Shown here one piece after another: positions 1-64,000 of a stretch of DNA of 64,000 bases. Numbering within the stretch: position 1 is the stretch's first letter; each line of letters starts with the position of its first letter. The notes beneath the pieces were generated by a model. That model saw nothing but the letters and a program-made list of their open reading frames with translations, did not search any database and was not told the origin of the DNA. The DNA is taken from assembly GCA_951406725.2 (NCBI GenBank), contig OX597814.1, positions 115,816,001 to 115,880,000 of the forward strand, in the 5' to 3' direction. This stretch comes from Octopus vulgaris. Lineage: Eukaryota. A program made the translations under genes and the position numbers.

Positions 1-8
1 CCAAATAT

Positions 9-437
9 TTGTACGATAACCGAGGATCACAGAGCAAAAGTAACCGGTATCGCAAGAGTCTGAGCAGAAGTTATTCGAAAAATTCTTATAGGCCTCTTTC
101 CGGGACGAAGAAAACTAAAAGAGATTCTAGGAGACATAGATTTCGGGGTAAAGGAACTTCAAATCGAAGGACGAGGCAGAGAGTCAAGAGGCGTAGGCGA
201 ACTCGCAATCATACAGGCTCTTTGACGAAACAAGCTGAGATGCCTCAAGATTGTTCAGAACAGGAGAATGCTGATACCACGGAATTAAAATCGAATACTC
301 CAGTAAATGATTCTACAAACGATGGGGAAACGGTTCGTAGTGTCCAGACGGATGAAAATATGCCAAATGCGTTGGCAATGGACAGTAAAGACCAAGGGGC
401 AAAAACACAAAATGCGTCTGTCGGTACGATTGAATAA
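9..437 (+). CDS. Possible 3' part of a coding exon running in from the window edge (Arg/Ser-rich, then acidic/polar low-complexity peptide)
   Basis: 142 open codons that are more GC-rich than the flank and end in TAA. No recognisable domain. Confidence 0.3.
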   Translation: MYDNRGSQSKSNRYRKSLSRSYSKNSYRPLSGTKKTKRDSRRHRFRGKGTSNRRTRQRVKRRRRTRNHTGSLTKQAEMPQDCSEQENADTTELKSNTPVNDSTNDGETVRSVQTDENMPNALAMDSKDQGAKTQNASVGTIE

Positions 438-508
438 TGATTTGAATTTTAAAAAAATAAAGAAATGAAAATATTAATTTTAGTCTTATTCTCAAATATA
501 AATCTTTT

Positions 509-926
509 GGATCTTTTCGGTTTGAACGGCAGTTTTTTCTAGCGGTTTCATATGAAATTGTCACCCATAATTATGATCCTAGTATCAATCTATTGCATTT
601 CAATCTGTTTTAGAGTCAGGGTTAGGGGTGGGGGGAAGGGTATCTTTTTTTCTTCTCAAATGTAAATAAACCCAATCTGTTTCTTAAACGAGGGACATAT
701 TCATACGGCACAGAATGTTTTCACCTCAATAGACGTCGTTGATTGGTTAAAATTGCAGAAATTGAAGAAAAAAAAACAATAAATATCTTACAAACTATAA
801 AATTTTCTCAATAAAGCCAAGAGAAAAAGATGTTTTATAAACACATTCTACCAGTATAGGAAGTTTAAAAGTGTTTAGTTACGTGGAAATTATTTTAAAA
901 AACTGCCGGTCAAACCGAAAAGATCC
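509..926. mobile_element. MITE, family M (TIR GGATCTTTTCGGTTTGAACGGCAG), copy 1
   Basis: About 28-bp terminal inverted repeats. Flanks TAAATCTTTT/TAAACCTTTT resemble a target-site duplication. The same element recurs five more times in the window. Confidence 0.9.
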
Positions 927-1083
927 TAAACCTTTTTAAAGTCGTATTTCAATTTCTTCGTGTATAAAAAGAATAATTGTGCTTTGTTATAAGATGTTTT
1001 AGATAACGAAATCAATGTGTTAACTTGAATACATCAAACAGATGGCATATATGGCAAAGCATAGATAATTACTGGTGTAATTT

Positions 1084-1470
1084 ATGTGTGTATGTATGTA
1101 TGTATTTATGTATGTATGTATGTATGTATTTATGTATGTATGTATTTATGTGTGTATGTAAGTATGTATGTATGTATTTCTGTATGTATGAATGTGTGTA
1201 TGTATGTATGTATGTATGTATGTATGTATGTATGTATGTATGTATGTATGTATGTATGTATGTGTGTATGTATGTGTGTATGATGTATGTATGTATGTAT
1301 GTATGATGTATGTATGTATGTATGTATGTATGTATGTATGTATGTATGTATGTATGTATGTATGTATGTATGTATGTATGTATGTATGTATGTATGTATG
1401 TATGTATGTATGTATGTATGTATGTATGTGTATGTATGTATGTATGTATGTATGTATGTATGTATGTATG

Positions 1471-1504
<34 letters not shown>

Positions 1505-1606
1505 TGTATTTATTTATGTATGTATGTATGTATGTATTTATGTATATATGTATTTATGTATATATGTATGTATGTATTTATGTATATATGTATGTATGTA
1601 TTTATG

Positions 1607-1640
<34 letters not shown>

Positions 1641-2120
1641 TGTATGTATGTATGTATGTATTTATGTATATATGTATGTATGTATTTATGTATGTATGTA
1701 TGTATGTATGTATGTATGTATATATTTATGTATGTATGTATGTATGTATGTATGTATGTATGTATGTATGTATGTATGTATGTATGTATGCATGTATGTA
1801 TGTATGCATGTATGTATGCATGTATGTATGCATGTATGTATGTATGTATGTATGATGTATATATGTATGTATGTATGTATTTGTGTGTATGTATGTATTT
1901 ATGTATGTATGTGCGTACGTACGTACGTACGTATGTATGTATGTATGTATGTATGTATGTATGTATGTATGATGTTATGTATGTACGTATTTATGTATGT
2001 ATTTATGTATGCATGTATGTATGTATGTATTTATGTATGCATGTATGTATGTATGTATGTATGTATGCATGTATGTATGCATGTATGTATGTATTTATGT
2101 ATGTATGTATGTATTTATGA

Positions 2121-2153
<33 letters not shown>

Positions 2154-2508
2154 TGTATGTATGTATCTATGTGTGTGTGTGTATGTATGTATCTATGTGT
2201 GTGTGTGTATGTATGTATCTATGTGTGTGTGTGTATGTATGTACGTATTTATGTATGCATGTATGTATGCATTTATGTATGTATGTATGTATTTATGTAT
2301 GTATGTATTTATGAATATATGTATGTATGTATGTGTATGTATGTATGTGTGTGTATGTATGTATCTATGTGTGTGTGTGTGTGTATGTATGTATGTGTGT
2401 GTGTATGTATGTATGATGTATATATGTATGTATGTATGTATTTATGTATGTATGTATGTATGTATTTATGTATGTAGGTATGCATGTATGTGTATGTATG
2501 TATTTCTA

Positions 2509-2539
<31 letters not shown>

Positions 2540-2780
2540 GTGTGTATGTATGTATGATGTATATATGTATGTATGTATGTATGTATTTATGTATGTATGT
2601 ATTTATGTATGTAGGTATGCAGGTATGCATGTATGTGTATGTATGTATGTATGTATTTATGTATGTATTTATGTATGTGTGTGTGTAAGTATGTATGTAT
2701 GATGTATATGTATGTGTGTATGTATGTATGTATGTATGTATGCATGTATGCATGTATGTATGTATGCATGTATGTATGTA
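1084..2780. repeat. (ATGT)n microsatellite, ~1.7 kb, imperfect
   Basis: Seen directly. It generates the spurious MYVC-repeat ORFs. Confidence 0.98.
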
Positions 2781-3079
2781 TTTAAACGCAGCTTAAATCT
2801 CGAATTTAAATGTAAACTTTAACGTCAACTAATATATTTTTCAATGTTTGCAGCGATGTATTGTTGTGTTGGTGTTTGTGCTTCGGCAGGGCAACACGCT
2901 ACTCCACCATGGGCGTCTTTTCAAGTTAAAATAAACATGAGAATGAGAGCTTAACACTGCATTGATGGACAAAATATTTTTTGTATTTGTAAGCTAACAA
3001 GGCTAACATTGGTTTCATGCCAAGAGAAATCTTAGCAATTATGAAACCTGTCACCAAAGATCATGTTTGTGAATAGGAT

Positions 3080-3690
3080 AAACGTGAAATATTGTAAGAA
3101 TCCTTCAAATGTGATACAAACATGCAATTTGGAACACTTCTTGCAACATTAAAATCGAAAATGTCGGCCAAAATCCAAAACAGCGCCCAACACTAAAAAT
3201 TAAAACTTGCGACGTAAAGAAAATATGATTTATCATAATAAACATTATTTATTAAGCAATGTTTTATACAAATAGCCATAGCAGAACAATGCCAAGCGCT
3301 TAAAAAGTGCCAATGCAAAACTGAATGTGTAGGACGTTGCACGTGCAAGAAGTCAGCCTTTTCTTGTTCTACAATTTATGCTTGTCCAAGTATTTGATTG
3401 ATAATGGCACCTGTAGAACCTGAAGAATTAATAAAGAGAATAGTAGACAAATACATCGAGAGGTAAATATATGGCTATTTGTGTAACATATTGCATAATA
3501 AATAACGTTTATTATAATAAAACTTATTTCCTGTTCATCGCAATTATTAATTTTTAATGCTGGATGCCGTCTTGGAAATTGCCCGCCATTTTCGATTTTC
3601 ACATTGGTAATCATGCAAACTTTAGGCGTGCCAGACTGTTTATTTGTATCAGCTTTTGAAGGATTTTTCTAATTCATTCTCCATTACATG
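3080..3690 (+). mobile_element. Degenerate DNA-transposon derivative with long imperfect inverted ends and a Cys-rich CXC coding relic (possibly Academ-like)
   Basis: 3275-3397 reads AIAEQCQALKKCQCKTECVGRCTCKKSAFSCSTIYAC. 3090-3190 is an imperfect reverse complement of 3560-3680. Confidence 0.45.
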
Positions 3691-4230
3691 GCATTTTGGA
3701 AGAGTCAAATATATACAGTTAAAGGGGAACAATTCTGAATTGTTATCTCCCTTGCATCAGTAGCAATTTAGAAATATAAATATGGATACGTATGTATACT
3801 TATGCAGAATATGAGTGGGAGCATACATAACCGCGCGCGCGCACATACACACAGAGCACATGCACACACTGGCACACACACGTCCACACTGGAGCGCGCT
3901 CACACACACACATACACATAGACACAACAAATACATAGGCAAGCACGCACATGATGCACACACTTGCACACATAAACTCCCACACCGGCACGCACACACA
4001 CTCACATTCAAACACACACATACACGTCTTTACATTTGCACTATGCATATTATTCGTGTTTGAGTGTGTGCTCATAATTGTGGACGTTCACATATTTTAA
4101 AGTTCTATATTTCATTGACATTCACGAAAAAGGAAAGAGTTTCGGTATAACTACGGATGTATACCACAAACCGACTTTGTTGCCTCATAACTTCCAGAAA
4201 AACAGAACTTCAACAAATAACAAAACTTTC

Positions 4231-4647
4231 GGATCTTTTCGGTTTGAACGGCAGTTTTTTAAAATAATTTCTACGTAACTTAAGCTCTTTTAAACTTCGT
4301 ATACTGGTAGAATGTGTTTATAAAACATCTTTTTCTCTTGGCTTTATTGAGAAAATTCTATAGTTTGTAAGATATTTGTTGTTTATTTCTTCAATTTCTG
4401 CAATTTCGACCAATCAATGACGTCTATTGAGGTGAAAACATTCTGTGCCGTATGAATATGTCCCTCGTCTAAGAAACAGATTGGGTTTATTTACATTTGT
4501 GAAGAAAAAAAGATACCCTTTCCCCCACCCCTAACCCTAACCCTAAAACAGATTGAAATGCAATAGATCGATACTAGGGTCATAATTATGGGTGACAATT
4601 TCATATGACACCGCTAGAAAAAACTGCCGTTCAAACCGAAAAGATCC
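4231..4647. mobile_element. MITE family M, copy 2 (opposite orientation to copy 1)
   Basis: Both TIRs are present, with an internal (CCCTAA)3 tract. Confidence 0.9.
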
Positions 4648-4942
4648 CAGTACTTGAACAAATAACGAAACTTTCAACAAATAATCGCTTAGATCCTGTA
4701 AGTTGAATGTATAAAGATTTGTTGGAAAAAATACCGATTCTAGTAGATTGGCTGGAATACATTCTTGCTGGAATACATTCTTGCGGGAATTCAGCAGCTC
4801 AATGTCCGTATCCACTCTCTTGATGATTGGCCAAAGATTGATGCTCATGTCTGTTCACTGGAATACATTCAACTTCTCAATGCGCTTCATGAGACTCAAC
4901 AGATCGATGCTCCTGTCCTTTCGCTTGAATATATTATTCAAG

Positions 4943-5179
4943 TAAGGCGGCGAGCTGGCAGAATCGTTAGCACGCCGGGCGAAATGTGTAGCCGTATTTC
5001 GTCTGCCTTTACGTTCAGAGTTCAAATTCCGCCGAGGTCGACTTTGCCTTTCATCCTTTCGGGGTCGATAAATTAAGTACCAGTTACGCACTGGAGTCGA
5101 TATAATCGACTTAATCCGTTTGTCTGTCCTTGTTTGTCCCCTCTGTGTTTAACCCCTTGTGTGGGTAGCAAAGAAATAG
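4943..5179 (+). mobile_element. tRNA-related SINE with a LINE-derived 3' tail
   Basis: GGCGGCGAGCTGGCAGAATCGTTAG head and a GAGTTCAAATTCC B-box-like motif. The tail is GTCCCCTCTGTGTTTAACCCCTTGTGTGGGTAGCAAAGAAAT. It interrupts a repeat that is seen uninterrupted (inverted) at 13276-13495. Confidence 0.8.
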
Positions 5180-5460
5180 ATATTCAACAGCTCATTGCTA
5201 GTCTCAGCTCGCTTGATATTCAATAAACGCTCAGTGCACCTCTCGGATTATTCGATTATATTAACCAGTCATGATGGACCTGTGGGATGACGTCAGCAGC
5301 TGGGGAGCTGACCGGAAGAGGAAGGGGCAGGAGTGACGCGCGCGCAGGGAGGGAGCATGGGTCCTTTTTCGATCGAGATAGAAGAAAAGGTGACACCGCA
5401 TTAGTAATTCTACATTTCCCTCCTTTCACGATAAATATTTATAGTATAAGATATAATACT

Positions 5461-5724
5461 GTGGAGGCGCAGTGGCCCAGTGGTTAGGGAAGCGGACTTA
5501 CGGTCGTATGATCGCGGTTTCGATTCCTAGATCGGACGTTGCGAGTGTTTATTGAGCGAAAACATCTAAAGCTCCACGAGGCTCCGGCAGGGGGTGGTGG
5601 TTATCCCTGCTGTACTCTTTCACCACAACTTTCTCTCACACTTTCTTCTGTAGGCCTGCTCGCTTAGCCAGCGGAGTGGCGTCATTTGGAGGCTAAAACA
5701 TCTGATAGCCTGGTCGGTCACCGT
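5461..5724 (+). mobile_element. tRNA-derived SINE
   Basis: A box TGGCCCAGTGG and B box GGTTTCGATTCC. 11-bp TSD GATATAATACT at 5450-5460 and 5725-5735. The empty site is visible in the paralogous sequence at ~22366. Confidence 0.85.
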
Positions 5725-5749
5725 GATATAATACTATACACACGCACAT

Positions 5750-6098
5750 GAAAAGTTCCTGAATTTAAGGGTAACGCGAAAAGGTAGAGCTGTTACCTTT
5801 ACAGGAGAAGAAGGACAACTGTTAAGAAGGTATGCAAAAAAATCATGATGGTATACTATATATGTTTTCCACAGTGGATTTTGGTAAAACTGAAGCACAT
5901 CGGGTTATGAAGTTCTTCCTTTTGTAAAGCAAAGTAGCTGCGGAAAACCATGGCGAGATAAAGGAAATTTTGAAAGCTGACTGCCCATCTTACTCCACAG
6001 TAAAAATCTGGGTGCCAATGTTTCGGACTGGTAATTTCGAGGCCACAGATGAATCCAGGTCAGGACGATCCACTTCCTCGACTACGGAGGACAAAGCC
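5750..6098 (+). mobile_element. Mariner transposon 5' fragment
   Basis: Colinear with the mariner relic at 22410-22760. Confidence 0.7.
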
Positions 6099-6115
6099 GG
6101 GCTTGTCGCCTCTAC

Positions 6116-6500
6116 GGCAATCTTTCGTCTCTAGTAGACCTTTCCGTCGATTTCCGTAAAAAAATTTTTCTTTTTACATATGGGCTTGCGGGAACTTTTG
6201 AAGTAATGAGAGCGAAAGAGACTAAGAGAAAGCGATTGTATGACGAGGGAAGTTCTTTTGAAGTTACCGTGCATGGGAGCATTGATGTACATGTGTGTGT
6301 GTGTTTGATGGGGTGTGGGAGACAGACAGTATGTTGTGTAAGTGAAGTGCTTCTATTAGTGTGTGTGAAGAGACAGAGAGAGAGTAATGTGTGAAAGAGA
6401 GAGATAACTGAAATTTTTTACTCGGTGTATGTGTATATGTATGTATGCATGTATGTGTGTGTGTGTGTATGTATGTATGTGTGTATGTATGTATGTATGT

Positions 6501-6539
<39 letters not shown>

Positions 6540-7669
6540 GCCGATTCAGTGTTTACATTATTTCGAGTTAAAACGAAAGATTACCTTTGCCTGTTTATGT
6601 AACGGTCTGCTATGTAGAAAATAATGAGGTTGACTCAATGGAATAATGACAGTGATCGAAGATATAGACAAAATTTTTTTTATTTAATCGTTATACATGC
6701 CTTGTCGACAGTCTAATCGGTACAGTGATTTGTGTTGTTTTGAGACGAAGGGACAGTTCCGAAATGCCAAATTCCTCTTCTCCCCACGACACACGAACTC
6801 ATCCAAACTTAAGAATCAACATGGCGTTGCTAAGTCAATTGATGTGTTTTCCGTTTGACTTAAAACTTTTGCTACATATCGCTGGTCACAATACGCTTCC
6901 TCACATTGTTGTAGCTTCTGAGTGATGCCACCCTGAGGCTAGACGGGTAGGGTTGCCCATTTAAAACTGTGTCGATCGTAGTAACGTGAAACGAAGCCTT
7001 TTGCTCAAAGCCTTTTCCTTTGCATGCAACTCTTTTCTCATGAGAAGAATATCTCCTCCTCATTTTATAACTCTCCCGTCTTTTTCTTACCATTTCACCA
7101 TCGTCACATCAACAGAGACATTAAGGCTGCACAGTAGCAGTCGACAAGGCATGTATAACGATTAAATAAAATTTTTTTTGTCTATATCTTCGATCACTGT
7201 CATTATTCCATTGAGTCAACCTCATTATTTTCTACATAGCAGACCGTTACATAAACAGGCAAAGGTAATCTTTCGTTTAAACCCCATACACACACACATA
7301 CATAGATACACACACACACACACACACATACATGCATACATACATATACACATACACCGAGTAAAAAATTTCAGTTATCTCTCTCTTTCACACATTACTC
7401 TCTCTCTGTCTCTTCACACACACTAACAGAAGCACTTCACTTACACAACATACTGTCTGTCTCCCACACCCCATCAAACACACACACACACACATGTACA
7501 TCAATGCTCCCATGCACGGTAACTTCAAAAGAACTTCCCTCGTCATACAATCGCTTTCTCTTAGTCTCTTTCGCTCTCATTACTTCAAAAGTTCCCGCAA
7601 GCCCATATGTAAAAAAAATTCTTTTTTACGGAAATCGACGGTAAGGTCTACTAGAGACGAAAGATCGCC
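6116..7669. repeat. Long inverted repeat / foldback (arms 6116-6709 and 7140-7669, spacer ~430 bp)
   Basis: The arms are near-perfect reverse complements apart from the length of an internal microsatellite. Confidence 0.92.
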
Positions 7670-8339
7670 CTGTCTACCAAATCCACTCACAAGGCTTTGG
7701 GCGGCCCGAGGCTATAGTACTTGCCCAAGGTGCTACGTCGTGTGACTGAACCCAGAACTATGTGGTTGGGAAGCAAGCTACTTACCACACAGCCACTCAA
7801 ATCGGGTGTGTTATTTGGTTTTACTTCTCTTAGTGTCTGAATATCAATTGTCTTGGCATGTTTTATGCCATCATCCATTAGTGATAGTGAATAATATCTG
7901 TGGATGAACAAGGTTTGAAGTTTGCGAAGGCATAAGACATGGGTATTTTCATCGGAGACAAATGTGGAAAGCCATTTTGTTAAATTAAAAGGAATCTTTT
8001 AGTATTTTTTCCAGTGACATGAGCTAAAGAATGAGTTTGTGGGTTTATAATAATAAATGGGAGTTTCAGTTTGGTTAATGACTTTTTTTAAAAAGATATT
8101 TGGCTATCATTCGGTACTAGTTACATAGCTGTCACTTATAAACCCACGTGGGTTTATTTACATTTCTGAAGAAAAAGAAACCCTCCCTCCCACCCTTAAC
8201 CCTAACCCTAACACCACATATATAAAAAAAAATTACGGAAAGTGACGATATTCTTCTTCAAATGTAAACAAACACACGTGATGTGAACGGTACTCATATC
8301 GAAAGATAATAGATGTGTGGTAGTTTCCTCAGGAAGCTA

Positions 8340-8720
8340 CCCCAACAGAATTGTCCACCCGTACCCAGAGACATTCCTGAGTACAGCCATGACAATTCAG
8401 CAGAACATCTCGCTGAACAAGTTTACCAGCCAGAGACTCAGTTCACTGCGCACAGGATGTCCCACCTGCCAACTCGGGAAGTCCTAAGCCAGTAGTGTAC
8501 ACCAGGAGCGGTCGGAGAATTCGACCACCAAAGAAACTGTCGTTATGAACTCATAAAAGTGAAACTGGAGATGTGGTGTTATCTCCCTTCCATTGGTCAC
8601 CTACCATAACTGGAACTCTCTAGTTTGAAAAGAACACATTTGAGTCCCTAATGGTAGAAGGCCACACGCGGACGTATGGACATAATCTCACACTGCTTTG
8701 TCTTTCTGTTTGTTAACCAA
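8340..8720 (+). mobile_element. LTR retrotransposon (Gypsy/BEL-like) pol 3' end and partial LTR
   Basis: PVVYTRSGRRIRPPKKLSL* is a typical post-integrase terminus. It is followed by a purine-rich tract and TGTGGTG at 8572. Confidence 0.5.
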
Positions 8721-9215
8721 TATCGTCAAGCTTCATTATATAACGGTTTGTGGGGTGAGGGGACCTCCGGACAGGGTTCTCGCCATTGCAAACATTGGTC
8801 AGCCTCGCCATCACCCGCGGCAACGCTGCAAGCTTGGTGACGTGTCTTGATAGCCATCATTCTTTACATTAAAAAGACCTGGTAAATTACTTTTTTTCTT
8901 TTAGTTTTGGGTGAAGTTAACCCTAAACAGATTGGTTATATATATATTCTTTTTCTCTCCTTGTTTTTTCTGTTTCCCTTTCTGTAGAAGAGCGTAGACT
9001 CGAAACGTAAAGAACTTTTTCTATTCCTGAGCGTTATACTAATACATCTGTTTGTTTTGTACACCACCTGTCTTCGTCTTTTGTTTTTTTCATAAACTCT
9101 CCCTATATACATATATATATATATATATATAAATTAATAATAAATATTAAGGAATAAATCCAAACTTACAGGGAAAAATCAGATTTAGGATTGAATCCAA
9201 TTTCATAGTAAAATA

Positions 9216-9575
9216 TTATATTATATTAAATTAGAGAAAAAACCACTATTAGGCAAATCATACAATGAAAATCTTAAGCCAGTACATAAGATTATTTAAT
9301 TTATATTATTTGAATATATAACAAAATTATAAAAAAAAAATATAATTAATATAACACTACGATCGTTTCATGGCTGTTAATTTCTTTAAATTTTCGAGTT
9401 ACAGTCATTCATCAGGTGGTTTAAATATTTAACTTGGCGAAGTTTAATCAATGAACTAAAATTTTAATAATTTTGTTATGTATTCAAATAATATAAATTA
9501 AATAATCTTATGTATTGGCTTAAGATTTTCATTGTATGATTTGCCTAATAGTGGTTTTATCTCTAATTTAATATA

Positions 9576-9580
<5 letters not shown>
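9216..9580. repeat. Inverted repeat (~115-bp arms) enclosing the hammerhead motif; Penelope-like terminal structure
   Basis: 9216-9330 is the reverse complement of ~9467-9580. (TA)n flanks both sides. Confidence 0.8.
9353..9420 (-). ncRNA. Type I hammerhead ribozyme-like motif (Penelope-like element/retrozyme type), slightly degenerate
   Basis: The minus strand reads ACCAC-CTGATGA-ATGACTGT...ACAGCCAT-GAAAC-GATC-GTA-GTGTT. Both core boxes, stem II, a minimal palindromic stem III and a GUA cleavage triplet are present. Confidence 0.65.
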
Positions 9581-9607
<27 letters not shown>

Positions 9608-11471
9608 ATATATAAAAGAATTGTTAGAAGCAATGGAGGTAATGCCTCACTTTTTGTACGAAGTAAATTAATTATATGTAGATTAGTTACATATAAGTAC
9701 TTACATACATACACACACATGCATACATGCACACATACATACATACATACGATTTCGTGCTTTTCTTTAAGCGTGGTTAATATTTTTTACTGAAAGTAGT
9801 CTCTTTATTTATCTGTTGTTGTTTAGAAATCGTTCCACTGCATTGGTATGAATTAACTATTTTGAAGTCTGGCTAGAGATTCTCGTCACATCTATTTATG
9901 TGTTCACTGAATGGTCCTTGTCTCCATTTTGGGAAGCAAATTTGTTCTCTGTCTTAATGTCATTCCTATTCGTCTTGTATAGTTCTATCCATAGCCTAAA
10001 CATGTTCTAGCACAGATCAGGTTTTCAGATGTACAACTCATTCATTATTTTGAATGTTATAAACCGCATTGTTTCTATCATTATGTGTATATATTGGTAT
10101 ATAAAATAAGTTTCAAATCGGGTGTGTTATTTGGTTTTACTTCTCTTAGAGTCTGAATATCATTGTCTTGGCATGTTTTATGCCATCATCCATTAGTGAT
10201 AGTGAATAATATCTGTGGATGAACAAGGTTTGAAGTTTGCGAAGGCATAAGACATGGGTATTTTCATCGGAGACAAATGTGGAAAACCAGTTTGCTAAAT
10301 TAAAAGGAATCTTTTAGTGTTTTTTTCCAGTGACATGAGCTAAAGAATGGGTATTGACTTGAGTTTGTGGGTTTAATAATAAATGCCATTTTCAGTTTGG
10401 TTAATGACTTTTTAAAAAAATATCTAATAATAGAAGTTTATCTTTGTTGTATTCCCTTGTGACACAATGGCATTTTGGCATCAAAAGGTTTAAAATGCAT
10501 TCTGTGCTGAGCTGTAGTCTTCAGAAGGGACAGATAGGTGGCGCTTTCCATTTTTATGTTAGTATATTTTGTTACCTGCTATTTTAGCCAATCTTAGACT
10601 ACCAACCTGTCAGCAAATGCCAACATTTTATCTATTTTTTTTTTTTTGCAGGAATCCCAAGGCAGAATTAAAGAATTCAATAATTTTATGTTTAACAAAC
10701 TACAATAAAGAAGGTGTAAAAATGTAACAGAGACATAACAACAATAAAATCATATGTTTGCATATATTAGTGTTTTTCCTTTATTTTTCAAATTCTTCCA
10801 GGCCATACAACTCTTCTAGTTTAAGATGGAATTCATAAAACAGCATCTGTATTTATAAAGCTGTTATGGACAGTAATACATATATAGAAAAATAAAATCT
10901 TTTCAAATTACAATATTAATAATAAAAGCTTGGTTTTACATAAAATATGTTTTAGTATTTATTGAAAACTTCATTTAAAAAAAAAACGCATTCACTTTTC
11001 TGAAGCAGTTGGAGGGCACACTTGTGTAGGTATGTCGCTGTAGAAAATATGAGATATAACAAGAAAGTTATATATGTTTGTATATATTTGTAGTTATCAT
11101 TGCAAATGCTTCCACATTATAGAACTCTTCCAGTGTAAGTGATGCTGGAAAATATGGTGGTCAATAAGCATGTATAAAGGTTATGGATAGTAATGCAGTT
11201 ATAGAAAATTAAAATGTCTTCAAATTTTAACATGAATAATAAAGCTGAGATTTACATAAAACATGTAGAAAAATAGTGTTATGCTTTTGTACAATCGTTT
11301 AAATTACTCTTTAGGTTCACATGTAGTGTTGATGGAAAAATGTTTGAGAAAATACAGAAATATAATATAAGTGGTTACAGAGATGTACTTCCATAGCAAG
11401 TGACCTGATCTGAGATCATGTGCTGGAACGAAAACAATTGCCGCATGGGAGGTGTTTATAGGCCATTTAAG

Positions 11472-11526
<55 letters not shown>

Positions 11527-11681
11527 CTCCTTAGATTCACTTTAACATTTAAATTTAATTTGCCAAAATATTTTCATCGCTTTGAGATTGCGACCTGTTC
11601 ACTGATAAAATTCCGTGCTGCGTGTTTCTTAAATGGCTTATAAATATATGTGGTTGTTACATATGGCAAATTGGCTTTTAA

Positions 11682-12768
11682 CCCTTTCGTTACTATATTT
11701 CTGACCAAATTACACCTCTTATGTGTTTCAATTAATTTCTAACGTAATCATAAATTTAGTCTGGTTTCATTAAACAACTATAACTTTTTTATTTATCGAT
11801 ATATCAATCTGATTTTTGGAAGATAATTTAATGAAATGTCCTCAACCAATTCTATACTATAATTTTTGTTACAAAGTGATTCTAATTGCAGGTAGATACA
11901 GGTAAATTCCACAAAATATAAAATTATTAAAATTTTGTTCAAACATCGCTATAGAAAATGGGTTATTAGCTAATATTCAATTGGGTATATAACAAAATTT
12001 TACGATAGAATTTGTTATTCTGGGTAACTTTCTGATACCCATAATATATATTTACGGCAAAATAGTCTTAATTTCATTTAAGGTTGAGGGAAACCACAAA
12101 CTATCGTTTCTTTTGCTTTGTTTACGTTTAGCGTAACGGTTCGTCTCCGCTGTAATGATTTCAAATAGGCTCATTCGAAAAAGTAAAAAGAAATAGTCTA
12201 AGGCTTTACTCTTCTGGGAAAGTCTGTGGCTTGGTCCAGTTTCTTCAGAGAAATCACCGAAAGAAACAGTTTTTAAATTTTCACTCCATTCAGGTGCCAA
12301 TTCGTTTTCTTTATCGCTATCGGAGATCTCAGATTCACTGTTTTCACTTTCGGAAAATGAAACATCAGATTCATTATCAAATACCACATGCTTTTTTTTT
12401 CAGTCATAGAGTTAGATTTATGAAGGTCTCCAGTAGAAAATCCTTCGAATTCTGACTCGCTGCTTGATATAATGAAATTCGTATCCATTTTTTGTCAGAA
12501 TTACAAATTTTGAAAACACAATAGGAACAAATTTCAGAAAAAAAATCTCCCAAAATTCACGGAATTAAAATTACACTTCGATTATTGTACAAAACTGTAG
12601 TTGAACTGTTTACGAAGTATAATACGTGTTTTCACGAATGTACTGAAGAGATTTGCTCTGATATTCTCATTTAAATATGAATAGGTAAATTCGGGCGGCT
12701 TTGGGCGGTTTGGTTTCATAAACCAAAATTTTGTTCGGGCGGCTTTGGGCGGTTTGGTAACGAAAGGG
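11682..12768 (-). mobile_element. Non-autonomous piggyBac element with an N-terminal transposase remnant (PGBD4-like)
   Basis: TTAA on both sides and TIR CCCTTTCGTTAC. The frameshifted ORF 12488-12052 has an acidic N-terminus and DYFFLLF...ITAETNRYA...W..STLNEIK. Confidence 0.88.
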
Positions 12769-13831
12769 TTAATCCTTTTGTTACCATATTTCTGTTGAGA
12801 TGATTTGTGTTTCAATTAATTTGAAATTGATTATCTTCAAGCATAAATACATACATAGAGATGCTACATATGCTACTGTGTGTGTGTGTGTACAATGATG
12901 GATTCAGGGGTTTCGTTTGCTTGCGAGTTGATTTCTTAATTTCACCGGGGTAGGTCAATGATTTTGAAAATAATTTTGATTGATCATTTGCAAGGGACTA
13001 CAGTGTAGCTTTTATATGTTTTGAGGCACTTTGAAAGAAAAATAATAGGTATTCATCTCATATATGTGTTCTTGCATATACACACCTACAAGGTTGTATA
13101 TAATGTTATGTATACGTAAAGAACAATAAGTAAAGAAGGGTTTTACAGTTTCTGATATCTTGCGTGAGATTCTGTTTTCCATCATGTACAGGGTTTTTCA
13201 CTTGTGGTTAGTTCATATGGTAAGGTGCATACGGTAAGATTCTCCTCTTGGACAGGATGCCAGTCCATCACGACTTGTTACTTAATATAATCGAATAATC
13301 CGAGAGGTGCACCGAGCGATTATTGAATAACAAGTGAGCATAGATGAGCTGTTGAATTGAAAGGACAGGAGTATCGATCCGTTGAGTCTCATGAAGCCCA
13401 TTGAGAAATTGAATGTATTCCAGTGAACAGACACAAATATCGACCTTTGGTCAATCATCAAGAGAGTGGATACGGGCATTGAGCTCCTGAATGTGTTCGG
13501 AATACTGAAACGTAATACAGCCGAGGGAAGCCAAGTAATGAAACATGAGAGTTTTGGAAAATTTGTACAGTTGGGTACTTATTATTTGTACTTATTATTA
13601 AGCAGGCAAGTAGGCTGTTGTACCGCGAGTAAGAAGGTTGGCAAGTGTAGTAGTGACCGGAGATGGTTAGGTCTTTATATGTGTATGGAAGGAGAGAAAA
13701 TAGTAGTTCAGTAAAGGAGAAGTTGTAAGACTGAGAAGTAGTGGGAGAAAGTAATAGCAATGAGAGAGAGGAATATTGCTATTAATAATTAAGGCGAAGT
13801 AGTGGTTGAATACTGAAGTCCACACAAACAC

Positions 13832-14254
13832 ACGAGCGACAGGTTAGTTTTTTCGTCTGCGTTGGTGAAAAAAGTGACGAGCGACAGGTTAGTTTTTTCG
13901 TCTGCGTTGGTGAAAAAAGTGATGAGCGACAGGTTAGTTTTTTCGTCTGCGTTGGTGAAAAAAGTGACGAGCGACAGGTTAGTTTTTTCGTCTGCGTTGG
14001 TGAAAAAAGTGACGAGCGACAGGTTAGTTTTTTCGTCTGCGTTGGTGAAAAAAGTGACGAGCGACAGGTTAGTTTTTTCGTCTGCGTTGGTGAAAAAAGT
14101 GACGAGCGACAGGTTAGTTTTTTCGTCTGCGTTGGTGAAAAAAGTGACGAGCGACAGGTTAGTTTTTTCGTCTGCGTTGGTGAAAAAAGTGACGAGCGAC
14201 AGGTTAGTTTTTTCGTCTGCGTTGGTGAAAAAAGTGACGAGCGACAGGTTAGTT
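13832..14254. repeat. 45-bp tandem repeat, ~9.4 almost identical copies
   Basis: Unit AGCGACAGGTTAGTTTTTTCGTCTGCGTTGGTGAAAAAAGTGACG, with no spacers. Confidence 0.97.
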
Positions 14255-14330
14255 GGGTACTTATTATTTGTACTTATTATTAAGCAGGCAAGTAGGCTGT
14301 TGTACCGCGAGTAAGAAGGTTGGCAAGTGT

Positions 14331-16078
14331 TGATTCTTTATTACCCACTAGGGGCGACACAGAGGGGGACACCAAAAGACATGGGGACATAGAACATTAT
14401 AATTAAAATTTATGAAAAATGAATTAAGTGAAAGAAAATGATATTATGAAAGCGATACTAACGGCCCCGTCCGTTAGCATCACTTACCTGTCCTTTGTTT
14501 TTCATCGTCACTTGAATGTTCTTTGCCAATACGAATAAATTCCATATCCATTCTTACTCCGAAATACTCATCCATATTTTCCACGAATTCATCGCTCATT
14601 CTTATATCTTTCACCTCCCAATTCTCCCTTTCACACCTCACCATAAACTCATCTATGTTCTTCTTTTCAATCACAGCATACCTAGTCTCACCAACTTCAT
14701 ACCATTTATACTCTTCCATTAGACTTTTAACTTCTTTCTGTTCAGTCATAGTACAAATGTACGGCCTGATATCGATTTCAATCTCTTGTCTGTGTGTATT
14801 ATTTTTTTTCTTTTGTTTTCTTGTTGGGGGGGAGCGGGTGGGTTCAATGTCTGCATGGATAGGGTGGGACTCAGAGGGTGTGGGTGGTTTTGGGGTAGAT
14901 TGGTGTTCCATGTTATTTTCTTTTCTTCGTATTCTTCTCTTCCTCTTATTTCCAGCTTCCTTCCATTTCTGTGTATTCTCTTCCTCTTCTACTGTCTCCT
15001 TCTCCTCTGGTTTCTGCTTCTCTCTGTGTGGTTCGGAATCCATTTCTTTCCCTGGGGGAGACAGAAGGCTCTTATGTGACCCCTCAGGCCACACTTGTAA
15101 CAACGTGGAGCTCTGCCCTCCACCCACACTCTCATGATCACGTCTCCCAATCTGATGCTTTCCGCCAGGTCCACCAGTACCTCGGTCTCTGCCTGTACGT
15201 TCAGCTCCACTGTTACGCCTCTCCAGCCCTCGGACTTAACCGAGGCATGGAGAATATCCACTTCGTCCTCGTGGCCGCTGATCACAGCCGCCACAATCCA
15301 CTCTGCCTCCACGTTTGGTGGCACTCCCTCCACCCTTATTCGTGTAATCCTTCTGTTTAAATACGTAGGTAAAAGTGTTACCTTTTCTGACTTCACCGCC
15401 TTCGCCGCCATCTTCCTCGCTGCAGACTCACTTTTAAAATGCACAACTACGGTACCGTACTTGGATCCTCGAGTCAGAAAATTAATTTCCTCCTTAGTTC
15501 TTCGCAGGGCCTCCTCTATCCACTCCATGGTTACAACTTCTACCCTCTTCCTTTCGTTTGCGAACACCCTGTAAATAATGGTCCTCTTATCATACCATTC
15601 TTTTCTCCTGGGTGTCGGTGCTAGTTCCACCTCACCGCTTTCCTTTTTCATGTATTTCTGGTAACTTGGTAGCTTGGCCAAGTCGACCCCTTTCTCTTCC
15701 GCCTTCTTGGTTACACCGGCATAGGTATAACCCAGCTTCTCGTCCAATTTCCTTGCTGCCATTTCTAGCTCCTTCTCAGACGTAGACAAGTCTGATAAAG
15801 ACTCGAAAACTCTAGCCTTTTCTTCCATCAGCTTCATTGTAATTGCCTGTTCCAGTTCCTCATCTGTCGTGGACAAGTCTGTTAGAGACTCATAGTCCAT
15901 TTCCTTCTGTCTGACAGACCGAAAACGGCCGCCAAAACAGAAAAAGTGTAACGCGCAGAACGAGCGAAACGCGAAACCGCATCAACGCCGTTCTGAATTT
16001 CCACAACAACAACAACGCTTTTTGTTCTTTTTTACCGAATTTTCAGGAGCCGAAAAAAACACAACCGACCAAATGGTT
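14331..16078 (-). mobile_element. ORF1-only non-autonomous non-LTR retroelement (HAL1-like), element A
   Basis: One gag-like ORF (15900-14480, one frameshift in a C-run at ~15055) with a CYKCGLRGHIRAFC knuckle and no EN/RT. It ends in the shared tail GCCCCTAGTGGGTAATAAAGAATC. Confidence 0.8.
14480..15900 (-). CDS. ORF1/gag-like protein (RRM-like region, CCHC zinc knuckle, charged linker, C-terminal domain); one frameshift
   Basis: Join of ORFs 14989-15900 and 14480-15127. The motifs RGSKYGTVVVHF and VEGRAPRC are shared with the other ORF1s in the window. Confidence 0.75.
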
Positions 16079-16140
16079 TGGTTGAATACTGAAGTCCACA
16101 CAAACACACACGCTCTCTCTCTTCATTGCCGACAAACACA

Positions 16141-16605
16141 TGCTCGCATGCTCTTTTGCTTTTTGTGGAGGGGTAGCAGACCTCTTGTAAGGCACTCTAT
16201 CTGCTGCCAAAAGCTGCTAAATGGTGGATTAGGGATGTCGTGGCTAAAAATGCGCAGACATGTGCTCAGGCTTAGGTACCTCTCGCTTTACCTGGACGGT
16301 GAGCAGGTGTGGTTTCTGTTCGTCAAGCTGTTATTCCCACAGTTCACGTCGTTTACCAAACTGAACCCATGGATCAAGTGTAGACCGAGGTTGGGCATGT
16401 GGCAGGCAGAGTGCCATTAGGCACTCGTGCTTCTCTCCCAGTTGGGCAACGCCGGTGGCGGGGGTACTGCCTCGTTCTTCTATAGAGGGTTAGTAGAGTT
16501 TAAGTGTGACGACATCCTGGGAGAAGCCCTAGGCTTTGACGAAGATCAACTGGCCAGCCTGTTCCAAAGAACATTCGGGCCGGGGCCTATGGATAATTAC
16601 CAGAA
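16141..16605 (+). mobile_element. Tx1/L1-clade LINE ORF2 fragment (post-RT region)
   Basis: LFCFLWRGSRPLVRHSICCQKLLNGGLGMSWL, paralogous to 17895-18030. Confidence 0.75.
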
Positions 16606-16606
16606 C

Positions 16607-19290
16607 ATATATAGATAGGGTTTTAATTAGAAAAACAGATAAGTGCATAGTTAAGTGTCCACAATTTCATCTAGTCAGCTACAGTGATCACAAGATGGTT
16701 ACCTGTAAGCTGACAGTAGATAAGTTACATTGACAGGGATCTGGATACTGGAAACTCAATACATTCCTTTTGGCGATTGAGGAGTACAGAAAGCAGATCA
16801 AGAAGTTAATTCAGAGGGCATTGACAGGTACCATCATTAATAATAAAAGTTGGTACGCCCTAAAATGAGCCATAAAATATGAGTCTATTAGGTTTAACAT
16901 AAGTTTAGCGAAGAAGGAAGGTAGAATAAGAGATGGTATAGTTAAAGCAGTGAAGGCGCGTGGCTTATTGGTTTGGGCATTCGGCTCACGATCGTAAGGT
17001 TGTGAGTTTGATTCCCGGCGACGCGTTGTGTCCTTGAGCAAGACACTTTATTTCACGTTGCTCCAGTCCACTCAGCTGGCAAAAATGAGTTGTACTTGTA
17101 TTTCAAAGGGTCAGCCTTGTCACTCTCTGTGTCACGCTGATTATCCCCGAGAACTATGTTAAGGGTACACGTGTCTGTGGAATGCTCAGCCATTTGCGCG
17201 TTAATTTCACGAGCAGGCTGTTCCGTTGATCGTATCAGCTGGGACCCTCGTCGTCGTAACCGGCGGAGTCTTTAGAATAGTTAAAGGGGATGGTAAAACG
17301 GATAGGTCACCGGGACATGATGGTCTTTCTTACGAGGTATATAAATGTATGCCAGACTTGTTCGGGCACCTACTGGCTAATGTGTACCTGAATGGCAACA
17401 GAAAGGGTTAATCCCCAGATCTGTGCGTCGGGGAGTGGTGACGTTGATCAGAAAGGACCCGAACAAGGGGGACGTTTTAGATCATTTCAGGCCCATCACT
17501 CTGTTAAACGCAGAAGGGAAGATTTTGGCCAAGGTTTTAGCAAAAAGACTGGCGCGTGTCGTGAATGGTATAGTCGGGGAGGCAAAGACATGTGCTATCC
17601 CAAGCAGAATCATTCAGGATAATCTCCATCGATGCCTTCAGACAGCGTTGTTGGGTGCTGGACGGAGGGACCGGTTAAATTGCTAGGAGTCTGGTTTGGA
17701 CCAGGCTTCCAGATAGAGAAGAACTGGACGGAGGTTTATAGTAGGGTAGCTGCAATAGTCAAGACCTGGTCTCGGCAGTGGTTATCCTTGAAATGGAGGG
17801 CAGAGGTGGCCAATGTGTTTATCGCATCTGTCATTATCTACTACCTGATCGTCGTGCCCTGTCCGAATTCGTGGGTGATCAGGTTGGAGAGACAACTCTT
17901 TCGCTTTTTGTGGAAGGGAAAGTCACCACTTGTGAAACGCTCTATCTGTTGTCAGAAGCTGTTGAAGGGAATTTTAGGGATACCTTGGTTAATGATGCAC
18001 ATACATGCGTTGAGGTTGAGGCATCTCTAGATTCTCCTGGGTGGTGAACGGGTGTGGTCTCCGCTGGATAGACAAATGTTCCCCGAGTTCAAAAGTTTTT
18101 GTGAACAGGAAGCCTGGTGTTCTCGTAGACCGAGGTCGAGTAAGTGGCATATAAGGGTGTCGTAAGGCCCTCCTGCTATTCCAGCGCTCTGGCAACGCCA
18201 GCGGTTGGGGTTCTACACGTTTTTCATATAGTGGGATGGTAGAGTCTGAATGTGACGAGGGCCTGGGAGCGACTCTAGGTCTCGGGTATATTCAACTTGA
18301 CAGTCTATTCCACCGTACATTCGGGTTGAGAACATTGGACTATTTCCAAAAGTCCTTGATCTGGCAATGTTACAGGGGCGCCTTGCCCGTTTGGGATAAA
18401 CTCGCAAGACATGGAAAGTCTCACTCTCCGACCTGTCCAAGATGCGGGTGGGGGGACCGTCCTTCACGCTATTGTCCAGTGCCCGGAGATATCTGAAATG
18501 TAGATTTATACTGAACATCAGTTGTCCGGCGAAGGGGGAGTACAGCTGTCGACTGGGTCAATTGTAAAAATGACCGACCGGAATTTTTAACAAATGAACG
18601 TAAGAATTGTTTTCTCACTGTTGTTGCAATAGCGAAAGAGGCAGTATGGAAGACTAGGATAAAAGGGATTAAGACGGGTAACTTTATCTCCGGCCACGAG
18701 TCAAGATTGTTTTTCACTTTTCACTTGAAAAGGAAGGTGTGGCTGTTGTTGTTGTTAAGCAACAAGACAGGTAAGGGTGATTAGGTGATGGTCTATGGCT
18801 TAGGGGCGGGAGACCCCATACCTTGAAAAAAAAAAACTTTGGCCGTCTTGTTGTAGTCGGGGCTCTTCGTTGACGCCCGACACCACAGGGAGGTGGCCCT
18901 CAAAGTCGCTGGAAATGGAGATCTTCAGGTTCAAATTCTTGGACGGCGGAAGGTGTAGCTGGAGAAGAGATGCCTGTCGGAGATTGTGTTAAAAAATAGA
19001 TGGAAGCATGTTGCACGAGTGCTGTGCGTGCAAGGAACCATGTGAATAGGCTATAGAAGAAAAACAAGAGATGAAAGAAGTACCAGCGATAGATCGGGGC
19101 TTATGAGGTCGGAGCGTGGCCTGATCATCGCTACATTTCTGTCTTGTTTGTATTGTGTATCTCATTCGATTCTTATATATTTTATATAATTTTATTTTCA
19201 GATTTATGTAATATCATAACATGTTACTGACCGCAATCAGTTGTTTTGTCCCATTCTTTGTATTGACCCCTGTGGGTAATAAAGAAATTG
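16607..19290 (+). mobile_element. Internally deleted, degraded Tx1/L1-clade LINE (EN C-terminus, RT N-part, C-terminal region, 3' UTR and tail)
   Basis: YIDRVLI...YSDHKMV...GYWKLN; SPGHDGL; FRPITLLNAEGKILAKVLAKRL; VKLLGVWFG; CPRCG. The YADD-containing RT core is missing. The tail is GACCCCTGTGGGTAATAAAGAAAT. Confidence 0.85.
16948..17276 (+). mobile_element. tRNA-derived SINE inserted in the LINE
   Basis: A/B boxes and a 10-bp TSD ATAGTTAAAG (16938-16947, 17277-17286). Confidence 0.85.
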
Positions 19291-19526
19291 AAATTGGTAT
19301 TTTGTCTGTCTTTACGTTCTGAGTTCAAATTCCGCCGACGTCGACTTTGCTTTTCATCCTTTCGGGGCGATGAATTAAGTAGCAGTTGCTGGGGTCGATC
19401 TAATCGGCTGGCCCCCTCCCTCAAAATTTCGGGCCTTGTGCCTAGAGTAGAAAAGAATGCTTGTATCAAAATATATCTTTATGTTTCCCATGGTTGCTTT
19501 CAGATTTTCGCACAAGGTGAACACAC

Positions 19527-19712
19527 TTAGAAGGGAGGAGAAAATTTAATTACAGCAACCCTCAGTGCTCAAGTGGCACATATTTCGCCGACCCCCAAAT
19601 GATGAAAAGCAAGGTCGACCTCGCGGAATTTGAGCTCAGAACATAACGAGTCGGAAGAAATGCCGTTATACATTTTGTCCGGTACGCTAACAATTCAGTA
19701 CACTCGCCGCCT
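19527..19712 (-). mobile_element. SINE of the family at 4943 (another partial copy at 19295-19457, +)
   Basis: Reverse complement of the GGCGGCGAG...GAGTTCAAATTCC SINE body. Confidence 0.65.
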
Positions 19713-20840
19713 TCTGTCAATACTTTTAAATTCTTCACTTGTTTTTCTTTCCTGACGTATCGTTTCTCTGTTGAGCTTCCGTTTAGTTATGAGTCCCTTT
19801 TATGTTTATTGATTATTCTCTTGAACTGTTTCTTTCTGAAATTCACTACCATCGTCTTGTTTTCTTCTGCACTATGATATTTAGTTAAGCAAGGTTTCTG
19901 TCTATTGATACCGACTGAATCCATAGGTTCCTTTTCCCCACTTCTTATTTGTTACTTACGCTACTGTGGCATCAAGCATTTTAGGGGAACAAAATCCTAT
20001 TAAAATATGTATTTACCAAAATGTTTATCAATATTTCTGTATATAACTTTAGACATTTGACTCACCGTAGCTCCTCATCTAATAAAAAAAATAATATAAA
20101 CTATGATAATACCGTAGATTACTAGTAAAGCATCGAAATTTACAAATTGATTTTATAATTACAACTGTATTTTCTATCCATAATATTAATTGTGAATCCT
20201 TCTCCATCAAAAAAAAAGAAAAGAAAAAAAAAGTAAAACAGCAACAAACACAAAAAAACAAATAAAAATTAAGTATATCCTGCTTATCGATTTTTATATC
20301 GGAACAAGTATTTTTGGCTCAGCTTAGAAGTCCGGAGCATTTGTCACCGAAGAGATCAAATCATATTGGAACACTGTGTCAGGCGATCCAATGGTGTAGT
20401 TCATTCTCACTGTTTTCTCACTATTGTTGCAATAGCGAAAGAGGCAGTATGGAAGACTAGGATAAAAGGGATTAAGACGAGTAACTTTATCTCCGGCCAC
20501 GAGTCAAGATTGTTTTTCACTTTTCACTTGAAATGGAAGGTGTAGCTGTTGTTGTTTCATTCAACCAATTGAGCTCAGAACTTAACGAGTCGGAAGAAAT
20601 GCCGTTATGCATTTTGTCCGGCACGCTAACGATTCTGTACGCTGGCCGCCTTCTGTCAATACTTTTAAATTCTTCACTTGTTTTTCTTTCCTGACGTATC
20701 GTTTCTCTGTTGAGCTTCCGTTTAGTTATGAGTCCCTTTCACTAACCACGAGAGAATGAAAGCAAGTAGACCACAACAGAAAAACATTAAAGAAAAGACA
20801 GCCGGGGAAATTTCTGTTATTTTTATAACTCTTAAAATTA

Positions 20841-21246
20841 TTAAAATTCCATATCATAAACCACAATTCCTGATGACTGATAACCTATTTGTTCATGGAC
20901 ACTAATAGAAAGAATATTTTCTGGTTGAATTTTGACACTTGGCGTTATTCCTGCTTCAATATACTTAGCTGATAACATAGAGATCAGCGCTTTTGTGCAG
21001 CCTCGTCCGCGATAATTAGCATTGACATGTAGATACCCGATGGTTCCACAATCGGTCCCCAATCCATAAGCAACTACTTTCTCAATGGAATTACACAAAC
21101 ACACATTTAGGAACGTGTTTATAAGAACATTGATATATTCCTTAGTACTGTCCACTTGTTCGGTTGAAGATTGTTCCCAGGTGTCTGCGATATCGTCCAA
21201 ATGTTCTGTGGTAAGGATTCCTACGTTCAGATTTGTTGGTGCTACA
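20841..21246 (-). CDS. GNAT-family (glycine N-acyltransferase/FR47-like) terminal exon, copy 1
   Basis: Motif A GTIGYLHVNANYRGRGCTK and motif B ENILSISVHEQIGY. Acceptor CTTTTCTTTTGCAG, stop TAA. Confidence 0.8.
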
Positions 21247-22159
21247 CTGCAAAAGAAAAGACTTGAGCATTAACGACACTTCTATTATGATCTTCGTTAC
21301 TTTATAATTATCATCAATGAATATCTCATTAGGATTTATAATTATCATGAATAAGTACCACGTTAAAAATGACAGTAAAATAAGATATATTCGCATTAGG
21401 AGATAATTAACGCCTTCACAAGTGGTTTACGCACATACTAACACCTTCACAATGTCTAAGGTGTGTTTATTTGAGAAATGATTTGACTTGATATTTTAAG
21501 TCGCATCTGAAACAATTAGGTCAATGAGGAGCCATGAACACATGCATAAACAAGTTTGTGTGGCTGTAGGTGCGATTGTGTGGTTATTAGTTTAGTTGTA
21601 AGGTCGCTGGCCTGGCTCTGGTTGAATGCAGGGTTTGCGTAGTCGCAAATCTCTCATGTACTGCTTCCAAGTTCCACATCGTAGTACAGTGCCTCACTTG
21701 ACGGACTAAAGCACATGATGGTCTGGTGTTGACACTGCATCACCGGACGAGCTATGGCAACGGCCAGGGCGGAGGAGTCTTAATGGGACCAACAACCAGG
21801 TGTCCGTGACTGGATGCGACCCACACTATACTTCTTCGACATCGGCTAGCAGTCAAAAGAGACAGCTCCACTTACAGTGTCTTTCATAGATGCAAGTGCT
21901 TGGGCTTCAGGTTAGCACCCCGTCCTCGTTGAAATCTCATACTATGAAAATAGTTCGAAGTGGAAACTCTGACTACCTCATGTGTCTCCCGACCTTGGGG
22001 CACCTGAGTCTAAAGTCTTAATCACAGGTAGTTCTGTGTTGTATAAAAGCCAACTAAAGAGATAACAGTTACATTGATTCTTTCTTTAGGCAATGGTTAT
22101 ATGCAAATATTTCTTCTCCCAAAGGAATCAAATGAAATCAAAATATAATTTTTAGTTAC

Positions 22160-22277
22160 CTGCTTTGAAGGGAATTTTCGTCTAAATGATACAAGTTGTA
22201 CATCTCGCATTTTTTAACAAATTTGTCTTTAGATTTCATATATTCTTCTACAACAGTTTTTCTTTCAGAGAGAATGG
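22160..22277 (-). CDS. GNAT-like penultimate exon, copy 1
   Basis: Bounded by AG/GT, open (ILSERKTVVEEYMKSK...LDENSLQS), and its phase-2 end matches the terminal exon. Confidence 0.6.
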
Positions 22278-22395
22278 CTGAATTGAGAGAGAGATAGAAG
22301 AAAAGGTGACACCGCATTAGTAATTCTACATTTCCCTCCTTTCACGATAAATATTTATAGTATATGATATAATACTATACACATGCACGTATATA

Positions 22396-23260
22396 CGAGA
22401 GGGTGCTGTAAAGTTCCTGGATTTAAGAGTAACGCGAAAAGGTAGAGCTGTTACCTTTACAGGGGAAGAAGGACAACTGTTAAGGAGAAGATATGCAAAA
22501 AATCATGATGGTATACTATATTTTTATTTTTATTTTTGCAGATTTAACGTATGATTGCAGGTCCCACAGTGGATTTGGGTAAAACTGAAGCACATCGTGT
22601 TATGAAGTTCTTCTTTTTGTAAAGCAAAGTAGCTGCGGAAAACCATGGCGAGATAAAGGAAATTTTGAAAGCTGACTGCCCATCTTACTCCACAGTAAAA
22701 ATCTGGGTGCCAATGTTTCGGACTGGTAATCAACTTCCCCGACTACGGAGGACAAAGCCGACTCTGTGCACGTCATCATGCTCGAGGACCGCCGGATTTC
22801 AACTAAAGTCATAGCTGAAACTATGGGGATTTTGTGCGAAAGAATTGGTCACATCATCCATAAAATTATTCTGGACATGAGAAAGCTTTCAACGCAATGG
22901 GTGCCGAAATACCTGAACGCAGATCAGACGCGTTTTAGAGTGACGACATCAAAGGCGATTCTGGATCGGTTACAACAGGCGAAGCTGATTTTATGGCAAG
23001 CTTAATCTCCCTGGATGAAAGCAGGTTTCACCATTGTGACCCTCAGACTAAGCAGCAATCAATGGAAGGACGAAACAGCGGTTCAACGCGTCTCAAGAAG
23101 TTTCGGACCTAGAAGTTAGCCAAAAAGGTTCTGGCTTCAGTGTTCTGGGAGAAAGACGGGATACTCCTCATAAAATACATACCAAATGGTCGCACCATCA
23201 ATGCAGAATACCACATGTCTCTTTTAGACGAACTGTGTGATGCTTTGGAGCAGAAACACT
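22396..23260 (+). mobile_element. Degraded mariner transposon (left TIR and transposase relic)
   Basis: TA|CGAGAGGGTGCTG(T/A)AAAGTTCC end; RKLSTQWVPKYL, LDESRFHH, KVLASVFW, TINAEY motifs with stops and frameshifts. Confidence 0.85.
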
Positions 23261-24589
23261 GAACCGTTCCAAAGTGATAAAAGTGAGACTAAATTCTTTT
23301 CAAAACAGACCAAAATCGAAACCGGATTGCAGGTTATGCCTCGAAGTAACTTACCGTTTATTCCGTGACGTTCACCGTAATTTTTTAAATAAAGAACAAA
23401 AAAAAAAGTTTTTTAAATTATAAGTTTTTTTTCCGATTAGATGCGTCTCTGGTATATTTCCCACTGAATTCCTTGTCTAGAGAATTACAGTCATACTCAC
23501 TCCAGTCTTTTATGGTTTACTTTTATCTTTCACAGTGATTAGATTGCGGTCATGCTAGAGCACTGCTTTTAATGATGTAGTCAAACAAATAATTTAAAAC
23601 TGAGTAGTTTTTGCGCCAGTCTTTTTTTGGGTGTTGGTTCTGAATCGCTAAGTTATGGGAAAAGGACGTCAATAAAACCACTACTGGTTGTCAAGTTGTG
23701 CTCTCTCTCTCTCTCACGTACATGCGCGCGCGACAGGCTTGTTTCAGTTTCCCTCTGCGAAATTCACTCACAATGCTTTAGTTGGGTTATAGTAGAAGAC
23801 ATTTGCCCATGCTGCCGTACAGCGAGACTGAACCTGAAACCACTTGGTTGGGAAGCAAGTTCGTTAATCACACAACCTATGCCTATGAATAAAGTGTAAA
23901 AGAAATCCTGCAAATTTGCATACAGGCAAGCAATATTTAATAAATATAGATACGGAGCGGCGGTTTGGATTTTTATTGTGGAAATTTGCAGAATGGGTAA
24001 CCGACAGTCATCCATGCCGGTGAGACGACGTCACCCATCTGGTTCTGAGATTAGATCAGGATTTTCATCCCTAAAACGTATCACAGGAAAAAACTATTAT
24101 TTTGAAAATTTAGTTCTTGAAGGGAACAATGTAAAGAGCCTGGCTTATGTAGGGGCTTTAAAGGTAAGTGATTTGCTTTTTATTTTCCCTTTTGGTTACG
24201 AATAGTTTATATTTTTATTAACGATAAAGGTTGAAAGACAGAGGGGATAGCACAAGATGTGGGGGAATTCGCCAACGAATGATAAACGGAATATTTACAA
24301 ATTTAGAATAAAAATAACGATGAGGAAGTGAGGGACGGATGTGACCCCACAAACCACTTTCCACCGCTGGACCTTTTCAGTACTTTTATGTCATCCCTTA
24401 AGTAGACACCTTCACTTTCAACATGCATGCCACTTTCATTTTGGTTTCGAATGTGAACAAACAGAATCTTCGAAGTCACCGTCACCAGTCTTCTTGTAAA
24501 AGTATAATTATGTACTCTACGAAAAAGTGAGTAATTCTTCAGTTTAAATGTAAAATTGTTTTTTTTTATTAAGATAGTTTGACATAAAG

Positions 24590-25245
24590 CTTGCAGAATC
24601 GTTAGCATGCCGGGCGAAATGCTTAGTGGCATTTCGTCTCTCTTTACGTTCTGAGTTCAAATTCCGACGAGGTCGACTTTGCCTTTCATCCTTTCAGGAT
24701 CGATAAATTGAGCACCAGTTGCGTGCTGGAGTCGATCTAATCGACTTGCCCCCTCCCCCAAATTTCGGGCCTTGTGCCTAGAGCAGAAAAGAATATTATA
24801 TCTCAGCATGAGACGTCAAACTGGCAGAATCGTTAGCATACCGGGCAAAATGCTTAGCGGCATTTCGTCTGTTTACGTTTTGAGTTCAATGCCATTTGGG
24901 GCCGACTTTGCATTTCATCGTTTTGGGGTCGATAAACTGTCTCAGTTGAGAATTGGGGTAGCTGTACTTGACTTAACCCCTCCCCTTGTATTGCTGGTCT
25001 TGTGCCAATTTTTGAAGCCAATTACACAACACAATATAAGGCAGCGAGTTCGGAATATCGTAAAGGAGCTGGACAAAATGTTTGGCATTTTCCCTGAGTC
25101 TTTATGTTCCAAGTTCAAATTCTGCAGAGGTGAATCTTGCCTTTCATTGTCTTGGAATCGATGAAATAAGTAACAGCCGAGTACTGGGATGGATTAAATT
25201 GACTACTTCCTCTCAAAATCACTGAACTTGTGTCGAAAGTAAAAA
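24590..25245 (+). mobile_element. Cluster of three degenerate SINE copies in patatin intron 1 (duplicated at ~50942-51600)
   Basis: Repeated GCAGAATCGTTAGC...GAGTTCAAAT bodies. Confidence 0.7.
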
Positions 25246-25605
25246 GAATTATGACTCGACATAAATATAAATCCATTTGTATGCGAGTTTCAACTGCTTC
25301 CCATTATTTCTACCGATCTAAAGGAGTCAGTTCCTCTTTAAATATTTTGAATTGACACTAATCTAAATTGCTCTACCTCAGTATTTTTATCAATAGGTGC
25401 TGGACAAAGTTGGAATCTTAGGGAAACTGAAAAGATTCGCTGGTGTAGGAACTAGTGGTGTCATAGCTTCTCTATTAGCTGCCGATTTTGATTGCGATAC
25501 AGTCCAGAGGTTGTTGAACGAGCATATTGATAATTTGCTATTTGGTAAGACTTTAAATCATAAACATTTTTGTACCCTGTTGCAATTTGTTTTTTAAACT
25601 AATTT

Positions 25606-26027
25606 GGATCTTTTCGGTTTGAACAGCAGTTTTAAAAAATAATTTCCACGTAACTAAACACTTTAAAACTTCCTATCCTGGTAGAATGTGTTTCTAAAAC
25701 ATCTTTTTCTCTTGGCTTTATTGAGAAAATTCTATAGTTTGTAAGATATTTGGGTTTTTTTCTTCAATTTCTGCTATTTCAACCAATCAATGACGTCTAT
25801 TGAGGTAAAAAAAACATTGTGCCGTATGAATATGTCCCTCGTTTAAGAAACAGATTGGGTTTATTTACATTTCTGAAGACCAAAAAGATACCCTTCCCCC
25901 ACCCCTAACCTAACCCTAACCCTAAAACAGATTGAAATGCAATAGATCGATACTAGGTTCATAATTATGGGTGACAATTTCATATGACACCGCTAGAAAA
26001 AAACTGCCGTTCAAACCGAAAAGATCC
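25606..26027. mobile_element. MITE family M, chimeric copy (a half copy follows at 26226-26469)
   Basis: Both TIRs are present. The left part matches 51959-52225 and the right part matches the reverse complement of 53278-53435. Confidence 0.88.
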
Positions 26028-26753
26028 AAATAGGCTTCACGCAGAAAAAATACTAGCACGTCAAGATACAGTTACGTACCGCATGTGTTAAGGGATTTTA
26101 AACCTTTATATACGAACACTTTTTGTTTTGTCAGAAATAGAAAGTCCGTCTGACAAAGAGAAAGAATAAAAAAACTGATTCTTGTGCCTAACTGTTTCTG
26201 TAACAGCTCCGAAATAGTAAAACACAAACGAGGGACATATTCATACGGCACAGAATGTTTTCACCTCAATAGACGTCATTGATTGGTTGAAATTGCAGAA
26301 ACTGAAGAAAAAAAAGAACCCAACAAATATCTTACAAACTATAGAATTTTCACAATAAAGCCAAGAGAAAACGATGTTTTATAAACACATTCTACAAGTA
26401 TACGAAGTTTAAGCGTTTAGTGACGTGGAAATTATAAAAAAAAAATTGCCGTTCAAACCGAAAAGATCCGCTTATTTTGCTATACACCATTTACAAATAT
26501 GATATGCATTTGTATCTTAATTGAAAATTATGAAGGCAGTTATTTCTCTTTAGATACTCAATGATGTAATGGAAAAGTGAGGTCGTAATCCGGGAAGGAA
26601 GTTTTTGGAATGGTTTGGCAACATCTTCAGCATTAAATTTGGCAATGCTGACATCACCTTCAGCCAGATAAGTCTACCTGATATTTTCACCACAAATTTG
26701 GCCAATAGGCTATAAATACAGTTAAAAAAAATTTTTTATTGTCCACCCCCATC

Positions 26754-29463
26754 AACCGAACCGAACCGAACCGAACCGAACCGAACCGAACCGAACCGAA
26801 CCGAACCGAACCGAACCGAACCGAACCGAACCGAACCGAACCGAACCGAACCGAACCGAACCGAACCGAACCGAACCGAACCGAACCGAACCGAACCGAA
26901 CCGAACCGAACCGAACCGAACCGAACCGAACCGAACCGAACCGAACCGAACCGAACCGAACCGAACCGAACCGAACCGAACCGAACCGAACCGAACCGAA
27001 CCGAACCGAACCGAACCGAACCGAACCGAACCGAACCGAACCGAACAGACGAACCGAACCGAACCGAACCGAACCGAACCGAACCGAACCGAACCGAACC
27101 GAACCGAACCGAACCGAACCGAACCGAACCGAACCGAACCGAACCGAACCGAACCGAACCGAACCGAACCGAACCGAACCGAACCGAACCGAACCGAACC
27201 GAACCGAACCGAACCGAACCGAACCGAACCGAACCGAACCGAACCGAACCGAACCGAACCGAACCGAACCGAACCGAACCGAACCGAACCGAACCGAACC
27301 GAACCGAACCGAACCGAACCGAACCGAACCGAACCGAACCGAACCGAACCGAACCGAACCGAACCGAACCGAACCGAACTGAACCGAACCGAACCGAACC
27401 GAACCGAACCGAACCGAACCGAACTGAACCGAACCGAACCGAACCGAACCGAACCGAACCGAACCGAACCGAACCGAACCGAACCGAACCGAACCGAACC
27501 GAACTGAACTGAACTGAACTGAACCGAACTGAACTGAACCGAACCGAACTGAACCGAACCGAACCGAACCGAACTGAACCGAACCGAACCGAACTGAACC
27601 GAACCGAACCGAACTGAACTGAACCGAACTGAACCGAACCGAACCGAACCGAACTGAACCGAACCGAACTGAACTGAACCGAACCGAACCGAACTGAACT
27701 GAACTGAACCGAACCGAACTGGAACCGAACCGAACCGAACCTGAACCGAACCTGAACCGAACCGAACCGAACCGAACCGAACCTGAACCTGAACCGAACC
27801 TGAACCGAACCGAACCGAACCGAACCGAACCGAACCGAACCGAACCGAACTGAACCGAACCGAACCGAACCGAACTGAACCGAACCGAACCGAACCGAAC
27901 CGAACTGAACCGAACTGAACTGAACCGAACCGAACCGAACCGAACTGAACCGAACCGAACCGAACCGAACCGAACCTGAACTGAACTGAACCGAACCGAA
28001 CCGAACCGAACCGAACCGAACCGAACCGAACCGAACCGAACCGAACCGAACCGAACCGAACCGAACCGAACCGAACCGAACCGAACCGAACCGAACCGAA
28101 CCGAACCGAACCGAACCGAACCGAACCGAACCGAACCGAACCGAACCGAACCGAACCGAACCGAACCGAACCGAACCGAACCGAACCGAACTGAACTGAA
28201 CCGAACCGAACCGAACCTGAACCGAACCGAACCGAACTGGAACCGAACCGAACCGAACCGAACCGAACCGAACCGAACCGAACCGAACCGAACCGAACCG
28301 AACCGAACTGAACCGAACCGAACCGAACCGAACCGAACTGAACTGAACCGAACCGAACCGAACCGAACCGAACCGAACCTGAACTGAACTGAACTGAACC
28401 GAACGAACCGAACCGAACTGAACTGAACCGAACCGAACCGAACCTGAACTGAACCGAACCGAACCGAACCGAACCGAACTGAACCGAACCGAACCGAACC
28501 GAACCGAACCGAACCTGAACCGAACCGAACCGAACCGAACCGAACCGAACCGAACCGAACTGAACCGAACTGAACGAACCGAACCGAACCGAACCTGAAC
28601 TGAACTGAACTGAACCGAACTGAACCGAACTGAACCTGGAACCGAACTGAACCGAACCGAACCGAACCGAACCGAACCGAACCGAACTGAACCGAACCGA
28701 ACTGAACCGAACCGAACTGAACCTGAACCGAACCGAACCGAACCGAACTGAACTGAACTGAACCGAACTGAACCGAACCGAACCGAACCGAACCGAACCG
28801 AACCGAACCGAACCGAACCGAACCGAACTGAACTGAACTGAACCGAACCGAACCGAACTGAACCGAACCGAACCGAACCGAACCGAACTGAACCGAACCG
28901 AACCGAACCGAACCGAACTGAACCGAACCGAACCGAACCGAACCGAACCGAACCGAACCGAACCGAACCGAACCGAACTGAACCTGAACCGAACCGAACC
29001 GAACCGAACTGAACCGAACCGAACCGAACCGAACCGAACCGAACCGAACTGAACTGAACTGAACCGAACCGAACCGAACCGAACCGAACCGAACCGAACC
29101 GAACCGAACCGAACCGAACTGAACCGAACCGAACCGAACCGAACCGAACCGAACCGAACCGAACTGAACCGAACCGAACCGAACCGAACCTGAACTGAAC
29201 CGAACCGAACTGAACCGAACCGAACCGAACCTGAACCGAACCGAACCGAACCGAACCGAACCGAACCGAACCGAACCGAACCGAACCGAACCGAACCGAA
29301 CCGAACCGAACTGAACTGAACCGAACCGAACTGAACTGAACCGAACCGAACCGAACCGAACTGAACCGAACCGAACTGAACTGAACCGAACCGAACTGAA
29401 CCGAACCGAACCGAACCGAACCGAACCGAACCGAACTGAACCGAACCGAACCGAACTGAACTG
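26754..29463. repeat. (GAACC)n pentamer array, 2.7 kb, with GAACT/GAACCT variants
   Basis: Seen directly. Confidence 0.98.
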
Positions 29464-29543
29464 AACCTAACCTAACCTAACCTAACCTAACCTAACCTAA
29501 CCTAACCTAACCTAACCTAACCTAACCTAACCTAACCTAACCT
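29464..29543. repeat. (AACCT)16 = (TTAGG)n tract
   Basis: Seen directly, as a perfect 80-bp run. Confidence 0.97.
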
Positions 29544-30774
29544 AGCCTCTTTTCCTTTTTCTCAACGATATCGAGGTCGGCAAGAAAGCCGATTTTTCGG
29601 TGCACATTAAGCTCTTGCATACTTCTCCCCCTCAGCTAAGCTAAGATAAGCTAAAACATTGTGCTGGCCGTCTTTTTCTTGTCCCCTCAACGAAACTAAG
29701 CTAAGCTAAGCTTAGCTAAGCTAAGCTAAAACATTGTGCTGGCCGTCTTTTTCTTGTCCCCTCAACGAAACTAAGCTAAGCTAAGCTAAAACATTGTGCT
29801 GGCCGTCTTTTTCTTGTCCCCTCAACGAAACTAAGCTAAGCTAAGCTAAAACATTGTGCTGGCCGTCTTTTTCTTGTCCCCTCAACGAAACTAAGCTAAG
29901 CTAAGCTAAAACATTGTGCTGGCCGTCTTTTTCTTGTCAACGAAACCCTCAACGAAACTAAGCTAAGCTAAGCTAAAACATTGTGCTGGCCGTCTTTTTC
30001 TTGTCCCCTCAACGAAACTAAGCTAAGCTAAGCTAAAACATTGTGCTGGCCGTCTTTTCTTGTCCCCTCAACGAAACTAAGCTAAGCTAAGCTAAAACAT
30101 TGTGCTGGCCGTCTTTTTGTTGTCCCCTCAACGAAACTAAGCTAAGCTAAGCTAAAACATTGTGCTGGCCGTCTTTTTCTTGTCCCCTCAACGAAACTAA
30201 GCTAAGCTAAGCTAAAACATTGTGCTGGCCGTCTTTTTCTTGTCCCCTCAACGAAACTAAGCTAAGCTAAGCTAAAACATTGTGCTGGCCGTCTTTTTCT
30301 TGTCCCCTCAACGAAACTAAGCTAAGCTAAGCTAAGCTAAAACATTGTGCTGGCCGTCTTTTTTCTTGTCCCCTCAACGAAACTAAGCTAAGCTAAGCTA
30401 AAACATTGTGCTGGCCGTCTTTTTCTTGTCCCCTCAACGAAACTAAGCTAAGCTAAGCTAAGCTAAAACATTGTGCTGGCCGTCTTTTTCTTTTTCCCCT
30501 CAACGAAACTAAGCTAAGCTAAGCTAAAACATTGTGCTGGCCGTCTTTTTCTTGTCCCCTCAACGAAACTAAGCTAAGCTAAGCTAAAACATTGTGCTGG
30601 CCGTCTTTTTCTTGTCCCCTCAACGAAACTAAGCTAAGCTAAGCTAAAACATTGTGCTGGCCGTCTTTTTCTTGTCCCCTCAACGAAACTAAGCTAAGCT
30701 AAGCTAAAACATTGTGCTGGCCGTCTTTTTCTTGTCCCCTCAACGAAACTAAGCTAAGCTAAGCTAAAACATTG

Positions 30775-30874
30775 NNNNNNNNNNNNNNNNNNNNNNNNNN
30801 NNNNNNNNNNNNNNNNNNNNNNNNNNNNNNNNNNNNNNNNNNNNNNNNNNNNNNNNNNNNNNNNNNNNNNNNNN
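30775..30874. other. Assembly gap (100 N)
   Basis: A run of exactly 100 N inside the satellite. Confidence 1.
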
Positions 30875-33800
30875 AACATTATGCTGGCCGTCTTTTCTTC
30901 TCCCCTCAACGAAACTAATCTAAGCTAAGCTAAGCTAAGCTAAAACATTATGCTGGCCGTCTTTTTCTTGTCCTCACCCTCAACAAGAAACTAAGCTAAA
31001 ACATTATGCTGGCCGTCTTTTTTTCTTCTCCCCTCAACGAAACTAAGCTAAGCTAAAACATTATGCTGGCCGTCTTTTTCTTCTCCCCTCAACGAAACTA
31101 AGCTAAAACATTATGCTGGCCGTCTTTTTCTTCTCCCCTCAACGAAACTAAGCTAAGCTAAGCTAAGCTAAAACATTATGCTGGCCGTCTTTTTCTTCTC
31201 CCCTCAACGAAACTAAGCTAAGCTAATCTAAGCTAAGCTAAAACATTATGCTGGCCGTCTTTTTCTTCTCCCCTAAACGAAACTAAGCTAAAACATTATG
31301 CTGGCCGTCTTTTTCTTCTCCCCTCAACGAAACTAAGCTAAGCTAAGCTAAGCTAAGCTAAAACATTATGCTGGCCGTCTTTTTCTTCTCCCCTCAACGA
31401 AACTAAGCTAAAACATTATGCTGGCCGTCTTTTTCTTCTCCCCTCAACGAAACTAAGCTAAAACATTATGCTGGCCGTCTTTTTCTTCTCCCCTCAACGA
31501 AACTAAGCTAAGCTAAACTAAGCTAAAACATTATGCTGGCCGTCTTTTTCTTCTCCCCTCAACGAAACTAAGCTAAGCTAATCTAAGCTAAGCTAAAACA
31601 TTATGCTGGCCGTCTTTTTCTTCTCCCCTCAACGAAACTAAGCTAAAACATTATGCTGGCCGTCTTTTTCTTCTCCCCTCAACGAAACTAAGCTAAGCTA
31701 ATCTAAGCTAAGCTAAAACATTATGCTGGCCGTCTTTTTCTTCTCCCCTCAACGAAACTAAGCTAAAACATTATGCTGGCCGTCTTTTTCTTCTCCCCTC
31801 AACGAAACTAAGCTAAGCTAAGCTAAGCTAAAACATTATGCTGGCCGTCTTTTTCTTCTCCCCTCAACGAAACTAAGCTAAGCTAATCTAAGCTAAGCTA
31901 AAACATTATGCTGGCCGTCTTTTTTTTCTCCCCTCAACGAAACTAAGCTAAAACATTATGCTGGCCGTCTTTTTCTTCTCCCCTCAACGAAACTAAGCTA
32001 AGCTAAGCTAAGCTAAGCTAAAACATTATGCTGGCCGTCTTTTTCTCCTCACCTCAACGAAACTAAGCTAAAACATTATGCTGGGTGTCTTTTTCTTCTC
32101 CCCTCAACGAAACTAAGCTAAGCTAAGCTAAGCTAAGCTAAAACATTATGCTGGCCGTCTTTTTCTTCTCCCCTCAACGAAACTAATCTAAGCTAATCTA
32201 AGCTAAGCTAAATCATTATGCTTGCCGTCTTTTTTTTCTCCCCTAAACGAAACTAAGCTAAAACATTATGCTAGCCGTCTTTTTCTTCTCCTCTCAACGA
32301 AACTAAGCTAAGCTAAGCTAAGCTAAAACATTATGCTGGCCGTCTTTTTTTCTTCTCCCCTCAACGAAACTAAGCTAAGCTAATCTAAGCTAAGCTAAAT
32401 CATTATGCTTGCCGTCTTTTTTTTCTCCCCTCAACGAAACTAAGCTAAAACATTATGCTAGCCGTCTTTTTCTTTACTCCAACGAAATGGCTAAGCTAAG
32501 CCGGCTAAGCTAAGCTAAAACATTATGCTGGCCGTCTTTTTCTTCTCCCCTCAACGAAACTAAGCTAAAACATTATGCTGGCTGTCTTTTTCTTCTCCCC
32601 TCAACGAAACTAAGCTAAGCTAAGCTAAAACATTATGCTGGCCGTCTTTTTCTTCTCCCCTCAACGAAACTAAGCTAAGCTAAGCTAAGCTAAGCTAAAA
32701 CATTATGCTGGCCGTCTTTTTTTTCTCCCCTCAACGAAACTAAGCTAAAACATTATGTTGGCCGTCTTTTTCTTCTCCCTCAACGAAATCCGCTAGTTGC
32801 TAAGCTACAAAATCTAAGCTTAAGCTAAAACATTATGCTGGCCGTCTTTTTCTTTCTCCCCCTAACGAAACTAAGCTTAAACATTATGCTGGCCGTCTTT
32901 TTCTTCTCCCTGAATGAAACTAAGCCAAGCTAAGCTAAGCTAAAACATTATGCTGGCCGTCTTTTCTTCTCCTCAATGAAACTAAGCTAAGCTAATCTGG
33001 GTTGCTTAAAACATTATGCTAAAACATTATGCTGGCCGTCTTTTTCTTCTCCCCTCAACGAAACTAAGCTAAAACATTATGCTGGCCGTCTTTTTCTTCT
33101 CCTCTCAACGAAACTAAGCTAAGCTAAGCTAAGCTAAAACATTATGCTGGCCGTCTTTTCTTCTCCCCTCAATGAAACTAAAAAGCTAAGCTAATCTAAA
33201 GCTACTTCAACATTATACTGGCAATATTATTTTCTCCCCTCAACGCTGGCCGTCTTTTCTTCTCCCTCAACGAAACTAAGCTAAGCTAAGCTAAGCTAAG
33301 CAAAAACATTTTGCTGGCTTAATCTTTTCTTCTCCCTCAACGAAACTAAGCTAAAACATTATGCTGGCCGTCTTTTTCTTCTCCCCTCAACGAAACTAAG
33401 AAACGAAACGAAGCTAAGCTAAGCTAAGCTAAGCCTAAGCTAGCTAAGCTAGCTAGCTAGCTAAGCTAGCTAAGCTAGCTAAGCTAGCTAAACTAGCTAG
33501 CTAGCTAATAGCTAACTAAGCTAATAAATAGCTAAGCTAAGTCTTTTTACTGGCTTCTCCCCTCAACGAAACTAAGCTAAGCTAAAACATTATGCTGGCC
33601 GTCTTTTTTCTTCTCCCCTCAACTAAGCTAAGCTAATCTAAGCTAAAGCTAAAACATTATGCTGGCCGTCTTTTTTCTTCTCCCCTCAACGAAACTAAGC
33701 TAAAACATTATGCTGGCGTCTTTTCTTCTCCTCAACAGAAGGCAGCTAAGCTAAGCTAAGCTAAGCTAAGCTAAGCTAAAACATTATGCTGGCCGTCTTT

Positions 33801-35609
33801 TTCTTCTCCCCTCAACGAAACTAAGCTAAGCTAAGCTAAGCTAAAACATTATGCTGGCCGTCTTTTTCTTCTCCCCTCAACGAAACTAAGCTAAAACATT
33901 ATGCTGGCCGTCTTTTTCTTCTCCCCTCAACGAAACTAAGCTAAGCTAAGCTAAGCTAAGCTAAAACATTATGCTGGCCGTCTTTTTCTTCTCCCCTCAA
34001 CGAAACTAAGCTAAGCTAATCTAAGCTAAGCTAAAACATTATGCTGGCCGTCTTTTTCTTCTCCCCTCAACCCGAAACTAAGCTAAAACTAAGCTAAAAC
34101 GCATTGCTGGCCGTCTTTTTCTTCTCCCCTCAACAAAACTAAGCTAAAACATTATGCTGGCCGTCTTTTTCTTCTCCCCTCAACGAAACTAAGCTAAGCT
34201 AAGCTAAGCTAAGCTAAACTAAGCTAACACATGCTGGCCGTCTTTTTCTTCTCCCCTCAACGAAACTAAGCTAAGCTAAGCTAAGCTAAGCTAAATCATT
34301 ATGCTGGCCGTCTTTTTCTTCTCCCCTCAACGAAACTAAGCTAAAACATTATGCTGGCCGTCTTTTTCTTCTCCCCTCAACGAAACTAAGCTAAGCTAAG
34401 CTAAGCTAAGCTAAAAAACATTATGCTGGCCGTCTTTTTCTTCTCCCCTCAACGAAAGCTAAGCTAAGCTAAGCTAAGCTAAGCTAAAACATTATGCTGG
34501 CCGTCTTTTTCTTCTCCCCTCAACGAAACTAAGCTAAAACATTATGCTGGCCGTCTTTTCTTCTCCCCTCAACGAAACTAAGCTAAGCTAAGCTAAGCTA
34601 AAACATTATGCTGGCCGTCTTTTTCTTCTCCCTCAACGAAACTAAGCTAAGCTAACCTAAGCTAAGCTAAAACATTATGCTGGCCTTCTTTTTCTTCTCC
34701 CCTCAACGAAACTAAGCTAAAACATTATGCTGGCCGTCTTTTTCTTCTCCCCTCAACGAAACTAAGCTAAGCTAATCTAAGCTAAAACATTATGCTGGCC
34801 GTCTTTTTCTTCTCCCTTCAACGAAACTAAGCTAAAACATTATGCTGGCCGTCTTTTTCTTCTCCCCTCATCGAAACTAAGCTAAGCTAAGCTAAGCTAA
34901 GCTAAAACATTATGCTGGCCGTCTTTTCTTCTCCCCTCAACGAAACTAAGCTAAGCTAATCTAAGCTAAGCTAAAACATTATGCTGGCCGTCTTTTTTTT
35001 TCTCCCCTCAACGAAACTAAGCTAAAACATTATGCTGGCCGTCTTTTTCTTCTCCCCTCAACGAAACTAAGCTAAGCTAATCTAAGCTAAGCTAAAACAT
35101 TATGCTGGCCGTCTTTTTCTTCTCCCCTCAACGAAACTAAGCTAAAACATTATGCTGGCCGTCTTTTTCTTCTCCCCTCAACGAAACTAAGCTAAGCTAA
35201 GCTAAGCTAAAACATTATGCTGGCCGTCTTTTTCTTCTCCCCTCAATGAAACTAAGCTAAGCTAATCTAAGCTAAGCTAAAACATTATGCTGGCCGTCTT
35301 ATTTTTCTCCCCTCAACGAAACTAAGCTAAAACATTATGCTGGCCGTCATTTCTTCTCCCCTCAACGAAACTAAGCTAAGCTAAGCAAAAACATTTTGCT
35401 GGCCGTCTTTTTCTTCTCCCCTCAACGAAACTAAGCTAAAACATTATGCTGGCCGTCTTTTTCTTCTCCCCTCAACGAAACATTAAGCTGCTGGCCGTCT
35501 TTTTCTTCTCCTAAGCAACGAAGCTAGCATTATGCTGGCCGTAAGCTTTTTCTTCTCCCCTCAACGAAACTGGCTAGCTGGCTGCCTGGCTAGCTGGCTA
35601 ACGGCTAAG

Positions 35610-36202
<593 letters not shown>

Positions 36203-37128
36203 CTCCCCTCAACGAAACTAAGCTAAGCCTGCTGGCCGTCTTTTTTCTTCTAAGCTAAGCTCAACTAAGTAAGCTAAGCTAGTAGCTAAACTAAGCTAAA
36301 ACATTATGCTGGCCGTCTTTTTCTTCTCCTCAACGAAACTAAGCTAAGCTAAGCTAAGCTAAGCTAAAACATTATGCTGGCCGTCTTTTTCTTCTCCCCT
36401 CAACGAAACTAAGCTAAAACATTATGCTGGCCGTCTTTTTCTTCTCCCCTCAACGAAACTAAGCTAAGCTAATCTAAGCTAAGCTAAAACATTATGCTGG
36501 CCGTCTTTTTCTTCTCACCTCAACGAAACTAAGCTAAAACATTATGCTGGGTGTCTTTTTCTTCTCCCCTCAACGAAACTAAGCTAAGCTAAGCTAAGCT
36601 AAGCTAAAACATTATGCTGGCCGTCTTTTCTTCTCCCCTCAACGAAACTAAGCTAAAACATTATGCTGGCCGTCTTTTTCTTCTCCCCTCAACGAAACTA
36701 AGCTAAAACATTATGCTGGCCGTCTTTTTCTTCTCCCCTCAACGAAACTAAGCTAAGCTAAGCTAAGCTAAAACATTATGCTGGCCGTCTTTTTCTTCTC
36801 CCCTCAACGAAACTAAGCTAAAACATTATGCTGGCCGTCTTTTTCTTCTCCCCTCAACGAAACTAAGCTAAGCTAAGCTAAGCTAAGCTAAAACATTATG
36901 CTGGCCGTCTTTTTCTTCTCCCCTCAACGAAACTAAGCTAAGCTAAACTAAGCTAAAAAAACATTGTGCTGGCCGTCTTTTTCTTCTCCCCTCAACGAAA
37001 CTAAGCTAAGCTAAGCTAATACATTAAAGAGGTGTTGGTCGTCTTTTTTTTTCACTTCACGAAACTAAGCTAACCTCTCCTGAGATGTTTGCCTTGTCAC
37101 CAAACTATCCTCTGCTGAGTTGTACACT

Positions 37129-37898
37129 TTACTGTGTACAATGTAACGTATTAAGTTTCCAGTAACCGGATCCTCTATTTTTAACCTTTTCTATATCAAC
37201 CTTACAAGTGACCATTTTATGATCACTGTAGCTGATGGGGTAAAACTGTGGACACTTAACTATTTTACTGTCTACTTTTCTAATTAGTATTCTATCTAAA
37301 TATAACCTGGATGATCCGTCGCTGTTTGAATATGTCCACAATGGAGCGTTCGGAAATTCCAGCCTATAAGGATCTGCTAGCTCAAAGCGGCTTAGCAGTT
37401 CCATGAAGCCACTGTTACCTTTTCTATCTGGACGCGAGCCAACACAATCTACATCCGCTTTGCAAATTGTGTTAAAGTCTCCTAGCACAACTAATGAATG
37501 CGAAGTACCAAGAAAGTTTTCTAGTTCACGAAAATAATCACTTTGCCCTGTATGGTTGGGTGCGTAAATTGCAACCAGTCTGATAACTTTACCATTACTG
37601 TACGTCAAATCCATGACGACTAGCCTACCTTCTGGATCTGCAAAAATTAACTTTTTCTCAGAAACCCGGTTTTTTTTATTAGGACCAACACCCCACTTCC
37701 GCCAGTAGGACTGCCAGGAGAGAAAAAACTCTCGTAGCCGTCAAACAGTGGGAGCAGACCTCTTGGCCCCTCTAACCGGGTTTCTGTAGCAACAATAACA
37801 TCTAAATTACGCGACCTGATATCATGCAGGAAGCGACCTTGCTTCCAGCCTGCTCCCAGGCCGCGCACTTTCAAACAACCAACATAAATGCAATCCAT
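37129..37898 (-). pseudogene. LINE ORF2 apurinic-like endonuclease domain (frameshifted, truncated)
   Basis: GCLKVRGL, ATETRL, AIYAPN, LGDFN, LDRIL, SDHKMV and GYWKLN motifs. The frameshift lies in an A-run near 37670. Confidence 0.88.
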
Positions 37899-37907
37899 TA
37901 CTTACCT

Positions 37908-39289
37908 TTATATCAGTGGTTCGGTTTTCTCTTGTTCTTCCAACTCTTTTTCTGGGCCTCGTGGGGGAGTCTGACGTAGGCCCTCGAATATATGTGGAGA
38001 TGTCACCTCCAATCTAAGTGGGCCTACGTCGTGGAAGAATTCGGATTTTATCCGCCCGTAATCCTTCCGGCCTATTCTGTAGATCACAAAGTCATTTTTC
38101 TTTTCCACTTTCTCCACCTTGGCCATAGCAGCCAACACGTTTCCTAGTCTGCTATTCGCTGCCTTTACGGCCATATATGAGTCCATTGTCTCTCTCTTCT
38201 TTTTTAAAATTATTCTGGGAGGGGTGGTATCCGTTTTTCTTTTTTTTTTTTCGGTAATTTTTTTCCACCCCTCCTCATTTATCTTTTCCTCGCTCTTGTT
38301 CTCCTCCGCCGCTGGTTCTGCTGTCACCGTCACCTCCACACCTTCGGTCTTCCCTTCTGGGCCGTCCGACGTTGCTTCTGGTGACACTTCTTTTTCTCTT
38401 GGCTTCGGTGCTTCCTGCGGTTTGGGTTTGGGTTGGCATTCCGCCCTTACATGACCCTTCTTGCCGCAGCCGAAGCACCTCGGCCTCCTGCCCTCCACGA
38501 AAACAGTTATTTTTTCCTCTTCGCTAATTTTTACTGTTTCTGGAATTTCTTCCAGTGTTTGTGTCTCCGCCTGAATGGCTATCACTATCTTTTGTCCTTT
38601 CCAGAACTCCTCTTCTTCCACTGTGGCCTGGAGGATGTTTATTTTTTCCTCCAGGCCTACCATCACTGCTGCCACCAGACATTCTGCATCTGCCTCTGGG
38701 GGAATGTTGTTCATTGTGATTTTTGATGTCCGCTTTCCTCTATATAATGGTAATAGAACGATGTTTTCTGCTTTGAAAGTCTCCATTGATAGTTTTTTCG
38801 CTATCTCTTCAGAGGTAAAATGCACCTCCACTGTGCCGTATCTTTTACCTCTGTTTATATATGTTATTTTGTCCATTATTGGTTTCAAACATAACTCTAT
38901 TTTTTTCTCCTCGATTTTCTGAATCATTTTTGTAGCTGTGTTGTACGTTTTGTAAATAATTCTTTTCCTCTCTATATCTTCATGTTTCTGTACGTCTGCG
39001 ACCACAGTCACTTCCGTGCCCTCTTTCTTTACACTGTCTGCGAATTTTTCTAGATTTTCAACGTTTATTGTTTTAATTTTTTTCCCAGCTACTTCAGCGA
39101 ATTTTTCGCTGGAGTTGATGCTGGTATTGATTTTTCTATTTTTTTGGGCAACGCCGCCTCCTTTCTCTTCGGCGATAACGCCTCTTTTTTTCTTGGCGAC
39201 AACGCCTCTTTTTTTCCTGATGTCAACGCCGGGTATTCGTCCTCGCTCGTCACGGGCGAATAGGAGATGGGGGACTCCATCTTAAACAA
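37908..39289 (-). CDS. LINE ORF1 (gag-like, CFGCGKKGHVRAEC knuckle); probable frameshift near 39080
   Basis: ORFs 39089-39289 and 37908-39011, with RGKRYGTVEVHF and VEGRRPRC. Confidence 0.8.
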
Positions 39290-39505
39290 ATGGCTTTAAC
39301 AAGCCTTTGGAGATTCCAAAATAATTGTAGTTTTCCCCCACGGAGGGGGGAACACCAACGCGAAGTCCTCGCGCGAAGGCTGACTTCTTCAGTTAAACAA
39401 CAGTAAACAAACAGGTATACAGACAATATAGAAAAACAGAGATAATACTATGAGAGCAAAATATATAACTTACTAACAGACGCAAAAATTGATTTCAGAC
39501 ATGTG

Positions 39506-41279
39506 ATTTTATTACTACCCACAAGGGGCGAACATAGATGGGACAATACAATCGGGGAACTTAAAATAAGAAAGCGAATGACAAGAAAAGGAAAAAATAA
39601 AAGTAAAAAATGACATATGAAAGAATATTTACAATGAGATGTAAATGCCCACTCGATCCCCGGAATCGAGAGGTTACATTTTCGTCACATATATTTCACA
39701 AAATTTTCTTTTTTCTCTTTTTCTTTTTTCTTCTCACAATTCTATACATATTCTATCATAGTTTCCACTTCTCTGAAGTCTATCACTGAGCCCTCAAGCT
39801 GCCGCTCTCTCATTCGAACCTTCGTGTAAAATATTACACTCTCTCCGGCAGCTCTGAGGAACTCAGCGACTCTTTCTTCGGGGATTAGAGCAGTCTCCTG
39901 CCACCGATCGGTCATCCTGTTGACCCATATATGTCCCTCCGTTTTACATGTCAAGTCTTTCATTTCAGGGCAGAAATGGAAGGTTACTAACTTGTAGTAA
40001 TAGTAATCTTGTTTCCGTCCTACGTTTTCCTTCATTTTCCTTTTCGGACTTATTTCTTCCTTGTTCTCCTCTCTTTGTTTCTCTCTTTCTCTCTTTTTGC
40101 CTTCTTTTCTTTCTCCTTCCTTCTCTTGTCTTTTTGGTTCTTTGTCTGTTCTCTCTTTCTCTCGTGTTTTATGTTCCTTTTCTTTTTCCTTTTTGTGTGC
40201 CGTCTTTTCTTTTCGTTTGATTCTGATCTCTCTCTTGTTTTTTTCCTATTGTTTCTTTTTCCTTTTTTTTTTTTCCTGACTCTGTTTTGGTTCTATTTCT
40301 TTCTTTTCTTTTATTTCTTTTTCCTTCATTGACTTATTATTTCCTTTCTCTTGTTGTTTTGTTTCCTTTTCTATGTTTTCTTTCTCATTTACAGTATTCT
40401 TCTTTTCTTCAAGTTCCTGCTCGCACTCCGCTACGAATTCGTATAACGGGCACTCTTTTTTAATGTGCCCCCTTGTCCCACACAAGTAACAGTTTGGTTT
40501 TCTCCCCTCTACAATTACGCTGAGGGTTTTTTCCTCTTCAATTTCAATTTTGTATGGGAACCTTTCAATATCCTCTTTTGTGACCATCAACCACAATTCT
40601 ACCCCATATCCTCTCCAGTTTACCGCGTTGGACTCCTTAATAGATTCCACCTCCACTTCCTCTTCTGCTGCTCCTAGAATAGCTGTTGCCAGCCATTCTG
40701 TTTTCACTTCTGTGGGTATATTCGGGATTTTAACCCGGACCCCTCTTCTTCCCTTGTATGAGGGCCACATTGTGAATTTTTCGGCTCTTAGTACGGTGGT
40801 AGCCAGTGAGGCTGCAATTTCTTCCGTTGCACATCTCACCTCCACCGTACCAAATTTCTTGCCTCTACTCACGTAGGTTATTTTCCCCATTATGTCTCCC
40901 AAACATTTTTCAATTTCGACTATCTCCACTCTTGCCAGTTTCTTCGTATTTTTGTCTTGGGTTCTGTATGTCACTGTCTTGCTTTCTTTATCCTCTTTTG
41001 CTTTCGCGGGGGGGGGGGGGGATTAGCTTCACGCTATCACCCTCCCTTTTGAAGAGCTTTTCATATTCTTTGAGTTTATCCTTCTCAAAGAAAACCTCCT
41101 TTATGATTATCGACGAATCGTTATTTTTCCCGGTGACCCCCGCGTAAGTCGCCATGACTAGAGGGTCAATTCACCTTCTTCGGAAGGTTTCCACACGTGG
41201 AGGCAAACGCCTCGCGCGATATCAAATCAATTTACACAGAAACAATTTCAACGTCTAGTCACAGATAACAACACGCATA
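39506..41279 (-). mobile_element. ORF1-only retroelement B (ORF 41155-39742, homopolymer frameshifts)
   Basis: CYLCGTRGHIKKEC knuckle, no EN/RT, shared 3' tail, bounded by 15-bp direct repeats. Confidence 0.85.
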
Positions 41280-41294
41280 GATTTCAGACACGTG

Positions 41295-43058
41295 ATTTTA
41301 TTACTACCCACAAGGGGCGAACATAGAGGGGACAATACAATCGGGGAACTTAAAATAAGAAAGCGAAATGACAAGAAAAGGAAAAAATAAAAATAAAAAT
41401 GACAAATGAAAGAATATTTACAATGAGATGCAAATGCCCACTCGATCCCCGGAATCGAGAGGTTACATTTTCGTCACATATATTTCACAAAATTTTCTTT
41501 TTTCTCTTTTTCTTTTTCTTCTCACAATTCTATACATATTCTATCATAGTTTCCACTTCTCTGAAGTCTATCACTGAGCCCTCAAGCTGCCGCTCTCTCA
41601 TTCGAACCTTCGTGTAAAATATTACACTCTCTCCGGCAGCTCTGAGGAACTCAGCGACTCTTTCTTCGGGGATTAGAGCAGTCTCCTGCCACCGATCGGT
41701 CATCCTGTTGACCCATATATGTCCCTCCGTTTTACATGTCAAGTCTTTCATTTCAGGGCAGAAATGGAAGGTTACTAACTTGTAGTAATAGTAATCTTGT
41801 TTCCGTCCTACGTTTTCCTTCATTTTCCTTTTCGGGCTTATTTCTTCCTTGTTCTCCTCTCTTTGTTTCTCTCTTTCTCTCTTTTTGCCTTCTTTTCTTT
41901 CTCCTTCCTTCTCTTGTCTTTTTGGTTCTTTGTCTGTTCTCTCTTTCTCTCGTGTTTTATGTTCCTTTTCTTTTTCCTTTTGTGTGCCGTCTTTTCTTTT
42001 CGTTTGATTCTGATCTCTCTCTTGTTTTTTTCCTATTGTTTCTTTTTCCTTTTTTTTCCTGACTCTGTTTTGGTTCTATTTCTTTCTTTTCTTTTATTTC
42101 TTTTTCCTTCATTGACTTATTATTTCCTTTCTCTTGTTGTTTTGTTTCCTTTTCTATGTTTTCTTTCTCATTTACAGTATTCTTCTTTTCTTCAAGTTCC
42201 TGCTCGCACTCCGCTACGAATTCGTATAACGGGCACTCTTTTTTAATGTGCCCCCTTGTCCCACACAAGTAACAGTTTGGTTTTCTCCCCTCTACAATTA
42301 CGCTGAGGGTTTTTTCCTCTTCAATTTCAATTTTGTATGGGAACCTTTCAATATCCTCTTTTGTGGCCATCAACCACAATTCTACCCCATATCCTCTCCA
42401 GTTTACCGCGTTGGACTCCTTAATAGATTCCACCTCCACTTCCTCTTCTGCTGCTCCTAGAATAGCTGTTGCCAGCCATTCTGTTTTCACTTCTGTGGGT
42501 ATATTCGGGATTTTAACCCGGACCCCTCTTCTTCCCTTGTATGAGGGCCACATTGTGAATTTTTCGGCTCTTAGTACGGTGGTAGCCAGTGAGGCTGCAA
42601 TTTCTTCCGTTGCACATCTCACCTCCACCGTACCAAATTTCTTGCCTCTACTCACGTAGGTTATTTTCCCCATTATGTCTCCCAGACATTTTTCAATTTC
42701 GACTATCTCCTCTCTTGCCAGTTTCTTCGTATTTTTGTCTTGGGTTCTGTATGTCACTGTCTTGCTTTCTTTATCCTCTTTTGCTTTCGCGGGGGGGGGG
42801 ATTAGCTTCACGCTATCACCCTCCCTTTTGAAGAGCCTTTCATATTCTTTGAGTTTCTCTTTCTCAAAGAAAACCTCCTTTATGATTATCGACGAATCGT
42901 TATTTTTCCCGGTGACCCCCGCGTAAGTCGCCATGACTAGAGGGTCAATTCACCTTCTTCGGAAGGTTTCCACACGTGGAGGCAAACGCCTCGCGCGATA
43001 TCAAATCAATTTACACAGAAACAATTTCAACGTCTAGTCACAGATAACAACACGCATA
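41295..43058 (-). mobile_element. ORF1-only retroelement C (ORF 42934-41530, homopolymer frameshifts)
   Basis: Nearly identical to B and head-to-tail with it. Confidence 0.85.
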
Positions 43059-43073
43059 GATTTCAGACACGTG

Positions 43074-44835
43074 ATTTTATTACTACCCACAAGGGGCGAA
43101 CATAGAGGGGACAATACAATCGGGGAACTTAAAATAAGAAAGCGAAATGACAAGAAAAGGAAAAAATAAAAATAAAAATGACAAATGAAAGAATATTTAC
43201 AATGAGATGCAAATGCCCACTCGATCCCCGGAATCGAGAGGTTACATTTTCGTCACATATATTTCACAATAATTTTCTTTTTTCTCTTCTTTCTTCTCTC
43301 TCTTCTCACAATTTTATACGTATTCCATAATACCTTTCAAGTCTCTAAAGTCAATCACTGATCCCTCAGGCAGCCGCTCTTTCATTCGAACACCCGTGTA
43401 AAAAATTACACTCTCTCCAGCTGCTCTGAGGAACTCAGCGACTCTTTCTTCGGGGATCAGAGCAGTCTCCTGCCACTGATCAGTCATCCTGTTGACCCAC
43501 ACATGTCCCTCCGTACTACATGTCAATTCCTTCATTTCGGGGCTGAAATGGAAGGTTATTAACTTGTAGTAATCTTGTTTCCGTCCTACGTTTTCTCTCG
43601 TTTTTCTTTTCGGGCTTACTTCTTCCTTGTTCTCCTCTCTTTGTTTCTCTCTTTCTCTCTTTTTGCCTTCTTTTCTTTCTTCTTCCTTCTCTTGTCTTTT
43701 TGGTTCTTTGTCTGTTCTATCTTTCTCTCGTGTTTTATGTTCCTTTTCTTTTTCTTTTTGTGTGCCGTCTTTTCTTTTCGTTTGGTTCTGATCTCTCTCT
43801 TGTTTTTTTCCTGTTGTTTCTTTTTCCTTTTTCTTTTCCTGACTCTGTTTTGGTTCTATTTCTTTCTTTTCTTTTATTTCTTTTTCCTTCGTTGACTTAT
43901 TATTTCCTTTCTCTTGTTGTTTTGTCTCCTTTTCTATGTTTTCTTTTTCATTTACCGTATTCTTCTTTTCTTCAATTTCCTTCTCATACTCCGCTATGAA
44001 TTCGTATAACGGGCACTCTTTTTTAATGTGCCCCCTTGTCCCGCACAAGTAGCAGTTTGGCTTTCTTCCCTCTACAATTACACTGAGGGTTTTCTCGTCT
44101 TCGATTTCTATTCTATAGGGGAACCTTTCAATGTCCTCTTTTGTGGCCATCAAACACAGTTCTACCCCATATCCTCTCCAATTTACTGCGTTGGACTCCT
44201 TAAAGGATTCCACCTCCACTTCCTCTTCTGCTGCTCCTAGAATAGCTGTTGCCAGCCATTCTGTTTTTACTTCTGGGGGTATATTCGGGATTTTAACCCG
44301 GACCCCTCTTCTTCCCTTGTATGAGGGCCACATTATAAATGTTTCCGCTCTTAGAACAGTGGTAGCCAGTGAGGCTGCAATTTCTTCCGTTGCACATCTC
44401 ACCTCCACCGTACCAAATTTTTTTCCTCTACTCACGTAGGTCGATTTATCCATTATGTCTCCCAGACATTTTTCGATCTCTGCTATCTCCACTCTTGCCA
44501 GTTTCTTTGTACTTTTGTCCTGGGTTCTATACGTTACAGTTTTGTTTTCTTTGTCCTCTTTTGCTTTCGCGGGGGGATTAGCTTCACGCTATCACCCTCC
44601 CTTTTGAATAGTTTTTCATATTCTTTGAGTTTACTCTTCTCAAAGAAAACATCCTTCACGATTATTGCCGAATCATTATTATTCTTTCCCGTGACCCCCG
44701 CGTAAGTCGCCATGACTAGAGGGTCAATTCACCTTCTTCGGAAGGTTTCCAAACGTGGAGGCAAATGCCTCGCGCGATATTAATCACTTTACACAACAAA
44801 ATTTCAACGTCTAATCACAGATAACAACACGCATA
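43074..44835 (-). mobile_element. ORF1-only retroelement D (ORF 44713-43314, one frameshift in a C-run)
   Basis: A diverged sister of B/C with 392 uninterrupted codons to the stop. Confidence 0.85.
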
Positions 44836-45851
44836 GATTTCCGACACGTGTTCAAATCTTTTTTCTCTACATTCTATACTTTATAGACAATAGTGTTTTC
44901 TTTAATTTAATTTTTTATTATCCATCTGGACTATTCCATTTCTGCACGCTAATTTTATTTTTGATTTTTTCCCATTCATGTGAAACCACTTATTCAAGTT
45001 CAAGTCATTGATGCAGTTTTATACCAATTGCTATTTTTACTTTTGTTATGTTACGATTATAGTATACATTAGTTTGATTTAATTATTACTTATTACATAT
45101 AATTCAATTGTTATTATTATTTTTATTGTTAAAGTGAAAGTATCTGACATAAAATAGAGAAACGTTTTTGTTTCATTTTTAACACGTAATACTGAAATAG
45201 TGGAGAAAATATGATATTGCTATGGGCTCGCTCTAGGCAAGAAGTTGAGCATTTTTTTGCCCATGAAACTATATGGACCCTAAGTAAGGCATGTGTAAAA
45301 TTTGAATGAAATTGGTTGTGTAGTTCTCAAGTTTAGGGAATCGTAGTGGAGAAGATATGATATTGCTGTGGGCTCGCCCTAGGCAAAAAGTTAAAATTTT
45401 TTGCCGATGACACACCCCGGACCATAAGTAAGGCATGTGTAAAATTTGAATGAAATTGGTTGTGTAGTTCTCAAGTTTTAGGGAAACACACAGACAGATT
45501 GACAGACAGACAGACAGACACACATTCTCAGTTTTATATGTATAAAGATTAGGGAGTATATCCAAACTTACAGGGAAAAATTAGATTTATTTTGTATTTT
45601 ATGTGTAGATGTATATATATAGATGTACATGTAATATGTACACATATATATACACATATATACATGCACTAGCACTATGACCCGGCAACGACGGGTCTTT
45701 AATGCTAGTATTATAATAATAATAATGATAATAATAATAATAATAATAATAATATATATATATATAAATATATATTTACATGTATATATATGGATGCATA
45801 TATATTCATGTATATGTATACATGTATTTCTATACATATAGATGTATATGT

Positions 45852-45930
<79 letters not shown>

Positions 45931-46382
45931 TGTACATGTAATATGTACACATATATATGCACATATATACATGCATACTTATATACACCCATACACACAC
46001 ACATACATGTGTGCAGGTGTGGCTGTTTGACAACAAACTTCGTTCCAAAACACATGGTCCTGGGTTCAGTCCCACTGTGTGGTGACTTGGCATGTGTCTT
46101 CTGCTATAGCCTCAGACCAACCAAAGCCTTGTCAGTGGATTTTATAGACAGAAACTGAAAGAAACCAATCGTATATATATATTTATGTATATATGTAAGT
46201 CTATGTGTGTGTCTTTGTGTTTCTCCCTCAGCACTGCTTCACAAATGCTGTTCGTATATTTTGAGCCCCGTAACTTACTGGTTTCACAAGAAGAAACTGA
46301 TAGAATAAGTACCAAGCTTATCAAAATAAAAAAAAACCATAGGCAGTATCCCATATTTTTGTTTGCCCACACAATTTATCTT

Positions 46383-46445
<63 letters not shown>

Positions 46446-47204
46446 GGATTTCGTAGCCAGAAACTTAAAGAAATCAATCGTATATATATGTATGTATATA
46501 TCTTAGTGTATGTGTATGATAATAAAAAGTCTGAAAGTACATCTGCAATCAAATAACTTTACTCAACACTTTGCAACTGAATCAGTGGAAGTAAAGATGC
46601 CTCCCGTTTACTCGACAATTTATGCAGCACATTGCAGAAATCACAATCTAAGTGTATGTCAAAGCAAACTCTTACACTGTTGTACCATTGAATTACAAAT
46701 AATGCTCATCTTCTATGCTCGGGTGACCCTACAGCTTCCAAGAGTACAACTGTATTCGTCTTTGCTTAGATGAAATTTTATAAATATTACTTCATTTGTA
46801 TCTAATATCTATGGTTAAAATTTCATTAATAGCAAAATTATATGAATTGTCATGGGGGTTATGGCCCTTATGCATAGAATATAATTTCCAAATTTCCTAA
46901 AGATCCATTCAGTACTTTTGACTTAGTTTTGGATCATAAAAAATGACTAAAATTTGGGGGTTAAGGCCCCCATTAGGGTGTCTTAGAATCCTCATGTGAA
47001 GTGGAAACTTTGGGAATACTTCTTGATGTTCCGGGTTCGTAAGCTTGCTGGGGTACCCAGTAAATCTTCATAGTCATTTCTCAAAAATATTGGAATTCAT
47101 TTCACTAACCACGAGAGAATGAAAGCAAAGTAGACCACATCAGAGAAACATTAAAGAAAAGACAGCCGGGAAAATTTCTGTTATTTTTATAACTCTTAAA
47201 ATTA

Positions 47205-47610
47205 TTAAAATTCCATATCATAAACCACAATTCCTGATGACTGATAACCTATTTGTTCATGGACACTAATAGAAAGAATATTTTCTGGTTGAATTTTGAC
47301 ACTTGGCGTTATTCCTGCTTCAATATACTTAGCTGATAACATAGAGATCAGCGCTTTTGTGCAGCCGCGTCCGCGATAATTAGCATTGACATGCAGATAC
47401 CCGATGGTTCCACAATCGGTCCCCAATCCATAAGCAACTACTTTCTCAATGGAATTACACAAACACACATTTGGGAACGTGTTTATAAGAACATTGATAT
47501 ATTCCTTAGTACTGTCCACTTGTTCGGTTGAAGATTGTTCCCAGGTGTCTGCGATATCGTCCAAATGTTCTGTGGTAAGGATTCCTACGTTCAGATTTGT
47601 TGGTGCTACA
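47205..47610 (-). CDS. GNAT-family (glycine N-acyltransferase/FR47-like) terminal exon, copy 2
   Basis: As copy 1, with TFPNVC instead of TFLNVC. Confidence 0.8.
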
Positions 47611-48526
47611 CTGCAAAAGAAAAAGACTTGAGCATTAACGACACTTCTATTATGATCTTCGTTACTTTATAATTATCATCAATGAATATCTCATTAGGAT
47701 TTATAATTATCATGAATAAGTACCACGTTAAAAATGACAGTAAAATAAGATATATTCGCATTAGGAGATAACTAACGCCTTCACAACTGGTTTACGCACA
47801 TACTAACACCTTCACAATGTCTAAGGTGTGTTTATTTGAGAAATGATTTGACTTGACATTTTAAGTCGCATCTGAAACAATTAGGTCAATGAGGAGCCAT
47901 GAACACATGCATAAACAAGTTTGTGTGGCTGTAGGTGCGATTGTGTGGTTATTAGTTTAGTTGTAAGGTCGCTGGCTTGGCTCTGGTTGAATGCAGGGTT
48001 TGCGTAGTCGCAAATCTCTCATGTACTGCTTCCAAGTTCCACATCGTAGTACAGTGCCTCACTTGACGGACTAAAGCACATGATGGTCTGGTGTTGACAC
48101 TGCATCACCGGACGAGCTATGGCAACGGCCAGGGCGGAGGAGTCTTAATGGGACCAACAACCAGGTGTCCGTGACTGGATGCGACCCACACTATACTTCT
48201 TCGACATCGGCTAGCAGTCAAAAGAGACAGCTCCACTTACAGTGTCTTTCATAGATGCAAGTGCTTGGGCTTCAGGTTAGCACCCCGTCCTCGTTGAAAT
48301 CTCATACTATGAAAATAGTTCGAAGTGGAAACTCTGACTACCTCATGTGTCTCCCGACCTTGGGGCACCTGAGTCTAAAGTCTTAATCACTGGTAGTTCC
48401 GTGTTGTATAAAAGCCAACTAAAGAAATAACACAGTTACATTGATTCTTTCTTTAGGCAATGGTTATATGCAAATATTTCTTCTCCCAAAGGAATCAAAT
48501 GAAATCAAAATATAATTTTTAGTTAC

Positions 48527-48644
48527 CTGCTTTGAAGGGAATTTTCGTCTAAATGATACAAGTTGTACATCTCGCATTTTTTAACAAATTTGTCTTTAGA
48601 TTTCATATATTCTTCTACAACAGTTTTTCTTTCAGAGAGAATGG
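48527..48644 (-). CDS. GNAT-like penultimate exon, copy 2
   Basis: Bounded by AG/GT, open and phase-compatible with the terminal exon. Confidence 0.6.
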
Positions 48645-48762
48645 CTGAATTGAGAGAGAGATAGAAGAAAAGGTGACACTGCATTAGTAATTCTACATTT
48701 CCTTCCTTTCACGATAAATATTTATAGTATATGATATAATACTATACACATGCACGTATATA

Positions 48763-49610
48763 CGAGAGGGTGCTGAAAAGTTCCTGGATTTAAGAGTAAC
48801 GCGAAAAGGTAGAGCTGTTACCTTTACAGGGGAAGAAGGACAACTGTTAAGGAGAAGATATGCAAAAAAAATCATGATGGTATACTATATTTTTATTTTT
48901 ATTTTTGCAGATTTAACGTATGATTGCAGGTCCCACAGTGGATTTGGGTAAAACTGAAGCACATCGTGTTATGAAGTTCTTCTTTTTGTAAAGCAAAGTA
49001 GCTGCGGAAAACCATGGCGAGATAAAGGAAATTTTGAAAGCTGACTGCCCATCTTACTCCACAGTAAAAATCTGGGTGCCAATGTTTCGGACTGGTAATC
49101 AACTTCCCCGACTACGGAGGACAAAGCCGACTCTGTGCACGTCATCATGCTCGAGGACCGCCGGATTTCAACTAAAGTCATAGCTGAAACTATGGGGATT
49201 TTGTGCGAAAGAATTGGTCACATCATCCATAAAATTATTCTGGACATGAGAAAGCTTTCAACGCAATGGGTGCCGAAATACCTGAACGCAGATCAGACGC
49301 GTTTTAGAGTGACGACATCAAAGGCGATTCTGGATCGGTTACAACAGGCGAAGCTGATTTTATGGCAAGCTTAATCTCCCTGGATGAAAGCAGGTTTCAC
49401 CATTGTGACCCTCAGACTAAGCAGCAATCAATGGAAGGACGAAACAGCGGTTCAACGCGTCTCAAGAAGTTTCGGACCTAGAAGTTAGCCAAAAAGGTTC
49501 TGGCTTCAGTGTACTCCTCATAAAATACATACCAAATGGTCGCACCATCAATGCAGAATACCACATGTCTCTTTTAGACGAACTGTGTGATGCTTTGGAG
49601 CAGAAACACT
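48763..49610 (+). mobile_element. Degraded mariner transposon (duplicate of 22396-23260)
   Basis: Same motifs, with an extra ~19-bp deletion near 49512. Confidence 0.85.
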
Positions 49611-50344
49611 GAACCGTTCCAAAGTGATAAAAGTGAGACTAAATTCTTTTCAAAACAGACCAAAATCGAAACCGGATTGCAGGTTATGCCTCGAAGTAAC
49701 TTACCGTTTATTCCGTGACGTTCACCGTAATTTTTTAAATAAAGAACAAAAAAAAAAGTTTTTTAAATTATAAGTTTTTTTTCCGATTAGATGCGTCTCT
49801 GGTATATTTCCCACTGAATTCCTTGTCTAGAGAATTACAGTCATACTCACTCCAGTCTTTTATGGTTTACTTTTATCTTTCACAGTGATTAGATTGCGGT
49901 CATGCTAGAGCACTGCTTTTAATGATGTAGTCAAACAAATAATTTAAAACTGAGTAGTTTTTGCGCCAGTCTTTTTTTGGGTGTTGGTTCTGAATCGCTA
50001 AGTTATGGGAAAAGGACGTCAATAAAACCACTACTGGTTGTCAAGTTGTGCTCTCTCTCTCTCTCTCACGTACATGCGCGCGCGACAGGCTTGTTTCAGT
50101 TTCCCTCTGCGAAATTCACTCACAATGCTTTAGTTGGGTTATAGTAGAAGACATTTGCCCATGCTGCCGTACAGCGAGACTGAACCTGAAACCACTTGGT
50201 TGGGAAGCAAGTTCGTTAATCACACAACCTATGCCTATGAATAAAGTGTAAAAGAAATCCTGCAAATTTGCATACAGGCAAGCAATATTTAATAAATATA
50301 GATACGGAGCGGCGGTTTGGATTTTTATTGTGGAAATTTGCAGA

Positions 50345-50515
50345 ATGGGTAACCGACAGTCATCCATGCCGGTGAGACGACGTCACCCATCTGGTTCTGA
50401 GATTAGATCAGGATTTTCATCCCTAAAACGTATCACAGGAAAAAACTATTATTTTGAAAATTTAGTTCTTGAAGGGAACAATGTAAAGAGCCTGGCTTAT
50501 GTAGGGGCTTTAAAG
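50345..50515 (+). CDS. Patatin-like phospholipase domain protein (ExoU/VipD-like), coding exon 1
   Basis: MGNRQSS...FENLVLEGNNVKSLAYVGALK, then a GTAAGT donor. Confidence 0.88.
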
Positions 50516-51749
50516 GTAAGTGATTTGCTTTTTATTTTCCCTTTTGGTTACGAATAGTTTATATTTTTATTAACGATAAAGGTTGAAAGACAGAGGGGAT
50601 AGCACAAGATGTGGGGGAATTCGCCAACGAATGATAAACGGAATATTTACAAATTTAGAATAAAAATAACGATGAGGAAGTGAGGGACGGATGTGACCCC
50701 ACAAACCACTTTCCACCGCTGGACCTTTTCAGTACTTTTATGTCATCCCTTAAGTAGACACCTTCACTTTCAACATGCATGCCACTTTCATTTTGGTTTC
50801 GAATGTGAACAAACAGAATCTTCGAAGTCACCGTCACCAGTCTTCTTGTAAAAGTATAATTATGTACTCTACGAAAAAGTGAGTAATTCTTCAGTTTAAA
50901 TGTAAAATTGTTTTTTTTTTATTAAGATAGTTTGACATAAAGCTTGCAGAATCGTTAGCATGCCGGGCGAAATGCTTAGTGGCATTTCGTCTCTCTTTAC
51001 GTTCTGAGTTCAAATTCCGACGAGGTCGACTTTGCCTTTCATCCTTTCAGGATCGATAAATTGAGCACCAGTTGCGTGCTGGAGTCGATCTAATCGACTT
51101 GCCCCCTCCCCCAAATTTCGGGCCTTGTGCCTAGAGCAGAAAAGAATATTATATCTCAGCATGAGACGTCAAACTGGCAGAATCGTTAGCATACCGGGCA
51201 AAATGCTTAGCGGCATTTCGTCTGTTTACGTTTTGAGTTCAATGCCATTTGGGGCCGACTTTGCATTTCATCGTTTTGGGGTCGATAAACTGTCTCAGTT
51301 GAGAATTGGGGTAGCTGTACTTGACTTAACCCCTCCCCTTGTATTGCTGGTCTTGTGCCAATTTTTGAAGCCAATTACACAACACAATATAAGGCAGCGA
51401 GTTCGGAATATCGTAAAGGAGCTGGACAAAATGTTTGGCATTTTCCCTGAGTCTTTATGTTCCAAGTTCAAATTCTGCAGAGGTGAATCTTGCCTTTCAT
51501 TGTCTTGGAATCGATGAAATAAGTAACAGCCGAGTACTGGGATGGATTAAATTGACTACTTCCTCTCAAAATCACTGAACTTGTGTCGAAAGTAAAAAGA
51601 ATTATGACTCGACATAAATATAAATCCATTTGTATGCGAGTTTCAACTGCTTCCCATTATTTCTACCGATCTAAAGGAGTCAGTTCCTCTTTAAATATTT
51701 TGAATTGACACTAATCTAAATTGCTCTACCTCAGTATTTTTATTAATAG

Positions 51750-51897
51750 GTGCTGGACAAAGTTGGAATCTTAGGGAAACTGAAAAGATTCGCTGGTGTA
51801 GGAACTAGTGGTGTCATAGCTTCTCTATTAGCTGCCGATTTTGATTGCGATACAGTCCAGAGGTTGTTGAACGAGCATATTGATAATTTGCTATTTG
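51750..51897 (+). CDS. Patatin-like protein, coding exon 2
   Basis: VLDKVGILGKLKRFAGVGTSGVIASLLA...NLLF, bounded by AG/GT, phase 0 to 1. Confidence 0.88.
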
Positions 51898-51958
51898 GTA
51901 AGACTTTAAATCATAAACATTTTTGTACCCTGTTGCAATTTGTTTTTTAAACTAATTT

Positions 51959-52363
51959 GGATCTTTTCGGTTTGAACAGCAGTTTTAAAAAATAATTTCC
52001 ACGTAACTAAACACTTTAAAACTTCCTATCCTGGTAGAATGTGTTTCTAAAACGTCTTTTTCTCTTGGCTTTATTGAGAAAATTCTATAGTTTGTAAGAT
52101 ATTTGGTTTTTTTTTCTTCAATTTCTGCTATTTCAACCAATCAATGACGTCTATTGAGGTAAAAAAACATTGTGCCGTATGAATATGTCCCTCGTTTAAG
52201 AAACAGATTGGGTTTATTTACATTTGTGAAGAAAAAAAGATACCCGTCCCCCTAACCCTAACACAGATTGAAATGCAATAGATCGATACTAGGGTTATAA
52301 TTATGGGCGACAATTTCATATGACATCGCTAGAAAAAAACTGCCGTTCAAACCGAAAAGATCC
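51959..52363. mobile_element. MITE family M
   Basis: Both TIRs and an 8-bp TSD ACTAATTT. Confidence 0.92.
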
Positions 52364-53277
52364 ACTAATTTTAGTGCGTTATTCTCTTTTTTCTCTTTTA
52401 CTTGTTTCAGTCATTTGACTTCAGCCATGCTGGAGCACCGCCTTTAGTCGAACAAATCGGCCCCAGGACTTATTCTTTGTAAGCCTAGTACTTATTCGAT
52501 CGGTCTTTTGCTGAACCGCTAAGTTACGGGGACGTAAACACACCACCATCGGTCGTCAAGCGATGCTGGGGGGGTGGTGGGGGGCTACTTTTATTCATTT
52601 CATTTGCCATAGAGGCAGTACAGAAATGAGTAGCTTTGCGGGCTGGACGAGACATTGATGAGGCGAATGATAATAATACAAGATAAGGATGGGAGAAGAC
52701 AGAAAGCGCCCGCCGACCCTCTGCTTCTCTATAACATTGTTCTTTTAATAAGACACATCTTGAGGTAATAACCCTCTTACAATTTACAATATTTTACAAT
52801 TTCTTTGGACTAACAAGTACATTACAACTAAGAACACTACACACGCGCCTATCCTTACTTGATAAATATTATAAACCAGGTCACGCCAAGTTTAATACGA
52901 TGAATTATTTACTGAAAATAGTTAGCTGTGCTTCTACTACTAATCAAAAGTTAAGCTATTTATATCCACGTATACAGACGGTAACTTAACCGAGTCGTGT
53001 GAGAGCAAAGGTTTCCTTGTTTCAGTTCTGTGCGATTTGAGTTCAAATACCACTGAGGTCAGGTTTGTGTTTTACCATTTCGGAGCAGTTACAGAAACAG
53101 TTAGGCACAATCAGTTTTTTTATTCTTTCTCTTTGTCAGACGGACTTTCTATTTCTGACAAAAAAAAGTGTTCGTATATAAAGGTAAATGTGCTCCGCCA
53201 GGTTTAAAATCCCTTAACACATGCGGTACGTAACTGTATCTTGACGTGCTAGTATTTTTTCTGCGTGAAGCCTATTT

Positions 53278-53704
53278 GGATCTTTTCGGTTTGAACGGCA
53301 GTTTTTTCTAGCGGTGTCATATGAAATTGTCACCCATAATTATGACCCTAGTATCGATCTATTGCATTTCAATCTGTTTTAGGGTTAGGTTAGGTTAGGG
53401 GTGGGGGGAATGGTATCTTTTTGGTCTTCAGAAATGTAAATAAACCCAATCTGTTTCTTAAACGAGGGACATATTCATATGGCACAGAATGTTTTCACCT
53501 CAATAGACGTCATTGATTGGTTGAAATTGCTGAAACTGAAGAAAAAAAAGAACCCAACAAATATCTTACAAACTATAGAATTTTCACAATAAAGCCAAGA
53601 GAAAAAGATGTTTTATAAACACATTCTACCAGTATACGAAGTTTAAGCGTTTAGTGACGTGGACATTATAAAAACAAAAACTGCCGTTCAAACCGAAAAG
53701 ATCC
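53278..53704. mobile_element. MITE family M (inverted relative to 51959-52363)
   Basis: Both TIRs and an 8-bp TSD GCCTATTT. Confidence 0.92.
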
Positions 53705-53789
53705 GCCTATTTTGCTATACACCATTTACAAATATGATATGTATTTGCATCTTAATTGAAAACTTATGAAGGCAGTTATTTCTCTTTAG

Positions 53790-53920
53790 ATAATCAATGT
53801 GATGTACTTGCAAAGGATGTAATGGAAAAGTTAGGTCGTAATTCGGGAAGGAAGTTTTTGGAATGGTTTGGCAACATCTTAAGGATTAAATTTGGCAATG
53901 CTGACATCACCTTTAGCCAG
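53790..53920 (+). CDS. Patatin-like protein, coding exon 3
   Basis: DNQCDVLAKD...GRKFLEWFGNILRIKFGNADITFSQ, phase 1 to 0. Confidence 0.88.
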
Positions 53921-54499
53921 GTAAGTCTATCTGATATTTTCGCCACAGTTTCTCTTCGTCGTTAGTGTTTAAAAGTGAGTTTGTCATAGCTGTGCATTCT
54001 GATGTTATATTCTCTAGGCATGACTGTGTGGTACACTTGAATACCTCCATTTAAGCGCTCGTGTGCATTCCCATTGAATTCCCCCATTTGAGTGCTCAAA
54101 TGCACTCCGATTAAGATCGCTTTTTCATTCGCAAAATGTGCTCCTTTTAATTTTGCTGAGATTCCTTTCAATTTTGGTGTATCGATACAACTGTGAATTT
54201 TGATCATATTCAACCAATCTCATGAACTAAAGAATCTGATGTTTGGAATATTTTAGCCAATCAACGGATAGTTAGATATTAACAGCTTGTTATCATGACA
54301 GAAAATTTGGCCAATAGGCTATAGATACAGTTTAAAAAAATTTTTTTTAAAGATTTTTAAACCGTTTTTCCTCCAATTTTTTTGTCCACAACATCATACC
54401 ATCATAACAATTAGTCCGGGAAGGTATATTATTACAGCTGATTTTCACATTTTTTTTTACTGTCTTTTAAAAAATGCATATTTTGCAAATGAAAAAAAT

Positions 54500-54870
54500 G
54501 TAGATCCAAGATTTCTCCACTTGAACACACACTCGTGGCACTCCGTCGGTTACGACGAGGAGGGTTCCAGTTGATCCGATCAACGAACAGCCTGCTCGTG
54601 AAATTAACACGTGAGTGGCTGAGCATTCTACAGACACGTGTACCCTTAACGTAGTTCTCGGGGAGATTCCGCGTGACACAGGATTTGACAAGGCTGGGCC
54701 TTTGAAATACAGGTAAAACAAAAACAAGAAGTTGTGGTGAAAGAGTATAGCAGGTTTCGCCTCCCTCCCTCCCGCCTGCCGGAGCTTTATGTGTTTTCAA
54801 CAAACTCTCTCAACGCCCTGTCTGGGAATCGAAACCGCGAGTCTGCTGTCCTAACCATTGTGCCTCCACT
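54500..54870 (-). mobile_element. tRNA-derived SINE
   Basis: Reverse complement of the head seen at 5461 and the tail seen at 17090-17270. Confidence 0.75.
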
Positions 54871-54930
54871 GGATACACATTAACAGAAAAAAAAAAGAAA
54901 ACACGTTCTCTTTCTCTCTCTCGCTCACAC

Positions 54931-55635
54931 AATCTAAGAAAAATGTGATTAAAAAAACCCCAAAAAAACTTAGATGTACGGCTCTAGCTCTCTCCCTTTC
55001 TCAGAGACACTCATTCCTTCCATGCGAAGGAAAGACGGAAGTTCGACCAATACTTACTTTCTCTTTTCTAACGAAAATAAACTGACTAGAAGAACTACAA
55101 ACATACTCTCTTGCCTAACTTAAATAACTAAAGGCAGTACTCACTCGCCGGCTGGCTACACTATAACATACGCACCACACCAGGCCATCAAAACAAGAGC
55201 GTAAGACACTAACTACAACATACAACTGTCTCTCTGTCTCTCTATCGCTCTGTCTCTCTATCGCTCTGTCTCTCTATCGCTCTGTCTCTCTCGCTCACAC
55301 ATATTAACAAAAATATTTACATGCTCACACACATACACACACACACACACACAATCTAAGAAAAATGTGAAAATGTGATTAAAAAAAAAAACTTACATGT
55401 ACGGCCCTCGCTCTCTCCCTTTCTCAGAGACACTCATTCCTTCCATGCGAAGGAAAGACTGAAGTTCGACCGATACTTACTTTCTCTTTTCTAACGAAAA
55501 TAAACTGACTAGAAGAACTACAAACATACTCTCTTGCCTAACTTAAATAACTAAAGGCAGTACTCACTCGCCGGCTGGCTACACTATCACATACGCACCA
55601 CACCAGGCCATCAAAACAAAAGAGTGATACACTAA
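54931..55635. repeat. Tandem direct duplication of ~285 bp (54931-55220 and 55352-55635)
   Basis: Two colinear, highly similar blocks. Confidence 0.85.
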
Positions 55636-55639
55636 TTAA

Positions 55640-55965
55640 CTCTGTGTGTGTGACCCCCTTCGGTTAGACACTGATCATGGGCTTGCACCTAGCATTACCA
55701 TCTGAGGCACAAGTCTGGGCAAGGTTGTTTTTATGGAAGACCAGCAGTCGCCCATGCATACCAGCCTCCCCTCTCCACACCACCAATGTTATGCAAGGGA
55801 AAGGCAAAAGCCGATACAGCTTGGCGCCAGTGATGTCGTAACTCATTTCTACAGCTGAGTGAACTGGAGCAACGTGAAATAAAGCGTCTTGCTCAAGAAC
55901 ACAACACGCAGCCCGGTCCGGGATTGGAGCTCACAACCTCACGATCGTAAGCTCGACGCTCTAAC
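55640..55965 (-). mobile_element. tRNA-derived SINE
   Basis: Reverse-strand tRNA-like head (TTAGAGCGTCGAGCTTACGATCGTGAGGTTGTGAGCTCCAATCCC) and a core shared with the SINE at 16948. Confidence 0.75.
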
Positions 55966-56707
55966 TACAACATAACATATCAGCACATTGTACTACACCA
56001 CATCAGGCCAGCAGAAGAAAAGAGAAACTAACACGAAAACTTATTCACTATCACATACGCACCACGCCATTTCCAGTTTGCTATTACCCCTTCCTTCCTT
56101 ATTCATATGTTGTGACGGAGGAAAACACGAGCATTATTATAGAAGTTTGTTATGCAGAGCACTCTCTCGACCCTTCGACATATTAGGGTCTAGGAAAACA
56201 GCAAATTCACACCTTCCCCACGTCTGTGGAAAAATGGCTATTACCCAATGGTCAGTCTGCATGCTAGATCAAAGCTGAAGGCCTCCAGTAACTTTCTGTC
56301 CCCGTTGCTCCTTTCCATATAGCTACTGGACTCAAGAAAGTGTGATGGGGTCTTAGTATGCTACGTAACCAAATATTATTGTAGGCATGGTTTGTGCAGA
56401 CCCAGTTCCGATATCTGATCCTTCAAACTTGTATTGATCTGGTGCAACAATTACAACGAGGAAAGGTTTGTATGGAGTTCGCTTCACTTAGATGAGCAGC
56501 GAAAGAGCTAAAAGCTGAATGGCCTCTTCCGCTTTGGGTCGATTGGAGTGTTTCTGAGCGACCTATTTCTGGATTCAATTACGTGATATGCTAGTTAACT
56601 CCGCAAATAAAACAAACATGGGAACAATGGTGGTTCAGAGATGGTTCTACGCTCCTGGAAACTCTGCAAGTTCCAAGCTAAGTCCTCACTCTCTCATTCA
56701 TTATATA

Positions 56708-57530
56708 CCGCAAATCCTCGAGTATAATCCGCATTCCACCTCACCCCAAATTTAAGGGTCAAATTCCCTAGTGCGTACTATATACGAGGCTAAAAATGAA
56801 AAATATTTTCTAAGCCATGTCCGAGTCTCTATTTTCATGTGAAAACTACTCCAGATGCTGTGATACATTTTGTGATGTCGGGCGCAAAAATACCTTAAGC
56901 AGTGAAGTAATAAAAGAATCATCCATAGCTTGCGGTAAGCATCATTTGTTAAAATAAAAGTATTCAAAACACACAATAATATGTAACAAAATTTGCAAAC
57001 ATATTTACATTCCCATATAACAGTTAAGAACATTACGATTATTGTATTACGCATGCACAGAGGCATTTGTTCGACTAAGTGCTGCTGGCTTAATTACGCA
57101 CGACTCACGTTAGAGAAGGTTTAGGCTTTTCAGAGGTACAGCCCCCTAAAAATCCCCTGCGTATTATACTCAAGGGCGGACAATACTCGAGGCTAAACCT
57201 GAAAGCAGTGAAGTAATAAAAAAAATCATCCATAGCTTGCGGTAAGCATCATTTATTAAAATAAAAATATTCAAAACACACAGTAACATGTAACAAAAAC
57301 AATTTGCAAACATATTTACATTCCCATATAACAGTTAAGAACATCACCATTATTGTATTACGCATGCACGGAAGTGTTTGCTCGACTAAGTGCTGCTGGC
57401 TTAATTACGCACGACTCCAGTTAGAGAAGGGGTGCGTATTATACACAAGGTTTAGGTTTTTCAGAGGTACAGCCCCCTAAAAATCCCTGCGTATTATACT
57501 CAAGGGCGGACTATTCTCGAGGATTTACGG
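56708..57530. mobile_element. Tc1/pogo-type MITE with an internal ~300-bp duplication
   Basis: TA|CCGCAAATCCTCGAGTATAATCCGC ... GCGGACTATTCTCGAGGATTTACGG|TA. Confidence 0.85.
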
Positions 57531-57686
57531 TAGTGTTTGTCTGTGTGTGTGTGCGCGCGCTTGTGAGTATATACGCATATGTTCGTGATAAATATTTGAC
57601 ACATAGTGGATATAGTGTGTGAGAACACACACACACATATATAATATAAACATTTATTACACAAACTGGATTATTTGACCTGACAG

Positions 57687-57822
57687 CTATATGACCAGAC
57701 TGGCAAAGAGCTCTGTATTGTTGTGATGAATCTTAGCCGGAGGTGCGAAGAATATTTTCATGTGAAAACTACTCCAGATGCAGTAATACGCCGTGCAGTT
57801 CTCATGACCATATCATTTCCAG
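57687..57822 (+). CDS. Patatin-like protein, coding exon 4
   Basis: LYDQTGKELCIVVMNLSRRCEEYFHVKTTPDAVIRRAVLMTISFP, phase 0 to 1. Confidence 0.9.
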
Positions 57823-59072
57823 GTATCTTGCATTTTAATCTCCGATAATGATCAATACTTTTCTGTTTCTAATCTTCTATCGAATTTCAGTTTCCAGCCT
57901 GTAACTGTACTAACGTGTGTAGTTTGTATAGTTTCAATACGCTTTAAATTATGAACAGAAGCTATGTTAGCACCTCGACATATATATTTGTATATACTAT
58001 AGTGTGAATAACTAGTTAATCATTCGTATAACTGTTCGAAGTAAAGTTCGTTACACGAGTCAACGGAGCCTCTACTTCGTAATTTTAGCCTTAAAAAAAA
58101 TTGCCAAATTCCGCTCAAACCACACTTTATAGTCGTCACAGAGAAAAACTCTTGGTACTTAGCTCAAGAATACATGAGCTTGCTCTATCAAGAGCTGGTT
58201 AAGAAGTAAAAGAACTGTTTAGTTTAAGCTGAGACCAGTGAAAGACAAAACAGATAACCACGAATACTTAGCCATTTTTCTAATTGCTGGTAACTCTTGG
58301 CATTCACATAGTTATAATACAGTTTTACAAATTCTGTTGTGTCTGGGGAGAGTCATTCTCTTTTAGTGCCTTATTTTTTAACACACTCACCGGTAAAATT
58401 TCCACTTATTTCTTATTTTTATTTTCTAAAATTTTCGTTGCGTCTTGCAACCTTTTCAATAGTCTTGACTCTCGTATAAAGAATCTTGCAAACCAAATCC
58501 AAAAACGAAATAGTTTTACAAATATTTTTTGTAATGCCAAGAAAATATGGCGTTCAAACAACTGAATAGACTTAGCGGAATTACGGGGCAGAGGTTAGCG
58601 GCAAATACCTTTTTATAATTCCAGTGAAACTATAATACGATATATTTTATATGTAATGAAGCATAATGTCCGGCGGTGTCAGGTGATTTAATTTTCTATT
58701 GGGTTATAACTCTATAGAAGTCATACGGAGAATTTCCTAACATTCGTGTAGTATTATCAATTTCAGTCTGCAAAATATAGCTACAAGATTGTATCAGTAT
58801 GTATTCTCAGCATTATACAATTGTGAATTCACAACTTAAGGCAAGTAAGGAGTATTCTTCAAATCACTGGGACGTAATGGCTACACCTACAAGTCAACTC
58901 TGATATAGAATATGGTAAATAACATAGTACGTGATATATGTATTATTATATGTGCTTGTCATACAATTGGTTATTATTGCCTGTCAGTTTATGGATGGAT
59001 ATCATTTTAGTTGCCGTGTGTGGTTTTGACACCGTTGTTGTGCGTAATATTGTTTTATAAACCAATTTTCAG

Positions 59073-59168
59073 GTATGTTTCAGCCAGTCAAGTACCATGT
59101 CGACGGGCAAGAATCGTATTACTTAGATGGTGGAATAATTTGCAATTATCCGATTAATTGCTTCGATG
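59073..59168 (+). CDS. Patatin-like protein, coding exon 5 (DGG motif)
   Basis: GMFQPVKYHVDGQESYYLDGGIICNYPINCFD, phase 1 to 1. Confidence 0.9.
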
Positions 59169-60608
59169 GTGGGTATGCAAATTCTTTATTGTTATTACTA
59201 TTTTGAGGGCAGAGGTAGATCCTTAAATCTATAGGGATCCTAATTTCGATAACGAATAATTTGGTGTGAATGTCTTTTTCTCTCTGTATAAACATATGAC
59301 CGAGGGACATCATCTGCACGAAAATGAAAGAAGCAACAGCATACTGTTGAGAGTAAATCTTCAAATCTTTCCCAGTATTGCTATGTAAACATTGCGATGA
59401 TGTTTTAAATTTCCCCGACATCTGACTTCACATATTTAATCCGTATTGAGTGTTCTGTTAGAAGCGCAAAACCTGAAATTTTGTGGGGAGGGTTACATGA
59501 ATCCCAGTGCTCGACTGATATATATAATCGACTAAAAATAAAGTACATGTATTCTCTCATTGGTTCGTTCGTCACTGACATGAGATAACACTTTACACTC
59601 AATTGTGAACCACGTTACACTTATCACGGATTGATCAGAGATAATGCGAGTTGTTGATCAACCGAAGATTCTGCTTGTACCGCAATCGTCCACAATGCTC
59701 AGTTAACAAGAATGTACTGATTATCACGACTTGTGACGCCGCGTATTTTCTGACAGATTTTCGTACTTATTGATCTGGAGCCATTGAGCAGAGAATACTC
59801 TGTACAGGGGGCAAAAAGGAACATACGAGATAGAGGGAGCTTCGCTGCTGTATGCTGTGAGTTTAGTGTCTATGAATCAACCATTCTTTCTATATATCAA
59901 GTGCGTGGAGAAATCCCGGTGATTAAACTAGGAAAGACGAACTGGAGGAGATTTAATATTCTTGTAAAAATGCGAGATGTGAGCTGTATTTATAAACTAT
60001 TCCCAGATGAGACAGATGATTGAAATGATTTCAGGTAGAATGAAATCATTAACTTCGCGGCAGATATCAGGCAACAGATTCCATTAAATCGACGAGTCTC
60101 ACACGAAGGAAAAAGACATGAAAATCATTTCGTCAGCTGTCTGTCCAAATAAAATTATTTCACTCCCCTTACGTTAATTTCCAACTTTGCGATTCTTTTA
60201 TTTTGCGATTTGGAGTTGCTACTTGTCTAAATTTAAAGTTAAAGGTTTGAATAAATCCGTTTACTTAGAATTAAAGCTTCATTTATTTTATACTTAGACA
60301 TTAAACAGTAACAAACTCAATGAGACGAGAAGGAAAACTTACTAGGCGTTATATCGTTATGCCTAGAATCGATGCACTCTACCAGCTTTTTTTGTTTTTA
60401 CTCGGAATCTGTAGAACAAGCCACACGAAATCTTTGTTAGACTATCGTAAGGAGTGGTTAGTTTGTAATGGGTTACAGTCGTTTAACATATTGTAATAGT
60501 CACATACGTACAGTATGTAATATATGTAGTGTGGTGAGGCTAATTAACAATTGCATTTAATGGAGATGAAATGGTTTAAATACTTATGAAAAACCATTTT
60601 ATATTCAG

Positions 60609-60733
60609 GTTGGTGGCTGTCGATGGAATCAAAGAACAACTTTGTGGATCAGTGTTGCTCTGCGGCTGATATTACAACTTTTTACAAAGGACGTTTCTTA
60701 GGCAAGAACTACGCCACACTAGGAATACTATTG
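60609..60733 (+). CDS. Patatin-like protein, coding exon 6
   Basis: GWWLSMESKNNF...NYATLGILL, then a GTGAGT donor, phase 1 to 0. The gene is incomplete in this window. Confidence 0.85.
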
Positions 60734-62214
60734 GTGAGTTACTTTATATAATTAAAGCAAAACATTTGCTTCAATTTTTACACTTTAGATTACATTATCT
60801 TCGTTTTGAGTTCATATCTTGCCAATGTCAGTTTATTTTTCTAGTAGTTCTCAACTGAAGGCGAAATAGATTTGTAGCTATAAATCTATGTACCATAAAA
60901 TATATAGATTTCTATATTTATAGATATGGATTTATACTTATACAGATTTGTATAATTCCCTAAAGATATATTTATACTTGTTTGTAATACCTATATAGAA
61001 AGGTAAAAATACTTATACTATTGGTAGCCGTGAACACTAATGATTACACTAATACAAATATCACTAATACAAACTACTTAAAAGTATTAGTTTGTTAGTA
61101 TTTGACCGGAATTAAGTAATTATTTGTTTAGAAGAGGTTTAACATTTCAGGCAGATCCTCTTATTTGATTTACGAGTGGCAGATATTGGAGCAACAGACA
61201 TCACTAAAGATAAATAAATGAAATAGAACTTTAAATCTGTTTCAGTATGACAACTCTCATTATACGGAAGAGTACTGTATTGTTAAGCAACAACTAAACA
61301 TGGCTAAGGCGAATTCATTGATACCCAACACGAAGCTTGGCAGGTATTTAATTACTAAACAATTTCCTAATCGTTTATATGTAGTTTGGAAATGGCCGAC
61401 TGGTAGTGAAGGAATTCGCTTCATAACTCTTTGGTTTCGTGTTTGTATCCGCAGCATCTTTGGGAAATGGCTTCTATATCCTCGGAGCAACGAAAGCTTT
61501 ATTATGGTAATTTGGAAGGCTGAAACTTAGGCTCAGTTGAAGAGACTATTTGTGGATGGTAGAATAATCGGTCTCTCTTGGATTTAAATAACGCTGACTC
61601 CTACAGAGTCCCAGGGCCCCGAGAAACAAAGTTCCGACCCGAGGAGAATTCCTTCCACCAATTATGATGCTGTAAAGGCCTCGACACTGTCATTGTTTTC
61701 TCTAAGACTTTAAAAAAACAAATCTCCTTAAATCAACTCCTTGTTACGATAGATTTAATCAGCTCTATACTTTAAAAAATTTACAATTTTTTTTCATCTG
61801 GTTTGAATTGTAAAAAAGAATTAACTGAAAGTTGTGTTAAGATAATTATGGCAAATAACTTAGTTTCAACAAACTCCGCCGCACCTACTTTCAACAAATT
61901 CGTAATAACTCCGCCGTCCTCGTAAGCACTGACACCCATTCTGTGACTATGGTTTTCAAAACGAACAAAAGCTTACTTTTGAAAGGCATATTGGTTAAAT
62001 TGTAGCTGGCTGTGCATTAGTATTATCTGAAGAGTTCATCATTACTATTCTAACTTTATATAGCTCAGATTTTGTCAAACCTTTTTTTTTTTCAGATTCT
62101 TTTAAATCACTCGAAACACAAAATCAGGTTGTGGCTATAATTTTAATTTCTCTTCTATTAAGCTAATCTCTACTGAACTAATTAAAACTCTTTGTAAATT
62201 GATATTTACCTAAG

Positions 62215-62316
62215 TTCAAATTTCTTGGCAGACAATTTAAAGATGCTTCAGAGATATCGATGTTACAAATGGATGTGTTTGAACGGTTTTCTGACAGCAA
62301 CGAACAATTTTGCATG
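62215..62316 (+). CDS. Possible patatin-like exon 7 (acceptor uncertain)
   Basis: A strong donor ATG|GTAAGT follows an open frame (...DASEISMLQMDVFERFSDSNEQFCM). No motif supports it. Confidence 0.3.
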
Positions 62317-64000
62317 GTAAGTTGTCTACTTTTGTCAGGTGACTGGCATGTTACCTAACAGTAACTAGGATTATTAGTTTCTACTAAGAAATTGTACTAG
62401 GAGTTAAGACCATCATAGTTATGGTTAAGCAAAATGAAAGCATCTAAAATCATTTTCTTGATCTAACATTAGTTTATGCATGCATCCATATTCTCATCCC
62501 AAATTTCCTTAAGGGTTGTGAGGGTAGACTTCAGATCTCACCCATAAGGCCTTATGAGAAACAACCTTCATTACACTTTGTGGCTGGATTCCCTATCGTT
62601 ACAAACTGAGATTATGGATAATATCCAATCACCTCGTTCTTAGTTTATCCTTTAGGTCTCTCGTCGATTGGTTCTGCTTGGAAACTCCGTCTTGTAACTC
62701 AAGTCCGTTTTATCGGAGCTATGATCTCTCACTGCGGAGAAGTAGAGGTTCAATCTGGAGAAACTCCTTAATCTTGGAGCTACAGACCTAGATGAGTAGT
62801 TACCAGCTGAATTTGAATCGGAAGACAGTGTCAGAAAAAGTGCTGATGGGCACTTTGTTCGACGTACTAACGAATCTGCTAGTTTGCTACTTCATGTTTA
62901 TAAGATCTTGCTGGACTAAATCCTTACCACATTATGCTTGCACTCAGGAGGATAAAATTAGAAAGCTTTTCATTGCAGATCACTTTAAGAAATCTGTCCA
63001 AATCTGTTTTCATATATTTTAATACACCACAACGAATGGTCTCCTTTGATCAAAATCCTTTGCAATATATTTTAAAACTGAAGTAAGAATAGACTTCAGA
63101 TTTTAAGTAACTGTAGCTTCCATAAAATTACATCCGTGTTATTGGGTATAATACAAATGGCAGCCGTTTTGTTGCAGTTGTTGGACAGCTTGAAAGATTG
63201 CGATGATGCTGTGGAAATAAATACATTGGCAAAAGTATTAAGCAGCAATGTAAGTAAAACCGTTAGATTCATCTTTCTTTACTCATCCCTGCACTACACA
63301 ATATTTTGACTTGGTTGTGATGTAAATAGTTGCATCTGAGATCCATATGGAAAAAGATCTGATCAGCTGCGAAGTTCAACTATTTCCGAAAACCATAGAC
63401 TGCACTGCTAAAGGATCGCTCACCAACACTCGTCAAGCATTAGCCCTACTTCCTGTCAGTCCTGAACCAGCATGTGATGTACTGAATGTTGTATGTCCTT
63501 TATACTTACTGTCCTTACTATCTTAACTGTCTATGTACCAAACCGTTTTCCAAGAGTTGGAGCATGTTGTTCCTCCACTCATCTTAAGAATGAACAGTTA
63601 ATGTTCAGTTTCATGCTTTATCACAAGCTTGGACAGACGTAAAATATTCACTGCCATTGTCAAATTAGAAGTAGAAATCAGTACTTTGACGCAAAAAGCT
63701 CTGTTTGTCTATCAAACTTCATTGAAAGCATTAATCAACTTGTCGAAGGAATAGACTATTGACGAAGGTGCAACGCCATGGGTTCGCAGTCGTAAGGACA
63801 TGGTTACTAAGCGAACATTTTTATGCACACAGCCGCCATGCCCGCGTCTATATAACTGATATTTTACAATAACACGCAATGTGTGACTCCCTGGTCAGGC
63901 AAATGGAGAGAAGAGTAAAACAACAAACGGAGTGGGTGACCATCATAAACTCTGAAGGCAGGCGAATATCATTCAAAGACTTTTCTCGCGAGTCATTGGT

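Follow-up and report, generated by a model that had tools for sequence, protein, structure and literature searches.

A shared poly(A)-free 3' tail in at least two target-defined networks of LINEs, ORF1-only elements and a SINE in Octopus vulgaris

The window (the whole stretch of 64,000 nucleotides of Octopus vulgaris DNA under analysis) harbours six copies of a 45-nt tail. The pattern CCCCN{1,5}GTGGGTARYAA matches the window exactly six times and none of 100 dinucleotide shuffles, and the six tails lie at the positions and on the strands reported in a preliminary description, which had recognised three tiers of tail-bearing elements (LINE, ORF1-only and SINE); all three are present. On the forward strand, a SINE with A-box- and B-box-like motifs occupies 4944..5179 (tail 5136-5179; short imperfect TSD, TATTCAA). 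An old, deleted and interrupted copy of a LINE, termed S, lies at 16598..19289 on the same strand and retains pieces of EN, RT and the C-terminus (tail 19246-19290); a separate forward-strand fragment of a related LINE ORF2 (16150..16605) is ~70% identical to S and E. The host of the LINE S insertion is itself a SINE, the 3' part of which (19295..19458, forward strand) begins at the target GTATTT between the A and B box.

The remaining elements lie on the reverse strand. ORF1-only element A (14331..16078) has its ORF1 at 15900-14480, with one frameshift in this copy, and its tail at 14331-14370; its 3' UTR contains a hairpin with a G-rich loop (14452..14483, reverse strand), for which a C-tract near 14381-14388 is the candidate partner. 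An array begins at the target site of a ~1.1 kb non-coding Helitron-like element, the 5' part of which is present at 44851..45548, and comprises unit C (43074..44850; 92% identical to D), unit D (41295..43073; hairpin 41443-41462, tail from 41295) and unit B (39506..41294; 99% identical to D), all of the D family. The last array unit, again on the reverse strand, is the 5' 2.4 kb of a second LINE, termed E (37129..39505), with ORF1 and endonuclease; its 3' part is missing here.

Further copies were sought in the 2.8 Gb genome. The 3' stop base is identical in 30/30 best matches of the D family, the tail is reached in 29/30 best matches of the A family, and it is visible in 29 of 30 LINE S loci, where SINE sequence follows at or beside one position (it is not included in the one other locus); these three sets consist of best matches and are biased to full-length copies. 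The tail variant differs from family to family and is continuous with the family's own 3' UTR, and the tails of LINEs and ORF1-only elements occur without any other SINE sequence. The tails at the six places are thus the true 3' termini of their elements, as the preliminary description had held, since copies elsewhere stop at the same base; their origin as secondarily inserted SINE pieces is ruled out because the variants are family-specific and attached to their own 3' UTRs. The absence of poly(A) is likewise borne out, an A-run of at least 10 following only 2 of the 365 distinct tails in all fetched DNA, both of which keep the terminal ATCA. The motif AATAAA is present in 182/188 non-SINE tails vs 42/177 SINE tails, a SINE figure that is inflated by the tail pattern used. 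AATAAA is therefore not wholly absent from the SINE.

The ORF1-only elements measure 1.75 kb (A) and 1.78 kb (B, C and D), with an open ORF1 of 469-472 aa in copies of A and B/C/D (470-472 aa in other A copies). Many frameshifts in other ORF1-only copies lie within homopolymer runs. The element bodies had been described as unalignable, which holds for DNA, where comparison yields only a 57-nt match between D and E and a match between the endonuclease regions of S and E. It does not hold for protein: the ORF1 proteins of A, B-D and the LINEs align at 26-30% and have a common CCHC knuckle, and the bodies are therefore related via a homologous ORF1. D/D2/D3 and A/A2/A3 each fall into a deep clade of their own (support 100), separate from the LINE ORF1s sampled, with A and D placed outside the latter at weak support (60). 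Of ten ORF1-only pairs, one is saturated in dS over the ORF1 core; the dN/dS values of the other nine, in which dS is finite, are 0.08-0.27. Both A and D represent old lineages of ORF1-only elements on which purifying selection acts.

Protein searches with ORF1 gave at least 150 copies each and arrays of 16-17 units spanning 26-31 kb. The tail follows ORF1 in 14 of 20 divergent A- or D-like copies fetched, and no clear ORF2 of their own was found downstream of ORF1 at these 20 loci; one of them (L268) has a weak ORF2-like match downstream and no detected tail. Similarly, no LINE that could have given rise to A or D by deletion was found among the sampled LINE ORF1s and the 20 divergent loci. 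As for a HAL1-type element, both A and D have ORF1 alone, followed by a 3' UTR and the tail, in many copies, and this ORF1 is homologous to that of LINEs and is under purifying selection. An Octopus bimaculoides protein is 52% identical to the D ORF1 core, and proteins named Octopus vulgaris are 98-100% identical to the D ORF1. Contigs of four runs presumed to be RNA cover most of D; RNA ends, strand and poly(A) are unreadable in them.

Helitrons begin with 5' TC, end in a 3' hairpin followed by CTAG and insert between A and T. The host repeat of the array has the features of a non-autonomous Helitron at all six 5' ends and all six 3' ends inspected. In other genomic copies, full-length LINE E is 5.2 kb long, with an ORF2 of 1131 aa and a D-like tail, and 16/20 such copies end at one site of this repeat with the 13-bp junction CATGGAGGAAAGC. 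The E bodies (98.7% identical) are far more alike than their flanks (86.3%), which marks the insertions as independent events. Hitch-hiking on Helitrons was rejected as the chief origin of the arrays, the inserts being much younger than the flanks. E, D, D2 and most A/A2 copies form mixed head-to-tail arrays at this one site, while several A copies, including that of the window, lie elsewhere. By eye, the sequence 3' of 30 D copies is E in 13, D in 9, D2 in 2, the bare Helitron site in 3 and a second repeat in 3; hence, in 30/30 the next sequence is a network 5' end or a target repeat. The 13-mer at the 5' junction, which is often unlike its 3' counterpart, is met again at other loci, and strings of target-like 13-mer tags are present on a number of 5' ends; from this we infer that the RNA of the array elements starts inside the target.

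The tails agree with this grouping for D. Over the last 47 nt, the tails of E and D are 94-98% identical in most copies, although their ORF1s are only ~29% alike; over the last 48 nt, the D tail is 94% identical to that of E vs 75% to that of young S. The A tail, on the other hand, is no closer to that of E than to those of other families (73-79%). The LINE adjoining the array, overlooked in the preliminary description, is thus the one with the closest tail when full-length, and the partner of the ORF1-only array appears to be LINE E and not LINE S, strongly so for D and less so for A. The proposal of a single network around the LINE at 16.6-19.3 kb (S) is consequently not supported in that form, as S targets a SINE head and the array shares its Helitron-like site with E; there are at least two target-defined networks with one inherited tail.

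The second network comprises LINE S, LINE G and the tail-bearing SINE. Young full-length relatives of S are 5.4 kb long with an ORF2 of 1133 aa, which is 73% identical to that of E. All 18 young S copies, two of them a local duplicate, are flanked by SINE positions 1-60 on one side and 48-end on the other, with a junction repeat of ~15 bp. Identity among 11 young copies is 98.8% for the LINE and 91.0% for the flanking SINE downstream; the outer SINEs have TSDs of their own. LINE G uses a second SINE-head site ~12 nt upstream of the S site in 6/6 copies. The SINE itself is abundant: a 34-nt tail pattern has 43,228 exact matches in the genome (control 0). At 40 position-ordered loci, the next sequence after 33/55 SINE units is another SINE that begins at the S site; adjacent units are 93.7% identical vs 92.5% for random pairs, and 5/36 adjacent pairs are at least 98% identical. 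These near-identical pairs, like the long homogeneous ORF1-only arrays, may be DNA-level duplications.

The last 19 nt and the junction of one SINE subfamily are the same as those of older S (23/40 fetched junctions). A pattern with 133 matches was discarded as a count of LINE S, since 23 of the 40 fetched are SINEs. Compared over 48 nt, SINE tails are 71-83% identical to LINE tails overall, with the shared 3' end present, and are closest to an E subfamily (83%; young S 77%, old S 73%). As the SINE tail is not closest to that of S, the link between the two rests on the target and the terminal bases, and carriage of the SINE by LINE S is suggested less strongly than that of D by E. The ends of S and the SINE (GAAAT) are complementary to the ATTTC of the target; judged by eye, the ends of E and D show no such complement, so that the relation is not a general one. 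Among SINE composites ending in another tail, the head of the tail-bearing family is present in 9/15 G-type copies vs 0/13 solo copies, which argues that some spread as read-through dimers and not by fresh insertion; the expectation that the target SINE supplies the head of a composite was not borne out, the head often being that of the tail family. The SINE head shows A- and B-box-like motifs; ARAGORN finds no tRNA in it. The SINE may be CORE-SINE-like. The tRNA-derived SINEs OK, OR1 and OR2 are known from octopus and, by description, resemble it as abundant SINEs with a Pol III-type head, a common middle and subfamilies with different tails. The available part of one account classes octopus OR1 as a CORE-SINE (PMC4824008).

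Both networks belong to a wider radiation. Sequence immediately 5' of the tail, used as a search pattern, matches 292 times (control 0), and the first 30 and 20 further loci comprise the LINE subfamilies E1-E4, G, H and I, each of which has the tail. The target of E3 is a second Helitron site and that of E4 another repeat, while no common target was seen for the older H and I LINEs in the inspected loci. Furthermore, an alternative tail end is paired with an alternative target at nine exact junctions, on D bodies and on one E body (L151). Given that a whole radiation of related LINEs with different targets has the tail, much of its sharing reflects common descent. LINEs E and S encode ORF1 and an ORF2 with an APE endonuclease, RT and a C-terminal zinc motif, for which the Pfam domains Exo_endo_phos, RVT_1 and zf-RVT pass their cut-offs. 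The ORF2 of LINE E, compared with L1 and R2 as the only references, matches human L1 ORF2p at E=1.5e-65 and R2 at 5e-26. Insertion is sequence-specific and accompanied by a TSD (E 16/20, S 18/18, G 6/6). On such sequence features, E and S are classed in the L1/Tx1 group of non-LTR retrotransposons, and they may belong to the Tx1 clade, although no homologue named Tx1 occurs among the matches listed (120 per listing) in the homologue searches.

The preliminary description had proposed a small hairpin in each tail. In an 8-bp stem model built on 22 representatives, 93% of the cells pair. The closing pair varies on both sides (GU 14, UA 4, AU 2, GC 2, with two rows offset by one column) and is a standard pair in 174/175 non-SINE and 153/160 SINE tails. 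The other pairs are invariant or changed on one side only; two-sided change is thus confined to 1/8 stem pairs, a count equalled or exceeded in 303/500 shuffles. The near-invariant CCC/GGG core could be conserved as sequence. Upstream of the tail, all coding families have a predicted hairpin with a G-rich loop, the best partner of which starts 49-59 nt from the 3' end in 17/17 representatives (~four lineages). The pairing of loop and partner beats 95% of shuffles in 9/17 representatives, and the partner from the own lineage is the best in 6/8 cognate/non-cognate comparisons. In lineage S, old copies have G-C at one loop-partner position, those of middle age G-U and young ones A-U; the LINE S of the window has private non-pairing changes in its own loop and partner, and the SINE tail is without the partner C-tract. 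A long-range loop-to-C-tract pairing is therefore a candidate feature of the coding elements.

We consider it probable that a radiation of L1/Tx1-group LINEs is involved, in which ORF1-only elements and the SINE are copied in trans by the LINE that shares their site. The reverse transcriptase of these LINEs likely binds the 45-nt poly(A)-free tail, in which case the ORF1-only elements and the SINE that bear it would likely be mobilised in trans, with E as the apparent carrier of D (strongly indicated) and, with less weight, E as that of A and S as that of the SINE. Each LINE endonuclease would nick its own target, and reverse transcription would begin at the exact tail end. A duplication of 13-15 bp, partly overwritten by target-like sequence from the RNA 5' end, would rebuild the site, so that later copies could stack there. 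The coding RNAs are probably polyadenylated just past AATAAA, within the read-through target, and priming on the read-through would leave DNA without poly(A). ORF1 may be kept in ORF1-only elements since packaging of their own RNA helps to borrow ORF2.

The alternative that survives best, though we regard it as unlikely, is one undivided network in which the ORF2 of any family reads the common tail, and it is mainly the RNA (through read-through target sequence and terminal bases) and not the endonuclease that determines where a copy lands. It would accommodate the pairing of alternative tail end and alternative target at the nine junctions, the strings of earlier target-like tags at 5' ends and the complementarity of the S and SINE ends to their target. 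Nevertheless, E and S hold their own targets in nearly all young copies despite the similarity of their ORF2s, the ends of E and D lack a complement to their target, and target choice in the Tx1 clade is reported to lie with the endonuclease (PMC4494074). Somewhat less probable still is that the tail, common to the families through descent, functions in forming the 3' end or in stabilising the RNA, with relaxed recognition by ORF2 and with the ORF1-only elements riding mainly in cis by read-through into a downstream E. The frequency of AATAAA in non-SINE tails and the position of D directly upstream of E in 13/30 cases agree with this; however, the SINE keeps the tail yet lacks AATAAA in 135/177, solo A copies have their own TSDs (L063) and D ends on the bare target in 3/30. 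Moreover, the tails of D and E are near-identical despite saturated ORF1 divergence, which argues that the tail is kept matched. The explanation of arrays and nests by DNA-level events (Helitron capture and spread, or unequal crossover) or assembly error, with the tails as SINE pieces, would suit the homogeneity of some long arrays and the 99% identity of B and D. It is already largely refuted and very improbable, as the inserts are much younger than their flanks, the families mixed in the arrays have proteins only 28-62% alike, unit C is 8% divergent, and the LINE and ORF1-only tails are family-specific and free of other SINE sequence.

Each ingredient of the proposed system has a precedent. 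Tx1 elements target other transposons (Xenopus Tx1L in Tx1D; crocodilian Tx1-Mar in Mariner-N4_AMi), and SINEU shares the target Mariner-N4_AMi with Tx1-Mar (PMC4494074). Like the octopus networks, those systems comprise APE-type LINEs at fixed sites in other repeats, a SINE with a common target, tandem copies around the TSD and 5' extensions from the donor site. Unlike the octopus SINE, SINEU ends in poly(A) and has no tail shared with the LINE; the targets named in the accessible part of that paper are DNA transposons, LTR elements, RNA genes and microsatellites, with no SINE or Helitron and no ORF1-only partners (PMC4494074). ORF1-only non-autonomous elements that depend on an autonomous LINE include HAL1 (L1), HeT-A (Jockey) and Ag-Sponge (CR1), and HeT-A forms mixed head-to-tail arrays with TART and TAHRE, according to the portions of the reports available (PMC5786205, PMC5753468, PMC5537684). 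However, HeT-A is telomeric with a poly(A) end, whereas the octopus arrays lie at specific interstitial sites, have junctions that resemble TSDs and lack poly(A); octopus also differs from the three, as far as these excerpts describe them, in having at least six coexisting ORF1-only families in two old lineages.

Stringent pairs with a common 3' end and a stem-loop with compensatory change are likewise described within the L1 clade, namely ZmSINE2/3 with LINE1-1_ZM and SINEX-3_CR with L1-1_CR (PMC3747384, PMC3472496). In the sections of these papers at hand, they are plant and algal pairs, the algal one with poly(A), whereas the octopus system is animal, with coding passengers and target specificity. 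For O. vulgaris itself, 13 recently active L1-Tx1 families are reported, with no description of tails, targets or ORF1-only partners in the part of the report that was available (PMC13282606). The combination of these known behaviours thus appears to be new, no description of it having been found in the literature searched; some of this ground may already be treated in Repbase, Bao and Jurka 2010, Kojima and Fujiwara 2004 and Ohshima and Okada 1994.

More tentatively, the whole LINE/ORF1-only/SINE community may use one structured poly(A)-free RNA signal, with swaps of the tail end re-routing passengers and a loop-to-C-tract pseudoknot in the coding members alone. The LINEs would then have come to use different targets, among them the head of the SINE that they carry, and the SINE would multiply the landing site of its carrier. 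The ORF1-only lineages would owe their very long persistence to a tail that stays matched to whichever LINE is current, and the pseudoknot would have passed from G-C through G-U to A-U within lineage S.

Young and apparently intact relatives of human L1 seem to choose their RNA by a folded tail and not by poly(A), a behaviour relevant to whether the ancestor of the L1 group already recognised its RNA stringently. Two ORF2s that are 73% identical and have different exact targets provide a natural pair for mapping endonuclease specificity, and the ORF1-only lineages permit a direct test of the benefit of ORF1 to a non-autonomous element. The system accounts for a major octopus SINE as well as for the 26-31 kb arrays that gene annotation takes for protein genes. 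The window joins both arms of this system, namely the array at the Helitron site and the SINE-targeting LINE, through their common tail.

Element A, the ORF1-only retrotransposon at 14331..16078 (-), is set in a local arrangement (13569-14330 and 16079-16109) in which a 31-bp direct repeat, with copies at 13803-13833 and 16079-16109, encloses it. Besides element A, the interval between these repeat copies holds a second occurrence of 13569-13648 (80 bp) and a 45-bp unit repeated 9.4 times (13832-14254). Template jumping at insertion is a possible source of this arrangement. Elsewhere in the genome, two copies of element A (L062 and L063) carry the tail variant of the window copy, and both occupy one common site of another repeat, a putative Mariner-type MITE. 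The 5' ends at L003-L005, L017, L018, L025 and L151 (the last a LINE E body) bear strings of 13-17 nt tags derived from earlier target sites, and among these loci an alternative target repeat is paired with an alternative tail end.

Within the window, the broken end of LINE E, the truncated LINE, is adjoined by a satellite of 60-70 bp units (29486-37076), which contains a 100-N gap (30775-30874) and comes after a long pentanucleotide microsatellite (26.7-29.5 kb). Just past the 5' end of the Helitron-like host repeat lies a second Helitron-type 3' hairpin (45679-45697), in the opposite orientation. A MITE-like family of ~430 bp with 30-bp terminal inverted repeats is represented at 506-929, 4227-4647, 25603-26030, 51956-52364 and 53275-53704. 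A 5.3 kb segment is duplicated (20737-26028 and 47100-52364; 98.6% between copies) and includes a GNAT/FR47-like acetyltransferase ORF (47205-47666; Pfam FR47).

ORF1-only arrays of at least 16 units each are also found at C5:100951746-100977797, C10:47668814-47699579 and C7:100087423-100120027, with ORF1 cores open in most units. Two LINE copies, L243 and L251, retain ORF1 and the tail and have lost most of ORF2, with ORF1 followed in L243 by the tip of ORF2; these copies may represent nascent ORF1-only elements.
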